This document shows, piece after piece, positions 1-58,764 of a DNA stretch of 58,764 nt. How positions within the stretch are numbered: the first letter of the stretch is position 1; the number at the start of each line of letters is the position of its first letter. The translations under genes and the position numbers were made by a program. The notes beneath the pieces are model-generated. The model was not told where the DNA came from. It ran no database searches and worked only from the letters and a program-made list of their open reading frames with translations. Source of the DNA: an uncultured Gammaproteobacteria bacterium (lineage in GTDB: Bacteria; Patescibacteriota; Patescibacteriia; SBBC01; CAIJZX01); NCBI GenBank assembly GCA_964383765.1, contig CAYLHT010000006.1, positions 1 through 58,764 of the forward strand, written 5' to 3'.

Positions 1-318
<318 letters not shown>

Positions 319-582
319 TATATCTGCCGTGACAGGCAGCATGCTGACCAGAACCATCAGTTGCGTTCTGGATTAGATAGTTGTTTCCACAAGTTGATTG
401 CTTGTTCGATGTCTGAGGGCGTGGTACGCTGTTTGACCCTATGGCCAAACGTGCACTCCCGCCGGTTGTTCGTGTGATAGCCACCTTGATGATCATCGCC
501 GGTTTTATCGGCTTGGTCTTCTGGCTGACACCGACCTCAACGGCCATCGGACATTAAATTACCCTTTCACAACAGGTACAGC

Positions 583-701
583 GTCTCCGTGATTCGAGCG
601 GTGAGGTCACACCCGATCCCATTCCGAACTCGGTCGTTAAGCTCACCAGCGCCGATGATACTGCGATGCATGTCGCGGGGAAAGTAGGCCGTCGCGGGGA
701 C
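583..701 (+). rRNA. rrf: 5S rRNA
   Basis: GGTCACACCCGATCCCATTCCGAACTCGG...AGCGCCGATGATACTG...GGGAAAGTAGG matches bacterial 5S. The terminal helix GTCTCCGTGAT / GTCGCGGGGAC pairs with G-U wobbles. Confidence 0.9.
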
Positions 702-773
702 GTTGTACCGGTTTCAAGACACTGCCACTCGGCAGTTGTTTTGTTTTTCATTTAGTTAGATTACAATAGTGAC

Positions 774-986
774 ATGGAAGACCAAGATCCCAAGTCATTC
801 AAGATAACGGGCCGTAGATCAAAAATAAAACCTTGGAATTTTCTAGTTATTGGTCTTGTTCTACTTTTACTTTCAGGGTTTGGAGCAAGCCCTGCGGTCA
901 CTCTCGTTGGTCTAATACTAATAGCCATTGGCATCGCAAGGTTTGTTAAAGAACGTCGAGCCAATGGAAAGACGCACAATGTTTAA
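774..986 (+). CDS. small hypothetical membrane protein (70 aa, one long hydrophobic segment)
   Basis: ORF with a hydrophobic core (LVIGLVLLLLSGFGASPAVTLVGLILIAIGIA). No recognisable family. Confidence 0.3.
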   Translation: MEDQDPKSFKITGRRSKIKPWNFLVIGLVLLLLSGFGASPAVTLVGLILIAIGIARFVKERRANGKTHNV

Positions 987-1612
987 GTGGCCCGTTTGAG
1001 CTTTAAGCCTAGAATTAGAGCGGCCGTCGCTGAACCTCGATTTTATTGCTAAAATCAGGCATTTGCAGCTCTTTTTCGGTGTGCTATAATACTTGTGATC
1101 ATTGAAAATATTTCCTTCGATGCACACGAAGGGGCAGGCAGGTCAGCCATGACCGAAATCGCGATAGTGGTTGGTACTCCGGGGATAGCAATATCCCTCG
1201 AGTGCAATAACGAGGGATGATTTCGATCATTACCTCGGAGTGCCTGCCATTGTGGCGATTTTTTACTAGTCACGAACGCGTCCGAAGTCTCGAGCGCATT
1301 CGGGGCCAGTAACGGTCCCACGCATCCCATTAGAGGGGTCGTCTAACTCATAAGTGAAAACTTGTGAAACTCTTATTGACGGCTCCCTGCACCGGGAGTT
1401 GTTAGGACGGATACGCGCTTTGTATTTTGCTATCAAGACGCGCCTGACTTAGCAATATACTTCTTTTGGGGAGCAAAAAATTTCTGGTGCGGCGCTAAGT
1501 TGTAGAGAGGTGACAGAAACGGGGCAGAGAACCCTGACCGGCGAATCAACAGTGCAAAACTGTAAATAGCTGGTGCAGCCTCATCCTGGAGCAGCGCCAA
1601 GTCAGTGGCAAG

Positions 1613-1642
1613 AACCGCCTATCTCAAAGCGGTTTTTGTTTT
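1613..1642 (+). terminator. rho-independent terminator-like hairpin
   Basis: AACCGC-ctatctcaaa-GCGGTT followed by TTTTGTTTT. A TGcTATAAT box lies immediately after it. Confidence 0.5.
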
Positions 1643-1656
1643 GCTATAATTTTTTT

Positions 1657-2262
1657 ATGCTACCAAGTCTTTCCAAGCACCGCTCCTCCCCCACCCAAGT
1701 CCAACTCTGGCTCCGTTCGTTGCGTTACAACCCAATGGACACCATGCGAACCTTGCCGGAAGTGGCGCGCAGAAAAACCGCCCATTGTCTCGAAGGCGCC
1801 TTAGCCGCCGCGGCATTACTCGAACCACATGGCTATCCCCCGCTGATTCTTGATTTAACCTCAATCGGGCCGCTTGATCACACAGTTTTTATTTACAAAC
1901 GCAAAGGCCGTTGGGGCAGCGTCGGCATGTCGCACGATATTGGTTTGCATGGACGCAAGTCGGTATTCAAAAGTGTTCACGCGCTGGTTCGAAGTTACAT
2001 CATCCCCTACATTGATCATCAATCGCGCCTAACCGGTTGGGGTGTGTTGGATTTGCGGACGCTCAAAAGTGATCGCTGGAAATATTCAAAGCACAATGTT
2101 TGGTACGTTGAGCGAGCGTTGCAGAAAATGAAACATCATCGGCTCAAAGTTTCACCGGCAGTCACGAAACACTGGCGCGAACAACACAAACACTTCAAGA
2201 AAAAACATCCTCACAAACAACCCGACTACTTTCCGAACCAACATCAGTGGGTATCAGGTTAA
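1657..2262 (+). CDS. hypothetical protein, possible transglutaminase-like/cysteine-peptidase fold
   Basis: ORF 1573..2262 trimmed to the ATG at 1657, because the terminator hairpin and a TATAAT box lie inside the longer version. Cys (HCLEGA) and His (LDHTVF) motifs suggest a papain/transglutaminase-like core. The C-terminus is basic and His-rich. Confidence 0.45.
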   Translation: MLPSLSKHRSSPTQVQLWLRSLRYNPMDTMRTLPEVARRKTAHCLEGALAAAALLEPHGYPPLILDLTSIGPLDHTVFIYKRKGRWGSVGMSHDIGLHGRKSVFKSVHALVRSYIIPYIDHQSRLTGWGVLDLRTLKSDRWKYSKHNVWYVERALQKMKHHRLKVSPAVTKHWREQHKHFKKKHPHKQPDYFPNQHQWVSG

Positions 2263-2281
2263 CCCTGTTCAAAGGGACAAA

Positions 2282-2303
2282 TTACCCTTTTGGGTAAAAG
2301 GGT
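2282..2303. repeat. palindromic motif TTACCCTTTTGGGTAAAAGGGT, copy 1 (upstream of arsR-like gene)
   Basis: Contains overlapping inverted repeats TACCC/GGGTA and CCCTTTT/AAAAGGG. A TTGACA hexamer starts 3 nt downstream. A 21-nt identical copy lies at 2636-2656. Confidence 0.7.
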
Positions 2304-2367
2304 GCTTGACAAAAAATCCAGTTTAGAATAGGTTGCTGACAGGTGGCTTGAGCTTCAAGCGGATTTT

Positions 2368-2625
2368 ATGCATACCCACCCACAATTTACTCAACAAGCT
2401 TTACTCCACCGAGGATTCGCGAATGAGCGACGGTTGTTTATTTTATCGCTGCTGGTACAACGCCCTCGAACTGGAATTGAGCTGGTACGAATTCTAGGTA
2501 TCCGACCATCGAATGTCAGTAAGCATCTTCGAATTCTAATGACGGCAGGGTTAGTTACAGGCGTACGGAGGAAAAGTGCGGTGGAGTTCTACGCACGAAA
2601 AAATATTGTACGTCGGTATTTCTAA
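2368..2625 (+). CDS. ArsR/SmtB-family winged-helix transcriptional regulator
   Basis: Translation ...ANERRLFILSLLVQRPRTGIELVRILGIRPSNVSKHLRILMTAGLV... shows the typical ArsR HTH signature. Confidence 0.8.
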   Translation: MHTHPQFTQQALLHRGFANERRLFILSLLVQRPRTGIELVRILGIRPSNVSKHLRILMTAGLVTGVRRKSAVEFYARKNIVRRYF

Positions 2626-2635
2626 AAAGAGCTTG

Positions 2636-2656
2636 TTACCCTTTTGGGTAAAAGGG
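2636..2656. repeat. palindromic motif TTACCCTTTTGGGTAAAAGGG, copy 2 (downstream of arsR-like gene)
   Basis: Exact 21-nt repeat of 2282-2302. Confidence 0.7.
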
Positions 2657-2699
2657 CTACTCAATAAGTGGGTGGCCTAGGAAATGGGCCTAAAGTAAC

Positions 2700-3101
2700 T
2701 CAGGCTTTGGCTTTTCGGACAAAATGATACGCCACCACATGCCCGGCATAACTGACCGGGATCATGTCCGTTTCGGCTGCAAAGGTTGAACCGTCGGTCC
2801 GCATCGCGGTAAACCGAAATGTAACCGGTCGGCTCAGGTTGGCAACGTGATCTTCATACATCTTCACAAATTTCTCGCGATCACTATCGGTTGCAATAAA
2901 ACTCTCAAGTGCTAAGTTCGCACTGCAATCTTCGGCCGTAGCGTAGCCGAGGAGCTTGGCTAATTTGTCATTACAGATCACATTCTTTTCGTCGAGCCAC
3001 AAGTACACCCCGTCTGGACTGTCTTCCAGGACCGGCTCGAAGTGATCGGCGATTTCGCTAATTAATTGGTCGTGTTGGTGCTGATGTTCAGTGTCGTCCA
3101 T
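2700..3101 (-). CDS. PAS domain-containing protein
   Basis: 133 aa. DGVYLWLDEKNVICNDKLAKLLGY...FTAMRTDGSTFAAETDMIPV resembles a single PAS fold. Confidence 0.6.
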   Translation of the reverse strand: MDDTEHQHQHDQLISEIADHFEPVLEDSPDGVYLWLDEKNVICNDKLAKLLGYATAEDCSANLALESFIATDSDREKFVKMYEDHVANLSRPVTFRFTAMRTDGSTFAAETDMIPVSYAGHVVAYHFVRKAKA

Positions 3102-3120
3102 GGGCTACACCCTAGCACAT

Positions 3121-3510
3121 TTACCGCCGCTGGCGAAACTCCGATTTAATGTACTCGGTGATCACGTAAATGACGACGGTACTCACCACCACGAAGACCA
3201 TTTCGTGCGGTAAGTGGTAGCCATGTTCCGCACCACCGAAAATCTCAATCCCGACCATCATCAGCAACATCCCGATCCACCCATACACAAAGTATTCGCC
3301 GTGTTGGTGGCGAGGGTTGTAATGATGGTGCCAACGGTGAATTTCTTTGTCGCCGGCGTAAAACGTTAGAATCAGGAGATAAATATCTGCCACTGATTTA
3401 CTCACCGCGGTTGCGCCATTGGTAAAAAATGACAGCGCAAACCAACCCATCAGAACAATCGTCCCGATATCGAACAACCGGACAAACGAGCGTTGGTAGG
3501 GTTTCATCAC
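3121..3510 (-). CDS. hypothetical integral membrane protein
   Basis: 129 aa with about 4 hydrophobic helices. A minus-strand terminator hairpin (3533-3560) lies just upstream of it. Confidence 0.5.
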   Translation of the reverse strand: MMKPYQRSFVRLFDIGTIVLMGWFALSFFTNGATAVSKSVADIYLLILTFYAGDKEIHRWHHHYNPRHQHGEYFVYGWIGMLLMMVGIEIFGGAEHGYHLPHEMVFVVVSTVVIYVITEYIKSEFRQRR

Positions 3511-3608
3511 GCTCAGTGTAGCATAAGAAAACGCGGGCCCGGTGATGCTGGGGCCCGCTCATGAGGTGTTAGTGTAAAGTTGAGCTAGCTGACTATCGAA
3601 GACGTTAG

Positions 3609-4049
3609 CTACTCAGGCCTCACTTCGGTGACATCCTGAAGCGACTTCAGGTACTTCGGATCGATCCAGTTGACCATGGCCAGTAGACGGCTGCTCGGGT
3701 TGACATACCCGAGTTGGTCACTGGCCGCGGCGGCAACGTACCACAGGGCCGGGTCGAATGGAGCGAAACACAGGCCGCGAACGGCGTCTTCCAAGCCACC
3801 GATCGGGTCGCCCGCATTGACCTTGTCTTCTCCTGACAAACAAAGCCTGGTGGCCATAGCCTGGTCCGGTGCCGGACCGTTACGGCGCAATCCCCGCTCC
3901 TTCACCTCCTCGGCAATCACGCACAGCTGAAGGATGTGGTACCCAGGCCGCACTTTCCGTAGAGCCATGCGGTGGTGAACCAGTTGTCCCGCCAGACTGC
4001 AGAGGACCGGAACGACGTCACCAGCTTGAAGCTCCTGTCGGTTTGGCAT
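3609..4049 (-). CDS. hypothetical protein, GC-rich, paralog of 4194..4610
   Basis: GGGGGAGGTGA Shine-Dalgarno before the ATG, TTGACA hexamer upstream (4123-4128, minus) and a terminator hairpin downstream. C-terminal similarity to its neighbour: APFDPALWYVAAAASDQLG...NWIDP versus APFHPQLWMLAGQAALQLG...EWINP. Confidence 0.6.
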   Translation of the reverse strand: MPNRQELQAGDVVPVLCSLAGQLVHHRMALRKVRPGYHILQLCVIAEEVKERGLRRNGPAPDQAMATRLCLSGEDKVNAGDPIGGLEDAVRGLCFAPFDPALWYVAAAASDQLGYVNPSSRLLAMVNWIDPKYLKSLQDVTEVRPE

Positions 4050-4193
4050 ATCACCTCCCCCAAAGGACGGGTTTCGAGAAACTTCACGAGATCGTCCGGA
4101 CTCTATACAAAAAATAGAATTTTGTCAACCCAGCCAACAAAAAACGCGGGTCCGGTGGTGATAGATCCGCGATGATGAGGCTGGTCCTTGATG

Positions 4194-4610
4194 TCACTCC
4201 CGACGCAGGCTTGGGTTGATCCACTCCGCCAGATCGATCAGTGTGGCGCTACTCTTTCCGTCCCCGAGCTGGAGTGCGGCTTGTCCAGCCAGCATCCACA
4301 GCTGCGGATGAAACGGAGCGTTGGCCAAACCTCGGCAAGCGCTGATCACGGCGACCGCGTGATTGCCCCGCCTGTTTGCAGACAGCCCGTCACTCAGCAA
4401 CTCTTCAGCGGCCCACGGGTTGGGAGGTGCATGCAAACCGGGAAAGGACCGTTCACGAATCTCATCCGCCATCTCCGACAACCGCACAGCTGCATACTCG
4501 GCCCTTTTCCTCGCCACCAGTCGGCGATCCACCATGACAGCCGCCATCTGCGCCAACTTGGGTTCAGGATCAAACCCAATGACGATTCGGCTCCTCGTCA
4601 CCTTGTGCAT
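4194..4610 (-). CDS. hypothetical protein, GC-rich, paralog of 3609..4049
   Basis: ORF 4194..4625 trimmed to the second ATG (MHKVTRS...), which is preceded by GGTGGAGGGA. Its own terminator hairpin lies at about 4141-4172 (minus). Confidence 0.55.
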   Translation of the reverse strand: MHKVTRSRIVIGFDPEPKLAQMAAVMVDRRLVARKRAEYAAVRLSEMADEIRERSFPGLHAPPNPWAAEELLSDGLSANRRGNHAVAVISACRGLANAPFHPQLWMLAGQAALQLGDGKSSATLIDLAEWINPSLRRE

Positions 4611-4730
4611 GGGTCCCTCCACCATCGTAGGTGCGTTTCAGTTCAGGTACCACAGGATTGCGGGACTGTAGACGAAAAATGTGGTTTTGTCAATGGTCGG
4701 TCCGGGAATGCGGAGTGCTATACTTAGTCT

Positions 4731-6014
4731 ATGCGCCTTTTCGCCGATCTCCACGTCCACTCGAAATATTCCCGCGCTGTCTCGCAAGACATGGACATCC
4801 CCCACATTGACCACTGGGCCAAGGTTAAAGGTATTGGCCTCATGGGCACTGGAGATTTTACGCACCCAGCCTGGTTTGGGTCGCTCAAGCAAGAGCTAGC
4901 TGAAGATGAATCAGGATTCTTACGCCGAAAAGAATCATCCGAGAAAACTCTATTCGTATTGTCAGCCGAAATTTCGTGTATTTATTCTCGAGCCGGCAAA
5001 ACACGCAGAATTCATAACATTGTACTGGCACCAGACTTTGCCACCGTTGAAAAACTCAATGGGTATTTGAGCTTGATCGGCAATCTGAAGTCTGACGGCC
5101 GACCGATTCTTGGACTCGATGCGGAAGAGCTCACCAAAATCGTGATGGACGCCAATCCGAAAAATATGGTTATCCCGGCTCACGCCTGGACACCCTGGTT
5201 TTCCTTGTTTGGATCAATGTCTGGCTTTGATAGCGTCGAAGAGTGTTTTGGCTCGATGAGTAAACACATTTACGCTCTGGAAACCGGGTTGTCATCCGAT
5301 CCAGCCATGAATTGGCGGTTGTCCCAACTTGATCGGATCGCCATCACCTCGTATTCCGATGCCCATTCACCCAAGCCGAACAAAATGGGGCGGGAAGCTA
5401 CCGAGTTTGACTTGGTCGAACCAACCTATGACAACTTGATTGAGGCGCTGAAAAGCCAGTCGATGATTGTCGACAGTCTGAAGCCGAAAAATACCATTGC
5501 CTCCACTATTGAATTCTTTCCGGAAGAAGGAAAGTATCATTGGGATGGTCATCGTGATCACAATATTCGCTGGTCACCGGAAGAATCGAAGTTGCACAAG
5601 AACATCTGTACTGTCTGCGGTAAGCCGATCACGATTGGTGTTGAAAATCGCGTTGAGCAACTAGCTGATCGTCCAGCAAATTTCAAACCCACCAATCGAC
5701 CACCCTTCACCAAGATGGTTCCGCTAGAGGAAATTATTGCTGAAGCGGTCGGCACGAAGCCCGGCACAAAAAAAGTCTCCGCCGTCTACGAAAAAATAAC
5801 GTCCGGGGCGAGCGAGTTCGATATTCTGACAAAGTTTTCAGATAGTGAGTTGCTGAGTCTCAACGAGCCGCGCGTGGTTGAAGGCATTCAACGCGTCCGC
5901 GCCGGGAAACTCGACATCGTCCCCGGTTACGACGGTGTCTTCGGCACCGTGCATATTTTCTCCAGCCGGCAACCGGCCACCACGCCGGTCAGGCCTCAAG
6001 CTTCACTCTTTTGA
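4731..6014 (+). CDS. PHP-domain nuclease, endonuclease Q-like
   Basis: N-terminal ADLHVHSKYSRA PHP motif, AHAWTPWFS, and a C-terminal CTVCGKPITIGVENRVEQLADR zinc-ribbon-like segment, as in the EndoQ family. Confidence 0.6.
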   Translation: MRLFADLHVHSKYSRAVSQDMDIPHIDHWAKVKGIGLMGTGDFTHPAWFGSLKQELAEDESGFLRRKESSEKTLFVLSAEISCIYSRAGKTRRIHNIVLAPDFATVEKLNGYLSLIGNLKSDGRPILGLDAEELTKIVMDANPKNMVIPAHAWTPWFSLFGSMSGFDSVEECFGSMSKHIYALETGLSSDPAMNWRLSQLDRIAITSYSDAHSPKPNKMGREATEFDLVEPTYDNLIEALKSQSMIVDSLKPKNTIASTIEFFPEEGKYHWDGHRDHNIRWSPEESKLHKNICTVCGKPITIGVENRVEQLADRPANFKPTNRPPFTKMVPLEEIIAEAVGTKPGTKKVSAVYEKITSGASEFDILTKFSDSELLSLNEPRVVEGIQRVRAGKLDIVPGYDGVFGTVHIFSSRQPATTPVRPQASLF

Positions 6015-6553
6015 TTCTCCTCATTTTTCTCTTTATTGTCCTCGCCGGCGCGATTGTGGCTGCGGTGTTCAGCTTGAACTCCATGTGGCAGACGCTTCGC
6101 ACTGGTTTGCCGTTTGTCTCGACACCACAATGGGCGATTGATTGGTTAGTCAATAATCTACGCCTCAGCTCATCCGATATTGTCTATGAGCTTGGTTGCG
6201 GTGATGCCCGTGTTTTGGCTGCCATTGCAAGAAAGTTTCCGGACGCAAAATTCATCGGCATTGAAATTCAATGGTGGCCATATCTTCTGGCAAAATGGCG
6301 AACGCGAAACTTGAAGAATGTGAAGATTGAGTTGAAAAATTTTCTGAATATGGACCTCTCGTCTGCCACCGTCGTCTATGGCTTCTACATCACTGTCATG
6401 GCGCCGAAAGTTGCGGCTAAACTTAAACAGGATTTGCGACCTGGCGCAAGGGCAATTTCCTATGGTTTTGATTTGCCGGGGTTGCGGGAAACCGAAAGCA
6501 TACGTAATCCACAACAGCCGAAGGGAAGCAAGATCCGAGTCTTCAGCCAGTAA
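6011..6553 (+). CDS. class I SAM-dependent methyltransferase with N-terminal TM helix
   Basis: VYELGCGDARVLAAIARKF is SAM-binding motif I. The start overlaps the upstream stop (ATGA-type coupling). Confidence 0.65.
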   Translation: MILLIFLFIVLAGAIVAAVFSLNSMWQTLRTGLPFVSTPQWAIDWLVNNLRLSSSDIVYELGCGDARVLAAIARKFPDAKFIGIEIQWWPYLLAKWRTRNLKNVKIELKNFLNMDLSSATVVYGFYITVMAPKVAAKLKQDLRPGARAISYGFDLPGLRETESIRNPQQPKGSKIRVFSQ

Positions 6554-6574
6554 TTTAACAATCTGCGAAAAGGT

Positions 6575-7192
6575 TTAGTGATTGTATTGTTGAGTTTTGT
6601 GAAAGTGACGATCTTCCGGTTGGGTGTTGGGAGCCAGCAAAAGGATTTCAGAATTCCCAAAGTGAAAATCCGTGAGCACCTCTTTCCAGGGTAGAGTGTA
6701 GTAGGCCGCAAAAATCATTTTGCCGATATCACCATGCGTTACCAGTAGGTAATTACCTGGTTGGCTTTGGGTGTTAAGCCAGCTCAGAAATTTTTTTGCT
6801 CGTACGATAAGTTGTGGAAACGTTTCGGCATCTGGTGGAGATAAAAAATAGGTAATGGTCCCTGTCACGATAATGTCAGGAGCACAGAGACGCTGAATAT
6901 CCTTGACTACTTTCCCGGTCATCACCCCAAAATCTCTCTCAATCAGAAGTTCAACTTTTTCCGGTGGTTCGAGATTGAGTCTTTGAGTGACTTCTAACGC
7001 CGTGTCATACGCTCGTTGCAGCGGGGAAGAAAAAACTTTTACAACCCCCAAGTTATTCTCTTGGACTTTGTCTGCGAGCAAATCTGCTTGTTGATGGCCC
7101 GTGGTTGTGAGTGGGCTATCTCTACGCCCATTCAAAATACCTTGTGCGTTATCTTGATCTTGGCCATGACGAACCAAAAAAATCTTTTTCAT
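6575..7192 (-). CDS. histidine phosphatase family protein (phosphoglycerate mutase-like)
   Basis: KIFLVRHGQ... RHG catalytic motif and LLVTHGD second His motif. Confidence 0.75.
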   Translation of the reverse strand: MKKIFLVRHGQDQDNAQGILNGRRDSPLTTTGHQQADLLADKVQENNLGVVKVFSSPLQRAYDTALEVTQRLNLEPPEKVELLIERDFGVMTGKVVKDIQRLCAPDIIVTGTITYFLSPPDAETFPQLIVRAKKFLSWLNTQSQPGNYLLVTHGDIGKMIFAAYYTLPWKEVLTDFHFGNSEILLLAPNTQPEDRHFHKTQQYNH

Positions 7193-7206
7193 GCTGCAGT
7201 ATGAAT

Positions 7207-7296
7207 TGGCGGAGGCGGAAGGATTCGAACCTTCGAGACCTTTTCAGGTCTAACGGTTTTCGAGACCGTCCGATTCAACCACTCTCGCACGCCTCC
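7207..7296 (-). tRNA. tRNA-Ser (anticodon CGA), long variable arm, encoded CCA
   Basis: The reverse complement reads GGAGGCG-TG-CGAGAGTGGTTGAATCG-G-ACGGT-CTCGAAA-ACCGT-TAGACCTGAAAAGGTCTC-GAAGGTTCGAATCCTTC-CGCCTCC-G-CCA. It has a 7-bp acceptor stem, a T-loop GGTTCGAATCC and the anticodon loop CT-CGA-AA. Confidence 0.9.
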
Positions 7297-7331
7297 GTAA
7301 CTCGCAGATTGTACGCTTTTTTGAAAAAAAA

Positions 7332-7748
7332 TCAAGTCCGACGACGTAAATTGCGAATAATCAACCACCCAATCAATATACCGAGTGGCCCAATGGTCAT
7401 ATCGCCCAGCAGGTTCCAGTTGGTTTCGGGCGTGAAGGCAAAGCCAGCGACGGCTTGTTTGAACGGCAAAATAAAGGCGTGATGATTTCGGTCAAGGTAT
7501 TGCAACGTTCGCTCAATTACTTCCCAAACAGCTAGTAACCCGACGCCGATCGTCCAGAGCCACTTTGGTTGACTGACCGTTTTCCGGCTGGCCAGAATCA
7601 ACCCAATAATCAAGCCAGAGGTGAAGTGAATCCCCGACCAGGGCCAATCATACATTGCCACGCTCGGCGTTCCGAAGATTTGCATATCGTCAGTATACCA
7701 TTCGCGCCGGCCCGTGTTATAGTTAGCACATTTGGTTGCTTTACGCAC
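7332..7748 (-). CDS. hypothetical membrane protein
   Basis: Hydrophobic 138-aa ORF. The true start may be the internal ATG at 7685, because the long form overlaps the divergent neighbour. Confidence 0.45.
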   Translation of the reverse strand: MRKATKCANYNTGRREWYTDDMQIFGTPSVAMYDWPWSGIHFTSGLIIGLILASRKTVSQPKWLWTIGVGLLAVWEVIERTLQYLDRNHHAFILPFKQAVAGFAFTPETNWNLLGDMTIGPLGILIGWLIIRNLRRRT

Positions 7749-8152
7749 TACTCTCCGCCGTCACCGCCGCCCTGGTTGCGATTTTCGGCAAACTCGGCCT
7801 GAGCAAACTTGATACCACGCTCGCCACAACGCTCCGGGCCATCATCATGGCCAGCTTTTTCATTATCGCATCACTGGTCTTACGAAAGTTTGAAGGTTTT
7901 CATTGGAATGCCTTAAATGCGAAGCAGTGGTGGTTTATCGTTTTGGCCGGCGTGGCCGGAGCGCTGTCGTGGTTGTTCTACTTCGCCGCGTTGAAAACCG
8001 GGGCGGCCTCGAAAGTTGCGGCGATTGATCGGTTGAGTGTCGTGTTCGTCTTCATTTTTGCGCTCCTCATCTTGTCGGAACCATTCAAACTCAAAGCGGC
8101 GCTGGGCGCGGCGATGATCGCCGGCGGTGCTATCTTAATGGTCGTTGCTTGA
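7736..8152 (+). CDS. EamA-like small DMT-family transporter
   Basis: 138 aa with 4-5 TM segments. LSAVTAALVAIFGKLGL...AALKTGAASKVAAIDRLSVVF resembles a single EamA domain. Non-ATG (TTG) start, uncertain. Confidence 0.55.
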   Translation: MLYALLSAVTAALVAIFGKLGLSKLDTTLATTLRAIIMASFFIIASLVLRKFEGFHWNALNAKQWWFIVLAGVAGALSWLFYFAALKTGAASKVAAIDRLSVVFVFIFALLILSEPFKLKAALGAAMIAGGAILMVVA

Positions 8153-8155
8153 TCC

Positions 8156-8368
8156 ATGCCAAAAACTCGACCATCACTACGATTCAAAGTCAGTGTTCCG
8201 CCGGACGTCGCCAAAGCGTTGCGGGCACGCCCGAAAATCATGAGAATCTTTCAAGCCTTCCCGCCCTCACATCAACGTCGGTACATTGATTGGATTCGTG
8301 AGGCCGTCAAAGAAACGACGCGGCGACGACGGACGAACGAGATGCTCGCTCGGATCGACAAATCATAA
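8156..8368 (+). CDS. YdeI/OmpD-associated family protein
   Basis: FQAFPPSHQRRYIDWIREAVKETTRRRRTNEMLARI matches the YdeI/OmdA C-terminal signature. Confidence 0.6.
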   Translation: MPKTRPSLRFKVSVPPDVAKALRARPKIMRIFQAFPPSHQRRYIDWIREAVKETTRRRRTNEMLARIDKS

Positions 8369-8401
8369 CCGCTAGCAACATCTCAGCCAGCACGCTACAC
8401 T

Positions 8402-9856
8402 GTGGCTATGCTTCAAGTTATCACAGACATTGCGAAACAGGTCAAAGCAGCTGGCGGCCAAACCTTTTTGGTCGGCGGTCCGGTGCGTGACCAATTGTTA
8501 GGCCTACCGGTCAAAGATTACGACTTAGAAATTTTCGGTTTGTCCGGTGATCAGATTCGGGCGATCGTTGAACATTTCGGTCGCGTCAAAGAAGTCGGTC
8601 AAATCTTCGGTATCTTGAAAGTTCAGGTTGGCGAGCACGAGATCGACGTCGCGGCGCCGCGCCGGGAGCGCAAAACCGGACCGGGACATCGTGGGTTTGA
8701 CGTCGCCATCGATCCCACCATGACCCCGGCCGAAGCGGCGCGGCGCCGTGATTTCACCATTAACGCCATCATGCAAGACGTGCAGACCGGTGAGATCATG
8801 GATCCGTATCACGGACAAGATGATCTGAAGAAAAAGATTTTACGGGTGGTGGATGCAAAAACATTTGTGGAAGATCCGCTGCGGGTGTTACGCGCCTTTC
8901 AGTTTGTGGCTCGATTTGATTTGATGGTTGACCCGGAGACCATGAAGATTTTGCATGAGATGTTGCCGTCGGTCGCAGAGTTACCGGGTGATCGGATTCG
9001 TGAGGAGTGGGTCAAGTTATTCATGAAGTCTTGGCATCCCTCGCTCGGCTTGAAACTCGCCATGGACATTGGATATTTTAAGAAGTTTACAGAATTTGAG
9101 AAGATGCAAACGACGGTTCAAGGGGCGGAGGTGCATCCGGAAGGTGACGTCTGGAAACACACCCTTATGGCCGTCGATAAGGGGGCCGAAGTTGCGACCC
9201 GAGATATGTTGACCGACGAAACACGGTTAATTTGTTTGCTGGCCGTGCTGTGCCATGACACCGGTAAACCATCGACGCTGGCGCTTGAAGGCGGCACGGT
9301 CAAAGTTCACGGTCATGCTCAGGCCGGCGTTAAACCAAGCCGACAGTTTTTGCTAGCTCAGGGATTTTCGGACACGATCATTGATCCGGTCTTGTCACTC
9401 GTTCGGCATCACATGGATTTGCATGAGTTGTACGAATCCGATAAACGCGCGCCGATTACTGACGGCGCGATTCGACGGCTACTCAATCGCCTCAAGCCGG
9501 CCACAATTCAGCAATTATTAACGGTTGGTGAATCAGACTTTCTCGGCCGCGGCCCATGGAAAGGGAAATACGGTCAGGACGTCTGGCCGAAACGTTATCC
9601 GCGTAAGGAATGGTTTCTCGATCGGATCGAACGCGCGCAGCTTGAAGATAATCCGCCCACGATTATTCAGGGTCGCGATTTGATTGCGCTGGGTTGGAAG
9701 CCGGGTCCGGATTTTTCGCGCGTCATTAAGGCGGCTGAAAAATACGCAGAAGATACAGGTGCGAATCACGATACGATTTTCAATTTGATTCGTGGGGCCG
9801 GATCGGCTGAGGAATCGCTAAAACGTTTGCAAGCCGTGCCTAACCCAACCTCATAG
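8402..9856 (+). CDS. cca: CCA-adding tRNA nucleotidyltransferase / poly(A) polymerase family with HD domain
   Basis: [22 protein letters not shown] head domain, RRDFTINA motif, and an HD region [12 protein letters not shown]. Confidence 0.8.
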
Positions 9857-9909
9857 TGGACAAGTAGTTGCGCATGGACAGCGCCATCAAAATGTGGTAG
9901 AATTTTTCC

Positions 9910-10794
9910 ATGGCCAAAACGCAGCCACGAAAAAAAATTCGCAAGGCAGTTATCCCGGTGGCCGGTTTCGGCACCCGATTTTTGCCGGCCACGATTGCGC
10001 AACCCAAGGAAATGCTGCCGATCGTCGACAAGCCGATTATTCAGTATATTGTCGAAGAGATGGTGGCGGCCGGAATTGAAGAAATCATCTTTGTGACTGG
10101 CCGCAACAAGCGGGCCATCGAAGATCACTTTGATTATTCTAGCGAGCTTGAACAATTACTTCGGGAGAACCAAAAAGATGAGTTGCTCAAAGAGGTTCAT
10201 CGGATTTCCCGTCTAGCCAAGTTTGTGTACGTTCGTCAAAACAAAATGCTCGGAATTGGTGATGCCTTGATGTGTGCTCGGGAGGTGGTCGGTGATGAAC
10301 CATTTGCCTTCGCGAATGGAGACGATGTGATCGACTCGCGGCAACCGGCGATTCGTCAGTTGATGAATGCTTTCGAACGCTACCGGGCACCGATTTTCGG
10401 CGTTTTGCCCGTGCAACCGGAAGTAGTCAATCGCTATGGCGTGGTCAGGCCGGCCGGTCGAATCAATGGAAAAACTTTCCGGATTGATGGCATAGTAGAA
10501 AAGCCCAAAATTGGCGAGGCGCCGTCGAAATTTGGAATTTTCGGTCGCTATATTTTCACTCCCACCATTTTCACGGCCCTCGAAAAGGCTAAACCTCGAC
10601 TGAGGAAGGAAATATACATTGCCGATGCGGCTGAAGTTATGTTACGTCGGGAACGAATGTACGCCCATCACATGACCGGACGCTACTTTGACTGTGGAAG
10701 TAAGCGTGAGTACATCAAGGCCAATATCTATTTTGCTCTCAAGCACAAAGAAATGAACACCGATATCCGAGCCTATCTGCGTAAACCGATTTAA
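9910..10794 (+). CDS. galU: UTP--glucose-1-phosphate uridylyltransferase
   Basis: KAVIPVAGFGTRFLPATIAQPKEMLPIVDKPIIQYIVEE is the canonical GalU N-terminus. Confidence 0.85.
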   Translation: MAKTQPRKKIRKAVIPVAGFGTRFLPATIAQPKEMLPIVDKPIIQYIVEEMVAAGIEEIIFVTGRNKRAIEDHFDYSSELEQLLRENQKDELLKEVHRISRLAKFVYVRQNKMLGIGDALMCAREVVGDEPFAFANGDDVIDSRQPAIRQLMNAFERYRAPIFGVLPVQPEVVNRYGVVRPAGRINGKTFRIDGIVEKPKIGEAPSKFGIFGRYIFTPTIFTALEKAKPRLRKEIYIADAAEVMLRRERMYAHHMTGRYFDCGSKREYIKANIYFALKHKEMNTDIRAYLRKPI

Positions 10795-10796
10795 AT

Positions 10797-12170
10797 ATGC
10801 GTCGCGTCCTAATCATCCTGGGCATCATTCTGATTCCAATTATTCCAGTCATCCTGGTCGTGACAGGCGTGATTTCGAAAAAACCGACCACCGTCGCGCC
10901 GGCCAGCTTGACGGTCTGGAGCACGGACTACCCCGAAAAAAGTTTCGACGGCATTATCGAACGGTACCGCGCCACCCACACCTACGTGACCATCACGGTC
11001 AAGCAGGTTCCGGCCGAAGACTACCTCCAACAATTATTGCAAGCCTGGGCCCAGGGCACCGGACCAGATGTCTTCTTTGTGCCCAACACCTGGATTGGCC
11101 AGATGTCAGCCTACGGGGTGGCTATGCCGGCTGACTTGGGAGTCCCGATTGTTAAAAACACGAAGGGGCTGTTCGGTGTCAGCCGCCAAGTAATTATCCA
11201 GCCGGCCAAAGCGCCGTCGATTGACGCCTTCAAGAATGCTTTTGTCGACGCGGTCGGAGCGGATATCGTCCGCGAGAATCAGGTCTGGGCTTTGCCGCTG
11301 TCGATGGATACGCTCGTCACCTACTACAACAAAGATTTACTCAACAACGCCAAGATTTTTGAGCCGGCTAAGACCTGGCCGGAGCTGGCTAGCCAAGTTG
11401 AAGCCAATCACCTGACCGTAACCGATACCCAAGGGAACCTGGTCCGCTCCGCCGTTGGTCTGGGCACGTCGAACAACGTTCCATACGCTAGTGATCTCTT
11501 GGCATTGTTGATGATGCAGAATGGCGCCCAGATGGTCGACGCCAACGGGCAGGCAAGTTTTAACCAGGCGCCAGGATTGACGGCTGTCAACTTCTATACC
11601 AGCTTTGCCCGCTCCAATAAAGTCACGTACAGCTGGGATGCGAATCAGAGCAACGCCAAAGACGCCTTTCTTCAGGGCAAGGTGGCCTACTACTTCGGTA
11701 CCTTAGCCGATCGTGAAGCCATTGCCGCCAGTAGTTTAAATTGGGGCGTCTCGCCGATGTTGCACCTGACGGCCGAAGGGGATAACGATGCCGACAGCCA
11801 AAGCCAACGCTTGATCGACGTCGCCCGCTACCCGGTGGGCATGATCAGTAAAACCGCCGAGACCGCTGGGCACGCGAAGTTGGCCTGGAATTTCCTACAG
11901 TTTGCGAGTCAATCGAGCAATGTCCCAGTCTTCCTGAACGCCCTGCACGGACTTTCAGCCCAGCGCAGTATTCTGGCCACGCAAAAAAACGATGCCACCT
12001 TCAGCGTCTATGCTGGGCAACTCTTGACGGCCAAAACCTGGTACCACGGCACTGGCGGACAAACGGTTGATGGATATTTGTCTGGTTTGATTACGAGCGT
12101 GGCCAGCGGCAAAACCGATCCCCAGGAAGCGTTGGATTTAGCCGTCAAGCAAGTCAATTCCACCCTATGA
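10797..12170 (+). CDS. extracellular solute-binding protein (ABC-type, sugar-binding family-like), membrane-anchored
   Basis: N-terminal TM anchor. WAQGTGPDVFFVPNTWIGQ and LPLSMDTLVTYYNKDLL are SBP family 1-like motifs. No permease or ATPase genes are adjacent. Confidence 0.6.
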   Translation: MRRVLIILGIILIPIIPVILVVTGVISKKPTTVAPASLTVWSTDYPEKSFDGIIERYRATHTYVTITVKQVPAEDYLQQLLQAWAQGTGPDVFFVPNTWIGQMSAYGVAMPADLGVPIVKNTKGLFGVSRQVIIQPAKAPSIDAFKNAFVDAVGADIVRENQVWALPLSMDTLVTYYNKDLLNNAKIFEPAKTWPELASQVEANHLTVTDTQGNLVRSAVGLGTSNNVPYASDLLALLMMQNGAQMVDANGQASFNQAPGLTAVNFYTSFARSNKVTYSWDANQSNAKDAFLQGKVAYYFGTLADREAIAASSLNWGVSPMLHLTAEGDNDADSQSQRLIDVARYPVGMISKTAETAGHAKLAWNFLQFASQSSNVPVFLNALHGLSAQRSILATQKNDATFSVYAGQLLTAKTWYHGTGGQTVDGYLSGLITSVASGKTDPQEALDLAVKQVNSTL

Positions 12171-13432
12171 GATTGCGTTGGGCTGGGCTGCTGATGGTAC
12201 TAGCGGTGGTTGGATTATCGGTGACGTCAAACGTCCGCGCGGCCGGCTTGGTGATTAGCTGTGATCAGGTCGAGGTCAAAACCTTCTGTTCCAACGACAC
12301 CCAGAAAGAGTGCACGGCCGCGAATCAAGCAACCGTGTGCGGCGCGAGCGCGACGTGCAGCGTCACTCGTAATGTCTTTACCAATCCATGCACGGTCAAC
12401 ACCTTTGTCGATCAGTTCGTGAAACTGTCACAGTACGCCCTGACCTTCGTGGTGGCACTCGCGGTGCTGATGTTCACGTACGGCGGATTTCAATTCATTA
12501 CCGCCGGCGGCCGGGCCCAGAAAGTCGACGAGGGTAAGCGGGTCATCGAGGGTACGATCGTTGGGCTCATTATTTCGTTTACCGCCTTTGTGATCATCAA
12601 CTTCGTGGTCGGCGCGGTCACCGGTTCCCCCGCCGCCAAACGCAATATCAACCCATTCGGCGCGATTGCCCGGGTCTTCGTCAACCCAACTGACAAGAAC
12701 ATTAGTCGGCCATTCAACACCACCGGCCAATCAACCGATTCCGGCAAATGTTACAGCCTGGATTCGGGTTGGGACAAAAATTGCACCCAAGTTCACTGCG
12801 CCGACACCAGCAAAGATAGCGGTGATATTCATACCATTCAACAAAAACTCACAGATTTGCACTGCGATCCCCAGGGCATCGACGGCTGTTATGGACCAAA
12901 AACACTCGAGGCGGTCCGACGGTTCCAAATCGCCAATGACCTTCCGCCGACCGGACAGGTTGACCAAGACACCCTGCAGAAACTCAACGCCACTCCGCGG
13001 GCCTGCGACGCTAATGCGGCCACGTCGGCCTTGGTCGGCGGTGTCAGTAGTCAGTTGCCGGCAGCCAGTGACTCGACCCAGGCCCTGGACCTGACTGGTT
13101 GCTGCGTCATCAGTAACGCCGGCAACAGCTTATTCTGTGCCAATCAAGTCAGCCAGCGGACGTGCGCGGCTCAGGGCGGAGAGTTCCATGCTGGTTCATT
13201 CAACTGTGCGACTGACCCTGAGACCCGTGATACCTGCGGGTACTGCGGAGATACTCGGTCACATCAATGTTTCGAAACGACCACGAATTACTGGTGCACG
13301 AATGTCGTCCGAGATACCGCCGACGCCAATTTTCGAATGACCTTCCAAGCCGGCCGAACCTGCGGTGGCGAGGCGGCGTGTAACGCAACTCAGAACGGCT
13401 GTGCCCAAGAATTATTGAATCTGCCGCCGTAG
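12167..13432 (+). CDS. secreted/membrane fusion protein: Cys-rich N-region + VirB2/TrbC-like pilin hairpin + peptidoglycan-binding domain + Cys-rich C-region
   Basis: Signal peptide. The pilin-like segment LAVLMFTYGGFQFITAGGRAQKVDEGKRVIEGTIVGLIISF is shared with the three small pilin-like ORFs. PG_binding_1-like IQQKLTDLHCDPQGIDGCYGPKTLEAVRRFQIANDLPPTG. Confidence 0.6.
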   Translation: MRLRWAGLLMVLAVVGLSVTSNVRAAGLVISCDQVEVKTFCSNDTQKECTAANQATVCGASATCSVTRNVFTNPCTVNTFVDQFVKLSQYALTFVVALAVLMFTYGGFQFITAGGRAQKVDEGKRVIEGTIVGLIISFTAFVIINFVVGAVTGSPAAKRNINPFGAIARVFVNPTDKNISRPFNTTGQSTDSGKCYSLDSGWDKNCTQVHCADTSKDSGDIHTIQQKLTDLHCDPQGIDGCYGPKTLEAVRRFQIANDLPPTGQVDQDTLQKLNATPRACDANAATSALVGGVSSQLPAASDSTQALDLTGCCVISNAGNSLFCANQVSQRTCAAQGGEFHAGSFNCATDPETRDTCGYCGDTRSHQCFETTTNYWCTNVVRDTADANFRMTFQAGRTCGGEAACNATQNGCAQELLNLPP

Positions 13433-13451
13433 TTTGATACGCTTGATACCT

Positions 13452-13817
13452 ATGCGACGCGTCCTCCCCATTGTGATTGTGCTGCTAATCGGTTTAGCTA
13501 TGGCTTTGCCTGTCTTGGCCGATACCAACACGAGCAGCGGAAGTCAGGTCGTCAACATTCCGAACCCGATCGCCTGTAATGATGCTACCTGTTTGATTAG
13601 CCAGGTCGTCCGGTACATCCTCGGCATCATCGCCATCTTGGCCACCCTGATGTTCGTGTGGGGCGGAGTCATGATGTTGACCTCGGGTGGGAATGCCGAG
13701 CGCGTTAAGCGGGCCAAAGAAACCTTAAGTTGGGCCGTGATTGGGATCGTCGTGATTTTATTGAGTTGGGCCATTATTCGGTTTGTCTTGGCCGGATTAC
13801 TCAACGCCCAAAAGTAG
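13452..13817 (+). CDS. VirB2/TrbC-like pilin family small membrane protein
   Basis: Signal peptide plus LATLMFVWGGVMMLTSGGNAERVKRAKETLSWAVIGIVVILL. ATG at 13452 is preferred over TTG at 13434. Confidence 0.65.
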   Translation: MRRVLPIVIVLLIGLAMALPVLADTNTSSGSQVVNIPNPIACNDATCLISQVVRYILGIIAILATLMFVWGGVMMLTSGGNAERVKRAKETLSWAVIGIVVILLSWAIIRFVLAGLLNAQK

Positions 13818-13823
13818 TTTCGC

Positions 13824-15875
13824 GTGGTCCCGCAGATGTCAGACATGTCTCAAGGCCTGACGTCTTGGCTTAATCGAGTGATGGAGGCCCGAGATCGAGG
13901 CGTGGTATTTGTTCAGCGTCGCGAGCGGTTGCTGCTCTGGCTGGGGGCCGGGGTGTTTGTCATATTATTCACCAGCTTGGCGGCCTGGAAGCTTTGGTCA
14001 TTCGGCTATAATGGCATTGACCTAGCCTACTACCGCCAAGTCTTTGAACACTCGGTTCGTGGTGATTGGTTTGGCTTTACCATCCACCCCTACAAATCGC
14101 TCGGTGATCACCTGGCCCTCTTCTTGGCGGTTCTGTGGCCGGTGTACGCCATTTGGAAACATCCAGTCGTCCTGCCGCTCGTGCAGGCCATCGCCTTAGC
14201 TTCGGCGGTCTGGCCGGTCGTGCGAATTGGCGCTCGAGTTGTTGGTCGGCCGTGGCACCTGGTGTTTGTGCTGGCGTATTTGGCCAACCCGATCGTTCAA
14301 AACTCGGCTGCTTTTGAGTTTCACGAGTTGCCGTTTGCGATTCCAATCCTCTTTTGGGCGATCCTGGCATACATGAACAAGCGTTTTGGACGCTATCTGG
14401 CGTTGCTCGTTCTAGCCATGACCGTGCGTGAGGATGTCCCCCTCGCCATCGTTGGCTTGGGGTTGTTAGCAATCGCTGATCGACGGCGATGGCAATGGTG
14501 GGCCGTACCGATCGGACTCGGCCTGGCCTGGTTTTTCGCGGCCACCAAGTTGACCAGTCACTTCAACGGCTACGATCACTACAAATTCATCGTCTACTAT
14601 CAATGGCTCGGCAAGAGTTGGTCGGCAATTCTCCGGAACGCTCTGACCCACCCCTGGTTGGTGGTGATGCATGTGGCGCGGTGGTCAACCGTGGGTTTGT
14701 TCTTCGTGACGCTGATGCCCGTGGCCTTTTTGCCCCTCCGTCGCGGACGCTGGTTAATTCCATTGGTGTTGGTCGTGCCCGAATTGCTGCTCGGATCTTC
14801 GCTTAGTTTGGCCGCGATTCAATCCCACTACTTAGCACTCTATGTTCCCTTTTTGCTGATGGCCTCAATGGTGGCTTGGGCGAGTTTGGTCAATCGCCCG
14901 ATTCGATTGACCTCGCAACTTGAAGTTCCATCAGCCGCTATCAAGTTGTTGGTGGTTGGGATTATCGTCTACGGCTCACTCGGACTCGGGCCCCTACCGA
15001 GTGCGGTATCCGCTTTGGCGCAATCGGGAAAAATTGCCGACCGCGTCCATCTTGAGCGGGCCATGGTCAGGGCACTGCCGGCCGGGACAACCGCGGCCAG
15101 CTTGGAGACGCTGACCGATGTGGCTGATCGAACGAAGCTGGTGTCACTGCATTACATCTTCCTTGGGCACCAACAGTTTTCCGATCGGCCGTATACGCTG
15201 CCAACCGATACCACGGCAGTGCTCATGGATCAACGCGACTTTTTGTTTTACCAGCTGCTGTATCCGATCGAAACGCCAGCAGGTCGGACTGGGTACCAAC
15301 GCCTACGCAACCTTTTGACCGAACGTGGGCTACATCTGACTGCTGCGACTGACCGTTTTATGGTATTCACGAAAGGTACCATCCCCCTCAATGTTCAGCC
15401 GCTCTATAGCATGGGTGCGGCGTCTCATCTCAACGGCACGCAGTCCACCCATGACGACATTCAGTTCCTCGGCTGGTCATCGGACTCCGGTTTACTCTCC
15501 ACCGTCACCTCATCATTCGGTGGTCACTCATTTCGACTCATGCCGGTGTCCTTTACCTTTGAAAAAACAACTGCTCAGCCTACGCTGTACCAACTCGAGT
15601 TTTCGTTCCGGACGAATGGAAAGGTTGTGTATCGACAAGTTATGCCGTTTGGTGGCGGCCTCTTCCCAACCAGTGATTGGTCTGCCGGACAACCGGTTAC
15701 GACGAATCTTCGATTGTTGCTCCCCGGGTGGTTGCGCGGTCAAACCGACGTCGAAGTTCGGGTGCTCAACCTCAACGGCGGGCTCGGTCTGAACGGGGTG
15801 CGAACAACCGTCCCCATCTACACGACGTATCGGGCGGTTGGTCCGGTGATCGACCTAGGAAAATTGACTTTATAA
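13824..15875 (+). CDS. large polytopic membrane protein, DUF2079-like (putative GT-C type transferase)
   Basis: The N-terminal half has more than 10 TM helices and the GIDLAYYRQVF motif typical of DUF2079, followed by a soluble C-terminal domain. Start codon uncertain (GTG 13824 or ATG 13836/13845). Confidence 0.55.
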   Translation: MVPQMSDMSQGLTSWLNRVMEARDRGVVFVQRRERLLLWLGAGVFVILFTSLAAWKLWSFGYNGIDLAYYRQVFEHSVRGDWFGFTIHPYKSLGDHLALFLAVLWPVYAIWKHPVVLPLVQAIALASAVWPVVRIGARVVGRPWHLVFVLAYLANPIVQNSAAFEFHELPFAIPILFWAILAYMNKRFGRYLALLVLAMTVREDVPLAIVGLGLLAIADRRRWQWWAVPIGLGLAWFFAATKLTSHFNGYDHYKFIVYYQWLGKSWSAILRNALTHPWLVVMHVARWSTVGLFFVTLMPVAFLPLRRGRWLIPLVLVVPELLLGSSLSLAAIQSHYLALYVPFLLMASMVAWASLVNRPIRLTSQLEVPSAAIKLLVVGIIVYGSLGLGPLPSAVSALAQSGKIADRVHLERAMVRALPAGTTAASLETLTDVADRTKLVSLHYIFLGHQQFSDRPYTLPTDTTAVLMDQRDFLFYQLLYPIETPAGRTGYQRLRNLLTERGLHLTAATDRFMVFTKGTIPLNVQPLYSMGAASHLNGTQSTHDDIQFLGWSSDSGLLSTVTSSFGGHSFRLMPVSFTFEKTTAQPTLYQLEFSFRTNGKVVYRQVMPFGGGLFPTSDWSAGQPVTTNLRLLLPGWLRGQTDVEVRVLNLNGGLGLNGVRTTVPIYTTYRAVGPVIDLGKLTL

Positions 15876-16007
15876 ACAAGCAGTGTACGTAACGACCACA
15901 AGGTTGAGGTGGTAGAAAATTTGACATTTTGGACTTTTCTTGTATACTATGGGCGTCGATCTGAAGGGTGTGCACATTCAAACGATTTATATATTAATGT
16001 CGAAAGT

Positions 16008-16370
16008 ATGAAGCTTTCTCGTATTGGAAAATGGGCCTTAGCGGCCGGAATGGTGGCTTCGGTGGCTTTGCCGATGGTCGCCAATGCTCTGAGTTTAGAA
16101 GATATCGGTTCGACGCTGGGGTACGGTACGGCTGACCTGAAAGCCACGGTCATCAAGATCATTAACCTGGTGCTCGGCCTGCTGGCCCTGATCGCAGTGA
16201 TCATGGTGATTTACGGTGGGTTCATTTGGTTGACCGCCGCCGGCAATGAGGAAAATGTCGAAAAAGCCAAACGTATCATTTCCGCCGCGGTGATTGGAAT
16301 TGTCATTATTCTATTGGCCTGGGCCGTCGTCATCTTCGTGGCCCGCACGACTGCCAACGTGACCACCTAA
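16008..16370 (+). CDS. VirB2/TrbC-like pilin family protein, tandem paralog A
   Basis: ORF trimmed to MKLSRIGKW... It is closely similar over the mature region to 16420..16776 (ALSLEDxGxTLGYGTADLKxTVIKIINLVLGLLALIAVIMVI...). Confidence 0.7.
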   Translation: MKLSRIGKWALAAGMVASVALPMVANALSLEDIGSTLGYGTADLKATVIKIINLVLGLLALIAVIMVIYGGFIWLTAAGNEENVEKAKRIISAAVIGIVIILLAWAVVIFVARTTANVTT

Positions 16371-16419
16371 TTCGATCTGTATCAGTTTTCAGTTATTCAC
16401 ATAAGGGAGGTGAAAAAAC

Positions 16420-16776
16420 ATGAAAAAACTCGCTAAGTTCGCAATGGTTGCCGGCACTGTCGCTGCCATCGCATTACCAACGGTCGCCAGCGCGTTGAGC
16501 TTGGAAGATCTGGGCAACACGCTCGGTTACGGCACTGCTGATTTAAAAGAAACCGTCATCAAGATCATCAACTTGGTGCTCGGCCTGCTCGCTTTGATCG
16601 CTGTCATTATGGTCATCATCGGTGGCTTCACCTGGTTGACTGCGGGTGGAAATGAAGAAAAGGTTGATAAAGCCAAGAAGATTATTTCCGCTGCCGTCAT
16701 CGGTCTGATCATCGTGCTATTGGCCTGGGCCGTCGTCATCTTCGTGGCCCGTACGACCGCTAATGTGACTGCGTAA
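16420..16776 (+). CDS. VirB2/TrbC-like pilin family protein, tandem paralog B
   Basis: Strong SD AAGGGAGGTG 8 nt before the ATG, a signal peptide, and the conserved GGFTWLTAGGNEEKVDKAKKII motif. Confidence 0.75.
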   Translation: MKKLAKFAMVAGTVAAIALPTVASALSLEDLGNTLGYGTADLKETVIKIINLVLGLLALIAVIMVIIGGFTWLTAGGNEEKVDKAKKIISAAVIGLIIVLLAWAVVIFVARTTANVTA

Positions 16777-16799
16777 ACTTTCCCTTGTCTTTTACACCG

Positions 16800-16821
16800 C
16801 CACGCCCCGATCGGGGCGTGG
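16800..16821. terminator. GC-rich hairpin between convergent genes
   Basis: CCACGCCCC-GATC-GGGGCGTGG perfect 9-bp stem between the pilin gene (+) and the GT39-like gene (-). Confidence 0.5.
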
Positions 16822-16840
16822 TTGGTTGTGGGCCCGAGTC

Positions 16841-18385
16841 CTACAATGACGACGAGGAGCCTTGAGTTACCTCAACCAAGGCCCAGTCGTGCTCATGCGG
16901 TCCGGCCACGGTCAGCCGTTCGAGCAGATGGCTGGTTGGATCAACCTGGCTGATCGGGGCAATCATCAGCGCTTGATCAGTCGGTTGGCAGCGGGTGCAG
17001 AAGTGGAATCGGCCAAAGACAATCGGCGCTTGGAGCGGCCCCTCGAAAGTTGGGATGGCCTGCCAGGTCACCGGTTGGCGTTGAAAATCTCGCGGGTCAT
17101 AGTGGGTTGCCCACAGGAAGTAGACCGGAATATTTGGATCCTCCATATACACAAAGACTGGTCGAGATGTTTGGTCAGCGGTGATAGTCTGAATGGCATG
17201 ATCAAAACCCCTAAATTCGGCTTCAATCCGCCAGTGCGGTCGAATATAGGCGACGGCCATCATCGTCCCGCTCGCGACGACGATCGCAAACACGCTGCCC
17301 ATGGCGCCTAACCTACCAAACCTCGCTCGCATGAGCGTCACCAGACTGAACAGCCCAGTCGCCGCCATGATCTCCAGGGCCCCGAGGGAACCAAGGATGC
17401 GGGGAACCGGGGCAATCGCCTCATGATAATTGGTGATCATGATCAAACCCGGGATCAATCCAATCACGAACCACCCAAAGACGAACAGGGCGATCGCCCT
17501 GTATTGTCTCCACCAGCTGACCACACCACCCAGGGCCAGAATCGGAACCAACGGCCAAACAGTTTGCGGATTGAAGAGGTACCCCCAGGTAAAGAAAAGT
17601 TTGGTGTTGGCCACCAAGAGACGCAGCGATTCCGAGTAGTGAAAAATATTTAGCCGCGAGAACTCCCCCTGCACCTCAGACCAGTGGAGCAGCTGCGTCA
17701 CAGCCAGCGGGAGCACCAACACGCTCCCCAGCCCAAGCCCGCCGATGACCCAGCGCCACTGTTTTCGCAGCGACGGCCAGATGAACCAAGCCGTCAGCGC
17801 CGCGAGGATCGGGCCGACGAATTTAAAAGGTTGATAGCCATACGCGCCGAGCGCTAAGGCCGTTCCAACCAGCCACCAAAACCGCGGCTGGTCCCGAGTC
17901 TTCAACATGCTCCAGACAAGCAGCAGCGCAAAGAACGCTAAAAAAATTGGATCGTGACCCTGCCGACTCATCAGGATGCTGGTTGGATTGATCGCCATCA
18001 TACCAGCCGCCACCAAGCTGGCCGCCGGTCGCAGCCGCAGTTGTCGAGCCACGAGATAGACCAACCACACAGTACCAATCCCGACCAGGGCCGACGGCCA
18101 TCTCATCATGACTGTCGTCGGATATCCAAATAGCGCGACTTCCCCTGCCATGATGTATGGCAAGAGCACGCTGGTGCGATTATCCCAAACATCACTAAAC
18201 CCTTTCAGATAGAGCGGCGGATGGCCGGTTTGGCGATGGTCAGTTCCGGTTCGTGCAATCGACCACCCATCGTAAGCGTAGAGGACTTCGTCCGAGCCGT
18301 ACCCGTGCCGGGCGTCGGCCAAGCCATACAGCCGCAAGCCCGCGGCCATGATCAGAATGGCAATCAGCCAGAGCTTAGCCGACAT
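16841..18385 (-). CDS. GT-C membrane glycosyltransferase, family 39 (ArnT/PMT-like)
   Basis: About 12 TM helices. The N-terminal RLYGLADARHGYGSDEVLYAYDGWSIARTGTDH resembles the GT39 first-loop acidic motif. Confidence 0.6.
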   Translation of the reverse strand: MSAKLWLIAILIMAAGLRLYGLADARHGYGSDEVLYAYDGWSIARTGTDHRQTGHPPLYLKGFSDVWDNRTSVLLPYIMAGEVALFGYPTTVMMRWPSALVGIGTVWLVYLVARQLRLRPAASLVAAGMMAINPTSILMSRQGHDPIFLAFFALLLVWSMLKTRDQPRFWWLVGTALALGAYGYQPFKFVGPILAALTAWFIWPSLRKQWRWVIGGLGLGSVLVLPLAVTQLLHWSEVQGEFSRLNIFHYSESLRLLVANTKLFFTWGYLFNPQTVWPLVPILALGGVVSWWRQYRAIALFVFGWFVIGLIPGLIMITNYHEAIAPVPRILGSLGALEIMAATGLFSLVTLMRARFGRLGAMGSVFAIVVASGTMMAVAYIRPHWRIEAEFRGFDHAIQTITADQTSRPVFVYMEDPNIPVYFLWATHYDPRDFQRQPVTWQAIPTFEGPLQAPIVFGRFHFCTRCQPTDQALMIAPISQVDPTSHLLERLTVAGPHEHDWALVEVTQGSSSSL

Positions 18386-19130
18386 GCTGAGCGGCGAACA
18401 GCGGGTCGGTCCGCAGGCCAGATCGATGCAGGCCGTACCGCCATAACACGCCGAGAATGCTGAGCCCGTAGTTCACGCTGGCCCACCAGCCGATACTCGA
18501 GGCATCTTTGAAGTATTTAGTCGGGATCGGTGTTTCACGGATCCGGAATCCCGCGTGTTTGAGTTGGACAATGATTTCAGTATCAAACACGAAATTGTCG
18601 GAATTATGCTCAAACGAAATTGATTCGAGCACGGCCCGGCTGTAGGCCCGAAAACCGGAGTGGTATTCGCTCAAATCTAGCCCCAGCACCCAGTTGGCGA
18701 CTGCGGTCAGCCCAACATTTGCCGCATACTTCCACCACGGCATGCCGCCGGCCAATGCACCACCATGAATCAACATGCGCGATCCGAAGGCGGCATCGGC
18801 CTGGCCGGAACTGATCAACCCGACCAGTTGCGCCGTATAGTGCGGGTCGTATTGATGGTCCGGGTGAATCATGATGACAATGTCGGCACCATCTGACAAA
18901 GCGGCGGCGTAACACGTCTTTTGGTTTCCGCCGTAACCACGATTGCGGTCGTGGACGATGGTCGTTAGTCCCAACTGGCGGCTGATAGCAACCGTTTGAT
19001 CTTGGCTATGGTCATCGACCAGGATAATTTCATCGACGATCTCGGACGGAATATCAGCCACGGTTTGGACCAAGGTCTTGGCGGCATTATAGGCCGGTAA
19101 GACGGCGATGACTTTTTTCCCGTCAATCAT
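18375..19130 (-). CDS. family 2 glycosyltransferase (polyprenol-phosphate sugar synthase-like)
   Basis: VIAVLPAYNAAKTL...ILVDDHSQDQT...GYGGNQK, with a C-terminal amphipathic/TM region. Confidence 0.75.
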   Translation of the reverse strand: MIDGKKVIAVLPAYNAAKTLVQTVADIPSEIVDEIILVDDHSQDQTVAISRQLGLTTIVHDRNRGYGGNQKTCYAAALSDGADIVIMIHPDHQYDPHYTAQLVGLISSGQADAAFGSRMLIHGGALAGGMPWWKYAANVGLTAVANWVLGLDLSEYHSGFRAYSRAVLESISFEHNSDNFVFDTEIIVQLKHAGFRIRETPIPTKYFKDASSIGWWASVNYGLSILGVLWRYGLHRSGLRTDPLFAAQHVG

Positions 19131-19218
19131 GGGTTCAGTATCGTTTGGGGTAAGCGTTCAGTTCAACCTAGTCAGTCTGAGTATACATGCCGGATCAGAA
19201 AAAAGCAGGTCAGCCGCT

Positions 19219-20829
19219 TCACTGATCATGCCTCAAATCGAAAACCTGAGCATCCATATTCACGTATACCAGACGGGCGGAAAAACCTCCTTGTCGAATG
19301 ATTGCCTGGGCCGCCTGGTCAGTGCCGCGAACCATCAAGAAATCGAGGTGGTGGCGGTCAATAAATGCTTGGGTTTGAAAACCTGAACCGGGTGTAAAAA
19401 ACTGTTGCAGGTTGTGAATTTTTTCTCCAGAATCGGAGCCAGACAAATCACTGTGCCCAAAGTAGACCCGCCGGCCGCTCCAGCCTGGCAACAGGTTGCC
19501 GTCGTAACCTTCGGCCAGAATGGCTGCGCTCTCGGGAGTGTGATCCCGAATCCAATCATAGGCCTGGGTCACGCCGCTTGGGATAAACATCGGTTCTGAC
19601 GCGATCCGCGCCAGCCGAAGATCGGTTGCAATGTGGGTAGGCCCGGTGACAACTAGGAAAAATGTTGTCAGCCCAGCTAATCCTATCCCGACAACATATC
19701 GAACCGTGACAGATTGTATGATGTGCGACAGTGCTTGCCAAATTGCCCTGACCCCGTATCCACCCACGATCGCCAACGGGAGCAACCAACCTTCTTCCAT
19801 CCGGCGTTGATACGGAAAGTTCGGGAGGTAGAGCAAGATCGGAACAACCAGGACCCAGGAGACCATCAACCAAGCACCCGGACTTGGATAGCGTTTGATC
19901 AGTCGCTTGATGCCGGTCAGGGCCAGGATGAATGGAATTCCAAACGCCGGCACATACCACCACCACTGCGGCGAGAGCGTCACGTTTGAGGCCGCCCAGC
20001 CTCGCAACGCTGGTTGGGCGTTAAAGATCAGCCGCTGTGTCACCAGTACCAGTCCAGCCGGGACGAGCACCGCGGCAACGTGACGGAGGTAGTCGATGGC
20101 CTGCGGCGGTGTCCAGCCGCGGTCAAACAAAATTCGAACGATCACGCCGACGACGAGCGTGCCGCCGATAATAAAGGTATCGTACGGATGAATGAAGGCG
20201 AGCAGCGCCACAAGCAGAGCCGCGCCCCACATTCGGCTACGATGAACGAAACTCGTGCAGAATAACCAGATGGCGCCCAACATCAGACACAGGGCCATAA
20301 TGAAGAGTGGGTTGTGGTACAGCGTCAAGAACAATGATGATTCCGGGATCCAGCGGTCGGCTGCTAGTGATAACCCTTGGAGAGGGAGGTGCACGGCTAT
20401 CAACACTCCGAAACCGGTGGTGATCAACGTACCGATCCAGGTCACATCACGTTGCCAACCGGGCGCGACCACCAAAGCGATGCACTGATAGATCAACCAC
20501 ATCAACACGAGGCCAAGCACTACCCGCATGATCTGGTAGATGGCTGGTGTACTGACGTTCAGAAGATTGGCGAGTTGGCCAATCACAAACCATTGCGGAC
20601 TGAAGACGGCCGGTGTTTGGGGCACCGCGGTATACAGGTTTTCCATGACTAACTTACCCTCACGGCCCTGCTGAATGAACGAATAGTAGACGGGAATATC
20701 GCCGGTGGTGAGGTGAAATAACCCAGTTGGAGTGTCGCCACTGTCGGTTCGCCAGGCAGACAGGTACGGCCAAGTCATCACGAGTGACAATGTCACCGCC
20801 ATGGCTGACAAAATAATTTTATGCCGCAT
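19219..20829 (-). CDS. large polytopic membrane protein, putative GT-C glycosyltransferase
   Basis: ORF 19219..20958 trimmed to MRHKIILS... so that it no longer overlaps the upstream gene by 120 nt. Many TM helices plus a C-terminal soluble domain. Confidence 0.45.
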   Translation of the reverse strand: MRHKIILSAMAVTLSLVMTWPYLSAWRTDSGDTPTGLFHLTTGDIPVYYSFIQQGREGKLVMENLYTAVPQTPAVFSPQWFVIGQLANLLNVSTPAIYQIMRVVLGLVLMWLIYQCIALVVAPGWQRDVTWIGTLITTGFGVLIAVHLPLQGLSLAADRWIPESSLFLTLYHNPLFIMALCLMLGAIWLFCTSFVHRSRMWGAALLVALLAFIHPYDTFIIGGTLVVGVIVRILFDRGWTPPQAIDYLRHVAAVLVPAGLVLVTQRLIFNAQPALRGWAASNVTLSPQWWWYVPAFGIPFILALTGIKRLIKRYPSPGAWLMVSWVLVVPILLYLPNFPYQRRMEEGWLLPLAIVGGYGVRAIWQALSHIIQSVTVRYVVGIGLAGLTTFFLVVTGPTHIATDLRLARIASEPMFIPSGVTQAYDWIRDHTPESAAILAEGYDGNLLPGWSGRRVYFGHSDLSGSDSGEKIHNLQQFFTPGSGFQTQAFIDRHHLDFLMVRGTDQAAQAIIRQGGFSARLVYVNMDAQVFDLRHDQ

Positions 20830-20837
20830 ACCAAAAC

Positions 20838-21572
20838 CTATGCCCGTGGACCTGCTGCCAAGCGTCCCCGTAGACGCCAGACAGGCCCCACAAAATCCTT
20901 GAAAATCTTTCTGAGGTTGACTGTGCTCTGCCGAGTGGCTGTCCTTGTTTCTACCCACTCGACTGGAATTTCACGCACGCGCAGGCCGAGACGTTCAGCC
21001 CAGGCTAAAAGTTCAGTGTCAAAAATCCAATTATTTTCAACGGTCAATGGCAAGATGCGCTGCGCGGCCTGCTGACTGACGGCTTTAAAACCGCACTGGG
21101 CATCGCGGGTCCGAAGCCGAATAATCATTTTCGTCAAAAGATTGTATCCAACAGACGTCAGGCTGCGTAGGAATGTCCGTTGCACCTTGGCCCCGGGCGC
21201 ATACCTGGAGCCGGTCGCGACATCGGCTCGTCCCGAAGTTATTGCCTCAATAATTGGTGGGATGGCTTTCAGGTCGACCGCCAAGTCGACGTCCTGATAC
21301 AAACTGACGTCATACGCTTGTTGTCCCCAGACGGTTCGCAGCGCTCGGCCGCGGCCTTTGGCGTCAAGTCGAAAGTATTTCAATCGCGGTTCCTGAGCTT
21401 GCAAGTGCTGAACCACGGCTCGGCTGTCATCCGTCGAGGCATTATCGACAACCATAATTTCCCAATCGTAGCTCATCATGTTGTCATGCAGAAATTTTGC
21501 CAAGGTTGAGATGCTCCAGGGTAACACCTTGGCTTCATTATAGGCCGGTAGCAGAAAGAGTACCCTGGTCAT
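20838..21572 (-). CDS. family 2 glycosyltransferase
   Basis: Trimmed to MTRVLFLLPAYNEAKVL..., whose ATG overlaps the upstream stop (ATGA). VVDNASTDDS and DVDLAVD (DxD) motifs. Confidence 0.75.
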   Translation of the reverse strand: MTRVLFLLPAYNEAKVLPWSISTLAKFLHDNMMSYDWEIMVVDNASTDDSRAVVQHLQAQEPRLKYFRLDAKGRGRALRTVWGQQAYDVSLYQDVDLAVDLKAIPPIIEAITSGRADVATGSRYAPGAKVQRTFLRSLTSVGYNLLTKMIIRLRTRDAQCGFKAVSQQAAQRILPLTVENNWIFDTELLAWAERLGLRVREIPVEWVETRTATRQSTVNLRKIFKDFVGPVWRLRGRLAAGPRA

Positions 21573-22837
21573 GCAAATTTCCGGCGAGAACGAAATACCC
21601 ACCACACGAACCAGGCGAGCACGATCAGGTTGATCATCGCCGCTGTGCCACCACCCGTTTGATTGGGTAAAATCAGTTGATTTGTTTGATGTGACCGCAT
21701 CAAGACCATCACCAGGTTCCAGGTGAAGGTTACTCCCAACACTCCCCATATCCACCTGATCGGTTTGTACGTCGGCAGTAACGGCAAGGCCAGCGCAAAA
21801 AACGGAAACAGGTAGCGTTCGTGCATCTCGGTTGGCAACATGAAAAAGGCCAGCGCTAAGAAAGCAGCCGCTACCCAGAGGCCATCAGCCGACTTCACTT
21901 GCGACCGCCACCAGACCACATAACCCACGGCCGCGAAGAATAGGGCAAAGCCAAAGAGCACCAGCGGCAAGCCCAAGAATGTTTGCAAATCAGAGCGGAT
22001 ACGTTGTCCGCCGCCGCCGATCAACCACCAGAGGTTGTATGCATTCAACGAAAGTCGCTGGTACGAACCGACGGCCCCGGCGATGACTCCGAGCACATTA
22101 ACGAGTTGCCCGGTTACGAGGAATGGGAGGTTGAGGACAATCGCCGTTCCAAAACCAGCCCCGAGCGACTTGATCAATTGGCGATGATGCCGAGCTAGCT
22201 CCATCACCAGGAGTGGTAACAGAATTATACTTTGCATTTTAAAGAAGAAAGCGATGGTGAAGGCCATCGTCGCTAGCGCGAAGCGACGTTGGGTCATGAA
22301 CCAGACCGTGAGGACCATAAAGAATGTGTTGATGGCATCAATTTGCCCCCAGACGGCCGAGTCAATCACCGCGACGGGCAGAAATGCATACAGTCCGGCC
22401 CCCAGTAGTGCCCAGCGCTCGCCCGACCGGCGTTTGATAATCCAGGCCAGCAGCAGCACGGTTGCGCCGTCAAAGAGCATCGCCGGGATTTTATAGATCA
22501 GGGATGACGTCGGACCTGTTTGGTTTCCGGGTACAACCCACCGCCGGATAGTTTCGGACGTCCAGAGAACATACAAATATGGGGGGAGGTAGTTCGGCTG
22601 CAGGATGAAGGGGTATTGGGGCGGACCTGGTGGGTGTCGGTACATGTCGACCACGCCGCCTTGTTTTCCGTAGTACCCCCAAATCCGCCACAGCTCCATG
22701 TCTCCCTGGTGTTCGAGTTTCGTCTGTGGGGCTAGGACTAATCGCACACTCAGAGCGGCTAGAACGATTGCGCCCAGAATCCATCGATACCGTCGAATGG
22801 TCGGTTGGGGTGATGAGATGTGATCTTGGTCGGTCAT
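21569..22837 (-). CDS. polytopic membrane protein, putative GT-C (GT87/DUF2029-like) glycosyltransferase
   Basis: 422 aa with more than 9 TM helices, translationally coupled on both sides. The family call is tentative. Confidence 0.4.
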   Translation of the reverse strand: MTDQDHISSPQPTIRRYRWILGAIVLAALSVRLVLAPQTKLEHQGDMELWRIWGYYGKQGGVVDMYRHPPGPPQYPFILQPNYLPPYLYVLWTSETIRRWVVPGNQTGPTSSLIYKIPAMLFDGATVLLLAWIIKRRSGERWALLGAGLYAFLPVAVIDSAVWGQIDAINTFFMVLTVWFMTQRRFALATMAFTIAFFFKMQSIILLPLLVMELARHHRQLIKSLGAGFGTAIVLNLPFLVTGQLVNVLGVIAGAVGSYQRLSLNAYNLWWLIGGGGQRIRSDLQTFLGLPLVLFGFALFFAAVGYVVWWRSQVKSADGLWVAAAFLALAFFMLPTEMHERYLFPFFALALPLLPTYKPIRWIWGVLGVTFTWNLVMVLMRSHQTNQLILPNQTGGGTAAMINLIVLAWFVWWVFRSRRKFA

Positions 22838-24486
22838 GTTCTTTTTGCTTGGTACACAACGACTTCATCATCACGGTACACTTGATGAAAGTCGGAGCTG
22901 GACTGGAACTCTTCATCCATCGCCTGGTGACCGCTCGCGACCAAGACATATTGGCTCCCGAGCTTCCTCGTCACCGCGTCATACAAATTACCTTTAAACT
23001 TGCCCAGGGTGATATTCGCCCACGTCCAATAGGTATCCGGATCCGCTTTGTACAAAAAAGTTGGATCCAGACCGGCGATATACGTGTTATGACTGTCCAC
23101 GTAAAACAGCACCGGGAACTCGTCCCAGTCCGAATGCACAATCCGGCTACCCGGAGGGGTGTTCAACGCTAACCACGTGCCAACGGGCTGGAATTTGTTC
23201 AAGGCAAAACCTTGGCGCAGGTCGTTGCGTTCGTTATAAAAGTCCCGGCCGACAATATAGCCCAGGCCGAACAGGATGTAGGCAGCCAGCAGCGCTCCCA
23301 CGATACGCCGCCAACCCGGTCGGAAGAGCTTGCTCAGCTCCCGCCAAAGTTGCCGATTCGGCAGTGATTGGAGGCCATCCGAGATGGCAAAGGCACTAAA
23401 GATAACTGCGGTTGGGATATAGTACTCGACGTAACGACGCGACTTCAGGGTCAGCAGGAAAAAGAAGATGGTGAGAACCAGAAGCGCCCAGGTCTGCTTT
23501 GATTGCTGTTTCATTCGAAACACAATTGCGAGCACGGCCAATAACATCAGCAATGAGGCGATCGCTCCGTTCGCGACTAAGTTGCCGAAACCGTAGGGGT
23601 ACCACTCAGCCCCAACGCCGATCACGCGTTGGAAATTGATGATCCCAATATTGACGACTTGGTGCCAGTAGAACATCAGGTTGTGTGGGAAGTAGACATT
23701 GATCACCAGCCCGGCCAGTAATCCACCCGCCACCGTGGCCAGCATCTCCAAATTCAGGCGTCGTGCGCGGCCACGTCGAAGATGGCGACCGATCAGACTA
23801 AAAACTTTTTCCACGTACCGGTGGCTCGCAATTCGATGATAGCGATTGTACAACCAACTGGTACCGGAAGACACCGCCGCCGCGACACCGAGGAGTGGCC
23901 AGCCGCCGTAATACCAGACATAGGCAAAGGCTAAGACAAATAGGCGCCGTAACCGATACTGGAAAATCCAGGTTAATCCCACGAACAAAAAAATCAACGA
24001 GGTGCTTGGTGCTTTCGCTAAGGAAACTCTGAAGGTAAACGGGCGAATCATCAACAGTAGCACAATAAAAACAAACGCCCAACGAATTTTAAACTGGCGC
24101 AGCATCCAATACAACACGGTCAACAACGTGGAACCGAAAAAAACCGTGGCCAGCTTCAATCCAATGAGTGGCGGCAGCCAAGTGACAAACGGAATTAGTA
24201 GGACGTGGTACAAAAAATGCTGGTCAGTGTAGTTTTGACCGAGGACCGTCAGCTTCAGCCAGATAAAATCGTGAATCGGACCCTGATCTCGAATCAGGAG
24301 CGCCATTTTGGCGTGGTAGAAGGAGTCCGGATCAGCAAAGTAGGGTGAGGCTTGCAACGTTAAGAGCACCACAAAGGCGATCGCGAAGATGATCAGGTAG
24401 GATAGCCACGGCCACTCCTCATGCCAGTACCTCCAGAACAACGAAGCTCCTGATTTCATGCTCAAAGTATACCAAAAGTTGGTCAA
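22834..24486 (-). CDS. polytopic membrane protein, putative GT-C transferase with C-terminal soluble domain
   Basis: YFADPDSFYHAKMAL acidic first-loop motif, many TM helices, first gene of the minus-strand cluster. Confidence 0.4.
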   Translation of the reverse strand: MTNFWYTLSMKSGASLFWRYWHEEWPWLSYLIIFAIAFVVLLTLQASPYFADPDSFYHAKMALLIRDQGPIHDFIWLKLTVLGQNYTDQHFLYHVLLIPFVTWLPPLIGLKLATVFFGSTLLTVLYWMLRQFKIRWAFVFIVLLLMIRPFTFRVSLAKAPSTSLIFLFVGLTWIFQYRLRRLFVLAFAYVWYYGGWPLLGVAAAVSSGTSWLYNRYHRIASHRYVEKVFSLIGRHLRRGRARRLNLEMLATVAGGLLAGLVINVYFPHNLMFYWHQVVNIGIINFQRVIGVGAEWYPYGFGNLVANGAIASLLMLLAVLAIVFRMKQQSKQTWALLVLTIFFFLLTLKSRRYVEYYIPTAVIFSAFAISDGLQSLPNRQLWRELSKLFRPGWRRIVGALLAAYILFGLGYIVGRDFYNERNDLRQGFALNKFQPVGTWLALNTPPGSRIVHSDWDEFPVLFYVDSHNTYIAGLDPTFLYKADPDTYWTWANITLGKFKGNLYDAVTRKLGSQYVLVASGHQAMDEEFQSSSDFHQVYRDDEVVVYQAKRT

Positions 24487-24750
24487 TTCGTTGATTCGTC
24501 ACCCTTCGTAGCCATTTGTAGGCAAAGTGAACTCCTGCCCAAGCATGGTTGGCAGGAATTCGACTTGATCGAGTTGAATTTCGTAGGCCGCAGACGATCT
24601 GCCGCGGTCTAGTGTCCGTACTCTAGCAAAGGGTTATGCACAAATCAAGACCGGACAAAACTTTCCTTTGCTGAGTTGACCAAAAGCGAAAAATTTGGTA
24701 GATTGGCAACAGGTTTTTGCCTGCGCTGAGCGAAAAACACGCCTTCATGT

Positions 24751-24914
24751 TCCCGTTAGAGGTGGTCAAATCAATTCGATTATTTCAACTCAACGCTGTG
24801 AGCACTTTGGTCAATCTTCAGTGGGGACGGGCCCGTGTGTGGTAGCTGCTTGGCATGTCTAACGACCCATACAGGCTAGACAAGTTGCTTAATTTATAAT
24901 CCACCTCTAACGGG
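24751..24914. mobile_element. MITE-like element copy 1 (164 bp) inserted at the yebC start codon
   Basis: Perfect terminal inverted repeat TCCCGTTAGAGGTGG ... CCACCTCTAACGGG(A). Flanked by ATGT (24747-24750) and ATGT (24915-24918). Confidence 0.7.
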
Positions 24915-25637
24915 ATGTCGGGTCATTCCAAGTGGTCAACCATCAAACGTCAGAAAGCGGTCACTGATGCCCGCCGTTCGGCCGTCTTTACCAAGTACGG
25001 ACGGTTGATTAGCGTCGCCGCACGTCAGGGCGGAGCAGATCCGGCTACAAATTTTCGTTTACGCCTGGCGATTGATAAGGCCAAGGCCGCAAATTTGCCT
25101 AATTCCAACATTGACCGCGCCATTCAAGCTGGAAGTGGTGCCGGAAATGAAGGTCAGAGCAAGGATGTCGTGTACGAAGGCTTTGGTCCGGGCGGGGCGG
25201 CAGTCATGGTTGAGGCCATTACCGACAATCCCAACCGCACCGCCTCTGAAGTCCGGCAAACGTTCACCAAACATGGCGGGTCGATGGGTGGTCAAAACAG
25301 CGTGGGCTGGATGTTCACCAGTAAAGGCGTGATAACCCTCCCCACCTTGTCAGTCACAGCCGACCGTGATCAATTTCAGCTCGACGCCATTGATGCCGGG
25401 GCCGAAGATGTCCGAATGGATGATGACCACATCACCATCATTGCAGCACCAGATCACGTACAAGCGATGAAGGACTGGTTGTCTGATCGAAAACTTGATC
25501 AAGCGACAGTTGAATTGACGTTAGTGCCGACCTCAACCACCACGCTCTCCCCCGCTGATCAAGACAAACATTACGGACTCATGTCGGCGCTCGATGATTT
25601 GGATGATGTCACGAATGTCATCAGTAACGATGTCTAA
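24915..25637 (+). CDS. yebC: YebC/PmpR family DNA-binding transcriptional regulator
   Basis: MSGHSKWSTIKRQKAVTDARRSAVFTK... is the canonical YebC N-terminus. Confidence 0.9.
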   Translation: MSGHSKWSTIKRQKAVTDARRSAVFTKYGRLISVAARQGGADPATNFRLRLAIDKAKAANLPNSNIDRAIQAGSGAGNEGQSKDVVYEGFGPGGAAVMVEAITDNPNRTASEVRQTFTKHGGSMGGQNSVGWMFTSKGVITLPTLSVTADRDQFQLDAIDAGAEDVRMDDDHITIIAAPDHVQAMKDWLSDRKLDQATVELTLVPTSTTTLSPADQDKHYGLMSALDDLDDVTNVISNDV

Positions 25638-26124
25638 ACCGCAACGCACCTTCGGGATTGATCCGGGTCTGGCGACCCTCGGTTGGGCGGTGATTGAATC
25701 TGCGCATGGCCAAGTACAACTGATTGAGTGCGGTGCGATTACCACACCGGCTGGTAATCCAATTGAGCATCGCTTGCAACAACTACATGATGACCTGCTG
25801 GCTTTAATCAAACAATTCCAACCAGATCAAGTCTCCATGGAAAAACTTTTGTTCACGAAGAACGTCAGTTCAGCTATGGCCGTCGGCCAAGCCCGCGGCG
25901 TCGCGACACTGGCCGTCTCGGAAGCGGGTATGCCACTGGTCGAGTTTACCCCGACAGCGATTAAACTCAGCGTGACCGGCGACGGACGAGCAGATAAGCG
26001 TCAAATTCAGCAGATGCTCAAGTTGTTGTTGAAGGTGAAAACGCTGCCAAGGAACGACGACACCACCGACGCAGTCGCGATTGCTTTGTGTGGTGCGCAG
26101 ACCCATAATTTTTCTGAGGCATGA
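25630..26124 (+). CDS. ruvC: crossover junction endodeoxyribonuclease RuvC
   Basis: Trimmed to MSKPQRTFGIDPGLATLGWAVIE. C-terminal DTTDAVAIAL acidic motif. Confidence 0.85.
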   Translation: MSKPQRTFGIDPGLATLGWAVIESAHGQVQLIECGAITTPAGNPIEHRLQQLHDDLLALIKQFQPDQVSMEKLLFTKNVSSAMAVGQARGVATLAVSEAGMPLVEFTPTAIKLSVTGDGRADKRQIQQMLKLLLKVKTLPRNDDTTDAVAIALCGAQTHNFSEA

Positions 26125-26289
26125 TCCCGTTAGAGATTCGCGCTAAGAAAATGATGATACTCTACAATCAACCCAGTCAGTGTACACAATCCCCCGGGCT
26201 GATGGGCTCATGTGACGAATCATGGTTCGCGGGTAGGCGCCGGGCAACCCGGGGTCCAAGTATAACTATTTTATGGAATCTCTAACGGG
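26125..26289. mobile_element. MITE-like element copy 2 (165 bp) between ruvC stop and glgA start
   Basis: Perfect TIR TCCCGTTAGAGATTC ... GAATCTCTAACGGG(A). Flanked by ATGA (26121-26124, containing the ruvC stop) and ATGA (26290-26293, containing the glgA start). Confidence 0.7.
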
Positions 26290-27753
26290 ATGAAACCGCT
26301 CCACATCGCGATTCTAGCGGCTGAAGTAGCGCCGTTTTCTAAGGTTGGGGGCTTGGCCGACGTGGCCCACGCCCTACCCAAGCACGTCGCCCGTCTGGGA
26401 CATCAGGTCAGCGTCGTCACACCGTACTACAAGTTTATGGATGAGCAAAACTTGCCAAAACAGCTGGTGGGCGAGGCCGTGGTCAAACTCGGCGGAAAAG
26501 ATTACCCAGTAAAATTCCTCAAAGTTCCGCTTGATCCGGATGTCGACGTGCCGCTGTACTTCGTGTATCAATCGGAGCTCTTCAGTTCACGTCCGAATGT
26601 CTATGGATACCCCGATGATGCGGTTCGCTTTGCCGTCTTTGACCGTGCCACTTTCCACTTGTTTGAGGTGCTCGGCCAAGCTCCTGACCTTATTCATTGT
26701 AACGATTGGCAGGCTGGTTTGGTTCCAAATTATTTAGATTCAGAATTCGGTAAACAAGATTTTTGGAAACATACGGCCACCGTGTTCACGATTCACAACT
26801 TGCCATTTCAAATGCAAGGCATGTGGTACGACGTGCCCGAAGACAAACGTGATCAGGGCCGCGGCGCGCCACCCGACGATGCGAAGAAATTAGCCACTAC
26901 GAATTTTACTTTGCGCGCGATCAAGCACGCCGACCTGATCAATACCGTCAGCGAACGCTACGCCGAGGAAATACTGACTAAGCAGTTCGGTGAAGGATTA
27001 GATGGTCACTTGCGGCGCCGGCGCGATCGTGTCTTCGGCATCATCAACGGTATTGACTACACGGTCTTCAACCCGAGTTTCGATCAACACCTATCCATTC
27101 ACTACGACTGGAACTCGCTCGATAAAAAACTCCAGAATAAGTTAGCGCTCCAGCGTGAGTTCGGTTTGACGGAGTCAGCCGATACACCCCTGGTTGGTCT
27201 GGTCCACCGCTTGACCGAGCAGAAAGGTTTTGATCTGATCATGGAAATTTTGCCGACGCTGTTGCGGCAACGGGTTCAAGTCATGGTCGTCGGTCACGGA
27301 CAAAAAGACTACATGAATTTTTTTCGAAGTATGGCCAAGAAATATCCCCAACAACTGGCCGCCCGATTAGAGTTCATGGAAGGTTCGCGTGTCTACGCCG
27401 GTTCAGATATGTTCTTGATGCCAAGTCGGTATGAACCCTGTGGCATTTCCCAGTTGATTAGTCTGCGCTACGGTTCGATCCCGATTGTGCACCGCACCGG
27501 CGGTTTGGCTGAAACCATTACGGATTTTGATCCCAAAACCGGCATCGGTACTGGTTTCGTGTTTGACACCTATTCCGGGCCGGACTTACTGATGGCGTTG
27601 ACGCGGGCGATTGAAACCTACAAATATCCGAAGGTCTGGGAGCATTTGACCTGGCAGGCCATGCGCCAATCATTCTCCTGGGAACTCCCGGCGCGCAAGT
27701 ACGTCGAACTCTACCAGCAGGCAGTCAAGGAACGTCGCGATGCTCCCGGTTAG
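26290..27753 (+). CDS. glgA: glycogen/starch synthase (GT5), copy 1
   Basis: MKPLHIAILAAEVAPFSKVGGLADV is the KVGGL motif. The last 3 codons plus the stop lie inside MITE-like copy 3. Confidence 0.85.
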   Translation: MKPLHIAILAAEVAPFSKVGGLADVAHALPKHVARLGHQVSVVTPYYKFMDEQNLPKQLVGEAVVKLGGKDYPVKFLKVPLDPDVDVPLYFVYQSELFSSRPNVYGYPDDAVRFAVFDRATFHLFEVLGQAPDLIHCNDWQAGLVPNYLDSEFGKQDFWKHTATVFTIHNLPFQMQGMWYDVPEDKRDQGRGAPPDDAKKLATTNFTLRAIKHADLINTVSERYAEEILTKQFGEGLDGHLRRRRDRVFGIINGIDYTVFNPSFDQHLSIHYDWNSLDKKLQNKLALQREFGLTESADTPLVGLVHRLTEQKGFDLIMEILPTLLRQRVQVMVVGHGQKDYMNFFRSMAKKYPQQLAARLEFMEGSRVYAGSDMFLMPSRYEPCGISQLISLRYGSIPIVHRTGGLAETITDFDPKTGIGTGFVFDTYSGPDLLMALTRAIETYKYPKVWEHLTWQAMRQSFSWELPARKYVELYQQAVKERRDAPG

Positions 27754-27914
27754 AGGTTGGTGTGTTTGAATTTCGGGTTTATACTCAACCATAATGTCAC
27801 AAATCACATCTCGTGCGGGAATCGCATGGGCTCATGCCCACGGGTCAAGCGCCGATGTTCGGCCAACTCTAGCCGGGCCGGAAGTCATAGATGTATCTCA
27901 CAACCTTTAACGGG
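27744..27914. mobile_element. MITE-like element copy 3 (171 bp) between glgA and the GH57 gene
   Basis: TIR TCCCGGTTAGAGGTTG ... CAACCTTTAACGGG(A), with one indel and one mismatch. Flanked by ATGC (27740-27743) and ATGC (27915-27918). Confidence 0.65.
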
Positions 27915-29141
27915 ATGCGCTGGAGTAATTTTTTTCATCTGTATCAGCCGCCGGCCTGGGACGCGGATATCGTGCGCCGGGCGACTGATCAAGCCTACCG
28001 ACCGTTAGTTGATATTCTGGAACGGCATCCAGACGTTAAGATTACCCTCAACATCACCGCGGCGCTGGTTGAACAATTGACATCGCTTGGCTTGGGTGAT
28101 GTGCTGAAAAAAATGCGGGTGCTGGCTGAGCGTGGTCAGGTTGAGCTCGTGGGCAGCGCCGCTTACCACCCGATTCTCCCGCTGTTGCCCGCGCCAGAAA
28201 TAAATCGGCAAATTGAACTTCAAGACCAGGCTCTCAAGCACGTCTTCGGTGCCGCTTACCATCCCAAAGGTTTCTTTCCGCCGGAGATGGCGTACGGTGA
28301 ACCGCTCGACAAGATTTTGTCAGCTCACGGATACGAATGGGTAATTATGGATGAACCGGCCGCCACCGGCACCGTGGGCGATATCGACTTTACCCATCGG
28401 TACCGCACGCCCAACGGACTTGGTGTCGTCTTCCGCAATCGCCATCTCAGCGATTTCTTGTCCTTCTCGGCCGTCATCGAACAACCCGAGGTCTCAGTCA
28501 AGTCGCTGCAAGGCGACCGACGGAGTCAGCAGTTCTTAATTACCGCCATGGACGGCGAGAATCTCGGCCACCATCGCCCCGGTGTCGATAAACTTTGGGA
28601 AGTCCTCGTCACCTGGCCGGGGGTCAGCACCGCCACCATTTCCGAATATCGAAATGAGCTGAAGCAAGAACGCGTGGTCGACGTGATGGCCTCAAGTTGG
28701 TCATCGCAACCAGATGAACTGCAACGCCATATCCCCTACGGCCTTTGGAATCATCCTGATAATCCCATTCATCAGGCCCAGTGGGAATTAACGTATGTAG
28801 TGATCGAAGCGGTCAACGCTCAAACGAAAAGTCCGGCCTATGATACTGCCCGGCGATTACTCGACCAAGCCCTGACCTCCGACAAATACTGGTGGGCCTC
28901 GGCCTCGCCGTGGTGGGATAGCACCATTATTATTCGCGAAACCCAGCGTTTAGCCGACGTGATTGCCCCCCTAGAAAGCTTACCAGCCTCAACCAAGAAT
29001 AAAGTTGAACGGATTATGAAGCGCGTAGCTTCAACGGTCGAACTCTGGGAAAAAACCGGGCTGGCTAAACAACGTCAACAAACGTATTTGCAACACACCG
29101 GCGCCACGCATTTCATGGGTGGACAACAAGTGACGGGATAA
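27915..29141 (+). CDS. glycoside hydrolase family 57 protein
   Basis: Trimmed to MRWSNFFHLYQPP by comparison with the paralog MYWANFLHFYQPP. AMDGENLGHHRPG catalytic region. Confidence 0.75.
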   Translation: MRWSNFFHLYQPPAWDADIVRRATDQAYRPLVDILERHPDVKITLNITAALVEQLTSLGLGDVLKKMRVLAERGQVELVGSAAYHPILPLLPAPEINRQIELQDQALKHVFGAAYHPKGFFPPEMAYGEPLDKILSAHGYEWVIMDEPAATGTVGDIDFTHRYRTPNGLGVVFRNRHLSDFLSFSAVIEQPEVSVKSLQGDRRSQQFLITAMDGENLGHHRPGVDKLWEVLVTWPGVSTATISEYRNELKQERVVDVMASSWSSQPDELQRHIPYGLWNHPDNPIHQAQWELTYVVIEAVNAQTKSPAYDTARRLLDQALTSDKYWWASASPWWDSTIIIRETQRLADVIAPLESLPASTKNKVERIMKRVASTVELWEKTGLAKQRQQTYLQHTGATHFMGGQQVTG

Positions 29142-29175
29142 GCCTGACTTGATATACTGAGGGCCTACAATATAT

Positions 29176-30543
29176 ATGTACTGGGCCAATTTCCTCCACT
29201 TCTACCAGCCACCGACGCAGAAGAAATACTGGATCGATAAAATCACGGCCGAATCGTACCGGCCCCTGGTTCAGGGTTTGCTGCAGCACCCCAAGGCGAA
29301 GGTCACGCTCAACATCAACGGCGTGCTCGACACCCTGCTCGACCAACACGGCCACCGCGACGTGCTCGACGGTATTCGACAGTTACTCGAGCGCGGTCAA
29401 CTCGAACTAACGGGTTCGGCGATGTACCATCCGCTGCTACCGATGCTGCCGGACGATGAAGTCATTCGGCAAATTGAATTGAACACCGCCACCCACCGCA
29501 AGTACTTCGGCGACCTCTACCAGCCCAAAGGTTTCTTCCCGCCGGAGATGGCGTTTTCGAAGCACGTGGCCGAGATCGTGGCGAAGCTTGGGTATGAATG
29601 GATTATCGCGGATGAATTATCGTGCGCCGATCAACATCGGCAAGTTGACTACAGTAAAATTTACACGGTCGAGGGTTTAGATGATTTTGCTATATACTTC
29701 CGCGAACGTGCCACGAGTTTCAAAATTCTGTCCGGTCAACTCGGCACCGGTCAGTTATTGATTCAGGGTCTCAGTGATCGGTTGAAAAAAGACGAATACT
29801 TGTTGACGGCCATGGACGGCGAAACCTTTGGTCATCACCGCCCGGGTTTGGAATTGTTACTCTTTGAAATTGCCGATTCGCCGCAGATTGAGAATGTCTT
29901 GATTACCGATCTACCGAAGCACTTCACCAAGCGCGAGGCGATTGACCCGCGACCGTCGACCTGGGCCCTGATGGAAAAAGATTTGGAGCGCAACAAACCG
30001 TTTTCGCGCTGGCTCGACGATGATAATCCCATTCATAAAGGCCAGTGGGAATTAACACGGCTCGCGATCGACGTCGTGCACAAAGCTAAGTCGACGACCA
30101 AGGGTTTTTCAGCTGCCCGAGAACTCTTGGACCGCGCGCTCCACTCCGATCAATACTGGTGGGCCTCGGCCCGACCATGGTGGTCGCTCGAAATGATTGA
30201 GCGCGGCGCCAAGGAATTGCGCGACTCAATTTTGAAAACGCCGGGCGTCAGCGCCAGCAACAAAACCAAAGCGCAAAAACTCTACGAGCAAGTCATCTTC
30301 ACGGGTTTTGAATGGCAGCGCGAAGGCATTGTCGAACAACTCGCCCATCAAGAAGACGAACAGATCCGCCAGCAAACCGACCAAGCCGTTCCGCAACTTC
30401 CAAAAAAAGAAATTGACGCGATGGTGGCACGCTTGGACAAAGAACGGGTGCAGTTAGCCGAGCGCCAAGAATACGAACGGGCCGCTCAAATTCGGGATCG
30501 GATTAAAGAGCTCCGGTCGTATGAAGCGAAGCCGAACACGTAG
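29176..30543 (+). CDS. glycoside hydrolase family 57 protein with C-terminal UVR-like coiled segment
   Basis: HFYQPP and AMDGETFGHHRPG motifs. The C-terminal QEYERAAQIRDRIKELR resembles a UVR motif. Confidence 0.75.
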   Translation: MYWANFLHFYQPPTQKKYWIDKITAESYRPLVQGLLQHPKAKVTLNINGVLDTLLDQHGHRDVLDGIRQLLERGQLELTGSAMYHPLLPMLPDDEVIRQIELNTATHRKYFGDLYQPKGFFPPEMAFSKHVAEIVAKLGYEWIIADELSCADQHRQVDYSKIYTVEGLDDFAIYFRERATSFKILSGQLGTGQLLIQGLSDRLKKDEYLLTAMDGETFGHHRPGLELLLFEIADSPQIENVLITDLPKHFTKREAIDPRPSTWALMEKDLERNKPFSRWLDDDNPIHKGQWELTRLAIDVVHKAKSTTKGFSAARELLDRALHSDQYWWASARPWWSLEMIERGAKELRDSILKTPGVSASNKTKAQKLYEQVIFTGFEWQREGIVEQLAHQEDEQIRQQTDQAVPQLPKKEIDAMVARLDKERVQLAERQEYERAAQIRDRIKELRSYEAKPNT

Positions 30544-30557
30544 CGCAACGGGCCGGT

Positions 30558-31619
30558 ATGCCTGAGGGACGCTACTCCATTCTCCCCAGCGCTCCCGAGC
30601 TGATCAGCCGGACGCTCTCCGGTTTGCGCGTTCGACCACACCCCACCTCATTCACCCCGGCCGTCGCCACCCGTCGCCACGCCCGTTATTATATGACCCC
30701 GGTCAGCGACCGGCGCGGACGATTGGCCTGGTTCAAGGCGACGCTCCAACGCACGCCGTGGTTACGGCATAGTTTGCGCGAGGAAATCCGGGTCCAGCGC
30801 GCCTTCGGTGAGTATGAGAAACGCTATCATCCCAACTTCGATTCCCCCTCGTACATCGCGAGTCACGACAATCGCCACGGGTTCGTGTGGTTGCTGCGCA
30901 AATACTGGCTCGGGTTGTTTGCTGGCGACATGGACAAATGGTTTGGCGTCGCCCCGACGTTTTTTCGTCATGTCACCGCCCAGAAGATGGCCGCAGTCCT
31001 GGCTGACGTACGCGCCATGACGCCGTTCATGAAACGCCGCATTGATATGGATGTGCATGATGCCGGTTGGTACCTGCTCGATTTTCACTACTACCGCAAA
31101 CATTTCTTTCCGGATTTTCTCAAGGACAAGCGCAATCCGGGTTGGAAACTTGACGACGTTGATCGACTCGAAGAGATCATCCACAAACACCGAACGTTCT
31201 TATCGACCCATGCCAACTCATTTACCCACGGCGACTTTTATCCAAACAACATCATGTTGCGTCCCGGTGCCACGCGACCCGTCGTATTGTTCGATTGGGA
31301 ATTATCGCACCTCAACTTGCCCACGTTTGATGCGGTCATGATGTATCTCCAGGCGTGGCGGAAACCAACGTGGCAAGCCACATTCCGGACCAGCACTTTG
31401 CGCCACATGGGAAACTCGAAGTCCATGGTCACGGCCTGGAATCTTGCCACCGTATCACTCGCCACCCGACTTGCCGGATTTTGCTTTATTCGTTTGAACA
31501 ATTCTCAACCGGAACGTTATCCCAAATTGCCGGCGGCTCAGCGTCCAACCCTCGAGCGGTTATTTCGGATGCACCTGGCACATTTACAGGCCGCGTACAC
31601 ACAACTGCGCAAATCATGA
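30558..31619 (+). CDS. aminoglycoside-phosphotransferase-fold kinase (possible sugar kinase)
   Basis: FTHGDFYPNNIM (HGDxxxxN catalytic loop) and FDWELS. Embedded in the glycogen cluster. Confidence 0.55.
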   Translation: MPEGRYSILPSAPELISRTLSGLRVRPHPTSFTPAVATRRHARYYMTPVSDRRGRLAWFKATLQRTPWLRHSLREEIRVQRAFGEYEKRYHPNFDSPSYIASHDNRHGFVWLLRKYWLGLFAGDMDKWFGVAPTFFRHVTAQKMAAVLADVRAMTPFMKRRIDMDVHDAGWYLLDFHYYRKHFFPDFLKDKRNPGWKLDDVDRLEEIIHKHRTFLSTHANSFTHGDFYPNNIMLRPGATRPVVLFDWELSHLNLPTFDAVMMYLQAWRKPTWQATFRTSTLRHMGNSKSMVTAWNLATVSLATRLAGFCFIRLNNSQPERYPKLPAAQRPTLERLFRMHLAHLQAAYTQLRKS

Positions 31620-33061
31620 AGATATTATTCGTGGCCGCGGAAGTCGCGCCGCTCGTCAAAGTCGGCGGCTTGGCAGACGTGGTCGGATCACTCCCGCTCG
31701 CCTTACGCGAACTTGGTCACGATGTGCGAGTGGTGATTCCAAGCTACGGCGCGATCGATCGATCAAAACTTTCACTTCGCTCTGGACCGAGCTTCACGTC
31801 TCAAGTTGAAGGGCATCCGCAAACAATCACAGTCTCGCAGACCATGGTTCCACAGTCCGACGTCCCGCTGTATCTGATTGACTTCCCCCCACTCTTTCAA
31901 GACAACGGAGTTTACCCGGTGGGTCAAGCCGTTGAGATTCAGCGCCTCGGACTTCAGCGTTTTGTGATGTTCTCGAGTTTCGTCGCGCAGTGGCTGGCGG
32001 TCAGCGACTGGCAACCCGAGGTGGTTCACTGTCATGACTGGCACGCTGGTTTGGTGCCGATTGCCTTGGCGATTCATCATCAGCCGGTCCACACCATCCT
32101 GACGATTCACAACCTTCACAACCAGGGCGTCTGGAATGCGGCTGAAGTCTGGTCATGGCTCGGATGGCGCGGCGATGAACATCCGCTGCTGGCGGAGCTA
32201 GATCAGCACAATGATCTCAATATTTTGCAATTAGCCATCCATAGCGCCTCCATCGTCAATACCGTTAGCCCGACCTATGCCCAGGAAATCGTAACCGCGC
32301 CCTACGGTGAAGGGTTAGCTGATGACTTAGCCACGCACCGGCCGCCGCTGGTTGGGATTTTGAATGGCCTCGATCAAGTCGCTTATGATCCGAGCCGAGA
32401 TCAGCACCTAGCCGAGCAATACACCATCAAAACCGTCATGACCGGTAAGGCAACCAATAAATCGGCGGTTCAGCAAAAGTTAAATCTTGAACCAGCGGCG
32501 GCCGCACCGTTGTTTGTCGCGATCAGCCGCCTCAGCCCGCAAAAAGGTTTTGATCTTTTTCCACCGGTAATTGATGATATAGTACGGGCTGGAGGCCAAG
32601 TCGCGATTCTCGGTAGCGGTTGGCCCGAAATCGAGGGTGAATTACATCGCTTGGCTGATGACCACCCACGAGCTGTGGCGATTCACTTGGGTTTTGATGC
32701 GGCCCTGGCGCAACAACTATACGCGGCGGCAGATTTCTTCTTAATGCCGTCGCGATTTGAGCCGTGCGGCCTTGGTCAAATGATTGCCATGCGGTACGGG
32801 AGCGTACCGATTGTTCGTGATACTGGTGGACTACATGACACGGTCACCGATCTCCGGCACGACCCGGACCAAGGCACTGGTTTCGTTTTCCCTCGTTTCG
32901 ACGCCGGGGATTTTCGCCAAGCCATTCAGGCGGCTGTACAACTGTATCGCCGACCGGCTACACTAGCTACTGTGATTGGCCGGGACATGCGTCACGACTT
33001 CTCGTGGGCGCGCTCGGCACACGACTACATGAAACTCTATGCCCAAGCCGAAAACGCCTAA
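31616..33061 (+). CDS. glgA: glycogen/starch synthase (GT5), copy 2
   Basis: Trimmed to MKILFVAAEVAPLVKVGGLADV. Its ATG overlaps the upstream stop (ATGA). Confidence 0.85.
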   Translation: MKILFVAAEVAPLVKVGGLADVVGSLPLALRELGHDVRVVIPSYGAIDRSKLSLRSGPSFTSQVEGHPQTITVSQTMVPQSDVPLYLIDFPPLFQDNGVYPVGQAVEIQRLGLQRFVMFSSFVAQWLAVSDWQPEVVHCHDWHAGLVPIALAIHHQPVHTILTIHNLHNQGVWNAAEVWSWLGWRGDEHPLLAELDQHNDLNILQLAIHSASIVNTVSPTYAQEIVTAPYGEGLADDLATHRPPLVGILNGLDQVAYDPSRDQHLAEQYTIKTVMTGKATNKSAVQQKLNLEPAAAAPLFVAISRLSPQKGFDLFPPVIDDIVRAGGQVAILGSGWPEIEGELHRLADDHPRAVAIHLGFDAALAQQLYAAADFFLMPSRFEPCGLGQMIAMRYGSVPIVRDTGGLHDTVTDLRHDPDQGTGFVFPRFDAGDFRQAIQAAVQLYRRPATLATVIGRDMRHDFSWARSAHDYMKLYAQAENA

Positions 33062-34004
33062 AGCTCCACAACCAGAAATCCGGGTCGATTACGTCCACGA
33101 TCGCCAGGTGATTATCGCGCCCGGCCGAGCCAAGCGACCCCACGATGTGAATTTTCCGGCCACCGGTGGTCCGTCCCCACTCTCACCCCAAGATGACACG
33201 TTTAGTCCGGAGCGGTTGAAAGGGGTCAAGGCACTCTTGACTGTCGGTGGACAAAAACCATGGAAAATCAAGGTGATTAAGAATCTATTCCCAGTTGTTA
33301 GCCCGGACTATCCTAAGGCCTACGGCTATCAAGAGGTGGTCGTCGAAACACCGGAATATGGAATTGAGTTGGCGAACCTGTCGGAAGACCATGTGGCGGA
33401 TGTTTTGCGCGTCTACGGTCATCGCGTTCGCGCCATTCAAAAAGACAAAAAAATTCGATACATCCTTGTCTTCAAGAATAACGGCGGGCGGGCCGGCGCA
33501 TCGATCAATCACGCCCACTCCCAAATTTTCGCCTCGGCCTATGTTCCGCCACACATCGTGACCCGCCGCAAACGCGCCCAAGAATATCGGGTGGTCTACA
33601 ACCGTGATTACTACAGCGACCTCCTGATCAAAGAAGAGAATGGTCCGCGTTGGATTGCTTCCGGCAGCCAGGTGTGTGCGCTCACACCATATGCTTCAGT
33701 CTACAACTACGAAGCGTGGATTATGCCCTGGCGTCGCGTGGACAATGTTTCGCAACTCAACGATAAAGAGGTGCGCGAAATGGCGCACTACCTGAAGTTG
33801 CTGCTCGGCCGCCTCAACCAAGAAAACTTGCCGTACAATTTCTACATGCACCAGGTCGTCGGCGACCAATCTGAACACCTGTATTTACGCATTTCCCCAC
33901 GTCGTGATGTCTGGGCAGGTTTAGAGCTCGGTTCGCGCTTGGTTGTGAATAGCGTTTCGCCCGAAGAAGCCGCCAAGTTCTACCAGCAAGCATTCAAGAA
34001 GTAG
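33039..34004 (+). CDS. galT: GalT-like hexose-1-phosphate nucleotidyltransferase (HIT superfamily branch III)
   Basis: NNGGRAGASINHAHSQIF is the HxHxQ motif. Size and layout fit the galactose-1-phosphate uridylyltransferase / ADP-glucose phosphorylase family. Confidence 0.65.
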   Translation: MPKPKTPKAPQPEIRVDYVHDRQVIIAPGRAKRPHDVNFPATGGPSPLSPQDDTFSPERLKGVKALLTVGGQKPWKIKVIKNLFPVVSPDYPKAYGYQEVVVETPEYGIELANLSEDHVADVLRVYGHRVRAIQKDKKIRYILVFKNNGGRAGASINHAHSQIFASAYVPPHIVTRRKRAQEYRVVYNRDYYSDLLIKEENGPRWIASGSQVCALTPYASVYNYEAWIMPWRRVDNVSQLNDKEVREMAHYLKLLLGRLNQENLPYNFYMHQVVGDQSEHLYLRISPRRDVWAGLELGSRLVVNSVSPEEAAKFYQQAFKK

Positions 34005-34013
34005 TTCTCTCCG

Positions 34014-34865
34014 CTATAACGGGCTCTGGATACTTTTCAGTTTCGGGTTTGTCACCTGGGTGTACCGCTGGGTGGTCCGGATATTGTCATGTCCAAGCAA
34101 AACTTGCACATAGCGAATGTCCGTGCCGTTTTCGAGCAGGTGCGTAGCGAAACTGTGGCGCAAGCTATGGAATGTGGCGGGTTTGTTGATCCTGGCTTTG
34201 GCCAGCGCCTGTTCAAAAATCTTTTGGGCCGTTCGGGTCGTCAGCTTGCCGCCCCATTCGCTTGGAAAAACCAGGTCACGTCCTACCCTTCCAGAAATCA
34301 TGCTTTGTAAATCGCCAACTAATTTTTCAGGTAAAACGCTGATGCGATCTTTTCGGCCTTTGGCTTGCTTAATGTGAATCGTCTTTTCCGTGAAATCAAG
34401 GTCTTGAACTTTCAACACTACAACTTCACTAACCCGCAGCCCGGCGCCATAAGCCAGCCCCAGCATCAGCCGGTGTTTCGGATTCGTGGTGACGTCCAAC
34501 ATCCGGGCAATCTCTTCGCGTGACAAAACGATCGGTAAACTATGGCTTCGCTTGGCAGTCTGAATCACAATCGGCACACTTGTGCTTTCAATGTGCCGAT
34601 AGTAAAACTTCAAGGCGCTCAAACACAGGTTGCGAGTTTGTGGGGACGCCCCCCGGTTCTCAAGCGCCAACAAGAATTCCTTAATCCGCGCTTCGGGCAT
34701 ATTCACCGGCACGTCAAACTGAAACGCCAAAAAACCCTTCACAAAATACAGGTAGGTTTTGAGTGTTTTTGGGCTATAATTCCGTAGTCGCAATTCGGCT
34801 TCGGTTTTGTTGAGTTGTGAGTCAAAATTTTCCATAATAAATAAGTGGCTTTCTTGCCACCACAT
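34014..34865 (-). CDS. tyrosine recombinase, integron-integrase-like but short (Xer-length)
   Basis: Catalytic signature GAGLRVSE (R), KGRKDR (K), HSLRHSFATHLL (HxxR), LLGHDNIRTTQRYTQV (H..Y). The motifs are close to IntI1, from my recollection of its sequence (LDFDHGTIIVREGKGSKDR, ITKPATPHTLRHSFAT, LLGHSDVSTTMIYTHV, ...RSPL). Only about 58 aa separate KDR and HxxR. An alternative start is the ATG at 34835. Confidence 0.85.
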   Translation of the reverse strand: MWWQESHLFIMENFDSQLNKTEAELRLRNYSPKTLKTYLYFVKGFLAFQFDVPVNMPEARIKEFLLALENRGASPQTRNLCLSALKFYYRHIESTSVPIVIQTAKRSHSLPIVLSREEIARMLDVTTNPKHRLMLGLAYGAGLRVSEVVVLKVQDLDFTEKTIHIKQAKGRKDRISVLPEKLVGDLQSMISGRVGRDLVFPSEWGGKLTTRTAQKIFEQALAKARINKPATFHSLRHSFATHLLENGTDIRYVQVLLGHDNIRTTQRYTQVTNPKLKSIQSPL

Positions 34866-34913
34866 TTGTCCTAACGCGACCCTAGCACAGCCTCACAAAA
34901 TAAGCAATAATGG

Positions 34914-34954
34914 TATTATTATACGAACCAAGTTCGCATAATAACGAGATAGGC
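34914..34954 (+). other. attI-like site / first junction (G|ATAGGC at 34948/34949)
   Basis: GATAGGC (34948-34954) is the exact complement of GCCTATC, which opens attC-like site 1. It is preceded by the hairpin TATTATACGAAC-caa-GTTCGCATAATA (34917-34943). Confidence 0.6.
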
Positions 34955-35066
34955 GAAATAGTGCCCTTATTGACAGGAATTTAGTTTCTCGATAAGATTC
35001 TGTGTTCTTTCACAACAAATACTTTTAGGAAGCTTGCTCACGTCGCTTGGAAAGGAGGGTGCCACA

Positions 35067-35294
35067 GTGTTCACGACTCAAAGTACGCTTTCGGTGCTCA
35101 CTGGCTTCGGGTTCATCGCCGCCTGGATTTTTATCGGTTTCTTCGGCATTCACCTCTGGGCGGCCTGCTTTTCAGTGCCTCTTACCTACCGCTGGAAAAC
35201 GTGGCTTGCGATCGTTTTTGGACCCCTGACGTTTTGCCTCGTGGTCGTGTGGATCATCGCGGCTGCAGTGGACGATGTCGTCGAAGATCTGTGA
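35067..35294 (+). CDS. cassette 1: small two-TM membrane protein
   Basis: GTG start 7 nt after AAGGAGGG, in frame with ORF 35034..35294. TTGACA-17-TAAGAT promoter-like boxes at 34969-34997. Confidence 0.5.
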   Translation: MFTTQSTLSVLTGFGFIAAWIFIGFFGIHLWAACFSVPLTYRWKTWLAIVFGPLTFCLVVVWIIAAAVDDVVEDL

Positions 35295-35368
35295 ACGCTC
35301 CTTGTTTCCTTTGCGGGAAGGCCTCGCTTTCCCGCTTCCTAAAAGTATTTGTTGCCGCTAGCACAGTA

Positions 35369-35424
35369 TGCACTACCTCGCCTATCAGCGCGTATACGCC
35401 AAATAGGTTCGGCGTATGACGCGC
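35369..35424 (+). other. attC-like site 1 (short simple-hairpin class)
   Basis: GCCTATC-A-GCGCGTATACGCC-aaataggttc-GGCGTATGACGCGC-AAAC-GTTGTAT. One extrahelical G in the 3' arm. Confidence 0.8.
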
Positions 35425-35504
35425 AAACGTTGTATGCCATAGCGAACATGAAGAGATAAGTGCCTCGATCTCGGGGCGCGTGCCCCAAGTCCGAGGCACA
35501 CATG

Positions 35505-36088
35505 TTCGCCACCGCATACAACAGCGGATATGAGACGAAGGAAATCGGGTTTGGTTTTTAGTAAGTGAAAAAATAGCAGGCTTGGTAGCCTGTTATTTCG
35601 CTTCAGTGAAGATAGTTTTTCAGTCGTTAATCTTCTTCGGAATACACATCACTAATTTCTCGCCGAAGATTATCTAATTCATCATACTTTGCCTGTGATT
35701 CTACAGTAACAACGGGGGTGCTTGCGCCAGGCTTGGGCATGATCTTGCTCATTTCTTCATCGAGTTTTTCCACAATTTGTGGCATACGCATATTATCAGT
35801 AACTTCAATAAACTTTGCCGCACGGTCCCGAAAAGCTTTTTTTGATTCTTCCGTCATTGGTCCCCAAGTCCGACCCTCAAAATCTTCCGGCATATATAGT
35901 GACATTATTAGTTAATATATGGGAAAAATAACATGTGCCCACAAATAAAACAAGTGTTCATTGTAGCTTATTGACAATGTAGCAACCAAACCCGATTTCC
36001 TTCGTGCAAATTGCTACCTCGCTCCGGCGGTGGTAAAATTGTACCGCCGGATCGAAACAGCAACTTCTCATATCCGCAAACGTTAGGA
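35505..36088 (+). other. attC-like site 2 (branched class E, carries an ORF in helix-2 loop)
   Basis: ATACAAC-AGCGGATATGAGA...TCTCATATCCGC-AAAC-GTTAGGA. The inner helix CGAAGGAAATCGGGTTTGG / CCAAACCCGATTTCCTTCG encloses 35627..35905. A third hairpin lies around GGCGGTGGTAAAATTGTACCGCC. Confidence 0.7.
35627..35905 (-). CDS. hypothetical acidic protein (92 aa) located inside attC-like site 2
   Basis: AT-rich ORF. A minus-strand terminator hairpin (AATAACAGGC..GCCTGCTATTTTTT) lies at 35558-35587. Confidence 0.5.
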   Translation of the reverse strand: MSLYMPEDFEGRTWGPMTEESKKAFRDRAAKFIEVTDNMRMPQIVEKLDEEMSKIMPKPGASTPVVTVESQAKYDELDNLRREISDVYSEED

Positions 36089-36191
36089 GAAATAACGCCT
36101 CGCTTGTCTATTGACAGACAAGCACATATATGCCAGGGTTCCCTGGCTCATTAAGCTAACCAAAAAAGTGCACTCCTTCAGGAGGTGCGGC

Positions 36192-36584
36192 ATGACAGCG
36201 AAAGATCCGGAGAAAACTTGGGGGATCGCCCTAAGAGCCGCTAAGAACTATCTCGAGGGCGAGATCCAGAAGCATGAGTGTGGCGATCTTCTGGTAAAAC
36301 TGGAAGATCCCAAGGTTCGTCTCCTCGTGGGCCGCAACGTCAAGTTCCTGCGAACCGTGCAAGGTTTAACAGGATCAGAGCTTGAAGTGGTTGCGGGGTT
36401 GTCCAAGAACCTGGTCGGGAAATTCGAGTCAGGGGTCAAGGTCAACCCACGGTATGTGCTCATGATGGCAGCCACGTTCAAGGTTCTGCCGCACCTCCTG
36501 TTCCGGGAAGACCTGATTGAGCACCTGCGTGGCGTGGTCGCTCAAGAAATCAAAAGGTTCGGGGAGGAAAATCCTCGGTCATAG
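36192..36584 (+). CDS. cassette 3: XRE-family helix-turn-helix protein
   Basis: Trimmed to the ATG after AGGAGG. LRTVQGLTGSELEVVAGLSKNLVGKFESGVKVNPRYVLMMAATF is an HTH_XRE-like motif. Confidence 0.6.
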   Translation: MTAKDPEKTWGIALRAAKNYLEGEIQKHECGDLLVKLEDPKVRLLVGRNVKFLRTVQGLTGSELEVVAGLSKNLVGKFESGVKVNPRYVLMMAATFKVLPHLLFREDLIEHLRGVVAQEIKRFGEENPRS

Positions 36585-36655
36585 CACGTTGGAGGAAGGG
36601 GGCTCGCTCTCTTCCTCCACCCCTTTTTGTTATATTAGAAGCGAGGCGTTACATC

Positions 36656-36794
36656 TCCTAACAGCGCGTAACCGACGCGGTTTCTGGCGTCCGGCGAAGC
36701 CTGCCGCTTGCGAAACCGCTACATTTGCTGGTGTTTAGCCGCTCCGCGGCGTATGATAACACCAGCAAAAGTCGGTTACGCGCGGACGATAGCT
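36656..36794 (+). other. attC-like site 3 (139-bp three-helix class A)
   Basis: TCCTAAC-AGCGCGTAACCGAC...GTCGGTTACGCGC-GGAC-GATAGCT. Inner hairpins are GCGGTTTC..GAAACCGC and TGCTGGTGTT..AACACCAGCA. Confidence 0.85.
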
Positions 36795-37057
36795 GAAATT
36801 CCCTTTTTATTTTTCCGGTTTATCTACCGGAAATACAAAAAACTTTTTTAATTTCTTCTGTTATACTTTTTTTACTTTCCTGCCTGAATTAACATTATTG
36901 CTAGCTCAGGTAGGAGCACCAGCAAGATTCTGCTGATGCTTAAGGTGCTGTGGTCTCGCCCAAGGATTATGGTTTGCCTTGGATCCCCACTCTAGGGCAG
37001 GCGTCGCGGGCGCGACTTAAAGGCCTGACCTTTGGCTCGGTCCAGACTTGTCGCCGA

Positions 37058-37660
37058 TTATCCCTTGAGGAGATAATCGAGCATGAGATGCCAGGACTTC
37101 ACCCAGTCAAAATGTTCCTCACGGAACACTTCGGGATCGGGCTTGTCCTTGCAAATCTCGTACAAGTCGTTGTGACCGAATGGCTTGACCGGGTCACCGC
37201 CGCGCTCATAGGCATTGATCCAGCCCCTGTTGTTCGTCAGGAGCACCCGGCACTCGCCGACCATGAAAGGCGTCGGTTCAGCCTCACTCGCGTTGAAAGC
37301 GTCGAGGCAGGCAGAGGCGGGATGAGCGTGATGGTTCGAGTCGGTCAGCAGGCCTATGCACTTGGCGCCGTTTTTGATTGCGGCGTAAAGTACGAGGAAG
37401 ATGCCAACAGGCATCTCCTGGCCAGCATACGACATCCCCCGGTTGCCAAGGAGCGCAGCGCTGGCTGGCATGAGCAGATCACAGAGCACCACGTCGTACT
37501 GCTGACGGACGCTCTGGATGCTCTCCAGGTGCTCCCCGATCACGAACATGGCCTGCATCGCTTCGTCATACGACGAAACGGCGGTCACATCATGGTCGGC
37601 GAGCTGCGCTTTGGCAGCCCCCAAGTGTTTGGGATTGTCGTCGATCACGAGGATCTTCAT
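37058..37660 (-). CDS. cassette 4: CheY-like receiver-domain protein with unknown C-terminal extension
   Basis: MKILVIDDNPKHL...YDVVLCDLLMP has receiver-like acidic residues. GGGAGGTGA SD, TTGACA hexamer at 37744-37749 (minus), GC-rich. Confidence 0.55.
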   Translation of the reverse strand: MKILVIDDNPKHLGAAKAQLADHDVTAVSSYDEAMQAMFVIGEHLESIQSVRQQYDVVLCDLLMPASAALLGNRGMSYAGQEMPVGIFLVLYAAIKNGAKCIGLLTDSNHHAHPASACLDAFNASEAEPTPFMVGECRVLLTNNRGWINAYERGGDPVKPFGHNDLYEICKDKPDPEVFREEHFDWVKSWHLMLDYLLKG

Positions 37661-37829
37661 GCGGTCACCTCCCGATTGGAGTGGGTTTTGGTCAAAGGTC
37701 TAGCTAAAACGAGACCGGCCAGCATAGCATGGCCAATTCTTTTTGTCAATAGTTAGGCCAACTATAGAAATTAAAAAAGTTTTTTTGTATACGTTCCGTC
37801 AAAACGGAACAAAATAAAAAGGGAACATC

Positions 37830-37954
37830 AGCTATCAGCGCGTAAGCGGCTCCGGCTTACTCCGTTCCTCCGTAAGCCTGCGCCTAAGTTGCGCGAGTGT
37901 CGCCTTCGGCATATTATACACTCGCGCAACTTCGCTTACGCGCGGACGTTGTGC
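37830..37954 (+). other. attC-like site 4 (125-bp three-helix class B)
   Basis: AGCTATC-AGCGCGTAAGCG...CGCTTACGCGC-GGAC-GTTGTGC. Inner hairpins are GGCTTAC-tccgttcctcc-GTAAGCC and TTGCGCGAGTGT..ACACTCGCGCAA. Confidence 0.85.
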
Positions 37955-38045
37955 GCCATCGTGTTTTTTTGTAAAACAAATGAGACCCTTATTTATACTC
38001 CTTGGGTCTCAGTAGGAGTGTGGGCGCCTAGCCCTTCTATGAACC

Positions 38046-38393
38046 TTACGATTTCAGATATGCGGGCTTGTCCTCGACGAACAGTCGCCCCTTGCGCAGG
38101 TCCGTAGCGTAGACGCCCTCGACCATACGAAGGTGCGGCCACTTGCTGTCGGTGACATACGCGTTGAAGTGCCAGACATCAGCCGCACCGTGCAGAACGT
38201 CGTCGTTTTCTGCGCCAGCCGTGGTCGACCCTCGCGCCAGTTGATCGATGAACATGTGGATCGCGCCCAAGCCACCGAGATGCATGATGACTGGGAGGCG
38301 ATGGCCGTGCTGGTTGGTTTCTCCAGCACCCAACGAAGCGAGCAGATTATACTTGCTCGGTCCGTCGACGACGTTCAACGGTTGCTTTGACAT
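38046..38393 (-). CDS. cassette 5: hypothetical protein (115 aa), GC-rich
   Basis: Trimmed to MSKQPLNV..., preceded by GAAGGAGA. TTGACA hexamer at 38513-38518 (minus). Confidence 0.5.
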   Translation of the reverse strand: MSKQPLNVVDGPSKYNLLASLGAGETNQHGHRLPVIMHLGGLGAIHMFIDQLARGSTTAGAENDDVLHGAADVWHFNAYVTDSKWPHLRMVEGVYATDLRKGRLFVEDKPAYLKS

Positions 38394-38554
38394 AACGAAT
38401 CTCCTTCTGTAAGGAGCCTGGCGCACTTGTACGGCGGCGCCCACCCTTCTCCGTTTCCGGAGGGCTCGATCATCCGATCGAACAAAGTAGGTTAGCATGA
38501 AATGCTGCAATTTGTCAAGCCCGAATGTTTCTTAAAACGAAAAAACACGACAGC

Positions 38555-38693
38555 GCACAACAGCGCGTAACCGCCTCGGTTTCTGGCGTCCGGCATAGCC
38601 GTCCGCTTCCGAAACCGCTACATTTGCTGGTGTTTAGCCGCTCCGCGGCGTATGATAACACCAGCAACAGTCGGTTACGCGCAAACGTTGTCC
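38555..38693 (+). other. attC-like site 5 (class A)
   Basis: GCACAAC-AGCGCGTAACCG...CGGTTACGCGC-AAAC-GTTGTCC. Near-identical core to sites 3, 7 and 15. Confidence 0.85.
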
Positions 38694-38779
38694 GAAAATT
38701 TGCCTCCCTCGTTGTAAGATAAGCGCGGTTTCCATAAAATAAAGATGGTTGTTACTCTTCCTAAGGTATAGCAGACAAT

Positions 38780-39373
38780 ATGTCCCTATTTAACAAACGT
38801 TTAGATTCGTACGATAGTCAGGTACTCCAAACTCTTGAGAACCAAGTGAACGTATTATTCTCAGTACTTGGAGAATCGCCAAATGAGATGCATAAATTGG
38901 CCAAGAAGTTTCTTGATCAAAGTATTAGGTTATCAGAAAAGAATGGATATCGACATAAAACCAATCTTGGTGATGAAAGAATAAAGGATGTGACTTGGCT
39001 AAACAAACGAATAGCTGAAGGGTTGACCGCGGAAGACTGTAAAGATTTCTGGAATCGTGCACACGAAGTGATCTTGGGTGAATTTATCATTAATGATGTT
39101 TGGAGAAGGGGTCGAGCAAATGCATACAAGCTAACTGGGATGTCCTGGGAAGATGCTGTTAAAAGGGTTCAAAAAGATCACATCATTTATGGCGAACCAG
39201 ATCAAATTGAAGGAGGCTTCATTGGCGACAGTCGGTATATTTATCCTGAATTTGCGAAAAGATTTGAACACTGGAGAAGTACTGTCACCACCGAGCAAGA
39301 AGTAGAGCTATCTCAAAAGTATGAGACATATAATGCAATGGTTAGGGATCTGATCATTAAGAACAAAATCTGA
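38780..39373 (+). CDS. cassette 6, gene 1: hypothetical protein (197 aa), AT-rich
   Basis: Clean ORF with no recognisable motifs. Confidence 0.5.
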   Translation: MSLFNKRLDSYDSQVLQTLENQVNVLFSVLGESPNEMHKLAKKFLDQSIRLSEKNGYRHKTNLGDERIKDVTWLNKRIAEGLTAEDCKDFWNRAHEVILGEFIINDVWRRGRANAYKLTGMSWEDAVKRVQKDHIIYGEPDQIEGGFIGDSRYIYPEFAKRFEHWRSTVTTEQEVELSQKYETYNAMVRDLIIKNKI

Positions 39374-39381
39374 AGACGCAA

Positions 39382-39789
39382 ATGCCACAAACGAAATATG
39401 ATCAATCAATAATAAAAGAAGCGGTCCGCCACATTCAGAACGAATGGGATAATTTCAAGATATGTTATCAACAGTTGCACAGCCCAAACAATGCTATTTA
39501 CTTTGAATGTTTCTTATTGCACGCTCGGAATTTATATGATTTTTTCTTTACACCCAAGAAAATAAATGATGATGTTACTATAACCGACTTTGTTCCTTCT
39601 CCTTTAAAAGGTAATTCATACGTATTCCCAAAAGAGGCGATAAATAAACAGCTAAGCCATATCACATATTCAAGAGTTATTAATCCAATAAATTTATTCC
39701 CGGAACAGGATCAAATCTATTCCTACATCCACAACACACTTATCGATTACAATAATATTGCAGATGAGAGATACCGAATAACGGAATGA
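39382..39789 (+). CDS. cassette 6, gene 2: hypothetical protein (135 aa), AT-rich
   Basis: ORF 8 nt downstream of gene 1, probably co-transcribed. Confidence 0.5.
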   Translation: MPQTKYDQSIIKEAVRHIQNEWDNFKICYQQLHSPNNAIYFECFLLHARNLYDFFFTPKKINDDVTITDFVPSPLKGNSYVFPKEAINKQLSHITYSRVINPINLFPEQDQIYSYIHNTLIDYNNIADERYRITE

Positions 39790-39827
39790 AACCGCGCTTA
39801 TCTTTATGGGTCGGTCGGCAAATCTAC

Positions 39828-39885
39828 GGACAACAGCGAGTCATACGAAATAGCAAGTACTTCGTATGACTCGCAAACGTTGTAC
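39828..39885 (+). other. attC-like site 6 (short simple-hairpin class)
   Basis: GGACAAC-A-GCGAGTCATACGAA-atagcaagtac-TTCGTATGACTCGC-AAAC-GTTGTAC. Confidence 0.85.
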
Positions 39886-39959
39886 GAAATGGAGCGAGGT
39901 TTATGTAAATGAAGAGACCGCCCACAACGCGTTAGCGTGGGGCGGCCTTTGTCGCTGAT

Positions 39960-40262
39960 CTACAGCAACTTGAACGTACCTACAGGGCGATCGGCGTTTT
40001 CGTCCGTGGACTCGACGACCCATACGTTCGGTACCACACCCGGAACGTACTTGAGACGTCGGATCGTGACCCCTTGGAACCGGGGCGAAGACACATACAG
40101 CGCGATGCCTTCCTTGTCGCCGTACCCGATTGAAGTCACTGTTCCCGCGATCATGTGAGAGCTACCGAACAGGAACGGCCGCCCCACGATCTGCGTCGGA
40201 TTGTCGGGCAAACCACAGTCCGTAAGTGCTTGGCCGAACTGCGCTTCGTTCAACTGGAACAT
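39960..40262 (-). CDS. cassette 7: hypothetical protein (100 aa), GC-rich
   Basis: Trimmed to MFQLNEAQ..., preceded by AAGGAGGA. TTGACA-17-TTAAAT boxes at about 40332-40360 (minus). Confidence 0.5.
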   Translation of the reverse strand: MFQLNEAQFGQALTDCGLPDNPTQIVGRPFLFGSSHMIAGTVTSIGYGDKEGIALYVSSPRFQGVTIRRLKYVPGVVPNVWVVESTDENADRPVGTFKLL

Positions 40263-40380
40263 CGCAATCCTCCTTGTCGTTGCTACGTACACAGAGAGTG
40301 GCTGGCCAAACCTGGTGCGAACGAACTGGGCATTTAAGCACAGTTTCTCTGTACTGTCAAGGCCAACCTCGCTCCAAATC

Positions 40381-40519
40381 GTACAACAGCGCGTAACCGA
40401 CGCGGTTTCTGCCGCCCGGCGAAGCCGTTCGCATTCGAAACCGCTAAGTTTGCTGGCGTTAAGCCGCTCCGCGGCGTATGATAACACCAGCAAAAGTCGG
40501 TTACGCGCGGACGATAGTC
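40381..40519 (+). other. attC-like site 7 (class A)
   Basis: GTACAAC-AGCGCGTAACCGAC...GTCGGTTACGCGC-GGAC-GATAGTC. Confidence 0.85.
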
Positions 40520-40807
40520 GAAATATTTATTTTCTTTTTTCGGGCTAACGCCCGATTGTTTACAAAAATTTTCCAATTTCTTTTTCTCTTGAATAGAGGG
40601 GAAGTGGGTGTTTTCTCCGCTTCGCTGCGAAAACGCTTTGTTTTTGAGGGGAATCTAAAATAGCAAAACGAAACTGGGGAAAGCATGTTAATTCGCTGAA
40701 ATACGTCATTTCTCATGAAAATAAAGCTCTTCATCATATACCGGCTTGACAAGTAATATACATACGTTATACCCTTACTCAGGGTATATAATTATAAAAG
40801 GTGGTAT

Positions 40808-41029
40808 ATGGCAGCGGAATTAAGCAAACGCGACCGTTTCAAAAAACTGGCTGTTTATCGTACAAACGAAGTTTTGAAGCGACTCAAGGTCCTAGGAAAT
40901 TGTTCAAATAGAAGTGCGTACGAATACACTGAGGAAGAAGTAAATAAGATTTTTCAAGAAATTGACCGCCGGACTAAGGAAGTAAAGTCAAAGTTTTATT
41001 TTCCTAAAAATCGAAACTTTCAGCTGTAA
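40808..41029 (+). CDS. cassette 8, gene 1: small basic protein (73 aa)
   Basis: First ORF of a tightly coupled three-gene operon (TAATG overlap with the next gene). Promoter-like TTGACA-16-TATACC at 40746-40773. Confidence 0.5.
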   Translation: MAAELSKRDRFKKLAVYRTNEVLKRLKVLGNCSNRSAYEYTEEEVNKIFQEIDRRTKEVKSKFYFPKNRNFQL

Positions 41030-41925
41030 TGAAACATAACTTACCAAAACTTGCGTATAAAACTCCCTACGGCAAGATGTTCCAGGGCCTTGCTGAGCAG
41101 GTTCTTGATTCATCCAAGTTGAAACGGTATGAAGGCAAAGTTCAATTGATTTTCACTTCCCCGCCGTTTCCTCTAAACCGAAAGAAAAGGTACGGCAATA
41201 TTAAAGGTGATCCATACATTAGTTGGCTCACAAGCTTTGCGGAACTTTTTAAAAAATATTTAAAGAAAAGCGGTTCAATTGTAATTGAAATGGGAAATTC
41301 ATGGGAGCCGGGAGAGCCTATTATGTCCACCCTTGCTCTCCGTTCTTTGATCGCCTTTCACGACGTTGGAAACTATAATTTGTGCCAACAATTTGTCGTG
41401 TATAATCCGGCGCGTTTACCAAGTCCAGCGCAATGGGTCACCATTGAAAGAATTAGGGTAAAAGATGCATTTACCCACTTTTGGTGGATGTCGCCTTCTG
41501 TTAACCCAAAAGCAAGCAACAAACGAGTTTTGTCAGAATACAGTGCTTCTATGAAGCGTCTTTTGGCTAGTAAAAAATATAATGCCGGTAAAAGACCTTC
41601 GGAACATAACATTGGTGCAACGTCTTTCTTAAAAAACAACAAAGGCGCGATTAGTTCAAATGTCATTACGGCATCAAACACGAATTCCAGTGATAATTAC
41701 CAAAAGTATTGTCGAGAAAAGGGCATTGACCCTCACCCTGCAAGGATGCAAATGAAGGTCGCCGAATTTTTTATTAAGTTCCTCACTAATAAAAATGATT
41801 TAGTGCTTGATCCTTTTGCGGGGAGTAATACAACTGGAGCAGCGGCCGAGTATCTAAAACGCAAATGGATTTCTATTGAACCGTTGAAGTCGTATATTCA
41901 AGGTTCTAAAGGAAGATTCTTATGA
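41029..41925 (+). CDS. cassette 8, gene 2: DNA methyltransferase, beta-class (N4-cytosine or N6-adenine)
   Basis: Motif IV FTSPPFP comes near the N-terminus and motif I LDPFAGSNTTGAAA near the C-terminus (order IV then I). SPPF is typical of N4C/N6A enzymes. Confidence 0.75.
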   Translation: MKHNLPKLAYKTPYGKMFQGLAEQVLDSSKLKRYEGKVQLIFTSPPFPLNRKKRYGNIKGDPYISWLTSFAELFKKYLKKSGSIVIEMGNSWEPGEPIMSTLALRSLIAFHDVGNYNLCQQFVVYNPARLPSPAQWVTIERIRVKDAFTHFWWMSPSVNPKASNKRVLSEYSASMKRLLASKKYNAGKRPSEHNIGATSFLKNNKGAISSNVITASNTNSSDNYQKYCREKGIDPHPARMQMKVAEFFIKFLTNKNDLVLDPFAGSNTTGAAAEYLKRKWISIEPLKSYIQGSKGRFL

Positions 41926-44195
41926 AACTTGATGAGTTATTCAAACGATTTTCGATTGGAGAAGATATTGATGTTCTAAGTTCTGCCTTAGAAAAGTTTG
42001 TTTCAGAAAACAGAGACGCGGATTGGCATCCTATCGGGGATAAAATCAATAATAAAGGCCCGATTGAAGTCTCAGCTGACCCAGGGCGAGCATTAGTTGA
42101 AAGAGTTACTAATGCTGCTGACGCAGTTTTAGAGCTTGAGCATCATAAACATAACGGACAACCCGAGTGTCGAAGTCCACGTGAAGCGGCAACAGCTTGG
42201 CTGAATGTTCCCAATGAGGGCTTAAGTAAATTATCTACCGCCGAGCGTCGATCTTTGGCTCAAAAAGTTAAAGTAACTATCCAAAAGGGACGTACACGCC
42301 AAAACAGGATTTTTTCAGTGCGAGATTTAGGTCTCGGCATTCTTCCAGAGGACATGGGAAAGACAATCCTTTCACTTAATGAAAGCAATAAACTAGAAAA
42401 GCACTACCTGGCCGGTACTTACGGGCAAGGAGGTTCAGCAACTTTCAGTGTTAGCCAACTCTCATTTATTGCCAGTAGGAAGGCCGGTCAGAATAAAGTG
42501 GGATTCACAGTGGTGAAGTATCAAGAACTGGATCCTGAGCGGTACAAAACGGGTAATTATGTTTATCTAAGGATTAATGATCAAGTTCCTGTATTAGAAA
42601 CTAGTGATCAGGCCTTCCCTGCTGGAACACTAGTTAGGCATTTTGGTTATGACCTTAGTAAATATAACTCTTCGCTGGGCTCAGCAAGTGTATATGGCTT
42701 ATTAAATCAAGTTCTTTTTGACCCCGTGCTTCCAATTTGGCTCGACGATGACGTACAGGGATATCGAAGAACTATTAAAGGTTCCCGGAATGCGCTAAAT
42801 GGAGCTGTTGATGAAGAAGGCAAGGGCCCGTCACTTGTTCACAATATGCCTATGTTTTTTGTCGAACTGCCGGAGTATGGGCGCATAGGAATTGAGTATT
42901 GGGTTCTCGAAAGACCAACTAGTGCAGGAAAGAATCCTGCTGAAGCGTTTGTTAATTCGTCAAAACCCATTGTTCTTTCCTTAAACGGACAGAATCACGC
43001 TGAGTTGCCCAAGCTTCTCATTACCAAAGAGGCTGGAGTTCCGTACCTTGGTAACAGAGTTATTGTGCATATAGACTGCAACAGCTTGACTGGTTATGGC
43101 AAACGTAAACTTTTTTCCTCAAATCGTGAGGATGCTCGTCAGGGCCATGCACTTGAGTTAATCCGCAAAGAGGTTGTTAAAGCTCTCAATTCGGACGATG
43201 AGCTTATTAAGTTGAATAATGAAGCAAAACAATCGGTGGAAAGACAGCGAGACGAAAGCACCGTAAAGGAGATGAAAGCAGAAGTCGCTAGATTATTGAG
43301 GCTACAGGGACTCGAAATTGCAGAAGATGTTGGTTCTTCGGGGAAAAAAGGTAAAACTTCTGGAAAACGCCCTGTCCATCCAGGCCCTGGGCCATCAGTC
43401 CTTCCCCCTATAGAAATTCATGAACCACCAACTTATATTAATATTCTTTGGGATCCCGAAAAAACAATTTCATTCTATTCTGGTCAGCGACGTTATTTGC
43501 GGATTATTACTGACGCGAGCGAATCGTATCACAATGTCACAAACCCCAACCTATCGAAAGTAAATGTAATTATTTCTGGTGGAAATGATATACAGATGAA
43601 AGGAAGCACTCCTCTAAAAGGAGGAAGAATGCGTTTAATTCTCCAAGGTTCCTCTGATAAAGTTGGCACAAAACTAAAAATACGAGTCGAGCTTCAAAGA
43701 TCGGGCATGCCAGCATTATTTGATGAAAGAGAAATGGAGATGGTAAAAGAACCTGAGAAACCTAAATCTGAGTCCAGACCGACTTTGCCACCTTTTGAGG
43801 TCATTCCTGTTGGCCAAACTGACACAGACACGTGGTCAATGTTACAGTGGCCCGAAAACGTAGCCGGAGTTGCGTGTTCGGCTCTGGAAGATCAGGGCAC
43901 GCATACTGTTTATTACAATACTGATTTTCCTAAGTATGCTGAGCAGAAGGCGCAGCTTGAATCTAGAGATGTATCAATGTCTCAGTCTTTCACGAAGCGC
44001 TACGAGATTTGGCTTGCAGTCTATTCTTTATTGATGAAACAAGATGAAGAAAACGGCGTGAATAAAGACATAGAAATTGACCCAGACGTTTTGTCGAATA
44101 TTGAACGTCAAGAAAGAATTAGGACAGCAGTAATGTCAGTCATGTTCGCAAAGCGAGAGGTTCAATTTGAAACCAACACTGAAGCCGAAGAATAA
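41922..44195 (+). CDS. cassette 8, gene 3: large GHKL-type ATPase-like protein (757 aa)
   Basis: Bergerat-fold motifs ERVTNAADAV (N box), RDLGLGILPEDM (G1) and GTYGQGGSATF (G2). The long C-terminal region is uncharacterised. ATGA overlap with the methyltransferase gene. Confidence 0.55.
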   Translation: MKLDELFKRFSIGEDIDVLSSALEKFVSENRDADWHPIGDKINNKGPIEVSADPGRALVERVTNAADAVLELEHHKHNGQPECRSPREAATAWLNVPNEGLSKLSTAERRSLAQKVKVTIQKGRTRQNRIFSVRDLGLGILPEDMGKTILSLNESNKLEKHYLAGTYGQGGSATFSVSQLSFIASRKAGQNKVGFTVVKYQELDPERYKTGNYVYLRINDQVPVLETSDQAFPAGTLVRHFGYDLSKYNSSLGSASVYGLLNQVLFDPVLPIWLDDDVQGYRRTIKGSRNALNGAVDEEGKGPSLVHNMPMFFVELPEYGRIGIEYWVLERPTSAGKNPAEAFVNSSKPIVLSLNGQNHAELPKLLITKEAGVPYLGNRVIVHIDCNSLTGYGKRKLFSSNREDARQGHALELIRKEVVKALNSDDELIKLNNEAKQSVERQRDESTVKEMKAEVARLLRLQGLEIAEDVGSSGKKGKTSGKRPVHPGPGPSVLPPIEIHEPPTYINILWDPEKTISFYSGQRRYLRIITDASESYHNVTNPNLSKVNVIISGGNDIQMKGSTPLKGGRMRLILQGSSDKVGTKLKIRVELQRSGMPALFDEREMEMVKEPEKPKSESRPTLPPFEVIPVGQTDTDTWSMLQWPENVAGVACSALEDQGTHTVYYNTDFPKYAEQKAQLESRDVSMSQSFTKRYEIWLAVYSLLMKQDEENGVNKDIEIDPDVLSNIERQERIRTAVMSVMFAKREVQFETNTEAEE

Positions 44196-44327
44196 ATAGT
44201 TGTTTGCTAGTCGCCGGGCATTCACCCCTTTAATTCCCCTCTGCCCGGCGACCGATTGAGAAAAAGAAATTGGAAAACTTTTGTAAACAAGTCCCGCTGC
44301 CGCGGGACAAAATAATATAAATACATC

Positions 44328-44453
44328 GACTATCAGCGCGTTTGCGGCTACGGCTCGCTCCGTTCCTCCGCGAGCCTTCGCCTATATTGCGCGGGTGTCG
44401 CCTTCGGCATATGATACACCCGCGCAACAATCGCAAACGCGCGGACGTTAGGC
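44328..44453 (+). other. attC-like site 8 (class B)
   Basis: GACTATC-AGCGCGTTTGCG...CGCAAACGCGC-GGAC-GTTAGGC. Inner hairpins are GGCTCGC-tccgttcctcc-GCGAGCC and TTGCGCGGGTGT..ACACCCGCGCAA. Confidence 0.85.
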
Positions 44454-44503
44454 GACATTTTACTCAAAAATAATTATCTGTATATTGTGGGACGAAAAGT
44501 TTC

Positions 44504-44989
44504 ATGATCAAAGCATTTGTCAGCGACTTTTCCAGAGTCCTGTTATCACCGAAAGATGACAGCTACACCGAAGGACTAAATGCGCTGCATAAAAAACTGT
44601 CATCCGGTGGAGATTATGACTTTTGGTCATACTTTCGACTAAATCAAGATTTGCTTACTTTTTACAAAAAACTTAGCGCGGATATTCCTATTTATATGTT
44701 TACCACCGAGTATATTCAGGAACATCCAGCGCTTCAACCTGAACTAGCTGGAGTTTTCAAAAAAGTTTTTAGTGGGGCGGGTTTGCACTTGGAAAAAACT
44801 GATCCGCAATCATACTACTTCATCGCCAGAGAGCTTGGACTTAACACAAATGAAGTCTTGTACTTAGATGATAAACAAGCAAATCTTGATGCTGCTAAAA
44901 AAGCTGGTATGACTGTTATCGCTTATGAAGCAAACGAACAAGCACAACAGGATATCACTAAAACATTGAAAAACTTTTCGTCCCAATAA
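44504..44989 (+). CDS. cassette 9: HAD-superfamily hydrolase-like protein
   Basis: FVSDFSRVLL (motif I-like) and LYLDDKQANLDAAKKAGM (motif III/IV-like). Confidence 0.55.
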   Translation: MIKAFVSDFSRVLLSPKDDSYTEGLNALHKKLSSGGDYDFWSYFRLNQDLLTFYKKLSADIPIYMFTTEYIQEHPALQPELAGVFKKVFSGAGLHLEKTDPQSYYFIARELGLNTNEVLYLDDKQANLDAAKKAGMTVIAYEANEQAQQDITKTLKNFSSQ

Positions 44990-45014
44990 GTTAAATTATT
45001 TTTGAGAAAACGCC

Positions 45015-45646
45015 GCCTAACACGGGCTAGCCGGAGAGCGAACGAAATACTACTTTAATCTATGAGTTTCTACATTATTATTCGAGGTCCGCTCGGCTGC
45101 GGAAAATCTACGATTTCAGAAAAGCTATCTCAGCAATTCAATGCTGAACATATTGCAGTTGATCGCGTTCTTGACGAACACAATCTTACCGAAGACAAAG
45201 AGGACGGTTACATTTCACAAACAAGTTTCAAGCGAGTGAATGAATTAATCGCTCCGAAAGCACAATCATTATTAGAAAATGGAAAAACCGTTATCTTTGA
45301 CGGGAACTTTTACTGGAAATCACAGCTTGATGACTTAATTCAACGCCTGGATTTCCGCCATTACGTTTTCACACTGAAAGCACCACTTGAACTCTGCATC
45401 GAACGCGATCAAGCGCGAGACAAAACTCATGGGAAAGACGCAGCCGAGGCCGTATACAATAAATCAACTTCTTTTGAATATGGCACGTTGATTGATACAA
45501 CTGGAATTATTGACGAAACGGTACAGAAAATTCTTGAACATTTGCCAATAACAAAGTAGTATTTCGTTCGCTCTCCAAAATTGCGTAAGTGTACGCTTCG
45601 CGATAGTATACACCTACGCAACTTCGGCTAGCCCGAAACGTTGTGC
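45015..45646 (+). other. attC-like site 9 (class B-related, carries an ORF in helix-2 loop)
   Basis: GCCTAAC-ACGGGCTAGCCG...CGGCTAGCCCG-AAAC-GTTGTGC. The 20-bp helix GAGAGCGAACGAAATACTAC / GTAGTATTTCGTTCGCTCTC encloses 45062..45559. The third hairpin TTGCGTAAGTGTA..TACACCTACGCAA resembles class B. Confidence 0.7.
45062..45559 (+). CDS. P-loop kinase-like ATPase (AAA_33-like) located inside attC-like site 9
   Basis: Walker A IIIRGPLGCGKSTISEKL. Small nucleotide/metabolite kinase-like size (165 aa). Confidence 0.6.
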   Translation: MSFYIIIRGPLGCGKSTISEKLSQQFNAEHIAVDRVLDEHNLTEDKEDGYISQTSFKRVNELIAPKAQSLLENGKTVIFDGNFYWKSQLDDLIQRLDFRHYVFTLKAPLELCIERDQARDKTHGKDAAEAVYNKSTSFEYGTLIDTTGIIDETVQKILEHLPITK

Positions 45647-45762
45647 GCCATAAAATCTCGGCTTCGAATATTTAAAGAAGGTTTCCTGAATCAGATCATT
45701 ATGGTCACATCGAAAATCATGGCTTATACTTAGAACAGTCTTTTCAATAAACCTACAAATTT

Positions 45763-46392
45763 ATGCTCAAAAAAGCTTTCCTGCTTGCGGTAATAGCCTT
45801 CAGCATTGCCGTCACCGCTATTCCTGCTTCAGCCGCAACGAAAACAAAAATCTACACAAACCGGTCACTGGGATTTTCGTTGAAGTACAATGCGAAATTC
45901 CAATGGTCGACTGGTGGGTGCGACAATGCTCATAATAATATTTTTTTTCAACTCAATCCGTCCGATAAACTCAAATTGGAGAAAACTCAGCGTACCTATG
46001 ATATAGGTGTGCAATTATTGAATTTTAACGATGACGGGTGTTCTTTTGCTGTAACAATAGGACCGAAACTAAGAAAAACCTTACGGACAAGGGGTTGGGC
46101 TTCATTCATTTCTCAATATATAAAAGAAGTTGTCGACCCGAATCCATTCGAATCTGTTGCGGTTCAGGCGTACGGCTTAAATGGATATACCGCAACCATT
46201 ATTACAACCCATGAAAAGGGAGTTCAATATGTTGGTGGAACTGTCGAACACCATATTCTTGTCACTTCTGATAAAGTACATGTTTATGACATTAGCGATC
46301 AATTATATTCACCAAACTACAAAAAAATATTTTCCCCCAATCCCTACGCATACGACTTTCGTGCACTCGCACAAAGTTTCCGTATTCTCTAA
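45763..46392 (+). CDS. cassette 10: secreted hypothetical protein
   Basis: Signal peptide MLKKAFLLAVIAFSIAVTAIPASA. No recognisable domain. Confidence 0.5.
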   Translation: MLKKAFLLAVIAFSIAVTAIPASAATKTKIYTNRSLGFSLKYNAKFQWSTGGCDNAHNNIFFQLNPSDKLKLEKTQRTYDIGVQLLNFNDDGCSFAVTIGPKLRKTLRTRGWASFISQYIKEVVDPNPFESVAVQAYGLNGYTATIITTHEKGVQYVGGTVEHHILVTSDKVHVYDISDQLYSPNYKKIFSPNPYAYDFRALAQSFRIL

Positions 46393-46439
46393 GCTTTCTT
46401 GAAACAGTCACCTGAAGAACAACGCCGAGATTTTACGGC

Positions 46440-46551
46440 GCACAACACGGCGTATACGACATCCCTTCCTCTCTTCGGGGGTAACTCGCACAGCTCGATA
46501 TTCTACCCCCTGCGTTCAGTCGGGACGGTCGTATACGCCGAAACGTTGTAC
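46440..46551 (+). other. attC-like site 10 (112-bp class C)
   Basis: GCACAAC-ACGGCGTATACGAC...GTCGTATACGCCG-AAAC-GTTGTAC. Inner hairpin GGGGTAA..TACCCC. Homologous to site 13. Confidence 0.8.
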
Positions 46552-46631
46552 GCCATGGCGAACATGAAAGTATAAGTGCCTCGACCTCGGGGCGCGTGCC
46601 CCAAGTCCGAGGCACACATGTTCGCCACAGC

Positions 46632-47612
46632 ATACAACAGCGGATATGAGACGGAGGAAATCGGGTTTGGTTTTTTTATAGCAAGAAACCCCCGGAAGGC
46701 ACAGTTGTCCTTGCGGGGGCTGCGATCACGATGATCGCGAAGGTTCATTCAATGGGTAGAGAGTGTTCAGGCCAATGCGACTCGATGGGTCTCGCGGGAC
46801 AACCCATGCAGTCCGGCATACGTAGCCAGGATCTGGCTGGCTGTCATCACCTTACACGGATTCTCAGCATTCACGTCCATTTCGACGTCGTTGATCATGC
46901 CAGATTCGTAGATCCGCACATGAGGCTCGCCGATCTTGTCGTACGCACGGAAGACCGTGAACACCAGGTAATGCGGAAACCACATGGTGGCGCTTCCCTC
47001 GCCGCCGTACAGCCGGATGGTCGCGGTCACTCGCCGAAGCTCGTGCCGAACGTCCTGCGCTGGGGCATCGGGGAACGACCGCTCGAATGGGCCGATGAGA
47101 GCGTCGATCTCGACGATTCGGAACATGTCCGAATAGTACTTCAGCTCATTCTCGGCGCGGTCCTGACGCGAGCCGAAGCCTTTTCGGGACACCGGCGGGG
47201 CCGTTACGTTGGAGCGGTAGAGCTGGATTCCAGGACCGTACAGCTTGGCCAGCTCGGCTCGCAACAGCTCCTCTGCGAGTGACACTGAAAAGGGTCGGTC
47301 GGAACGATGCAGTTTCTTGAACATGGTATTCCTCCCATCACGGGAGCGTATAGGGATATTCCTACACGGCTACCATCTCGGCAGCGAACTAGCCAAGAGT
47401 ATTAACCTCTCTGCTAAATCGCTACCGAGGTACGGATGGAAGAGCTGAAATGAACAAACAGGTCACACTACACTATATACTGGCATTTGTCAATGCCAGA
47501 CACAAAAAACCAATTCCCATTTCCTCCGTCCAAATTGCTGCTTCGTTCCGGCGGTAGTATAATTGTACCGCCTCCACTTCGCAGCAACTTCTCATATCCG
47601 CGGACGTTGTAT
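46632..47612 (+). other. attC-like site 11 (class E, carries an ORF in helix-2 loop)
   Basis: ATACAAC-AGCGGATATGAGA...TCTCATATCCGC-GGAC-GTTGTAT. The inner helix CGGAGGAAATCGGGTTTGGTTTTTT / AAAAAACCAATTCCCATTTCCTCCG encloses 46767..47324. Homologous to site 2. Confidence 0.7.
46767..47324 (-). CDS. hypothetical protein (185 aa), GC-rich, located inside attC-like site 11
   Basis: GGGAGGAA SD 7 nt before the ATG. TTGACA hexamer at 47488-47493 (minus). Preferred over the antisense ORF 46731..47282. Confidence 0.5.
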   Translation of the reverse strand: MFKKLHRSDRPFSVSLAEELLRAELAKLYGPGIQLYRSNVTAPPVSRKGFGSRQDRAENELKYYSDMFRIVEIDALIGPFERSFPDAPAQDVRHELRRVTATIRLYGGEGSATMWFPHYLVFTVFRAYDKIGEPHVRIYESGMINDVEMDVNAENPCKVMTASQILATYAGLHGLSRETHRVALA

Positions 47613-47688
47613 GAAATATACTTTTCCTTTCCGCCTATCGGCTACTGCTTTTCTGAATGAGCAAATTTGATTAGTTACAAAAAGCAAC

Positions 47689-48873
47689 GTGCGAATTCTA
47701 ATTACAGCTGGAGGAACGATAGTAAAAATTGATGATGTTAGACACATCGGGAATTTTAGTACTGGTTCATTTCCAGCAAAAATCGCCGATGCTGCTTTAA
47801 TAAAAGGACATAGTGTTATTTACCTACATGCAAAAAATGCGAAGATTCCGGCTATAAAAAAGAAACTTAAGCTATTTGAGTACGAAACCTACGATGATTA
47901 CGCTCGCCAATTAAAAATCATTCTGAAAAAGAATGATATTGATGTCGCATTTTTAGCAGCTGCAGTATCTGATTATGGGGTCAAACAGTCTAAAGGAAAA
48001 ATCTCCTCATCAAAACCATCACTGGTAATCCGACTTTTTCGTCTGCCTAAGGTAATAAAAGGAGTTAAGAGGTGGTCAAGAAAACCGCTCTTTCAAGTAG
48101 GCTTTAAATTATTATCCGGTGTAAACCAAAAAGAGCTTTTTGAGGTAGCTTATAAATCCAGTTTAGAAAACCATTCGGATCTAACTATAGCTAACGATTT
48201 ATCAAACATACATAAAGGCAAGAGAGGGGTTATTTTAGTTACCCCAGAAAAAGGATTGATTAAACTGCAAGAACCAAAACTAGCCGAAAAAATTATTTCT
48301 TTCGTAGAAAAAAGATCACAAGTACAGCATTTTAGTACAGTTTTATCTCTAAAAAAGAATATCAATAAGAAATTTCGTCGAGAAATTATACTTTTTAAAA
48401 GGCTATGTCACCAGTTAAGTAAACAAGGACATATGCCTGATTTTTATCAGGGTGCCGAATCGGGACACGGTAGTTTGGCTCTAAGAACTAGCAAACATGG
48501 CTTCTTAATTACAGCGCGTGGTAGTAACAAAAAGAGCCTTCGTCCTCATGATGTTGTGTTCGTAAAAAAAGTAGATTGGAAGAAACGAGAAATTTTCGTT
48601 GAATCTGCTACAAATGAAAAGGCTTCTTTTAACGCAATTCTAGTAGCAAATATTTTCAAAAAACTTCCCTCGGTTAAAGCAGTGGTACACACACATAAAT
48701 TCTTTCGGGGTGTTCCGAGTACCGAATTCCCCTTTATGCCCGGCACTCTCCAGTATGCCGTAATACCCGCGCACCTATTTAGGGATAAAACCAGAGTTAT
48801 TAATCTCAAGAATCATGGCTTAATAGCTGTAGGAACTGATTTACAAGAAACTGTAAACCATGTACTACGGTAA
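47689..48873 (+). CDS. cassette 12, gene 1: fusion of CoaB-like (DFP/phosphopantothenate-cysteine ligase fold) and class II aldolase/adducin-like domains
   Basis: N-terminal ILITAGGTIVKIDDVRHIGNFSTGSF and AAAVSDYGV...GKISS are CoaB-like. C-terminal GFLITARGSNK, VVHTHKFF and LKNHGLIAVG are class II aldolase-like. GTG start. Confidence 0.6.
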   Translation: MRILITAGGTIVKIDDVRHIGNFSTGSFPAKIADAALIKGHSVIYLHAKNAKIPAIKKKLKLFEYETYDDYARQLKIILKKNDIDVAFLAAAVSDYGVKQSKGKISSSKPSLVIRLFRLPKVIKGVKRWSRKPLFQVGFKLLSGVNQKELFEVAYKSSLENHSDLTIANDLSNIHKGKRGVILVTPEKGLIKLQEPKLAEKIISFVEKRSQVQHFSTVLSLKKNINKKFRREIILFKRLCHQLSKQGHMPDFYQGAESGHGSLALRTSKHGFLITARGSNKKSLRPHDVVFVKKVDWKKREIFVESATNEKASFNAILVANIFKKLPSVKAVVHTHKFFRGVPSTEFPFMPGTLQYAVIPAHLFRDKTRVINLKNHGLIAVGTDLQETVNHVLR

Positions 48874-49576
48874 TTCGTACAAAAAGTTCCCAGGGCTTTA
48901 CGATTTGTTATATCAAAGGTTTCTAAAAACTGTTCCAGATTTTGTATCTCTGGTTAAGAAGAATACTCCAAAAAGAGGCCTCATTTTAGACTTAGCTGCT
49001 GGAACTGGCGAAGTGACAATCCCCTTGCTACGTCACGGATTTACCGTGGTGAGCCTAGACGCCAGCATAGGGATGCTCAAACAATTACAAAAAAAAGCAA
49101 AAATGGCTGGAATAAAGAAGTATCGCACGAAAGTGCTTGATATGAAAAAATTGAACTACCAGGGTAAATTTGATGTAGTCTGTATACGACAGGCAATCAA
49201 TTATTTTATGGGAACGCGGTCACTAACATCAGGGCTAAAGAGAATTAACGCATCGCTCAAGCGGGATGGTAAGTTTATTTTTAATGCTCCAAATTATCAA
49301 GGTCAGAAAAACTACAAGACCACCTATCATTATTACAATAAAGCATCACAAAGCGCTGTCGTTGTTGAAACAAACACTATCGAAAGAAAAACTTTAAGGC
49401 ATACCCAGTATTCTATAGTTTGGCGGAATAACAATATGCCAACTTTCGTAAACGACGAAAATTCTTTTTATATATTTACAAAAAAGGAATTTGAGAGTTC
49501 TTTAAAAAAGAGTGGTTTTTCAAAGATTCGATTTAGTGGATCCGCTAAAACACTATATGGTGTAGCAACAAAATGA
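48860..49576 (+). CDS. cassette 12, gene 2: class I SAM-dependent methyltransferase
   Basis: LILDLAAGTGEVTIPL is motif I. Overlaps both neighbours. Confidence 0.7.
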   Translation: MYYGNSYKKFPGLYDLLYQRFLKTVPDFVSLVKKNTPKRGLILDLAAGTGEVTIPLLRHGFTVVSLDASIGMLKQLQKKAKMAGIKKYRTKVLDMKKLNYQGKFDVVCIRQAINYFMGTRSLTSGLKRINASLKRDGKFIFNAPNYQGQKNYKTTYHYYNKASQSAVVVETNTIERKTLRHTQYSIVWRNNNMPTFVNDENSFYIFTKKEFESSLKKSGFSKIRFSGSAKTLYGVATK

Positions 49577-50472
49577 GCCCTGCGACCAAAATTTGGATAA
49601 ATGGAAAAATAGTTTCTATTAAAAAAGCTAGCTTCTTTAGCTTCCACCAGGGTTTAAACTATGGTGCTTGTGTTTATGATGGAATCCGCTTTTACAAAAA
49701 CAAAAACGGTTCGGCGATTTTCAGGTTAGATGACCACCTGAAACGGTTTCTTTACTCTGCGTCAGTTTTGGAGATGGATCTGGGGACTAGTAAAAAAGAA
49801 TTCCAAAAGGCAGTAATCGCCCTAATAAAAGCAACCAAGCTTTCATCTGGATACATTCGGCCAATAGCATTTTACTCCGAGCCTAAAATGGGCATAAATA
49901 TTATCGGAGCAAAATTAACCGTCATGATCCTTGTATGGCCGTGGAGAAATGAGAAGAAAGAGAGATCTGTGAGCATGAAGATTGTCAAACAAAGACGACT
50001 CGATCCAAGAACAGTAGACTTAAAGGCAAAAATAGGCGGATATTATGCAAACGGATTACTAGGCTTTATTGAGGCACGTAAAGAAGGCTTTGATGAACCA
50101 TTATTTCTTGATACGAACGGATTTATAGCCGAGGGGGCAGTTAATAATATTTTTGTTATTAAAAATAAGACTATTTATACTCCGAAACTAAAAACTATTT
50201 TGGGCGGAATTACACGGGACAGTATCATGACAATTGCCAGAAACAAAGGGCTGAGAATTGTTCAGAAAAATATGCGCCCTTATTTTCTTCGTCAGGCCGA
50301 TGAAGTTTTCCTTACAGGTACAGGCATTGAACTCGAACATGTAAAAAGTATTCATAAATTTTTTTCAAAACCAAAATTATCAAATTCTGTATTTGAAAGT
50401 TTGCGGGAAGAATATAGAAAAGTTATTACAGGCGAGTCAACAAAATATAGAAAATGGCTCACGGTAGTGTGA
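49573..50472 (+). CDS. cassette 12, gene 3: class IV PLP aminotransferase (BCAT / aminodeoxychorismate lyase family)
   Basis: GYIRPIAFY, EGAVNNIFVIKNKTIYTP and LGGITRDSI are motifs typical of fold type IV enzymes. Confidence 0.7.
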   Translation: MSPATKIWINGKIVSIKKASFFSFHQGLNYGACVYDGIRFYKNKNGSAIFRLDDHLKRFLYSASVLEMDLGTSKKEFQKAVIALIKATKLSSGYIRPIAFYSEPKMGINIIGAKLTVMILVWPWRNEKKERSVSMKIVKQRRLDPRTVDLKAKIGGYYANGLLGFIEARKEGFDEPLFLDTNGFIAEGAVNNIFVIKNKTIYTPKLKTILGGITRDSIMTIARNKGLRIVQKNMRPYFLRQADEVFLTGTGIELEHVKSIHKFFSKPKLSNSVFESLREEYRKVITGESTKYRKWLTVV

Positions 50473-50559
50473 TAATGACGTGGCCCTGCTGTCACGGTTA
50501 ATCAAATTTGCTCATTCAGAAAAGCGCCTGATACAATCAGGAAAGGAAAAGTATAAATC

Positions 50560-50616
50560 ATACAACAGCGCGTATACGATATACTACGTACAATCGTATA
50601 CGCGCGGACGTTAGCT
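50560..50616 (+). other. attC-like site 12 (short simple-hairpin class)
   Basis: ATACAAC-A-GCGCGTATACGAT-atactacgtaca-ATCGTATACGCGC-GGAC-GTTAGCT. Confidence 0.85.
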
Positions 50617-50719
50617 GAAATGTTGCTCTTGACATGAGGACGCTATCGGTCCAAAATCGGTTATTCGAACTTTCACAATAAAAATATTCTTAGGGGGCGC
50701 CCATGAAAGGAGGAAGTGG

Positions 50720-50941
50720 ATGTCTGAGAACACCAGGCTTCTCTTGGCACGCGTCTATCTTTTGGGCGCGATCGTGATTCTGGTTCTGCTGTTGTTCAAC
50801 GAAGAAAGCCACGTCCTCATTCTCACGCTTATCGGCTGGACCCTCACGCTTCCGATCATCTCGTTTGTTGGTGACCAGATCACAATCAACAAAGCAATTA
50901 AACGAGATGAGGAAAACAGCCGCACAACAGCACCCGAGTGA
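50720..50941 (+). CDS. cassette 13: small two-TM membrane protein (73 aa)
   Basis: AAAGGAGGAAG SD before the ATG. Hydrophobic ORF. Confidence 0.5.
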   Translation: MSENTRLLLARVYLLGAIVILVLLLFNEESHVLILTLIGWTLTLPIISFVGDQITINKAIKRDEENSRTTAPE

Positions 50942-51026
50942 ATCGCCCTTTCTAGAGGAGATGGAACGCCCCCATCTTCTCGCCCCCTAAGAATATTTTC
51001 TCTTTCACATAGCTACGCAACACATC

Positions 51027-51138
51027 CGATAACACGGCGTATCCGACTTCCCTTTTTCTCTTCGGGGGTAACTCGCACAGCTCGAAATTTTACCCCCTAC
51101 GTTCAGTCGGGACGGTCGTATACGCCGAAACGTTGTCG
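51027..51138 (+). other. attC-like site 13 (class C)
   Basis: CGATAAC-ACGGCGTATCCGAC...GTCGTATACGCCG-AAAC-GTTGTCG. Core homologous to site 10. Confidence 0.75.
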
Positions 51139-51172
51139 GAAACTTTCGTCTCATTTTCCTCAAGATTGAAAC

Positions 51173-51742
51173 ATGCCCAAAGACTATATAAAAAAATCAT
51201 CTAGATTGCTGAGACCAAATACTCCATTGGTCTTCGCTGACGGAACACGGGTTTATAAAAAGCTTGCTAAGAAGTACGTTGTTCACAAAGTTGGTTACTT
51301 TATTTTGGCTCCTTCTGGGGCTGGTAAAACGTACTTTATTGAAAATCAAAAGAAAAAACATTGGATGGATGGCGACGAAATTTGGATGATGGGTAAAGCT
51401 CACCCCGAGGGCCAGTGGTGGCTACAGAACATACCAGTCATTGATGAGATTGATCAGCGAAGTGACGTTATTACAATGGAAGCCAAGAAATATGGTTTTT
51501 GGATTATGGGTGCATCCAATTATTGGCTAAAGCCTGATGCCGTTTGTATTCCCGACTGGAACACTCACAGAAGGTTTGTTCTCAACAGAGAAAAAGAAAA
51601 TTATGATGGTGGGGCGACCAGCAAAAGTTTCGACCGCCTGAAAAAAAGTAGAAACTGGATGTCTAGATGGAAAAAAGAAGGAGTTCCGGTCTTTCGTTCA
51701 ATCAAAGAAGCGGTTACATTTTTAGAAAAAAGAGCAAAATAA
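51173..51742 (+). CDS. cassette 14, gene 1: P-loop NTPase/kinase-like protein
   Basis: Walker A ILAPSGAGKTYF. 189 aa. Confidence 0.55.
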   Translation: MPKDYIKKSSRLLRPNTPLVFADGTRVYKKLAKKYVVHKVGYFILAPSGAGKTYFIENQKKKHWMDGDEIWMMGKAHPEGQWWLQNIPVIDEIDQRSDVITMEAKKYGFWIMGASNYWLKPDAVCIPDWNTHRRFVLNREKENYDGGATSKSFDRLKKSRNWMSRWKKEGVPVFRSIKEAVTFLEKRAK

Positions 51743-51743
51743 A

Positions 51744-52631
51744 ATGAGCGCTGAGCACCCCGAGTTTAATTTACCCAAAGAGATTAGTAAGAGCGATTTG
51801 GAGCCTGTTCCTATCGGTCTAGGAGAAACTGAGGTTGTTCTCCAAAGACATGGGAAATACGAACGCTCCATAGAAAGTACCAATGTCGGAAGTCTTTCTG
51901 AAGAGGGACGAGAAGACGTTGAAGCCTTAGCGGGTAGCTTTTTTGAACAACTATTCGAATCAATTCCAGAATCTGAAAGAAAAAACCTCGATATATTGTT
52001 ACTTGCTAGCGATACACAATATAGAGGTGGCGGTCGTCGCTCAATGGAAACGGCGGACCACGTCATGGAAGCGGCAAAAGAAAAAATAGAAAAATACGGA
52101 CTGGGAGGTAACCAACTATTGAATGCAACTGGTCGTTTTCATGGTGATGGCGGAACGAGACCGGAACCAAAATTGAGAGAGCCACAGATGATTGAAAACT
52201 CCCCTGAGTTCCTGGATTTTTTGAAATCAAAGTATGGGGATATGGGTAGGGACTTTTGGATAGCGTTCGAGGAGGATAGAGAAAAAGAGGCTCGAGAACA
52301 AATGGGGGCCGAGGGACCGGATCAGATTGCCGATAGATTGAGCACTGTTGTGGAGACTTTGTCACGATTTAGCAGATTCCATCATGACAAAAACCCAGGT
52401 CGTCGACTGCTCATTTGGGCGGTGACTCATTACGACACCATTAGTCCATACACAAAGAGAGAAATATTACGTACAACCAAGGAAGCTCCCCTAGGAGTTG
52501 ACTACGGCGCTGGCATCGTAATCAAAATCGACGAGAAAGGTGAAAGGAAGGTTCAGCTATCAGGGGACGAGTACACCGTTCCGAAAAGAAAAAGAGAGAA
52601 TGAGACGAAAGCGTCCGACAACAGCGTATAA
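51744..52631 (+). CDS. cassette 14, gene 2: histidine-phosphatase-superfamily-like protein
   Basis: VVLQRHGKYE (RHG motif) and AVTHYDT (second His). The last codons and the stop lie inside attC-like site 14. Confidence 0.45.
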   Translation: MSAEHPEFNLPKEISKSDLEPVPIGLGETEVVLQRHGKYERSIESTNVGSLSEEGREDVEALAGSFFEQLFESIPESERKNLDILLLASDTQYRGGGRRSMETADHVMEAAKEKIEKYGLGGNQLLNATGRFHGDGGTRPEPKLREPQMIENSPEFLDFLKSKYGDMGRDFWIAFEEDREKEAREQMGAEGPDQIADRLSTVVETLSRFSRFHHDKNPGRRLLIWAVTHYDTISPYTKREILRTTKEAPLGVDYGAGIVIKIDEKGERKVQLSGDEYTVPKRKRENETKASDNSV

Positions 52632-52669
52632 ACGATATTGAAACGATCGTTTATACGCGAACGTAGTCG
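52616..52669 (+). other. attC-like site 14 (short class, irregular 3' core)
   Basis: CGACAAC-A-GCGTATAAACGAT-attgaaac-GATCGTTTATACGC-GAAC-GTAGTCG. The core reads G-TAGTC instead of G(T/A)TAGTC. Confidence 0.7.
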
Positions 52670-52714
52670 AAATCGGGCTTCGCTTCTGCAAATACGATTA
52701 AGTTAATAAATTTT

Positions 52715-53599
52715 TTGACAGTCACCGAAATAATAAAACTGTCGCCTGTAAAGGAGACGATCCGCCGCCTCTTTCAGAATAAAGAAACAGAGCTGATTCA
52801 ACGGCCCGGCTCTTATATTTTGAAACTTTTACATGAACCCGAGGAACAGATTTTTAGAATTATCCTACTTCCCCCACATGGCTATACCTCAAACCAGGTG
52901 GACGAAACTTCACCACATCCGGAAGCACGACGAGCAAAAATAACAGTGAAAGGAGGAATCAAGCCACACAATTCTGGTTTTAGTATTTTGAAAGACATTA
53001 TCAAATACCAATACTACAGCGATCGTGACATCAAAATTGCAAATGACTTTCCCTATCCAAAGACTGGTGGCACAGATTTCAAGGAAAAACTAATTTCAGC
53101 AAAGCAAGCTGTGTTCGTTGTCCAAGAAAATGGCATCGGATTTTATCATAACCTGGTGAATCTCTCGCGCGAGTGGGTTCTTCTGGTATTAGAAAAAGAA
53201 TTACGGCTGCAAAAAAATCCACAGATCGAACTTGCGATTCATTCACTCAATGCAGAAGATAAAAGAACATTGCTCACGTTGTATAAAAAGATCCTTCGCT
53301 ACGGCGATTTACTGTTTGATAACGACAAACAGCTTATTAATAAAGTGTGCAATTTTGATGTCACGAAAAGTATTCCTCCTTTGATTGAAATGTTAAATGT
53401 CCACGAAACTGGTAAACATGAAGCATGTACAGTATTTGGAATAATTTTAAAAATTGGAAAAAAGAACCCTGAAAAAGTTCTTAAATATCTGAAAGAGGCG
53501 GCTGTTCAAAAAAGCGCCCCCATTTATTTACTAAAAAAGTTGCAAAAAAAGCTTGGTAGCTTAACAACGGCGAAGCCCGAATCGCCTAACAGCGCGTAG
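52715..53599 (+). CDS. cassette 15: hypothetical protein (294 aa), AT-rich
   Basis: Long ORF with a non-ATG (TTG) start. The 3' end runs into attC-like site 15 (stop TAG at 53597-53599). Confidence 0.45.
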   Translation: MTVTEIIKLSPVKETIRRLFQNKETELIQRPGSYILKLLHEPEEQIFRIILLPPHGYTSNQVDETSPHPEARRAKITVKGGIKPHNSGFSILKDIIKYQYYSDRDIKIANDFPYPKTGGTDFKEKLISAKQAVFVVQENGIGFYHNLVNLSREWVLLVLEKELRLQKNPQIELAIHSLNAEDKRTLLTLYKKILRYGDLLFDNDKQLINKVCNFDVTKSIPPLIEMLNVHETGKHEACTVFGIILKIGKKNPEKVLKYLKEAAVQKSAPIYLLKKLQKKLGSLTTAKPESPNSA

Positions 53600-53718
53600 C
53601 CGAAGCGGTTTCTGCGTCCGGCGTAGCCGTTCTCCGAAACCGCTAAACTAGCTGGTGTTTAGCCGCTCCGCGGCGTATGATAACACCAGCTAGCCTCGGC
53701 TACGCGCAAACGTTAGAC
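53584..53718 (+). other. attC-like site 15 (class A variant)
   Basis: GCCTAAC-AGCGCGTAGCCGA...TCGGCTACGCGC-AAAC-GTTAGAC. Compensatory changes relative to sites 3, 5 and 7. Confidence 0.85.
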
Positions 53719-53811
53719 GCAAATTGGGTTGGGTCTTTGACCAATTTTTCGATTACATGAAAGGAGCCCCGCACAAAGTACGAGGCTCCGTAAGCATCTT
53801 TGGTGAGAGCG

Positions 53812-54144
53812 TCAGGCCCGCGCCGCCGAACCCGAGACCTCCGGCGGGGTCAGGTTCTTGCCCTGGCAGTAGGACGTGACACACTCCTCGATGCCCTGAC
53901 AGATGGATCGCCAGTCGACGACCTGCGTCCTTACGACACGCATCTTGTATCGGTCGACCCACGCGTCCTGGACGCCGTGGATCTTGAAGGATGCGCGGAG
54001 CAAATCGGAACCGCGCACGTCCTTCTCGCTCTTCTCGAGAGAGGATTCCAACAGGGTGACGTCACTCAGCAGAACGTTCGTGTGCAGCCAGGCGCTGGTA
54101 GAATCTCCGGTGGCCTGGTCCCATGCGAACTTGATCTCATTCAT
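53812..54144 (-). CDS. cassette 16: hypothetical protein (110 aa), GC-rich
   Basis: Trimmed to MNEIKFAW..., preceded by GGAGG. TTGACA hexamer at 54263-54268 (minus). Confidence 0.5.
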   Translation of the reverse strand: MNEIKFAWDQATGDSTSAWLHTNVLLSDVTLLESSLEKSEKDVRGSDLLRASFKIHGVQDAWVDRYKMRVVRTQVVDWRSICQGIEECVTSYCQGKNLTPPEVSGSAARA

Positions 54145-54313
54145 CGAAAGAACCTCCAGCGCACAAGGAAGGGGTGGCGCGGGCCCCGTTCTCATGACTG
54201 CCACGAGCACACAGTTGGCCGGGCAGTTGAGAACCTGATACGGTACTCCTAATTAGGCGTGTTGTCAATACCTTGGCGACTGACGCTTATCAAAATTGCT
54301 CAACCCAAACATC

Positions 54314-54413
54314 TCCTAACACGGCGCGTACGAAATGGCTCGGTCGTTCCGGCGGTCAAAAAAGTGTACCGCCCCCACCCTGTTACAAAATCAAATATGC
54401 CGGAACGTTAGAC
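54314..54413 (+). other. attC-like site 16 (terminal, degenerate, class E-related)
   Basis: TCCTAAC-ACGGCG...GCCGG-AAC-GTTAGAC. The inner TTCCGGCGGT..TACCGCC resembles the third hairpin of sites 2 and 11. The 3' core overlaps the tyrS stop codon. Confidence 0.6.
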
Positions 54414-55610
54414 CAACTTCACCTTCGCAAACTTCCGTTTGCCGATTTGAATAATCGCGCCGTCATCCGGTTCAACCTCAGCTTGCCAATCGGTGACTGC
54501 GCGCTTGTCGATTTTGACACCGCCTTGTTCAATGAGGCGCCGCGCTTCGGAGCGGCTGCCAGCTAGGCGGTGACTAACCAGCAAGTTCAACAGTGGGTGC
54601 GGTCCGGATTTGAGTTCAATCACGGGGATTGATGACGGTGTTCCGCGTTTTCGAAAGACCTGCTCAAAGTCATTCGCGGCCGCATCGGCCGCCGCTTGAC
54701 CGTGGTATAGCCGTACAATCTCTTTCGCCAATTTCACTTTGGCGTCGCGTGGGTTCATCGACTTCTTACGCAACTCTTTTTTGAGATCGGCCACGGTCAT
54801 GGCCGGGACGTCCGTGCACAGCTCAAAGTAATGCACGATCAGCTTGTCCGGAATCGACATGGTTTTGCCGAACATGTCAGCCGGCGTATCGTCCAGGGCA
54901 ATGATGTTATTCTCGGTCTTGCTCATTTTCTTCTTGCCGTCGGTGCCGGTCAAGTACGTCATGGTCATGATGTCCTGCGGGTCTTGGTGGTAGCGCGGTT
55001 GGATGTCGCGGCCAGTCAACAGATTGAAGGTTTGATCAACGCCGCCGAGCTCGACGTCGGCCTCAACCGCCACCGAGTCATAGCCTTGCAACAGCGGATA
55101 GCTCAGCTCTTGTAATCCAAGCGGCAAACCGGCGTCCAGGCGTTTCTTAAACGTTTCGTGTGAGAGTAGGTGATTAACGGTGGTTTGGCCGAGGAGTTGG
55201 ACAAAATCTTTGGCGCTGAAACGCGAAAACCACTCGCTATTGTACCGAACTTCGGTTCGACTCAGGTTCAGCACGCGTCCAACTTGGTCGAGGTAGGTGG
55301 CGGAAAATTTCTTGGTCTGCTCATGCGACAGTGCGATTCGAGATTTGTCGCGGCCGCTAGGATCGCCAACTTGGGCAGTGTAGTCACCGATGATCAGCAC
55401 CGCCTGATGTCCGGCATCTTGCCAAGCGCGCAATTTGCGCAGCGTCACCACGTGCCCAAGGTGAAGTTGGTAGCCAGTCGGGTCAATTCCGTGTTTTACT
55501 CGGAGCGGTTTGCGTCGTCGCAGCTTGGCGCGGAGCGATTTCTCCTCAATCACCTGCTCGACCCCCCGGGTCAACAGGTCGTCAATTTCGGGCGTGAGAT
55601 CGGTAGCCAT
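54408..55610 (-). CDS. tyrS: tyrosine--tRNA ligase with C-terminal S4 domain
   Basis: Trimmed to MATDLTPEIDDLL. HIGH-like DPTGYQLHLGHVV, KMSKT motif (KKMSKTE), and S4-like LVSHRLAGSRSEARRLIEQGGVKID. Confidence 0.85.
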   Translation of the reverse strand: MATDLTPEIDDLLTRGVEQVIEEKSLRAKLRRRKPLRVKHGIDPTGYQLHLGHVVTLRKLRAWQDAGHQAVLIIGDYTAQVGDPSGRDKSRIALSHEQTKKFSATYLDQVGRVLNLSRTEVRYNSEWFSRFSAKDFVQLLGQTTVNHLLSHETFKKRLDAGLPLGLQELSYPLLQGYDSVAVEADVELGGVDQTFNLLTGRDIQPRYHQDPQDIMTMTYLTGTDGKKKMSKTENNIIALDDTPADMFGKTMSIPDKLIVHYFELCTDVPAMTVADLKKELRKKSMNPRDAKVKLAKEIVRLYHGQAAADAAANDFEQVFRKRGTPSSIPVIELKSGPHPLLNLLVSHRLAGSRSEARRLIEQGGVKIDKRAVTDWQAEVEPDDGAIIQIGKRKFAKVKLV

Positions 55611-55654
55611 AGGCTTGAAAGTATACCAAAAATGTTGTAGCCTCAACAACGCTT

Positions 55655-58534
55655 ATGGCTTTGTTTCCGTCGCGCCGGTCGCGCCGACGCCCCACCACGA
55701 TTAGTCACCTCAGCCCGGCTGGGCGGCGTTTGCCGGTCAGTCGTTTTCCGGGTTTGGGCTGGCGGCCGGGGGTCCAGTGGCAGCGCCGGCTCGTCCAGGT
55801 GGTCTTAGTGCTGATTGTGATCGGCGTGCTCGGCACCGTTGCGACGGTGGCCTGGGTCTCGCAAGACCTGCCCGACCCGAATAGGCTCAATGCCCGAGTG
55901 ATTGCCCAGAGCACCAAGATTTTTGCGCGGGATGGCACGACGCTCCTCTACGAAATTCACGGTGACCAGCGCCGAACCGTGGTGCAGCTGAACGACATCA
56001 ACCCCGACGTCATCCACGCCGTCTTATCAATTGAAGACAAAGATTTTTACAAGCATTCGGGCATTTCCTTACGCGGCATCATTCGCTCGATTTGGGTCGA
56101 CGTGACACATGGCTCAGCCTCACAGGGAGGTTCAACCATTACCCAACAGCTCGTCAAGAATTCGATTCTGACACCGAAGAAAAGCTTGAGCCGGAAGATC
56201 AAAGAGGTGATTCTGGCCTATCAAATGGAGCAGCGCTTCTCCAAGGACCAGATCATCAAACTCTACTTCAACGAAATTCCCTGGGGCTCGAGCGCCTACG
56301 GCGTCGAGGCGGCCTCCGAAACCTACTTTGGAAAACGCGCGAAAGATCTCGACCTGGCCGAGAGCGCCTTGCTGGCGGCCATGGTCCAACGACCATCGTA
56401 CTACTCGCCGACCGGCAGCCATCGTGATGACTTGGTCGCCCGCCAACACCTCGTGCTCTCGTTGATGGTCGACCAAAAATACATCACCAAAGCCCAGGCT
56501 GACCAAGCCAAGGCGGTCGATATTTTGAAGCGTGTCAGCCCGTATCGCGACCGCGTGATTGCGCCCCACTTTGTCTTTTATGTGCGCGATTTGCTGGTCC
56601 AAAAGTATGGCGACGTCGCGGTTGAGCGCGGCGGGTTGCGGGTGGTCACGACGCTGGATGCCAAGCTCCAGAAGATCGCGGAAGAAGAGGTGGCCGCCGG
56701 GGCAGCCAAGAATGAGTCAAAATATCGAGCCAGTAACGCCGCGCTGGTGGCGACGGATCCAAAAACTGGACAAATTTTAGCCATGGTGGGTTCGCGCGAC
56801 TTTTTTGACACCGACCATGATGGCAATTTTAATGTCGCGACCGCGCTGCGTAACCCGGGCTCATCATTTAAGCCGATCGTGTATTTGACGGCCTTCACCA
56901 AGGGCTATTCCCCTGACACGCTGCTGTTTGATTTAGTGACGGACTTTGGGCCCGATGGTTCGGGCAAAGACTTCATCCCAAAAAACTACGATGGCAAGGA
57001 ACATGGGCCGCTGAAAATGCGTCAAACCCTGGCCGGATCGTTGAATATCCCGGCCGTCAAAACGTTGTACCTGGCCGGATTGCCGAACGTGCTCGACTTG
57101 GCCAATCAACTTGGATACACCACCTTTGATCGCTCCAAGGTTGGGTTGGCCCTGGCGATTGGCGGCGGCGCCGTTAAACTGATCGAGCACGTCGGGGCCT
57201 TTGGCGTGCTGGCAAATGATGGGGTGCGTGAGCCACTCACCCCGATTATTCGGATTGAGGACAATCGCGGCAAAGTCCTCGAGCAATTCAAGAAAAATGA
57301 AGTTCGGGTGGTTGATCAACAGTATGTGCGGCTGGTGAATGGCGTGTTGACGGACAACAACGCGCGCGCTTTCGTCTTTGGGTCGCACAGCCCACTAATT
57401 TTATCGGATCGTCCGGTGGCCGCCAAAACCGGAACCACTAATGACTATAAAGATGGCTGGACCATGGGCTTTACTCCGTCACTGGCGGCTGGGGTGTGGG
57501 TCGGGAATAACGACAACTCGCCGTTTCGGGCTGGGTCGGATGGCGTGGTCGTGGCCGCCCCGATCTGGCACAACTTTATGCAGCGGGCGCTTCAGGGTAA
57601 GCCGGTTGAAAAGTTCCAAAGCCCGCTGCCGGCGACCGAGACTAAGCCCGTCTTACAGGGAAAACTCCAGGCGGAGGTGCCACTGTATGTCGATAGCCTG
57701 ACGGGCCGCCGAATACCAGATAGTTGTGTGGCGAATTGGCCGGCCCAGTATCTGAAGGCGGTCAAAATTAAAGAGGTTCACGATATTTTGTACTACCTGA
57801 ACAAGGACGATCCTAATGGGGGTGCGCCCAGCGATCCGTCCGCCGACCCGATGTTTAGCCGCTGGGAATCTCCGGTCCAGGCCTGGGCCAAGAAAAATCA
57901 CTACCTGGCCACGGCGCCGCCACTGGAGGATTGCAATTTGCGAACCTCGGCCACCGGCCCCTCGATCTCATTCACCAACCCCTTGCCGAATAGCACGGTG
58001 ACCACGACGACTTTACCGGTGTCGGTCACGGTCAGTTCAGACCATGGCGTCAATTCGGTCCAATATAGTATCGACGGAACGGTGCTGGCCACCTCAACCA
58101 GTAGCCCGTTCGACGCCACCCTCGATGTCACGGCGACGGGCAACGGTTTTCACACTCTCCGCGCAACCGCCACCGATGGGGCGGGGGGCGTATCATCAGC
58201 CGAGATTTCGATCAATGTCTTGTCCGATAAAACCGTTCCCACCACCTACTTTATTTCTCCTCAGCCGCACACCACCATCAGCTCCAGCAACTTTCCTCAA
58301 GAAGTTCAGGTCTTCGCGTATGACCCCGATGGCGTGACCAATGTGACGCTGTCTTTGAAAAACCCAGACGGCTCAACCGTGGTGGTCGACACCGCCGATA
58401 AGCCGGCTGACCAGGTCGTCAACCTGTCGTGGTCAACGACGCCGCCGGGTTCCTATCAGCTCTTCATCACGATCAAAAGTAAAAAGGGTCGCACGACCCA
58501 AAGCGATTACCTGGACGTCACGGTGACGTCCTGA
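55655..58534 (+). CDS. class A penicillin-binding protein (transglycosylase + transpeptidase) with two C-terminal Ig-like domains
   Basis: GT51 motifs AVLSIEDKDFYKHSGI and GGSTITQQLVKN. Transpeptidase motifs SSFKP, SLN and KTGTT. The C-terminal beta-rich repeats are Ig-like. Confidence 0.85.
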   Translation: MALFPSRRSRRRPTTISHLSPAGRRLPVSRFPGLGWRPGVQWQRRLVQVVLVLIVIGVLGTVATVAWVSQDLPDPNRLNARVIAQSTKIFARDGTTLLYEIHGDQRRTVVQLNDINPDVIHAVLSIEDKDFYKHSGISLRGIIRSIWVDVTHGSASQGGSTITQQLVKNSILTPKKSLSRKIKEVILAYQMEQRFSKDQIIKLYFNEIPWGSSAYGVEAASETYFGKRAKDLDLAESALLAAMVQRPSYYSPTGSHRDDLVARQHLVLSLMVDQKYITKAQADQAKAVDILKRVSPYRDRVIAPHFVFYVRDLLVQKYGDVAVERGGLRVVTTLDAKLQKIAEEEVAAGAAKNESKYRASNAALVATDPKTGQILAMVGSRDFFDTDHDGNFNVATALRNPGSSFKPIVYLTAFTKGYSPDTLLFDLVTDFGPDGSGKDFIPKNYDGKEHGPLKMRQTLAGSLNIPAVKTLYLAGLPNVLDLANQLGYTTFDRSKVGLALAIGGGAVKLIEHVGAFGVLANDGVREPLTPIIRIEDNRGKVLEQFKKNEVRVVDQQYVRLVNGVLTDNNARAFVFGSHSPLILSDRPVAAKTGTTNDYKDGWTMGFTPSLAAGVWVGNNDNSPFRAGSDGVVVAAPIWHNFMQRALQGKPVEKFQSPLPATETKPVLQGKLQAEVPLYVDSLTGRRIPDSCVANWPAQYLKAVKIKEVHDILYYLNKDDPNGGAPSDPSADPMFSRWESPVQAWAKKNHYLATAPPLEDCNLRTSATGPSISFTNPLPNSTVTTTTLPVSVTVSSDHGVNSVQYSIDGTVLATSTSSPFDATLDVTATGNGFHTLRATATDGAGGVSSAEISINVLSDKTVPTTYFISPQPHTTISSSNFPQEVQVFAYDPDGVTNVTLSLKNPDGSTVVVDTADKPADQVVNLSWSTTPPGSYQLFITIKSKKGRTTQSDYLDVTVTS

Positions 58535-58764
58535 GCCCCGACCTCGTCATCAGCCCGGTCACCGGTTCCTGGCGACGCGGAAATTGTTCGGCCAGGTGGC
58601 GATTAATCTCGGTCAGCAGTTCGGTCTGCTGGTGTTGAATTTGGCCGGCGATGGCGCTGTGGGCGACGCGAATGATGACCTGTCCGCGCTGAAAGCTTTC
58701 GGCCCGAGCCTGGTGATCTGCCCAGTGGCGTTGTAGGGCTTGGTTGGTCGCCGCTACCACCGCC
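58518..58764 (-). CDS. partial ORF (C-terminal part), possibly DUF721/DciA-like
   Basis: The ORF runs off the window end. ...VIIRVAHSAIAGQIQHQQTELLTEINRHL... is reminiscent of DUF721. The assignment is weak. Confidence 0.3.
   Translation of the reverse strand, partial: AVVAATNQALQRHWADHQARAESFQRGQVIIRVAHSAIAGQIQHQQTELLTEINRHLAEQFPRRQEPVTGLMTRSGLRTSP

Follow-up and report, generated by a model that had tools for sequence, protein, structure and literature searches.

Within 3.2 kb of the 58.8-kb stretch of DNA analysed here (the window), three short sequences with similar ends are each placed precisely at the start codon of a gene: yebC, glgA or a GH57 glycoside hydrolase gene. We asked what these units are, how they came to lie there and how the genes behind them are translated.

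Three units on start codons

The units are 164-171 nt long and were read as T24751/CCCG24752-CGGG24914, T26125/26126-26289 and T27744/27745-27914. Every unit has TCCCG(G)TTAGAG at its 5' end and CT(C/T)TAACGGG at its 3' end, and the terminal inverted repeats extend over 15-16 bp, perfect or near-perfect, with inner positions paired as GTGG/CCAC, ATTC/GAAT and GTTG/CAAC in copies 1, 2 and 3, respectively. Both flanks of a unit read ATGT (copy 1), ATGA (copy 2) or ATGC (copy 3), the right-hand ATG being the start codon of yebC (24915), glgA (26290) or the GH57 gene (27915, a start codon assigned by homology to syntenic relatives). These observations agreed with the initial annotation of the locus, as did the lack of an SD at the three downstream genes: GGAG, GAGG and AGGA were not found within 20 nt 5' of any of the three ATGs, and an SD is likewise absent at the orthologous sites of relatives that lack the units. 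The initial annotation had read the flanks as a 4-bp ATGN duplication. The flanks are as it described, but the base outside CCCG/CGGG (T...A in the window) is paired in 97% family-wide and hence belongs to the repeat, so that the window duplication is best read as 3 bp (TGT, TGA, TGC), one shorter than the family mode of 4 bp. The last A of each window element restores the host ATG.

Copy 1 (T-CCCGTTAGAGGTGG ... CCACCTCTAACGGG-A, 24751-24915) is ORF-less, and A24915 is the A of the yebC start. Its left target duplication, TGT (24748-24750), forms the original yebC ATG together with A24747, and the right copy occupies 24916-24918. From this displaced ATG, a 32-codon upstream ORF (24747-24845) runs into copy 1 and ends at a TAG 70 nt before the rebuilt ATG of yebC (24915-25637; TACO1/YebC family according to the Pfam labels of orthologues). 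Copy 2 (T-CCCGTTAGAGATTC ... GAATCTCTAACGGG-A, 26125-26290) lies between the stop of ruvC (25594-26124, from the gene call and orthologues) and the start of glgA (glycogen synthase, 26290-27753, from homology). The left TGA of copy 2 (26122-26124; right copy 26291-26293) doubles as the ruvC stop, and a 54-codon relay ORF (26121-26285) opens at the old glgA ATG, which overlaps the ruvC stop, crosses the whole element and closes with a right-repeat TAA that precedes the rebuilt glgA ATG by 4 nt. Copy 3 (T-CCCGGTTAGAGGTTG ... CAACCTTTAACGGG-A, 27744-27915) separates glgA from the GH57 gene (27915-29141, from orthologues; the element itself contains another possible in-frame start, an ATG at 27891); it is flanked by TGC at 27741-27743 and 27916-27918, and its stem has one extra G and one G.T pair. 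The glgA stop TAG (27751-27753) falls inside the left repeat of copy 3, so the terminal GlgA residues (…DAPG) are element-encoded. All of these genes, ORFs and left duplications are on the plus strand, and no strand was assigned to the elements.

The units had been described as free of ORFs. This is correct in that none of the three contains a recognisable gene, but not for the relay ORF of copy 2; the interiors of copies 1 and 3 have early stops and no relay ORF, which leaves one in three window copies. The window copies are out of frame with their host genes. Six arms matching CCCGTTAGAG perfectly or with one mismatch form pairs in the window, and all six belong to the three units.

Empty sites and a cross-phylum family

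Clean empty sites were found at all three junctions in syntenic relatives (GlgA identity 77-82%), where the common gene order yebC-ruvC-glgA-GH57-GH57-APH-glgA2 has uninterrupted junctions. The yebC site was empty in L117, L118 and L120 (gccttcgATGTCC), and L119 carried a decayed copy of ~105 nt at the same site. The empty ruvC/glgA sites of relatives showed an ATGA stop/start overlap (ggccttATGAAACC); the glgA/GH57 site was empty in L120 (cacgaccATGCGCTGG), and the glgA of relatives extends 14 nt into GH57. The empty sites (L117, L118 and L120) contain one copy of the sequence that is duplicated around the window units, and neither repeat half is present. Judged from these syntenic comparisons, the three window units are real insertions and not the ancestral conserved leader, devoid of empty sites, that the initial annotation had set against a mobile element. 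The four genomes compared at the yebC site are about equidistant (68-74% identity over four proteins), and for the yebC insertion these sequences do not distinguish common descent followed by precise loss from separate insertion events.

The initial annotation had considered the units a new family. They are not particular to the source genome: the termini Y-CCCGTTAGAG…CTCTAACGGG-R delimit copies at more than 116 genomic loci, spread over MAGs of at least eight phyla, among them Patescibacteria, Omnitrophota, Planctomycetota, Elusimicrobiota and Nitrospirota. Copies bounded by these termini range from 26 to 277 nt and include nested and tandem arrangements. The inverted ends of the family span 13 bp (Y-CCCGTTAGAG-NN), with 10-nt arms identical across phyla; the window units are linked to the family by 11-nt arms, size class, duplication and start-codon position. 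The family target duplication is 3-5 bp long, most commonly 4 bp (97 of 193 copies) with the symmetric consensus TNNA, mostly as TGAA/TTCA, TTTA/TAAA or TTGA/TCAA. One subfamily in one MAG had the duplications TTAGA, TGAA and TTAA, which indicates that the duplication is made afresh at each insertion, and for this reason we rejected a ‘sticky-end carry-over’ model in which the element keeps a 4-nt overhang. The inverted repeats, target duplication and empty sites are those expected of the non-autonomous transposon proposed earlier, and the window units are very probably mobile, non-autonomous members of this cross-phylum family.

The proposed preference for start codons holds for only part of the family. 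Members ending in T:A enter a host start codon between its A and its TG (A|TGAA), and C:G-ended copies occur in intergenic DNA or within pilin genes; across the whole family, insertion is not confined to start codons and the general target is TNNA-like. Among these targets, ATGN is the subset retained, or favoured, where the site is a start codon; the near-exclusive start-codon location could reflect random TNNA insertion followed by selection, and not targeting. Clear pilin genes were found at just 6 of ~110 C:G-ended sites, making pilins one target among several and no rule. Some of the copies in pilin genes sit at the prepilin cleavage glycine, and the pilin leaders of L001, L051 and L070 contain 78-nt copies with an 84-nt period. 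Relay ORFs were present in 9 of ~37 ORF-less start-codon copies, the arrangement of window copy 2 recurring in L007, L033, L039, L066, L068, L079, L089 and L098; the chance rate of ~3% is a rough estimate and not a computed value.

The arms co-vary in a large independent sample, extending what had been noted for the three window copies, and G.T pairs amount to 0% at the co-varying positions. The lack of G.T intermediates speaks against selection acting on an RNA stem and in favour of arms that are kept identical or complementary as DNA; of the earlier proposal, selection of the stem itself as DNA or RNA, the DNA half is thus the one favoured. These data bear on the possibility that the units are not mobile DNA but a conserved RNA leader with a structured fold, such as a riboswitch, ribozyme or processing signal, in which selection acts on the closing stem as RNA. 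Such a leader would suit the location directly 5' of start codons, the co-varying arms and the stable stem, the RNA and DNA folds being dominated by the 15-16-bp terminal stems and outscoring shuffled sequences (z = -2.3 to -3.2). We nevertheless regard it as extremely improbable given the empty sites in the closest relatives, the unrelated interiors of the copies, the lack of G.T pairs and the protein gene that the same ends enclose elsewhere. Rfam searches with the whole window (gathering threshold), with the region (E <= 10) and with a conserved subfamily gave no match to the elements.

The window also contains an integron-like array at 35-54 kb, with repeats unlike the element arms. An origin of the units as integron-related, attC-like tyrosine-recombinase sites, captured or moved by the integrase encoded 6 kb downstream, was raised by the similarity of GTTAGAG to the attC core GTTRRRY, by the tyrosine recombinase (34017-34865) and attC-like cassette array, and by tandem copies, whose junctions (CTCTAACGGG-N6-CCCGTTAGAG) have 6-bp spacers that recall recombinase core sites. 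However, attC has the core order RYYYAAC 5' and GTTRRRY 3', and the element has the reverse (…GTTAGAG … CTCTAAC…) on both strands; the distal bases of the 6-mer often differ and its inner 4 bp are duplicated; the attC-like repeats of the window have other arms (…CGCGTAACCG…); and no integrase cluster recurred near the copies across 116 loci. There is thus scarcely any likelihood of an integron origin. The initial annotation had allowed that the resemblance to integron cores might be a coincidence; from the reversed arm order, and a GIY-YIG partner in place of IntI, it probably is.

Full-length elements with a GIY-YIG nuclease gene

Full-length members of the family are 266-291 bp long (~275 bp) and consist of the two repeats and one 86-codon gene for a GIY-YIG nuclease of the UPF0213/Slx1-like type. 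Two of them, L105:1206-1482 and L100:3450-3726, have the family ends and encode a protein matching Pfam PF01541 (E = 2e-19 and 5e-16, respectively). The nuclease has the invariant residues Y3, Y5, Y16, G18, R26, H30 and E50 (alignment A2) and PDB relatives in the UPF0213 proteins BH0048 and EF2693; the GIY-YIG set of Tyr, Tyr, Gly, Arg, His and Glu is found in the full-length members only and not in the window copies. Having the same ends, the full-length elements would be the parent of the gene-less copies, and the ORF-less copies L079, L092, L008 and L082 retain N- or C-terminal pieces of the nuclease gene. The parent anticipated by the initial annotation was thus found, but with a GIY-YIG nuclease and no transposase of a known IS class. 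No GIY-YIG gene was detected in the 58.8-kb window, and the interiors of the window copies resembled neither the nuclease gene nor any other sampled copy to a detectable degree.

The inverted repeat matched at 13 or more of 14 positions around the ORF in 66 of 78 loci retrieved by protein motifs alone, with co-varying arms; recognisable repeats were absent from about 10 of 80 homologues. At least 4,794 protein clusters were recovered at E <= 1e-10, and at least 569 metagenome stretches were confirmed (569 of 600 among the matches listed). P0168, an identical protein on 28 contigs, was rejected as a case of recent multi-locus copies, the contigs being the same locus in many samples. No phage copies of either size class were found in IMG/VR.

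The full-length element carries neither a promoter nor a stop codon, and in many copies the start codon is missing too. The right repeat encodes the last four nuclease codons (S-L-T-G), and in 51 of 68 cases the immediately following stop, TGA or TAA, comes from the flank. All 32 distinct T:A-ended full-length copies coincide with the ATG of a co-directional host ORF, and 21 of these can be read in frame, without a stop, from the host ATG into the nuclease; the 14 copies in which the nuclease lacks its own start codon are all among the 21. The left duplication keeps the host leader and ATG, with the frame continuing through the left repeat (M-N-P-V-R…) into the nuclease. The right duplication provides the nuclease stop (GGA-TGA, overlapping the host ATG) and, together with the last A of the element, rebuilds the host ATG as a G-ATG-A overlap.

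These features were weighed against the possibility of ordinary MITEs moved in trans by a DDE transposase (IS1380/piggyBac-like or IS5-like, with 4-bp TNNA targets and CC(C) ends), the GIY-YIG gene being a frequent passenger. Terminal inverted repeats with a short duplication are the classical DDE signature, the target consensus is symmetric, and duplications that differ within one subfamily point to a staggered cut with fill-in; IS1380 elements have CC ends and 4-5-bp duplications, and piggyBac has CCC ends and TTAA. However, no transposase-like recurrent cluster was found in ~0.9 Mb around 116 copies, where the recurrent clusters among 1,241 ORFs from the 116 loci were housekeeping genes (PilB/GspE ATPases, GGDEF, ComM and pilins). 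None of the end pairs 0.5-4 kb apart among the sampled loci encloses a transposase; the sole candidate, 1,512 bp with matching flanks (L034/L040), was rejected as enclosing gltX and a chance half-site. The GIY-YIG gene is the only coding unit between these ends and occurs at hundreds of loci; that the right repeat forms its C-terminus and the insertion site sets its start and stop is a degree of integration unexpected of cargo. We therefore consider a DDE transposase unlikely.

Spread of a homing-endonuclease gene only by double-strand-break repair between alleles, with the repeats as halves of a palindromic recognition site, appears less likely still. The nuclease does match the group I intron endonuclease model TIGR01453 (E = 1e-7; 31.9 bits, under the cutoff of 56) and a phage homing-endonuclease family weakly, and both the tandem junctions and the pilin sequence around G|FT resemble a palindromic site. 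Against this possibility, the elements occupy many unrelated loci within one genome with short duplications, which homing does not make, and both repeat halves are missing from the empty sites. In addition, Pfam assigns the 86-aa protein the catalytic domain alone, with no separate DNA-binding module.

Proposed mobilisation and known systems

We propose that the three window units are gene-less (MITE-like) copies of very small mobile elements that cross phyla. The GIY-YIG protein would make staggered cuts at the element ends and at the target, and host repair and ligation would complete the insertion and generate the duplication. The host gene would be translated by termination-reinitiation after the nuclease TGA. 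The window copies would have lost the nuclease gene and be inert passengers, persisting because the gene behind each of them, coupled and without an SD, had its start codon rebuilt on insertion; copy 2 would relay ribosomes from the ruvC stop to the glgA start through its element-spanning ORF. Taken as a whole, this explanation is one we favour with some reserve, and the assignment of the GIY-YIG protein as the mobilising enzyme, made from gene content and ends, seems likely to a similar degree. GIY-YIG nucleases are hydrolytic; to our knowledge they are not known to transfer strands, and we know of no IS family that uses one. Translational coupling appears to gain support from the ATGA overlap, the captured host ATG and the relay ORF of copy 2, and termination-reinitiation itself is a tentative suggestion for how the host genes are translated.

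The window copies have the features of MITEs, being small, non-coding and multicopy, with terminal inverted repeats and a duplication relative to the empty site. The Correia/NEMIS elements of Neisseria share their small size, lack of genes and short duplication, and in both families the copies are many, are co-transcribed with neighbours, fold into hairpins and are deletion derivatives of a longer coding element. In contrast to Correia/NEMIS, the ends of this family are cross-phylum and copies lie exactly on start codons. Known MITEs derive from IS elements with a DDE transposase, whereas the only coding relative here is the ~275-bp GIY-YIG unit; relatives with the same ends encode this nuclease and no known transposase. 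The 4-bp T..A duplication and ends starting CC(C) are shared with piggyBac/IS1380, and a yebC site filled in two lineages and empty in others would fit precise loss, a piggyBac-like trait; unlike those elements, this family has no DDE transposase that we could find, targets TNNA and not strictly TTAA, and is at least five times smaller than any known IS.

Free-standing GIY-YIG homing genes (T4 Seg, I-TevI-type) are likewise selfish nuclease genes that lie within or between host genes and are expressed from host signals. Those enzymes have a separate DNA-binding domain, recognise a single long cognate site and depend on break repair for their spread, with neither inverted repeats nor a duplication; the protein here is a bare 86-aa domain associated with terminal inverted repeats, 3-5-bp duplications and many unrelated sites. 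Rickettsia palindromic elements (RPE) are also palindromic, mobile and able to lie in frame in genes, but have no known enzyme, defined duplication or start-codon placement. REP/REPIN-RAYT systems and the PATEs of IS200/IS605 resemble the family in their hairpin repeats and minimal forms of 26-30 nt, and rely on a small nuclease-type protein from few master copies; they differ in using HUH tyrosine transposases and single strands, in making no duplication and in being species-specific. A search of the literature in full text, including the end sequences themselves, found no description of the element family, which is apparently undescribed. A 2006 GIY-YIG survey took stand-alone Slx1-like proteins as vertically inherited, and a GIY-YIG protein is one of those that a 2025 paper lists as passed from Patescibacteria to other bacteria of groundwater by gene transfer.

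The family may represent an unrecognised class of prokaryotic transposable element, a reading to which we give slightly less than an even chance. At ~275 bp it would be the smallest autonomous element known, with a bare 86-residue GIY-YIG (Slx1/UPF0213-like) transposase expressed by host initiation signals without a promoter, RBS, start or stop of its own. It would insert behind the first base of a host start codon, or else at the prepilin cleavage glycine, and the host protein would be restored by ATGA reinitiation or by prepilin peptidase. If this is true, GIY-YIG would be the sixth catalytic type moving prokaryotic insertion elements, and a new lower size limit would apply to autonomous elements. 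The capture of start and stop codons would be an unusually economical form of parasite expression without harm to the host gene, and the start-codon copies would offer a natural system for termination-reinitiation and hairpin translation in SD-poor bacteria. The pilin-leader fusions suggest a protein-level ‘excision’ by prepilin peptidase, in spirit like inteins. Many stand-alone Slx1-like GIY-YIG genes, long seen as housekeeping, would be selfish elements. Thousands of ‘GIY-YIG nuclease family’ and ‘excinuclease ABC subunit C’ annotations in CPR, Omnitrophota and Planctomycetota MAGs would need re-reading, as would the mis-called N-termini of neighbouring genes. The identity of the 10-nt ends across phyla marks gene flow among groundwater and sediment lineages.

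Insertions at the starts of three genes in one operon

We read the sequence of 24500-28200 and recovered the three units of the initial annotation at 24751-24914, 26125-26289 and 27744-27914 (copies 1-3). Each unit starts with TCCCG(G)TTAGAG, ends with CT(C/T)TAACGGG and is flanked on both sides by ATGT (copy 1), ATGA (copy 2) or ATGC (copy 3), with the right-hand ATG serving as the start codon of yebC, glgA and the GH57 gene, respectively. No Shine-Dalgarno-like tetramer precedes these ATGs. The terminal inverted repeats (arms) pair over 15-16 bp and the stem they form dominates the predicted structures, while the divergent interiors resemble one another in short patches only. No further pair of such arms was found in the 58.8-kb window. 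All copies fall within 3.2 kb (24747-27918) and belong to a single operon, where they occupy the starts of yebC, glgA and GH57 but skip ruvC; local hopping and high expression are two possible reasons for this clustering.

The units could have been an ancestral leader, and the initial annotation had named empty sites in relatives as the check. A GlgA search placed the window lineage among Kerfeldbacteria-like Patescibacteria, and the contigs of relatives with GlgA identities of 82, 79 and 77% (L117/L118, L119 and L120) share the gene order yebC-ruvC-glgA-GH57-GH57-APH-glgA2 with the window. All three junctions are intact in L117, L118 and L120, reading gccttcgATGTCC at yebC, ggccttATGAAACC at ruvC/glgA (a classical ATGA stop/start overlap) and cacgaccATGCGCTGG at glgA/GH57. 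These uninterrupted junctions exclude an ancestral leader, and the window units are thus insertions. A decayed unit of ~105 nt in L119 (3674-3781) occupies the yebC start-codon site of copy 1, as ATGT-TCCCATATAGAGG…CCTCTCACGGG-ATGT. Since the four genomes are about equidistant, and two equally distant relatives have the yebC site empty, this site reflects either repeated insertion at a hot spot or an old insertion with precise loss.

The effects of the copies on the host genes are small. The host ATG is rebuilt at each insertion, the ruvC stop is retained despite copy 2, GlgA terminates at a TAG within the left arm of copy 3 with its last residues exchanged, and copy 3 adds an optional in-frame ATG at 27891 to GH57. 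The copies had been described as lacking any ORF, but copy 2 has one of 54 codons, opening at the old ATG and ending in a TAA that lies 4 nt upstream of the glgA start codon. Such a relay ORF, also present in eight other ORF-less copies, would preserve translational coupling at copy 2. It is absent from copies 1 and 3, for which reinitiation across the stem base or RNase III processing is speculation.

A coding relative with a GIY-YIG nuclease gene

The expected parent element was recovered in part: a coding relative has the same ends, but it encodes a GIY-YIG nuclease and not a known transposase. The 277-nt members at L105:1206-1482 and L100:3450-3726, on contigs from other assemblies, each encode one 86-aa protein with a GIY-YIG catalytic domain (PF01541, E = 2e-19 and 5e-16, respectively), the closest solved structures being the stand-alone UPF0213 proteins BH0048 and EF2693. 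We fetched metagenome relatives by two peptide motifs, chosen outside the repeats to avoid circularity, and obtained at least 600 stretches; 569 of the 600 listed were confirmed as nuclease relatives. Both arms were present within two mismatches in 70 of the best 80 stretches listed, and a template-free search of these best 80 gave an inverted repeat matching at least 13 of 14 positions in 66 of 78. At E <= 1e-10 we counted at least 4,794 protein clusters of the family, and databases label them ‘GIY-YIG nuclease family protein’, ‘URI-domain endonuclease’ or, mistakenly, ‘excinuclease ABC subunit C’.

Full-length copies measure 266-291 bp (mode 275-278 bp). The nuclease ORF opens 15-21 nt downstream of the left arm start and the right arm forms its last four codons (S-L-T-G), followed by a flank-derived codon that is TGA or TAA in 51 of 68 full-length copies. 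The 32 distinct full-length copies with a T:A pair just outside CCCG/CGGG are all on a host ATG and co-directional with the host gene, with the right junction …ACG GGA TGA A…, an ATGA overlap. The original host ATG, in the left duplication copy, is in frame and open via the left arm into the nuclease in 21 of the 32; the 14 copies without a start codon of their own are all among these 21. At loci L189 and L180 the translation is MNPVRDNKFYYTYIL…RFLSLTG and a stop, then the host ORF from the overlapping ATG. This arrangement suggests that the host ribosome would make the nuclease and then reinitiate at the host gene. At L105:1206-1600 the nuclease ORF continues in frame into a type IV pilin at the prepilin cleavage glycine (G/FTLLE…), and the database protein P0230 is the nuclease joined to a Flp-type prepilin exactly at that glycine (G/QAMLDY). 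In such fusions the nuclease would act as a ‘leader peptide’ of 86 residues that prepilin peptidase cuts off, releasing the pilin.

Several ORF-less copies of ~160 nt retain the N-terminal 17 or C-terminal 26-41 codons of the gene and are internal-deletion derivatives. We found no GIY-YIG gene in the 58.8-kb window, and the interiors of its three copies show no match to the nuclease gene or to any other sampled copy. Their arms are exactly those of the family, and they agree with it in the T:A terminal pair, size class, duplication and location on start codons. In form they are MITEs, and we read them as old, gene-less passengers.

Ends, target sites and possible mechanism

The base outside CCCG/CGGG is paired in 175 of 193 copies (C:G in 100, T:A in 75), and the next four bases form a direct repeat in 97 of the 193, most commonly TGAA/TTCA, TTTA/TAAA, TTGA/TCAA or TTAA. 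The element is therefore best described as Y-CCCGTTAGAG…CTCTAACGGG-R with a 4-bp TNNA duplication; a 3-bp duplication occurs in the window copies and a few others, e.g. L173 and L065. One subfamily (78-88% identical) in a single Planctomycetota MAG has the duplications TTAGA, TGAA and TTAA, indicating that the duplication is made anew at each insertion, as by a staggered cut and fill-in.

The proposal that the element always sits on a start codon is correct for nearly all T:A-ended copies, which are placed precisely at the ATG of a real ORF, but C:G-ended copies lie elsewhere, and exact start-codon placement was found for 49 of 168 outermost copies. C:G-ended copies occupy GTTTAC/GTAAAC, GTTGAC and similar sites, some being G-F-T codons of type IV pilin or pseudopilin genes, where the junction CTCTAACGGG-GTTTAC-CCCGTTAGAG translates as S-L-T-G-F-T-P-L-E; the T2SS-G pseudopilin at L105:33-614 has an N-methyl motif that begins only at residue 69. 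Start-codon sites have an A/T-rich left flank, a Shine-Dalgarno-like sequence in just 9 of 67, and no further conserved motif.

Other arrangements were observed. Tandem 78-nt gene-less copies with 6-nt spacing (L001:2943-3104, L051:4889-5050 and L070:5579-5740) have an 84-nt period, or 28 codons, and lie in frame within pilin leader regions, recalling Rickettsia palindromic elements. A full-length subfamily (L124, L130, L132, L149, L150, L152, L154, L158 and L160) has the arms followed by ATCACAAGTC and a conserved left flank (…GCGAATNGGATTNNNNNRC) without a clean duplication; a leftward extension of the element or targeting of another repeat would account for this. A Patescibacteria start-codon subfamily (L004, L015, L029 and L114) contains a second, nested hairpin of 48-49 nt (e.g. 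L004:3309-3357). This hairpin shares the arms (CCCGTTAGAAG…), keeps a constant position and lacks a duplication, and its conserved interior (GTCCCCGCCCAC…GATGGCGGGTGGG) had no Rfam match.

The arm covariation noted in the window extends to the metagenome relatives, with the variant pairs CACG…/…CGTG, TACG…/…CGTA, …TTACAG/CTGTAA…, …TTAGTG/CACTAA… and …TTAAAG/CTTTAA…. Pairing is at least 97% at every position from -1 to 12, with several pair types at -1, 2 and 8-12, and a position-by-position tally of these relatives contained no G.T pairs. The initial annotation had suggested selection on the stem as DNA or RNA; the absence of G.T pairs, with positions 11-12 variable but matched, argues that the arms need identity or complementarity as DNA and speaks against an RNA stem. 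The match might serve a dimer acting on two equal sites or a substrate in cruciform or hairpin form like those of Slx1-type enzymes, or might arise if one arm were copied from the other.

The elements insert with a duplication, have covarying arms, take start and stop codons according to the site and encode a single protein with an intact nuclease motif. This nuclease may make cuts staggered by 3-5 nt at the element ends and in the target, and host functions may perform joining and fill-in. In favor of the nuclease as the mobilizing enzyme, it is the sole coding content, its ORF is physically fused to the ends, and no DDE gene was found around or between the ends in the stretches around family loci. 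Against it, GIY-YIG enzymes are hydrolytic and no GIY-YIG transposase is known.

Known systems and host range

Known IS families use DDE, DEDD, HUH, Ser or Tyr enzymes, and the GIY-YIG parent matches none of them. It also differs from homing endonuclease genes in having no DNA-binding domain, using many sites and leaving duplications. The resemblance of the arms to integron cores, already suspected to be coincidental, fails on arm order and on association. The integron-like array of the window itself (34017-54300) is genuine: a 283-aa tyrosine recombinase (34017-34865, minus strand; Phage_integrase, E = 4e-43) adjoins at least 12 short same-strand ORFs spaced by structured repeats of 100-200 nt (…CCTAAC-AGCGCGTAACCGAC…GTCGGTTACGCGC-GGACGTTAGGC), with one N6/N4 DNA methylase and one HAD hydrolase among the cassettes. 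The array resembles a chromosomal integron, carried here by a Patescibacteria genome. The window opens with the 3’-terminal part of a 23S rRNA gene (1-325), after which come a 5S rRNA gene (585-700) and a tRNA gene (7210-7296, minus strand).

We scanned one genome per species with the pattern CCCGTTAGAG-N130-160-CTCTAACGGG, which matched at least 116 loci; no copies matched in IMG/VR viral contigs. Unit sizes between the same arms cover every length from 26 to 277 nt within these loci, some nested and some tandem. Hosts among the listed loci come from several phyla and include many Patescibacteria classes, Omnitrophota (with the complete genome of Velamenicoccus archaeovorus LiM), Planctomycetota, Elusimicrobiota, Nitrospirota, Desulfobacterota, Acidobacteriota and Ratteibacteria.

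We found no description of the element family in the literature. A 2006 survey of the GIY-YIG superfamily considered stand-alone Slx1-like proteins vertically inherited and left open the parasitic nature of further members. We tentatively put forward, as a serious possibility, that these elements form a categorically new transposon type. The listed loci also include one Woesearchaeota MAG (L108, JACQXV010000187.1), whose 173-nt copy (1310-1482) is placed at a GTG start codon; this contig is binned as a DPANN archaeon and, should that assignment be correct, the family extends across domains.

Follow-up and report, generated by a model that had tools for sequence, protein, structure and literature searches.

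What kind of system is the 20.4-kb module that sits between the convergent genes galT and tyrS in this Kerfeldbacteria-like member of the Patescibacteria? The module (33990..54425, no strand assigned, in a window that is the whole stretch of 58,764 nucleotides analysed) consists of a recombinase gene, an attI-like site and an array of cassettes. The first-pass annotation had taken it for a platform in a CPR genome that captures cassettes much as an integron does, but with sites and recombinase that depart from the canonical ones. Host and locus are as it described, and the reading itself is supported by the linkage between sites, their confinement to the array, the crossover point and the variation between genomes.

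The module is an insertion relative to two related genomes (L137 and L138), in which gene tables and blastn place galT directly against tyrS, with all 20.4 kb absent. Synteny by blastn with these genomes ends at 33,986/33,988 and restarts at 54,426/54,436. Synteny also places the module beside tyrS-PBP-dnaN-dnaA-(rnpA, yidC), with the attI-like site roughly 7 kb plus the 19.5-kb array away from the dnaN-dnaA/yidC-rnpA origin cluster. GC skew in the lineage is too weak to place origin or terminus directly; the position near dnaA rests on synteny.

The recombinase (34014..34865, minus strand, 283 aa) is a Xer-related tyrosine recombinase with Pfam domains PF00589 and PF13495. Its N-terminal SAM_4 domain and catalytic core are IntI-like, and its closest relatives are the integron integrases (VchIntIA, TIGR02249). 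Yet it misses the cut-offs of both integron-integrase models: 218.9 bits against 265 for TIGR02249, where the match falls into two stretches split at profile position 178, and 152.9 against 435 for NF011946. The XerA model NF040815 gives 210, with a cut-off of 220. When aligned to VchIntIA (2a3v), residues 191-212 span chain positions 182-246, which means that some 43 aa are missing. An AF2 model (pLDDT 84) has no helix at 191-209, only short strands, and its best PDB fold matches are 2a3v first and then XerA. By the alignment, the split HMM match and the model, the additional domain specific to IntI, the I2 helix near patch III, is absent. The recombinase is thus non-canonical, as had been suspected: IntI-like, without the IntI domain.

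All 24 aligned homologues are 266-318 aa long. The family is present in nearly every CPR class at 51-76% identity, and with at least 60% identity across classes, against around 50% for TyrRS, it is conserved like a housekeeping gene. Smyshlyaev et al. (2021) place such 'Cand' enzymes, a Xer-related subgroup, as Xer substitutes. This recombinase may serve as the Xer of its lineage as well; the earlier reading had missed this possible role and also the occurrence across the CPR.

The array (34949..54407, plus strand) holds 16 cassettes, 481-3934 nt long; a cassette begins just past the G of one site and ends with the G of its own. Their G+C is 0.37-0.57, against 0.53-0.57 for the backbone. As in integrons, the cargo is mostly of unknown function, without a Pfam match. 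Annotated cargo includes a DNA methylase with a 757-aa partner, a HAD hydrolase with an AAA_33 kinase, and a DFP/aldolase with a methyltransferase and a class IV aminotransferase. No recombinase genes are encoded in the array's cassettes. Cassettes 2 and 11 have their body and following palindrome in common, but not the preceding palindrome. Going by these sequences, this shows that a cassette body moves together with its following palindrome. Other genomes have site classes and cassette leaders in common with this one, but elsewhere in the array and next to different cargo; lineage-shared site classes are likewise known from integrons. The comparison of related genomes that had been proposed as a check found presence/absence and variation in content, and no fixed gene order. 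Neither circular-cassette junctions nor excision products were observed.

All 16 imperfect palindromes claimed earlier are there, on the plus strand from 35,380 to 54,413, with the pattern NNNN[AT][AT]C-A-stem...stem'-RRAC-G[AT]TNNNN. Site 1 (35380..35435, 56 nt) reads GCCTATC...GTTGTAT and has a bulged G in its 3' arm. Comparable in length are site 6 (39828..39885, 58 nt), with a reconstituted hairpin of -27.0 (top) and -31.5 (bottom) kcal/mol, site 12 (50560..50616, 57 nt), of a class also seen in L003, L005, L133 and L136, and site 14 (52616..52669, 54 nt), which is 93% identical to a site in L005 and has the R' box GTAGTCG, with a 1-nt deletion. Sites 3 (36656..36794, a three-way junction), 5 (38555..38693) and 7 (40381..40519) belong to a 139-nt class, and sites 10 (46440..46551) and 13 (51027..51138) to a 112-nt class. 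Sites 4 (37830..37954), 8 (44328..44453) and 15 (53584..53718) are of 125-nt, 126-nt and 135-nt classes. In the degenerate terminal site 16 (54314..54413), the R' box GTTAGAC and the stop codon of tyrS overlap. Three sites far exceed the length that the first-pass annotation had implied, because an open reading frame lies within the stem-loop. Site 2 (35516..36088, 573 nt) encloses one at 35627-35905 on the minus strand, and its homologue site 11 (46632..47612, 981 nt) one at 46767-47324, also minus. The AAA_33 kinase frame (45062-45559, plus strand) lies inside the stem of site 9 (45015..45646, 632 nt). Such genes inside a stem-loop are a difference from integrons.

Neighbouring sites are linked through 7-mers, in that the R' box of one site is the reverse complement of the R'' box of the next. 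Twelve of the 16 junctions do match at all 7 positions, among them GATAGGC/GCCTATC at 34948, the one nearest the recombinase; the remaining four match at 6, 5, 5 and 2 of 7, the lowest value being due to the 1-nt deletion in site 14. Non-cognate pairs reach 7/7 in only 3.7%. A recombinase gene divergent to a primary site, then a unidirectional array of cassettes ending in R''/L''/L'/R' palindromes, of which R' belongs to the next cassette: this is the architecture of an integron.

Palindromes between genes could also be REP or MITE-type repeats, or terminators, that have nothing to do with the recombinase, and these are indeed intergenic. Their distribution leaves this idea with next to no credibility. 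The pattern SRRACGWTRKNNG matches 17 times where 2.0 +/- 1.4 matches are expected, and the 14 inside the array are all on the plus strand. A 24-nt weight matrix of the closing junction gives 15 hits, all in the array and all plus; with it, no array palindromes were found on either strand of the 39 kb of flank in the 58.8-kb window. Over 84 loci, junction-motif hits number 82 on the array side and strand versus 4 elsewhere. Confinement to the array beside the recombinase, and the cassette-specific linkage between neighbours, contradict a genome-wide repeat. An Rfam scan, which does not include the attC covariance model of IntegronFinder, returned rRNA and tRNA only.

The crossover had been put at G|TT, and it is borne out in the form G|WT. 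We infer from sequence that it lies there on the plus strand, or at AA|C on the minus strand, which is the conserved triplet of integrons (G|TT top, AA|C bottom). The attI spacer is conserved in place across loci, and T or A at position 2 of R' covaries with the R'' of the next site. Six contigs end 2-4 nt past ...AG|TT, and two contigs (L105 and L133) share 99.7% identity on the recombinase side as far as AACGAG|, past which they are unrelated. Of 80 contigs, 24 break off no more than 400 nt upstream of the gene, versus 4 of 80 downstream. The arrangement of gene, site and array was found in at least 35 CPR genome loci. Where a locus has more than 1.5 kb of upstream sequence, the junction motif hits one or more times in 34 of 51 cases.

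The primary site (34919..34959, plus strand) is where the Xer side of the system becomes visible. It is composed of TTATACGAAC (34919-28), CAA, GTTCGCATAA (34932-41), the central TAACGA (34942-47), G (34948) and the right arm ATAGGCGAAAT (34949-59), with the crossover point after G34948. The dif-like junction beside the recombinase gene is thus GTTCGCATAA-TAACGAG-TTRKNNGAAAT, its consensus also being written TTCGCATAA-TAACGAG-TTRKNNGAAAT. The 17-mer GTTCGCATAATAACGAG is identical in L001-L004 and is kept at 3 mismatches or fewer upstream of the recombinase in at least 45 of 84 loci. The site resembles proteobacterial dif, GGTTCGCATAA-TGTATA-TTATGTTAAAT: the left arm of the core is identical to many proteobacterial XerC arms, and the right arm TTATGTGAAAT has 10 of its 11 positions in common with TTATGTTAAAT. 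Inverted arms of ~11 nt around a centre of 6-8 nt are what a Xer/dif core has, and this site has them. The earlier reading had missed the likeness.

A primary site so dif-like may simply be dif. The recombinase would then be the single dimer resolvase of the CPR, its 'attI' the chromosomal dif linked to the gene, and the cassettes IMEX-like hitch-hikers that arrive as folded single strands, as CTXphi does. The conservation of this 'Cand'-type enzyme agrees with that, and gene-site linkage is known from single-recombinase Xer systems (xerS/difSL, xerH/difH). Core sites also occur without array or adjacent recombinase gene (L091, L104/L117), and a predicted 44.7-kb viral contig carries a complete one. 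A dimer-resolution site should be at the replication terminus, however, and synteny puts this one elsewhere, GC skew being unable to confirm it; a terminus dif is argued against because the locus is near dnaA, which in another genome (L027) is just 6 kb from the recombinase. The whole module is missing at the same position in the two relatives, no consistent switch in skew or gene orientation was found across 19 loci, and the central region is 7 nt, not 6. We consider this account unlikely, if far from fanciful. It overlaps with the explanation preferred below, and differs mainly in the purpose of the system.

With XerS/difSL, XerH/difH, archaeal XerA/dif and 'Cand', the system shares a compact Xer-type enzyme of ~275 aa, a dif-matching arm-spacer-arm core, a site linked to the gene and a family conserved across the lineage. 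Unlike in those single-recombinase systems, hairpin-bounded cassettes come after the site here, in arrays that can reach 16 or more.

The cassette ends are complementary over ~22 nt, specifically for each cassette and apart from a conserved mismatch of 2 nt. Pairing at positions 12-22 is seen in 13-16 of 16 cassettes, whereas positions 10-11 match in only 3/16 and 1/16; non-cognate ends give 6.6/20 matches. The pattern is repeated in 30 cassettes from eight other arrays. Pairing runs on for ~15 nt past the R box, which, like the fixed mismatch, sets these sites apart from those of integrons. These inverted-repeat ends had also gone unseen earlier. The two halves of a palindrome are inverted copies of arm (TTCGNNTAN), spacer and arm (TTRKNNGA..), the 5' half with the spacing of attI and the 3' half with 3 extra nt. 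Folded, a palindrome is predicted to rebuild the dif-like core with a 3-nt bulge. Reconstituted hairpins have -27 to -37 kcal/mol (z = -9 to -13), and bottom-strand hairpins are 1.3-4.5 kcal/mol more stable than top, a bias that arises from G:T pairs. The bottom strand of attC is likewise reported to be more stable (PMC5027507).

Could the junctions be ordinary duplex Xer sites that undergo two-strand recombination, with palindromy as a by-product? Every junction is arm-spacer-arm, gene modules lie between Xer-type sites of alternating orientation as in the pdif modules of Acinetobacter, and both kinds of unit can carry genes (sites 2, 9 and 11). Yet the centre of the crossover junction is 3 nt longer than that of attI, which is incompatible with duplex strand exchange, and cassette-specific complementarity extends at least 10 nt past the arms, with a strand-specific bias in stability. 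The pdif sites are plasmid-borne 28-bp duplexes for XerC/XerD, without adjacent recombinase gene, long palindromes or extended cassette-specific pairing; here the geometry alternates too, but the setting is chromosomal, the enzyme single, the spacers unequal and the palindromes long. A pdif-like duplex system is therefore improbable.

A true IntI with ordinary attC sites, only divergent, is more improbable still. The best HMM and solved-structure matches are integron integrases, and layout and crossover are integron-like. Against that, the I2 domain is absent and both cut-offs are missed. The integron consensus RYYYAAC / GTTRRRY gives way to GWTRKNN: only 3 of 16 R' boxes fit GTTRRRY, and three sites have GAT/ATC. 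In canonical attC (PMC5027507), the central spacer is unpaired and the extrahelical bases belong to the arm that faces the AAC triplet of the recombined strand; here pairing takes up 4-5 bp of the spacer, and it is the AAC arm, the one that would be cleaved, that carries the extra bases. Tests of the defining features (I2 domain, HMM cut-offs, boxes, extrahelical bases) thus contradict a canonical integron. That the extra bases are on the cleaved arm had escaped the earlier reading, and it may mean that the integron analogy does not hold for strand choice.

The system is best described as an I2-less Xer-type integron analogue, whose mechanism and activity we infer; no description of such a system was found in the literature. 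With a probability of about two in three, it is a chromosomal platform for gene cassettes, operating as an integron does but assembled from Xer/dif-type parts. By analogy with integrons and CTXphi, an excised cassette, or the array, would fold as single-stranded DNA, preferably from the minus (bottom) strand, and so might restore a duplex dif-like core with the 3-nt bulge in its central region. The monomer on the R arm would then cleave at AA|C and swap one strand with attI, and replication would resolve the junction. Identical products would result if directly oriented junctions recombined by a double-stranded mechanism.

CTXphi uses a single-stranded attP hairpin, one strand exchange and replicative resolution. 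Like the cassettes here, IMEXs such as CTXphi are passengers without their own recombinase that accumulate in tandem at one site, where a folded strand mimics the host core with an imperfect centre, single-strandedness being presumed in our case. The differences are that these are 0.5-4-kb gene cassettes without replication or virion genes, in CPR and served by a single enzyme. Integration also looks reversible, unlike that of CTXphi, because each unit retains a complete palindrome.

Integron integrases are thought to derive from a Xer-like ancestor through gain of the I2 helix, held to be the innovation by which folded single-stranded sites could be recombined. Escudero et al. (PMC7790495) point to 'the lack of intermediates' and consider, as a speculation, an ancestor hijacked by single-stranded IMEXs. 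Here we have integron architecture and cassette logic with an I2-less enzyme and a dif-like site, widespread in a deep bacterial radiation. The system may be a missing link between Xer/dif recombination and integrons. Tentatively, and with more doubt than conviction, this can be extended to the CPR as a whole: they might have an I2-less integron with one Xer-family enzyme, whose dif-like site is (or derives from) the dimer-resolution site and doubles as the docking point for hairpin-ended cassettes. Such a system would fill the long-postulated place between Xer/dif plus single-stranded IMEXs on one side and true integrons on the other.

If that extended reading is true, cassette capture at hairpin sites is possible without the I2 domain. 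Integron surveys that demand an IntI domain overlook such platforms. If the system is active, it would be a testable natural example of the IMEX-hijacked ancestor, or else a striking convergence. It would also be a major route of gene flux in the reduced, symbiotic genomes of the CPR, and the reason why CPR assemblies break beside the recombinase gene.

From about 34.9 to 54.4 kb the ORFs of the window lie mostly on the plus strand, and G+C is lower and uneven. Scripts and direct reading found 16 imperfect palindromes here beside the recombinase gene, all on the plus strand, with the form NNNN[AT][AT]C - A - stem ... stem' - RRAC - G[AT]T NNNN that the first-pass annotation had described. Thirteen of these sites are 54-139 nt long. 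The other three measure 573, 632 and 981 nt, because there an ORF sits inside the stem-loop. Site 14 has a 1-nt deletion in its closing 7-mer (R'), and the degenerate site 16 shares bases with the tyrS stop codon.

The closing 7-mer of each site is linked to the opening 7-mer (R'') of the next. As that annotation claimed, the two are exact reverse complements at 12 of the 16 junctions, including the recombinase-side one, where GATAGGC at 34948 pairs with GCCTATC. Among non-cognate 7-mer pairs, only 3.7% match at all seven positions. The first hairpin scans demanded complementarity of R'' and R' within a single site and missed most sites, which is expected because the linkage rule pairs neighbouring sites.

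The closing motif SRRACGWTRKNNG is found 17 times in the window, against 2.0 +/- 1.4 expected; 14 of these matches are within the array, all on the plus strand. A 24-nt weight matrix of the closing junction has 15 matches in the array, and none in the other 39 kb of the window or on its minus strand. An Rfam scan of the window returned rRNA and tRNA only. G+C ranges from 0.37 to 0.57 in the cassettes and from 0.53 to 0.57 in the backbone.

Some cassettes are unusual. A 94-nt palindrome without an ORF (GTTGTAY...ATACAAC) is present in two copies (35429-35522 and 46545-46638), each forming the whole body of a cassette. The genes of these cassettes (35627-35905 and 46767-47324, both minus strand) are on the opposite strand, in the loop of the following site. 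The site at 45015-45646 has a 12-bp stem around a complete AAA_33 kinase ORF (45062-45559), so that cassette 9 has one gene outside its palindrome and one inside. The main false positives of the hairpin scans were tRNA genes in two loci (L001 12205-12327 and L004 2933-3054). Their flanking 14-bp inverted repeats, with ends ..ATC C / GGAC GAT..., mimic the site geometry.

The recombinase-proximal, attI-like site spans 34919-34959 and reads TTATACGAAC-CAA-GTTCGCATAA-TAACGA-G|ATAGGCGAAAT, with a central region of 7 nt. Such a dif-like site lies some 100 nt upstream of the recombinase gene, which is divergent to it, at no fewer than 45 of the 84 homologous loci at up to 3 mismatches. Its left arm is identical to the XerC arm that many dif sites of proteobacteria have. 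The right arm of dif is TTATGTTAAAT, versus the TTATGTGAAAT that is frequent in the primary sites of relatives.

Where the strands are exchanged follows from three comparisons. The second base of R' is either T or A and changes in step with the R'' of the next site, which puts the exchange point 5' of that base. The TAACGA spacer of the primary site is constant in all genomes whatever comes after it, which puts the exchange on the 3' side of this spacer. In cassettes 2 and 11 the bodies and following palindromes are in common and the preceding palindromes differ, so the unit is a body plus the palindrome after it. Taken jointly, the three comparisons put the crossover at G|WT of the plus strand, in agreement with the G|TT proposed earlier. 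Assemblies support this placement independently. The contig ends within 400 nt upstream of the gene in 24 of 80 homologue-bearing genome contigs, and within 400 nt downstream in 4 of 80. Six contigs stop 2-4 nt past ...AG|TT, and two loci (L105 and L133) share 395 nt at 99.7% identity on the recombinase side and are unrelated directly after AACGAG. The 5' junction (C|A) was rejected as the crossover point, because attI retains its own spacer and bodies move with the following palindrome. Read on the minus strand, G|WT corresponds to the AA|C boundary between arm and central region. By general tyrosine-recombinase geometry this is where the R-arm monomer would be expected to cleave, which fits integron chemistry.

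The complementarity of cassette starts and ends extends past the 7-mer. Over the 16 cassettes positions 1-9 pair, positions 10 and 11 are nearly always mismatched (complementary in 3/16 and 1/16), and positions 12-22 pair again in 13-16 cassettes, with a sequence that differs from cassette to cassette. The mismatch is GAAAT at starts versus GATGT (reverse complement) at ends. Non-cognate ends gave 6.6/20 matches. The same pattern, with its fixed 2-nt mismatch, is found in 30 cassettes from eight arrays of other CPR lineages.

Every palindrome is built of two half-sites in inverted orientation, with the layout arm (TTCGNNTAN) - spacer - arm (G WT RK NN GA..). Its 5' half has a spacer of 6 nt, the same length as in the recombinase-proximal site, and its 3' half one of 9 nt. 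When the 3' end of a cassette is joined to its own 5' end, mimicking an excised circle, the result folds as a long hairpin: an outer stem, an internal loop of 2 nt, 9 bp that take in the R box, a bulge and the L stem. The free energy of these folds lies between -27 and -37 kcal/mol (z-scores of -9 to -13). On the minus (bottom) strand the fold is more stable by 1.3-4.5 kcal/mol, and a G:T pair on that strand turns a 1x4 loop into a clean 3-nt bulge. In canonical attC sites it is likewise the bottom strand that has the stabler fold (PMC5027507). The unequal spacers and the pairing that continues beyond the arms speak against a purely double-stranded mechanism like that of the pdif modules of Acinetobacter plasmids.

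The recombinase ORF (34014-34865, minus strand) has the Pfam domains Phage_integrase and SAM_4, the latter an N-terminal domain that IntI/XerA-type enzymes typically have. Among NCBIfam models TIGR02249, the integron-integrase subfamily, scores best, with 218.9 bits where the cut-off is 265; the match is in two pieces. Next are archaeal XerA (210, cut-off 220), XerC (171) and XerD (166). The closest solved relative is Vibrio IntIA (2a3v), compared with which about 43 residues are absent exactly at the additional domain specific to IntI. An AlphaFold model (pLDDT 84) has short strands only at this place, and in fold comparison 2a3v matches it best, followed by XerA. All homologues measure about 270-290 aa. 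Archaeal integron integrases keep the additional domain, unlike this recombinase. The earlier suggestion that the enzyme departs from canonical integrons thus stands. Membership of the integron family proper was rejected: the protein lacks the additional domain and falls short of the HMM cut-offs, and the sites differ in box consensus and in where the extrahelical bases sit. A plasmid protein search gave only uninformative 'recombinase/integron integrase' matches at about 36-40% identity. One locus (L062) has a second tyrosine recombinase at 1046-1870, a paralogue with 29% identity that directly follows the main gene on its downstream side.

The host belongs to the Patescibacteria and is Kerfeldbacteria-like. 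Homologues of the recombinase, 51-76% identical, are found in nearly every CPR class, a stronger conservation than that of TyrRS, which drops to about 50%. The junction motif has 82 matches on the side and strand of the array, and 4 elsewhere. This ties the palindromes to the recombinase, and disposes of the alternative of a genome-wide REP-type repeat. Of the 51 loci whose upstream sequence exceeds 1.5 kb, 34 have at least one match, and the density can reach eight sites or more in 10 kb.

Other genomes also have site classes and cassette leaders of the window, at different places in the array and around other cargo. In L115, for instance, the cassette 6 leader is the one next to attI, and in L092 and L126 shorter cassettes are bounded by cassette 8 ends. 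The cassette 8 leader is some 130 nt long (GAAATATTCCTTTTCTTTT..GGGCTA, 40520-40653) and its trailer some 170 nt (44215-44388). Both are 78-83% identical to cassette ends in L092, L126, L099, L004, L047 and L064, in cassettes of 1.3-2.1 kb versus 3.9 kb for cassette 8. Cassette 'frames' are conserved around different cargo. When cassette proteins were compared by tblastn with all the loci, there was no common cargo beyond weak methyltransferase and HAD matches, so the case for mobility lies in common ends and site classes, not in identical cassettes. An exact 30-mer of the 139-nt site class had no match in metagenome contigs. In five loci (L038, L057, L058, L037 and L054) the recombinase and primary site, about 950 nt, are 86-93% identical in nucleotide sequence, with no similarity detectable at 85% or above in the flanks on either side. 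This suggests extreme constraint or movement of the module.

Cores with a proper right arm and no adjoining recombinase gene are also found (oriented coordinates: L091 1656, L104 10666 / L117 5931, L100 1490, L109 1546). After the cores of L091 and L127 there is only an 'empty' palindrome, and the L109 core sits mid-array. In L100 and L109 no ORF of 80 aa or more is found upstream under code 11, which may reflect an alternative genetic code. A predicted viral contig of 44.7 kb with a terminase-like ORF (IMGVR_UViG_3300025065_000185; L128, the same as L140) has a complete core, GTTCGCATAATAACGAG TTAGGATGAAAT, at about 10339. A phage may use this core for attachment, taking advantage of the same recombinase. 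Seven of the eight core matches in viral contigs lack the right arm and look like chance.

In the module-less relatives L137 and L138, whose TyrRS are 74% and 71% identical to the host's, synteny holds with 24.5-33.99 kb of the window and from 54.43 kb onward. In both, galT abuts tyrS and the whole 20.4-kb module is missing, so the gene order proposed for comparison is not a fixed one. The recombinase and array (33990-54425) are inserted as a whole between galT and tyrS, two convergent genes. The native 3' end of tyrS, TTAGRYC, looks like an R' arm and may on that likeness have served as a secondary target. The 23S rRNA 3' end (1-325) and 5S rRNA (585-700) belong to an operon that points toward the array; a tRNA-Ser(CGA) is at 7207-7296. 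A promoter scan gave no significant enrichment (38 matches, 29.5 +/- 5.1 expected).

After tyrS, the two relatives have a PBP gene, dnaN, dnaA and then rnpA/yidC. The order dnaN-dnaA-rnpA/yidC is the classical origin cluster, so the module is probably near oriC, and dnaN and dnaA should lie just past the right end of the window. In L027, dnaA is 6 kb from the recombinase. GC skew does not locate the origin or terminus, being weak in this lineage and confounded by the coding bias of the cassettes, and neither skew nor gene orientation switches consistently at the site in 19 loci.

The main rival reading is that the enzyme is the Xer of CPR bacteria, the site their dif, and the cassettes passengers similar to IMEXs such as CTXphi. 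Smyshlyaev et al. assigned the Xer-related enzymes found in candidate phyla to a subgroup called 'Cand' and suggested them as Xer substitutes; arrays are not mentioned for them. The conservation of the enzyme, the solitary cores without arrays and the predicted phage contig with a full core all agree with this, whereas a terminus dif is hard to square with the origin-proximal, indel-polymorphic location in this genome. It overlaps with the best reading, which is an integron-like cassette platform made of Xer/dif-type parts. For this platform the architecture, the linkage, the crossover position, the association with the recombinase, the variation between genomes and the absence of the IntI domain are established at the level of sequence. 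The bottom strand of a cassette site would fold as single-stranded DNA and exchange a single strand with attI, and replication would resolve the product. The system is presumably active at present.

The literature covered, which is incomplete, holds no description of cassette arrays with this recombinase; there may be an earlier one. Escudero et al. (PMC7790495) noted that intermediates between Xer-like ancestors and IntI are lacking, and hypothesized that the ancestor was hijacked by single-stranded IMEXs. The array system matches such an intermediate, or else it is a convergent analogue.

Follow-up and report, generated by a model that had tools for sequence, protein, structure and literature searches.

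The I2 domain is held to enable integron integrases to recombine folded attC DNA. Deletion of I2 kills IntI1, hence this causality has never been directly tested (PMC7790495), and in a proposal by Escudero et al. 2020 the domain was acquired by a Xer-like ancestor that was exposed to single-stranded IMEXs (PMC7790495). In the accepted scheme for both CTXphi with dif1 and integron attC with attI, a single strand exchange takes place and replication resolves the product (PMC3442271, PMC7790495). Gene modules bounded by Xer sites are found as well in Acinetobacter, where these pdif modules are thought to be Xer-mobile (PMC7399989, PMC11705084); pdif sites are plain 28-bp double-stranded sequences in alternating orientation on plasmids, whereas the sites described below are direct-oriented hairpins beside a recombinase gene.

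The 58,764-nt stretch of DNA analysed here (the window) harbours a locus that appears to combine the workings of an integron with those of Xer hijacking of the CTXphi type. Our preferred reading, to which we assign a probability of roughly 0.7, is an integron-like cassette platform driven by a Xer-type recombinase that lacks I2. As in integrons such as those of class 1 and the superintegron of Vibrio cholerae, the recombinase gene points away from the cassettes, which all run in one direction, mostly have a single ORF and are of unknown function, and a fixed site lies beside the gene; unlike integrons, the locus includes multi-gene cassettes of 3-4 kb and belongs to CPR hosts. The arrangement looks like the pre-I2 stage of Escudero et al. 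or like a parallel solution, and no prior description of it was found in the open-access full-text literature. A 2026 permafrost study reported that 97% of contigs with an 'integron-type' recombinase were without recognisable attC, for which novel attC sites were one explanation (PMC13323075). A natural I2-less enzyme that is the closest relative of IntI and is accompanied by attC-like hairpin cassettes would constitute a direct test system, both for hairpin recombination and strand choice without I2 and for the origin of integrons from Xer/dif.

A Xer-length recombinase closest to the integron integrases

The recombinase gene occupies 34014-34865 on the − strand and encodes a 283-aa tyrosine recombinase of Xer length, in which Pfam recognises Phage_integrase (3.7e-43) and a SAM_4 N-terminal domain. 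The start codon may be that of M11 at position 34835, because most homologues begin there; over all 120 homologues listed, protein lengths range from 224 to 318 aa. The protein was aligned with IntI1, whose reference sequence is 100% identical to annotated intI1 genes, and with E. coli XerC and XerD (loci L088 and L090). In this alignment R144, K169, H233, R236, H259 and Y268 are invariant, and identity to IntI1 is 38-39%. Several motifs are closely similar in the two proteins, such as LDFTEKTIHIKQAKGRKDR versus LDFDHGTIIVREGKGSKDR and INKPATFHSLRHSFATHLL versus ITKPATPHTLRHSFATALL (the recombinase given first in each case); the recombinase further contains DIRYVQVLLGHDNIRTTQRYTQV and terminates in ...SPL.

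The difference from IntI1 is located between KDR (residues 172-174) and HSLRH (233-237), which are separated by 58 residues in the recombinase. In the same interval IntI1 contains three extra blocks of 12, 19 and 11 aa (42 aa in total), all of which are missing from the recombinase, its homologues, XerC and XerD. A phmmer search against PDB returned VchIntIA (2a3v) as the best sequence match, yet one split into two pieces: residues 192-211 of the recombinase (20 aa) stand opposite residues 183-245 of VchIntIA (63 aa), leaving 43 aa of VchIntIA without a counterpart. An AlphaFold model built on a 62-sequence alignment (pLDDT 86.4) was used instead of a single-sequence model, which was discarded at a pLDDT of 43.5. 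The model has one helix, short strands and one helix in the interval delimited by the beta-hairpin (162-177) and the HxxR helix (233-245), and no extra helix of the I2 type was found there; its best fold matches are VchIntIA followed by archaeal XerA. The preliminary description of this DNA, made from the sequence alone, had claimed that the R..K..HxxR..H..Y residues are present, that local motifs are very close to class 1 IntI, that about 58 residues separate KDR from HSLRH and that the IntI-specific extra domain appears to be absent. Alignment and model bear this out, all of the motifs quoted there being present and the spacing being exactly 58.

Among NCBIfam models the top match was the integron integrase TIGR02249, at 218.9 bits in two stretches and short of its cut-off of 265. 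Scores were also below the cut-offs for PRK15417 (152.9 versus 435), XerA (210.2 bits versus 220), XerC (170.8 versus 335) and XerD (166.2 versus 329.6). Identity ranked IntI1 first (39%), followed by VchIntIA (37%), XerA (32-35%) and XerC/D (29-31%). In a small neighbour-joining tree the CPR, IntI and XerA plus XerC/D groups each split off with 98-100% bootstrap, with the protein in the separate CPR clade and thus apart from both IntI and XerA/C/D. Because it is without the I2 domain and scores under the family cut-offs, the enzyme is by definition not an IntI, and on the same model scores it is to be placed outside the curated Xer families as well. Judged by sequence, it is a Xer-type recombinase of the CPR 'Cand' lineage, a subgroup described by Smyshlyaev 2021 as Xer-related recombinases of candidate phyla; by sequence, HMM score and fold alike it is nearest to IntI, a likeness to integrons, whereas the lack of I2 and the scores under the IntI HMM cut-offs set it apart from them.

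The core site, the cassettes and their hairpins

An attI-like and dif-like core site is located at 34931-34959 on the − strand, about 66-96 nt from the recombinase start, and is adjoined by the cassette array. It consists of the arms ATTTCGCCTAT and TTATGCGAACT around the centre CTCGTTA (11-7-11). The site was found by comparing the upstream regions of 70-74%-identical homologues from other contigs, in which YYYAAC-TCGTTATTATGCGAAC is conserved 70-135 nt before the start codon (L001-L007); to the left of this stretch the sequences diverge and resemble cassette arms. Across 136 distinct sites the consensus is ATTTCRnATAA-CTCGTTT-TTATnCGAAnT, that is, inverted 11-nt arms around a 7-nt centre. 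For comparison, E. coli dif reads GGTGCGCATAA-TGTATA-TTATGTTAAAT, the presence of which in MG1655 was verified. The candidate site resembles E. coli dif, and its layout is that of a tyrosine-recombinase core site. Of the 64 metagenome loci with >200 nt of upstream sequence, 61 have it no more than 260 nt before the gene.

Across loci the gene-proximal arm and the centre are constant, and the distal arm is supplied by whichever cassette is first: in the window it is formed by the first 11 nt of cassette 1, and the crossover would fall between 34948 and 34949. An inverted copy of the constant arm (TTATTATACGAAC; 34916-34930), which is present in only some of the homologue loci, may be an accessory binding site. 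In xerS/difSL and xerH/difH, too, the recombinase gene adjoins its own dif site. With these modules and with archaeal XerA/dif the locus has in common one Xer-length recombinase, a core site beside the gene and inverted 11-nt arms; unlike in such single-recombinase Xer modules, however, the enzyme forms a separate clade, one arm is continually replaced by cassette DNA and hairpin-bounded cassettes are attached.

The array (34949-54407) comprises 16 cassettes in one orientation, all read here on the + strand, and, as in integrons, an imperfect palindrome 50-150 nt long closes each of them. Cassette 1 (34949-35429) carries a sigma-70-like promoter match (34970-34998), an 86-aa ORF (35034-35294) and its hairpin site at 35376-35429. 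The hairpin sites of cassettes 2 and 11 contain large loop inserts: in cassette 2 (35430-36082; site 35512-36082) an insert of 0.43 kb is flanked by 22-nt inverted repeats and has a 92-aa ORF on the − strand, and cassette 11 (46546-47606; site 46628-47606), of the cassette 2 type, has an insert of 0.83 kb. ORFs of 157, 209, 73 and 294 aa are found, respectively, in cassettes 3 (36083-36788; site 36652-36788), 10 (45641-46545; site 46436-46545), 13 (50611-51132; site 51023-51132) and 15 (52664-53712; site 53580-53712), while cassettes 6 (38688-39879; site 39824-39879) and 14 (51133-52663; site 52612-52663) have two each, of 197 and 135 aa and of 189 and 295 aa. Cassette 4 (36789-37948; site 37826-37948) harbours an ATC/GAT variant of the AAC/GTT boxes, with matching changes at its start and in its hairpin site. 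Cassettes 5 (37949-38687; site 38551-38687), 7 (39880-40513; site 40377-40513) and 16, the last one (53713-54407; site 54310-54407), complete the array together with the three units whose ORFs have Pfam matches. These are cassette 8 (40514-44447; site 44324-44447), in which an N6/N4 DNA methylase gene (41029-41925) is followed by a 757-aa ORF; cassette 9 (44448-45640), encoding a HAD hydrolase and an AAA_33 kinase, with a site at about 45544-45640 that is normal in its 3′ half and atypical in its 5′ half; and the three-gene cassette 12 (47607-50610; site 50556-50610), encoding DFP/aldolase, SAM methyltransferase and class IV aminotransferase.

Most cassette ORFs point away from the recombinase gene and most are without a Pfam match; no replication or phage domains were found among them by Pfam, and no second tyrosine recombinase was found in the window by tblastn. 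A tblastn search of the cassette proteins against all fetched loci found no identical cassette elsewhere, only distant homologues; nor was an excised circle or an empty site encountered. For example, three other arrays encode relatives of the SAM methyltransferase at 25-29% identity. To the right of the recombinase gene G+C falls from about 0.54 to 0.37-0.48 until about 54.4 kb, a region in which repeats accumulate, and beyond cassette 16 it reaches up to 0.56. The flank following cassette 16, TTAGACCAACT, resembles what may be the ancestral distal arm.

All 17 junctions (16 sites plus the gene-adjacent one) read ...ACG↓WTRRnnGAAAT, where the arrow marks the junction. In 12-13 of the 16 cassettes, the stretch just before the cassette's own site is the reverse complement of the 11-27 nt that follow the junction, and 3-4 of the 16 are without a clean pairing of start and end. 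Three units carry ATC/GAT in place of AAC/GTT, changed together at both places; the crossover is therefore fixed immediately after the G. A cassette start complementary to its own site is likewise known from integrons, although the complementary arms measure at least 11 nt here and 7 nt in integrons. From the pairing it appears that this is the signature of units passing through a circular form, like integron cassettes. Inversion switches of the shufflon type were considered and rejected, as the sites are in direct orientation.

On the + strand the two halves of the palindrome read YYYAAC-A-GCGCGTA... and ...TACGCGC-(GG/AA)AC-GTTRRR, and when folded they have an arm at the outside, then an internal loop of 1x4 nt and a long stem without interruptions, capped by a top that varies and is often branched (three-way). 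Over many loci the consensus is ATTTCgnaTAAC-GTTT-cnGnaTATncGAaG for the 5′ half and CCgnATAtnCgg-T-GTTAtncGAtgt for the 3′ half. The 5′ half and the core site are colinear (variable arm, centre and TAT.CGA arm motif), and the 3′ half pairs with the 5′ half except for a loop of 4 nt versus 1 nt at the centre. Once folded, the strand has in its outermost 11 bp a copy of the variable arm; the centre is replaced by an invariant 4x1 loop, after which comes a stem with the TAT.CGA motif known from the constant arm. The YYYAAC...GTTRRR ends and the crossover G↓TT (read AA↓C on the opposite strand) are as in integrons; unlike in integrons, a 4x1 internal loop is present rather than a 5x5 spacer, and stem and fixed site are related copies of one dif-like core. 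No conserved bulged or extrahelical bases were found in the stems of the hairpins, which are continuous; the site at 35376-35429 has a single bulged G.

To define the sites counted below, a purpose-made strict hairpin scan was employed, which recovers 10 of the 16 sites in the window. Its long-loop matches were at the level of shuffled or reverse-strand sequence, so only sites of ≤260 nt were counted; a more permissive first scan (any spacer, loops to 1.3 kb) yielded mostly noise and was dropped. Among 84 sites there were 57 distinct stem 10-mers, with several pair types at six of the ten positions, while the TAT and G-C positions stay fixed. Thus the structure is conserved by compensatory change, and the sequence is partly conserved too. 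Of candidates selected by the arm motif only, 37% have an in-register stem partner (≥9/10), versus 1% for shuffled stems and 1% for the opposite strand. An exact search of metagenome contigs for the 29-nt conserved attC core gave no match.

These properties bear on whether the hairpins are recombination sites at all. They are found at ORF 3′ ends and form strong stem-loops with conserved three-way tops, as would transcription terminators, REP-like repeats or structured RNAs among ordinary genes. However, the array has no match in Rfam at E≤1, unit starts are complementary to the arm before their own hairpin, one junction sequence is shared with the core site, hairpins keep to the gene's upstream side (see below) and G+C drops across the array; a terminator or RNA origin is therefore regarded as very improbable.

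A possible exchange scheme and its relation to CTXphi

Between CTXphi-type IMEXs at dif (XerC/XerD) and the present locus, several features are shared: a Xer-type enzyme without I2, tandem build-up at the site, and a folded strand that mimics the double-stranded dif-like target with its centre unpaired, the use of a single strand being probable here. One strand exchange followed by replication would be expected in both (for CTXphi, PMC3442271 and PMC7790495). Unlike CTXphi, the cassettes here are small, are without phage or replication genes, follow one another up to 16 in a row and have one hairpin design; moreover, there is apparently a single recombinase, and no GC-skew switch is found at the site.

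We infer that the recombinase takes the folded hairpins as mimics of its core site and recombines them, much as happens with CTXphi at dif; that a strand is exchanged, that the substrate is single-stranded and which strand is used are all proposals. A circular cassette or the array would expose as a hairpin the − strand of the window, which reads 5′-arm-AA↓C-GTYY-stem, and a recombinase dimer would bind this hairpin the way the core site is bound. Cleavage would occur at AA↓C, the boundary of arm and centre, and the hairpin and the core site would exchange one strand. The fixed site has the centre CTCGTTT and the hairpins have CGTTYnn, a centre that would be unpaired; a second exchange is therefore proposed to be blocked, and replication would resolve the junction after the single strand exchange. 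In this scheme the 4x1 asymmetry, and not bulged bases read by I2, would select the strand and set the orientation of the cassette. If this is true, hairpin cassette recombination is possible without the I2 domain, and the system is either a present-day form of a pre-I2 stage in the origin of integrons or its independent reinvention.

Recurrence in other loci and the primary role of the enzyme

Homologue loci were collected in two independent sets, the first with 80 loci from species-representative genomes plus 7 exact look-ups, and the second with 80 metagenome loci. In the genome loci, 62 co-oriented hairpins were found upstream of the recombinase gene (381 kb) versus 6 downstream (597 kb), with 5 and 7, respectively, in reverse orientation. 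In the metagenome loci, the corresponding numbers were 54 upstream (168 kb) versus 7 downstream (317 kb) for co-oriented and 4 versus 4 for reverse-oriented hairpins. Over all 167 loci, this amounts to 116 co-oriented hairpins upstream and 13 downstream, against 9 and 11 in the opposite orientation. At least one hairpin was present in 57 of the 87 loci with at least 1.5 kb of upstream sequence and at least two in 24 of them; most other loci have 1-5 hairpins within 10 kb, the maximum being seven. The hosts come from many CPR groups, namely Kerfeld-, Roizman-, Dojka-, Shapiro-, Peregrini-, Nomura-, Kaiser-, Uhr- and Amesbacteria, Saccharibacteria and WWE3.

The unit beside the core site is 274-3761 nt in size and its proteins are unrelated between loci, on which grounds a conserved accessory gene at this position was rejected; the longest ORF of the unit is directed away from the recombinase in 52 of 57 loci. 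The closest long relative of the window (L091) has hairpin types in common with it, but not cargo.

The odds are about even that the window represents a lineage-wide, undescribed CPR class in which an I2-less Xer-type recombinase captures cassettes via folded mimics of its own dif-like site. What appears to be new is the conserved dif-like core site, the distal arm supplied by the cassette with its copies in the hairpins, and the enrichment of hairpins upstream of the gene. If the class is real, a whole group of cassette arrays is missed by standard integron detection, because an I2-bearing IntI and a canonical attC model are required there, and the arrays provide a route of gene gain in tiny CPR genomes, in the present case including a unit with a DNA methylase.

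The same loci bear on the possibility that the recombinase is an unrelated neighbour of a canonical integron array, whose I2-bearing IntI is outside the window or has been lost (CALIN). Arrays without an integrase are common in bacteria (PMC9024848), and the AAC...GTT box ends are attC-like. Yet the order and orientation of gene, site and hairpin recur over 167 loci in two collections, the core site and the hairpins share an arm, a crossover point and the TAT.CGA motif, and the 58.8 kb contain no other recombinase. A chance association of this kind thus has very little probability.

A more serious competitor, though still an unlikely one, is that the enzyme is the single dimer resolvase of a CPR cell acting at its dif site, with the cassettes as non-autonomous elements of the IMEX type that hijack it; the array would then be a by-product and not a dedicated platform. 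This explanation would account for the closely dif-like 11-7-11 site, for the 'Cand' placement of Smyshlyaev 2021 and for a recombinase family that is very large and 55-76% conserved over many CPR classes. It is also compatible with hairpins that mimic dif in the manner of CTXphi (PMC3442271), with the position of one locus (L027) at about 53% of a 998-kb contig and with the habit of single-recombinase Xer systems of keeping gene and site together. On the other hand, the protein lies outside the XerA/C/D clade and under all Xer HMM cut-offs, the cassettes are without replication or phage genes, and about two thirds of loci have a co-oriented hairpin, with ORFs oriented as in integrons. Furthermore, the +/− switch of GC skew expected at a terminus was seen in 0 of 20 loci with about 10 kb per side, of which 7-9 kb per side was used, and the same sign was kept in 17 of 20, the test being local and the skew of the window itself too weak for locating a terminus. 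As this skew test is local and not decisive, a resolvase with passengers is kept as the main rival of the preferred reading; the two differ mostly in which role is primary, and given the dif-like site the enzyme may primarily be the dimer resolvase of the cell.

The preliminary description had considered that a Xer-length enzyme may serve attC-like hairpins. The comparative evidence favours this for the I2-less platform proposed here, because the recombinase is the only one in the window, the array adjoins its core site, the crossover is common to both and the layout recurs in two sets. The different mode of site recognition that it had anticipated may be found in the 4x1 loop and in a stem into which the two core-site arms are copied, without conserved bulges. 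It had also named, as an outcome that would speak against its view, firm clustering with Xer proteins beside a dif-like site: a dif-like site does adjoin the gene, while clustering with XerA/C/D was not seen. With the dif-like site present, and both XerA/C/D clustering and a skew switch absent, the Xer-like and the integron-like readings therefore merge.

Many of the homologue contigs end 70-300 nt upstream of the recombinase gene, as would be expected if populations differ at this junction or if repeats break the assembly there.

Inserts within hairpin loops and the site of cassette 9

Two of the attC-like hairpin sites of the window's 16-cassette array carry an insert within the loop, of 0.43 kb in cassette 2 (site at 35512-36082) and of 0.83 kb in cassette 11 (site at 46628-47606). 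Both host sites are of one type, and both inserts are bordered by inverted repeats of 21-27 nt (ACGAAGGAAATCGGGTTTGGTT and its complement); their contents are unlike each other, with a 92-aa ORF on the minus strand found inside the insert of cassette 2. The same insert-type ends are shared by a locus on another contig (L091, 4455-5142). The loop inserts could be small mobile units of a second kind, with the hairpin loop as their target.

A different irregularity was found in cassette 9 (44448-45640), the site of which has a normal 3′ half and lacks the normal 5′ arm. The start of this cassette (TTAGGCGA...) pairs best with an arm of site 15 (53580-53590) rather than with its own site, a mismatch that may be the trace of an earlier rearrangement between sites.

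A putative promoter and methyltransferase genes among the cassettes

Within cassette 1, a strong sigma-70-like promoter match (TTGACA-17-TAAGAT, 10/12) occurs at 34970-34998 and is directed into the array; if this promoter is real, cassette 1 supplies its own and does not rely on a platform promoter.

In cassette 8 (3.9 kb; gene span 41029-44195), the gene for an N6/N4 DNA methylase precedes a 757-aa ORF that has no match in Pfam; this is possibly a restriction-modification unit borne as a cassette. Distant homologues of the SAM methyltransferase of cassette 12 (47607-50610), at 25-29% identity, are present in three other CPR loci (L022, 303-953; L084, 8561-9211; L133, 849-1433), there in cassettes adjoining the core site; SAM methyltransferase is a recurrent cargo type.

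Contig ends and database labels

A large share of the contigs break off on the upstream side of the recombinase gene (in the window, 34014-34865, minus strand), within 30-300 nt of it, including L005, L006, L009-L011, L015, L016, L018, L037, L038, L051, L058, L065, L070 and L079, among others. For L009, L011, L015, L016, L018 and L079, the contig edge falls exactly inside the dif-like core site (34931-34959 in the window). Contig ends at the insertion point suggest either population-level variation or repeat-induced assembly breaks.

Twelve contigs with the CPR-type recombinase and its core site (L009, L011, L024, L028, L030, L043, L050, L058, L062, L071, L080 and L086) are titled ‘uncultured Gammaproteobacteria' or ‘Pseudomonadales' and derive from binchicken co-assembly bins; these titles probably reflect taxonomic mislabelling or a binning artefact. 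The molecule name of PDB chain 9i5v_14 (‘Ribosome-associated translation inhibitor RaiA'), which matches recombinase residues 37-278 (E 1.3e-18), looks wrong.

What the first reader, a model, noticed from the sequence alone, without database searches (positions are those of the whole stretch)
35505..36088. Complete ORF carried inside the variable loop of an attC-like site (class E, two homologous shells with different cargo)
Seen in sequence: site 2 (35505-36088) and site 11 (46632-47612) are homologous in every structural part.
- The core, AACAGCGGATATGAGA ... TCTCATATCCGC-RRAC-GTT.
- Helix 2, CG(A/G)AGGAAATCGGGTTTGG / its complement.
- Hairpin 3 around TCCGGCGGT.GTA.AATTGTACCGCC.

The loop of helix 2 holds unrelated minus-strand genes: a 92-aa AT-rich ORF in site 2 and a 185-aa GC-rich ORF in site 11. 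Homology stops exactly at the inner ends of helix 2.

Inference: cargo can occupy a second loop of the branched site. This implies either cargo replacement inside a conserved shell or a second level of recombination.
Basis: partly seen in the sequence, partly recalled or inferred. Interest (0 to 1): 0.75.

Follow-up and report, generated by a model that had tools for sequence, protein, structure and literature searches.

The report
Genes carried inside integron-like recombination hairpins
In a gene-cassette array next to a Xer-like recombinase, probably in a Patescibacteria genome, some cassettes carry their gene inside the folded recombination site instead of beside it. The same conserved shell holds an unrelated gene in each of seven copies from six sources, which is not how integron cassettes are known to be built.

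Summary
Positions 35514-36084 and 46630-47608 are two homologous attC-like sites. Their halves (R''-L''-helix 2 arm, and helix 2 arm-hairpin 3-L'-RRAC-GTT) are separated by 427 and 835 nt of unrelated DNA, each with one minus-strand ORF.

They are cassettes 2 and 11 of a 15-cassette array (34948-54410). The array lies beside a 283-aa tyrosine recombinase that resembles integron integrases but lacks their specific extra domain.

I found the same shell five more times in other genomes and metagenomes. Six of the seven copies are complete, and each holds a different insert (0.37-2.0 kb, either orientation). The seventh is cut off by the fetched stretch. No empty copy was found.

A second shell family (window site 9, a P-loop kinase in the loop) and a simple hairpin site also enclose real genes.

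Array-level cassette boundaries remain at G|TT, not at helix 2. As an excised circle, the two shell halves join into one 226-nt hairpin.

Best reading: cassettes here have two cargo positions, one on each side of the recombination core. How cargo is exchanged is not resolved.

This is a new variant of integron-type cassettes. All evidence is computational.

The parts
34014..34865 (-). Tyrosine recombinase, 283 aa. It resembles integron integrases and XerA but lacks the IntI-specific insertion. It is transcribed divergently from the array.
   Evidence: Pfam Phage_integrase 3.7e-43. TIGR02249 scores 218.9 bits, below its cutoff of 265, in two stretches. Against VchIntIA (2A3V), query 192-211 stands opposite residues 183-245. 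Relatives are ~273 aa and named Patescibacteria 'tyrosine recombinase/integron integrase'.
34933..34959 (+). attI-like site TTCGCATAATAACGA-G|AT-AGGC-GAAAT. This is where the array starts.
   Evidence: It is conserved about 90 nt upstream of the recombinase gene in the window and in L012 and L016-L021. Cassette 1's R'' (CGCCTATC) is complementary to GATAGGCG.
35430..36082 (+). Cassette 2 as a whole, from G|TT of site 1 to G|TT of site 2.
   Evidence: GTT lies at 35429-35431 and 36082-36084. Homology with cassette 11 starts and ends at these points. R'' matches the cassette's own 5' end at 10 of 12 positions.
35429..35522 (+). Hairpin A. R' (GTTGTATGC) pairs with R'' (GCATACAAC) around a GC-rich hairpin. 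It fills the position where a canonical cassette would carry its gene.
   Evidence: DNA fold -27.7 kcal/mol, z = -6.2. Homologues stand in front of the same shell in cassette 11, L021 and L023.
35514..35535 (+). R'' box GCATACAAC, then A, then L'' box GCGGATATGAGA (the 5' half of the core).
35536..35556 (+). Helix 2, 5' arm: CGAAGGAAATCGGGTTTGGTT.
   Evidence: It forms a 21-bp perfect helix with 35984-36004.
35557..35983 (-). Insert in the L-side loop. It has a promoter-like site (35941-35914), an ORF at 35627-35905 (92 aa, or 88 aa from the second ATG) and an intrinsic-terminator-like hairpin (35592-35577), all on the minus strand.
   Evidence: It is unrelated to the inserts of the other shells. 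The ORF has no homologue other than itself.
35984..36004 (+). Helix 2, 3' arm: AACCAAACCCGATTTCCTTCG.
36011..36063 (+). Hairpin 3, the side branch of the three-way junction.
36066..36084 (+). L' box TCTCATATCCGC, spacer AAAC, then GTT (inferred crossover G|TT).
46546..47606 (+). Cassette 11, with the same outer hairpin A and the same shell: R''-L''-helix 2 arm at 46630-46672, helix 2 arm at 47508-47528, hairpin 3 at 47535-47587, L'-GGAC-GTT at 47590-47608.
46673..47507 (-). Insert of cassette 11: ORF 46767-47324 (185 aa) with its own leader hairpin, a promoter-like site and a terminator-like hairpin.
   Evidence: Three homologues at 36-40% identity lie in loci without a shell, and the P0003 loci (L002-L004) share the leader hairpin.
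45011..45642 (+). Site 9, a second shell family (L box CGGGCTAGCCG). Perfect 20-bp helix 2 arms (45034-45053 and 45556-45575) enclose ORF 45062-45559, a P-loop kinase of 165 aa.
   Evidence: AAA_33 E = 5e-17. Same family with other ORFs in L020 (two copies) and L021.

Best explanation
**What it is.** Site 2 is the recombination site of gene cassette 2 (35430-36082). The cassette belongs to an integron-like array beside a Xer-like tyrosine recombinase of the type found in Patescibacteria.

**Site design.** Sites in this lineage fold into a core duplex with two parts:
- an R box (ATYTC-NNNN-AAC paired with GTT-NNNN-GAAAT);
- an L box (GCG... paired with ...CGC).

The two boxes are separated by an asymmetric A / RRAC loop. 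The core can be closed by a loop at either end. Ordinary cassettes carry their gene in the R-side loop and have only a small structure (helix 2 plus hairpin 3) on the L side.

**This cassette.** In cassettes 2 and 11 the arrangement is reversed.
- The R-side loop is the 93-nt hairpin A.
- The gene, with its own promoter-like and terminator-like signals, sits in the L-side loop at the tip of helix 2.
- Other cassettes fill both loops: window site 9, L012, L020 and L021.

**How it most likely works.**
1. The cassette moves as one unit by crossover at G|TT.
2. In the chromosome, the 33-bp L-box plus helix 2 duplex has to clamp the half-sites together across the insert. Excision should therefore be rare.
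3. In the excised circle the two shell halves are contiguous and form one local 226-nt hairpin. Integration should not be hindered.

**Shown:** the pairing, the cassette boundaries, the shell conserved around unrelated inserts, and compensatory changes in helix 2.

**Inferred:** recombination of the folded single strand, the difference between excision and integration, and the way new inserts arrive. For the last point my best guess is the same unknown process that assembles cassettes, acting at hairpin tips. Template switching between the arms would then keep or extend their complementarity.
For: **Array and site form**
- 15 sites share the form RYYYAAC-A-L''...L'-RRAC-G(T/A)T. L boxes differ between sites but stay complementary within each site.

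**Cassette units**
- R'' matches the cassette's own 5' end at 9-11 of 12 positions in cassettes 1-12. It matches the next cassette's start at 4-10 of 12.
- The crossover triplet covaries: GAT with ATC in cassettes 1, 4 and 8.

**Architecture**
- Shells without their insert fold like the compact sites 3 and 4.
- In the linear context the minimum-energy fold keeps 32 long-range pairs (35524-35555 with 35985-36077).
- The circularly permuted shell folds as one hairpin, -80 to -89 kcal/mol for cassette 2 and -70 to -80 for cassette 11.

**Comparative**
- Seven copies of the shell from six sources. The six complete ones carry unrelated inserts of 0.37-2.0 kb: minus-strand genes in five, a plus-strand gene in L015, and three genes in L023.
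- The shell is more conserved (84-100%) than the recombinase gene (73-76% nucleotide identity).
- Five pairs changed on both sides in helix 2 of L023.

**Generality**
- A second shell family always encloses a promoterless plus-strand ORF (AAA_33 kinase 5e-17, and ORFs of 110, 86 and 120 aa). Its distal arms are specific to each insert and perfectly complementary.
- In L012 a Trypco2 ORF lies directly between L'' and L'. The same L box in L020 has only helix 2 and hairpin 3.

**Outer arms behave the same way**
- L012 4691-4778 and 5801-5870 match window 47586-47672 and 50501-50570 (85% and 97%) around different genes. The homology ends at AACAGCG, where L'' begins.
Against: - Nothing here shows recombination. 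No excised circle, no empty site and no population variant was observed.
- The recombinase lacks the IntI domain that, in integrons, contacts extrahelical bases of folded attC.
- In classical integrons a long variable terminal structure lowers recombination by up to four logs under replicative conditions (PMC8946536, read). Sites spanning 0.4-2 kb may therefore be nearly inert.
- No empty copy of this shell was found in seven cases or with a covariance model. The direction of evolution (insertion into a hairpin, or arms built around a gene) is therefore unknown.
- The insert junctions are ragged (2-7 T on the left). That does not point to a precise insertion mechanism.
- The 92-aa ORF has no homologue, no clear ribosome-binding site and only a weak structure model (pLDDT 62).
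- All contigs except the window are metagenome assemblies. Repeated shells could cause mis-joins of the outer context.
Confidence: 0.6

Rival explanations
1. Double-stranded, dif-module-like system. Each half-site (R''-A-L'' and L'-RRAC-R') is an independent duplex core site for the Xer-like recombinase. Sites alternate in orientation, and genes lie in both kinds of interval, as in the C and D modules of Acinetobacter plasmids. The L-side insert is then an ordinary module. It would be moved by cointegrate formation and resolution, or by a second strand exchange on the L'' side of the core.
For: - The recombinase aligns end to end with XerA and lacks the IntI insertion. Its family is the Xer-related 'Cand' group (PMC8138268).
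- Half-sites alternate in orientation, with genes in either interval.
- Inner and outer modules reassort. The same outer arms occur with the finding's shell in L012 and with a short site in the window. The breakpoint is at AACAGCG, between R'' and L''.
- dif modules come as alternating C and D modules (PMC13141974).
Against: - The two half-sites have unequal spacers (A against RRAC) in every site. As duplex sites they would not be equivalent.
- The variable parts of the L and R boxes covary within a module instead of being conserved binding sequences.
- R'' pairs with the cassette's own 5' end, which matters only in a folded or circular form.
- Hairpin 3 and helix 2 have no role in a duplex model.
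Confidence: 0.17
2. Second-level cassette. The helix 2 arms are a separate recombination site. The insert is exchanged there by the same or another recombinase, independently of the outer cassette.
For: - The comparative breakpoints of the variable DNA lie at the tip of helix 2 in all complete copies.
- In this shell the tip reads ...TTTG-GTT / AAC-CAAA..., a paired GTT/AAC triplet at the limit of conservation.
Against: - There is no GTT/AAC at the junction in the second shell family or in the simple L012 site.
- Helix 2 is a perfect duplex. It lacks the asymmetric loop seen in every core.
- The junctions are ragged.
- None of the array ORFs scanned matches a recombinase or transposase family, though several have no Pfam match at all.
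Confidence: 0.1
3. Dead site. A self-contained gene (promoter, ORF, terminator), or an unrecognised mobile element, inserted into the loop of a normal site and disabled it. The shell is then a relic and the cassette is fixed in place.
For: - The inserts in this shell carry their own promoter-like and terminator-like signals. Their base composition differs from each other (38.9% against 55.8% GC).
- Homologues of the 185-aa ORF live outside any shell, and some share its leader hairpin.
- A group II intron-like reverse transcriptase lies next to the shell in L015. Elements that target such sites are therefore present in these arrays.
Against: - Six different inserts lie at the same position of one shell, and there are two further site families with enclosed ORFs. 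Independent accidents do not explain this.
- The arms remain perfect or change in a compensated way.
- The shell is more conserved than the recombinase gene.
- There is no transposase, no target duplication and no terminal repeats belonging to the insert.
- The second family's ORFs are promoterless and packed as tightly as normal cassette ORFs.
Confidence: 0.1
4. RNA-level element. The long-range arms act in the transcript, for example as a double-stranded RNA processing or stability signal bracketing the ORF, and have nothing to do with DNA recombination.
For: In the second shell family the ORF is on the array strand. The arms would flank it in a read-through transcript.
Against: - In five of the six complete copies of this shell the genes are on the opposite strand. 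Their own promoter-like and terminator-like signals lie inside the arms, so the arms would not be in that transcript.
- The arms continue directly into the L and R boxes shared by all sites.
- No Rfam family matches this region.
Confidence: 0.03

Closest known systems
Integron gene cassettes and attC sites (sedentary chromosomal integrons, IntI)
   Same: - A tyrosine recombinase gene lies divergent from an array of mostly same-strand, mostly promoterless cassettes, with an attI-like site next to the gene.
- Each cassette ends in an imperfect palindrome with R''/L''/L'/R' boxes and AAC...GTT.
- The boundary is at G|TT.
- Site sequence varies while pairing is kept.
- R' of a cassette is completed only in the circle.
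   Different: - The recombinase lacks the IntI-specific insertion (I2 helix).
- The core has a 1 x 4 asymmetric loop (A against RRAC) instead of the described extrahelical bases.
- Many sites are three-way junctions.
- The R box extends into long cassette-specific outer arms.
- About a third of the sites examined enclose 0.3-2 kb with genes between L'' and L'. Described attC sites are about 57-141 nt (my knowledge), with the gene outside.
dif modules flanked by pdif sites on Acinetobacter plasmids (XerC/XerD)
   Same: - The recombinase is Xer-type.
- Half-sites alternate in orientation, so genes can lie in two kinds of interval (C and D modules there, R-side and L-side loops here).
- A pair of adjacent modules is the excisable unit.
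- Modules reassort.
   Different: - pdif sites are conserved 28-bp duplex sites with a 6-bp spacer and two recombinases.
- Here the boxes covary within a module, the two half-sites have unequal spacers, and helix 2, hairpin 3 and the outer arms point to a folded substrate.
- Only one recombinase gene is seen in the window.
Folded single-stranded attP of CTX-type phages used by XerCD (my knowledge, not tested here)
   Same: A Xer recombinase without the integron-specific domain acts on a site formed by folding one DNA strand.
   Different: That is a phage genome integrating at dif. It is not an array of cassettes, and no gene lies inside the folded site.
Elements that interrupt attC sites (group IIC-attC introns, IS1111-attC; my knowledge)
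   Same: Foreign DNA is found inside or right next to an attC hairpin. An intron-type reverse transcriptase lies beside the shell in L015.
   Different: Those elements encode their own mobility protein and have defined ends. The inserts here are ordinary small genes without one.

Membership tests
Integron (IntI / attI / attC) | Integrase of the IntI subfamily, carrying the IntI-specific additional domain. | tested here: not met
   TIGR02249 scores 218.9 bits, below its cutoff of 265, in two stretches. About 43 residues are missing opposite VchIntIA 183-245. Close relatives are all 270-290 aa and align in one stretch.
Integron (IntI / attI / attC) | Recombinase gene adjacent to and divergent from the array, with an attI site at the junction. 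| tested here: met
   The gene lies at 34014-34865 (-). The conserved site TTCGCATAATAACGAG(A/T)T-NNNN-GAAAT lies at 34933-34959 and in eight loci in all. Arrays follow it in the window and in L012, L016, L020, L021 and L023.
Integron (IntI / attI / attC) | Cassette sites are imperfect palindromes with R''-L''...L'-R', RYYYAAC / GTTRRRY, and the boundary at G|TT. | tested here: met
   The crossover position is inferred from homology breakpoints and from complementarity to each cassette's own end. It was not observed.
Integron (IntI / attI / attC) | Compact attC (tens to about 140 nt) with the cassette gene outside the hairpin. | tested here: not met
   Sites 2, 9 and 11 span 571, 632 and 979 nt with ORFs between L'' and L'. 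The same holds in L012, L015, L020, L021 and L023.
Integron (IntI / attI / attC) | Extrahelical bases and an unpaired central spacer that direct bottom-strand choice. | tested here: inconclusive
   The folds show perfect L stems and a conserved A against RRAC asymmetric loop. No bulged bases appear in the L box.
Integron (IntI / attI / attC) | Recombination of the folded bottom strand, resolved by replication. | not testable with these tools
   This needs strand-specific delivery assays.
dif-module arrays (pdif sites, XerC/XerD) | Conserved 28-bp sites: XerC arm, 6-bp spacer, XerD arm. | tested here: not met
   Only GAAAT, GTT, RRAC and CGC are conserved. The rest of both arms varies and covaries within modules. 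The spacers are unequal, 1 against 4 nt.
dif-module arrays (pdif sites, XerC/XerD) | Sites alternate in orientation, and genes lie in both module types. | tested here: met
   This is a resemblance of layout only.
Insertion sequence or MITE inside a site | A transposase or its terminal repeats, plus a target-site duplication at the insert ends. | tested here: not met
   The inserts share no ends, the junctions are ragged and lack direct repeats, and no insert ORF that was scanned matches a transposase or recombinase family.

The most novel reading that the evidence does not exclude
These arrays are a living intermediate between Xer/dif-module systems and integrons.

- A recombinase without the integron-specific helix recombines folded hairpin sites.
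- A 'cassette' is really a pair of modules, R-side and L-side, either of which can hold genes.
- The compact attC hairpin of classical integrons is the shrunken L-side module.
- L-side modules, with their genes, are exchanged between cassettes by a second crossover on the L'' side of the core. This would give a second level of shuffling, and it would offer a view of how cassettes are assembled.
Probability: 0.2. Interest if true: 0.9.

Novelty: new variant of a known kind. Interest (0 to 1): 0.74.

Why it matters
**Open questions it touches.** How integron cassettes are built, and how integron integrases arose from Xer recombinases, are both unresolved. This lineage has many examples of one conserved folded site joined to unrelated genes at two different positions, next to a recombinase that lacks the integron-specific domain. 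That makes both questions testable with defined sequences.

**Practical consequence.** Tools that cap attC length at about 200 nt would probably miss these sites and read such cassettes as multi-gene cassettes or as array ends.

**Scale.** The recombinase family has thousands of members in Patescibacteria. A large reservoir of cassette arrays, some full of defence genes, may have gone unnoticed.

Tried and rejected
**Searches that led nowhere**
- The 92-aa ORF has no homologue among 5.8 billion clusters apart from itself. It has no Pfam or NCBIfam hit. Its AlphaFold model is weak (pLDDT 62, three helices).
- The 185-aa ORF has a better model (pTM 0.69) but no fold match in the PDB (best E 0.34) and no family hit.
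- Rfam has nothing in the array.
- The 18-nt shell pattern in genome contigs gave nine hits. Seven were chance matches inside genes.
- The contexts of the 185-aa homologues (L002-L005) contain no shell.
- A covariance model of the insert-free shell found no empty copy in 202 kb of related loci. It did find a further loaded one, in L023.
- Covariation within the four closest shells is uninformative, because they are too similar.
- Literature searches for integron-like arrays in Patescibacteria or the Candidate Phyla Radiation found nothing relevant.

**Scenarios considered and rejected**
1. A circular cassette inserted at a secondary GTT in the loop. That would leave the incoming cassette's own hairpin beside the gene, and both helix 2 arms on one side. 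Neither is seen.
2. A cassette inserted upside down through the top strand. Working through the geometry, the gene still ends up outside the hairpin.
3. Fusion of two neighbouring cassettes. This needs two precise deletions, repeated independently in ten sites.
4. A simple inverted duplication of the 3' half. The 5' half lacks hairpin 3.
5. Chance inverted repeats.
Full report
**1. The observation**

| Element | Site 2 | Site 11 |
|---|---|---|
| R'' GCATACAAC | 35514-35522 | 46630-46638 |
| A + L'' GCGGATATGAGA | 35523-35535 | 46639-46651 |
| Helix 2, 5' arm | 35536-35556 | 46652-46672 |
| Insert | 35557-35983 (427 nt) | 46673-47507 (835 nt) |
| Helix 2, 3' arm | 35984-36004 | 47508-47528 |
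| Hairpin 3 | 36011-36063 | 47535-47587 |
| L' TCTCATATCCGC | 36066-36077 | 47590-47601 |
| Spacer + GTT | AAAC, GTT 36082-36084 | GGAC, GTT 47606-47608 |

Coordinates were checked.

- The 19-nt helix 2 arm occurs four times in the window, against 0.05 expected by chance.
- The inserts are unrelated. Their GC content is 38.9% and 55.8%.
- Each insert holds one long minus-strand ORF, of 92 and 185 aa.
- Homology between the two loci is 93% over 141 nt on the left and 85% over 65 nt on the right.

The description needs three adjustments:
- A short motif TTG(A/T)CAATG lies just inside the right-hand arm.
- A third site in the window also encloses an ORF (section 6).

**2. The setting**

An ORF at 34014-34865 (-) encodes a tyrosine recombinase (Phage_integrase 3.7e-43).

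- Its best NCBIfam match is the integron-integrase subfamily, but below the cutoff and in two pieces (218.9 against 265 bits).
- Against the Vibrio integrase structure 2A3V, 20 residues stand where that protein has 63. The IntI-specific insertion is therefore absent. The archaeal XerA aligns end to end.
- Relatives number in the thousands. They are about 273 aa long and share 60-76% identity. Where named, they are 'tyrosine recombinase/integron integrase' of Patescibacteria lineages (Kerfeldbacteria, Pacebacteria, Portnoybacteria, Gracilibacteria).
- This appears to be the Xer-related 'Cand' group of a published classification, where simple recombinases of that kind are taken to resolve chromosome dimers (PMC8138268). 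I did not test the assignment.

Fifteen sites lie downstream on the plus strand. They run from a conserved attI-like sequence (34933-34959) to tyrS at 54408. All have the form RYYYAAC-A-L''...L'-RRAC-G(T/A)T. L boxes differ from site to site but pair within each site. The attI-like sequence is conserved in front of the recombinase gene in eight loci.

**3. Cassette boundaries**

In cassettes 1-12 the 12 nt that end in the AAC of R'' are complementary to the cassette's own first 12 nt at 9-11 positions. They match the start of the next cassette at only 4-10 positions.

Where a cassette begins with GAT instead of GTT (cassettes 1, 4 and 8), its R'' ends in ATC instead of AAC.

The units of the array therefore run from G|WT to G|WT. 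Cassettes 2 (35430-36082) and 11 (46546-47606) are such units. This rules out the helix 2 arms as array-level boundaries.

**4. Architecture**

With the insert replaced by four bases, the shells fold into a three-way junction made of the L stem, helix 2 and hairpin 3. The energies are -44 to -60 kcal/mol, z = -10 to -14. The compact sites 3 and 4 of the same array have the same plan.

In the full linear context, the minimum-energy DNA fold keeps 32 long-range pairs between 35524-35555 and 35985-36077.

The stretch in front of R'' is a 93-nt hairpin. In it the cassette's 5' end (GTTGTATGC) pairs with R'' (z = -6.2). It stands where a normal cassette has its gene.

**5. The same shell elsewhere**

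One pattern scan of GTDB genomes and one of JGI metagenomes were run. Look-ups of recombinase homologues followed. Together they gave five more copies.

| Copy | Source | Insert |
|---|---|---|
| L012 | MAG labelled Candidatus Kerfeldbacteria | 603 nt, minus-strand ORF. A 327-aa ORF fills the normal position. |
| L015 | JGI metagenome | 939 nt, plus-strand 215-aa ORF with its own promoter-like and terminator-like signals |
| L021 | JGI metagenome | about 370 nt, minus-strand ORF. Hairpin A and a site-1-like attC lie upstream, as in the window. |
| L023 | JGI metagenome | about 2.0 kb with three reverse genes. Hairpin A lies upstream. |
| L006 | GTDB MAG | 5' half only; the fetched stretch ends before any 3' half |

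Sources.

- The inserts share nothing beyond a terminator-like repeat in two of them.
- Shell identity is 84-100%. The recombinase genes of L012 and L021 are 73-76% identical to the window's at the nucleotide level.
- In L023 the helix 2 arms have diverged but still pair. In the distal 11 bp, five pairs changed on both sides; only 2 of 500 shuffles do as well.
- No empty copy was seen. A covariance model of the insert-free shell found none either.

**6. Other sites that enclose genes**

*Second shell family.* Window site 9 (45011-45642) has a different L box (CGGGCTAGCCG). Its helix 2 arms are a perfect 20 bp, and they enclose ORF 45062-45559. That ORF is a P-loop kinase (AAA_33, 5e-17). A HAD-type ORF fills the normal position of the same cassette.

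- The same L box occurs twice in L020 and once in L021, each time around a different plus-strand, promoterless ORF (110, 86 and 120 aa).
- The proximal part of helix 2 is conserved.
- The distal part is specific to each insert and perfectly complementary.
- The stop codon lies in or at the 3' arm.

*Simple hairpin site.* In L012 a Trypco2-domain ORF lies directly between L'' and L' of a simple site. The same L box in L020 has only helix 2 and hairpin 3.

About ten of roughly thirty sites examined enclose genes.

**7. The inserts**

The reverse-oriented inserts of the finding's shell look like self-contained transcription units.

- They have promoter-like hexamers, sometimes a Shine-Dalgarno sequence, an ORF and a hairpin followed by a T run.
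- A TTGAC(A/T) motif on the minus strand lies 8-16 nt inside the right-hand arm in four of the five copies aligned; window site 2 reads TTGTCA there. It may belong to the shell. I did not test this statistically.
- The 185-aa ORF has three homologues at 36-40% identity outside any shell. The P0003 loci (L002-L004) share a leader hairpin with it, so it is a real gene that was imported together with its leader.
- The 92-aa ORF is an orphan and remains the weakest element.

**8. How it most likely works**

In the excised circle, the order of elements is:
helix 2 3' arm, hairpin 3, L', RRAC, G|TT, hairpin A, R'', L'', helix 2 5' arm.

This is one contiguous element. It folds as a single 226-nt hairpin:

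| Cassette | Top strand (kcal/mol) | Bottom strand (kcal/mol) |
|---|---|---|
| 2 | -80 | -89 |
| 11 | -70 | -80 |

A cassette circle is thus a core duplex (R box, asymmetric loop, L box) with a loop at each end.

- Normal cassettes have the gene in the R-side loop.
- Cassettes 2 and 11 have it in the L-side loop, with hairpin A on the R side.
- Several cassettes fill both loops.

The outer arms behave like the inner shell. The arms of window cassette 12 recur in L012 at 85% and 97% identity, around other genes and with a different inner module. That homology ends at AACAGCG.

My inferences are these:
- The recombinase acts on the folded core, with crossover at G|TT.
- Loaded cassettes integrate readily, because the core folds locally in the circle.
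- They excise poorly, because the core must fold across the insert.
- The perfect, insert-specific arms are kept or extended by template switching between the arms. This mechanism is known for quasi-palindromes (my knowledge).

How a new gene comes to lie at a hairpin tip is unknown.

**9. Rivals**

- *Duplex, dif-module-like mechanism.* It fits the Xer-like enzyme, the alternating half-sites and the reassortment of inner and outer modules. It does not explain the unequal spacers, the covariation within modules, or pairing of R'' with the cassette's own end.
- *Separate recombination site in helix 2.* It fits the breakpoints and the paired GTT/AAC at the tip of this shell. It fails for the other two kinds of loaded site, and none of the array ORFs scanned matches a second recombinase.
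- *Accidental insertion into a now dead site.* It cannot explain six different inserts at one position plus two more families.
- *RNA-level role.* It is unlikely, because the reverse genes have their own signals inside the arms.

**10. Comparison with known systems**

The system works like an integron in layout and in site logic. It fails two defining features: the IntI-specific domain, and a compact attC with the gene outside.

Its layout also parallels the alternating C and D modules of pdif arrays (PMC13141974), but it lacks conserved duplex sites.

In classical integrons, long variable terminal structures reduce recombination strongly under replicative conditions. They do not do so when the single strand is delivered by conjugation (PMC8946536). 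Sites that span genes are not described in the papers I could search.

**11. Verdict**

- The mechanism of cargo exchange is open.
- This is a new variant of integron-type cassettes, in a lineage where such arrays appear not to have been reported.
- All evidence is computational, and most comparison sequences are metagenome assemblies.

Noticed in passing
34014-34865 (-) and 34933-34959; L012, L016-L021: The array's recombinase belongs to a very large family of ~273-aa Patescibacteria recombinases that lack the IntI insertion. A conserved site TTCGCATAATAAC(G/C)AG(T/A)T-NNNN-GAAAT lies about 90 nt upstream of the gene in all eight loci checked. Arrays range from about one to 15 or more cassettes. 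The site might double as the lineage's dif site.
   Followed up: partly
34948, 36788, 40513 (GAT); R'' of cassettes 1, 4 and 8 at about 35379-35390, 37825-37836 and 44323-44334: The crossover triplet is GAT instead of GTT at the attI-like site and at sites 3 and 7. The cassettes that start there have R'' ending in ATC instead of AAC. The triplet covaries.
   Followed up: yes
44448-45640: Cassette 9 holds a HAD-type phosphatase ORF (44504-44989) in the normal position and a P-loop kinase (45062-45559) inside the site. The 5' half-site lies between two genes that could be functionally linked.
   Followed up: partly
47606-47672 and 50501-50570; L012 4691-4778 and 5801-5870: Cassette 12 is bracketed by outer arms of about 65 nt that extend the R box. 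The same arms occur in L012 around a different gene and joined to a different inner module. The homology ends where L'' begins.
   Followed up: partly
47350-47420 (-); L002 192-244, L003 1788-1840, L004 1144-1196: A hairpin CTCGGTAGCGATTT...AAATCGCTGCCGAG lies in the 5' leader of the 185-aa ORF. Its 40%-identical homologue P0003, in loci without a shell, has the same hairpin. It may be a cis-regulatory element.
   Followed up: no
54310-54410: Site 15, the last site before tyrS, is degenerate. Its hairpin 3 and L' resemble the finding's shell, but its 5' half belongs to another class and barely pairs. It may be a deletion product at the end of the array.
   Followed up: no
L015 1413-2435 (-): A 340-aa reverse transcriptase of group II intron type (YADD motif) lies in reverse orientation just after the shell and a mini-site. 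The loaded cassette there is flanked by 52-nt direct repeats (34-85 and 1191-1242).
   Followed up: no
41029-44195; L020 84-8902: Cassette 8 carries a DNA methylase (N6_N4_Mtase) and a 757-aa ORF, possibly a restriction-modification system. The array in L020 is full of defence-type genes (GmrSD, SduA, AlwI, methylases).
   Followed up: no
L006rc 1438-1553, 2449-2513, 4241-4304; L012 5911-5974: A terminator-like element of about 65 nt (AAAGAACCCC...GGGGTT...) is repeated three times in L006. It also occurs at the end of the L012 insert.
   Followed up: no
29176-34004; L022 978-7093: The side of the recombinase gene away from the array (galT-like gene, starch synthases, GH57 glycosidases) is syntenic with L022. 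That contig ends 145 nt upstream of the recombinase gene. The array probably broke the assembly.
   Followed up: no
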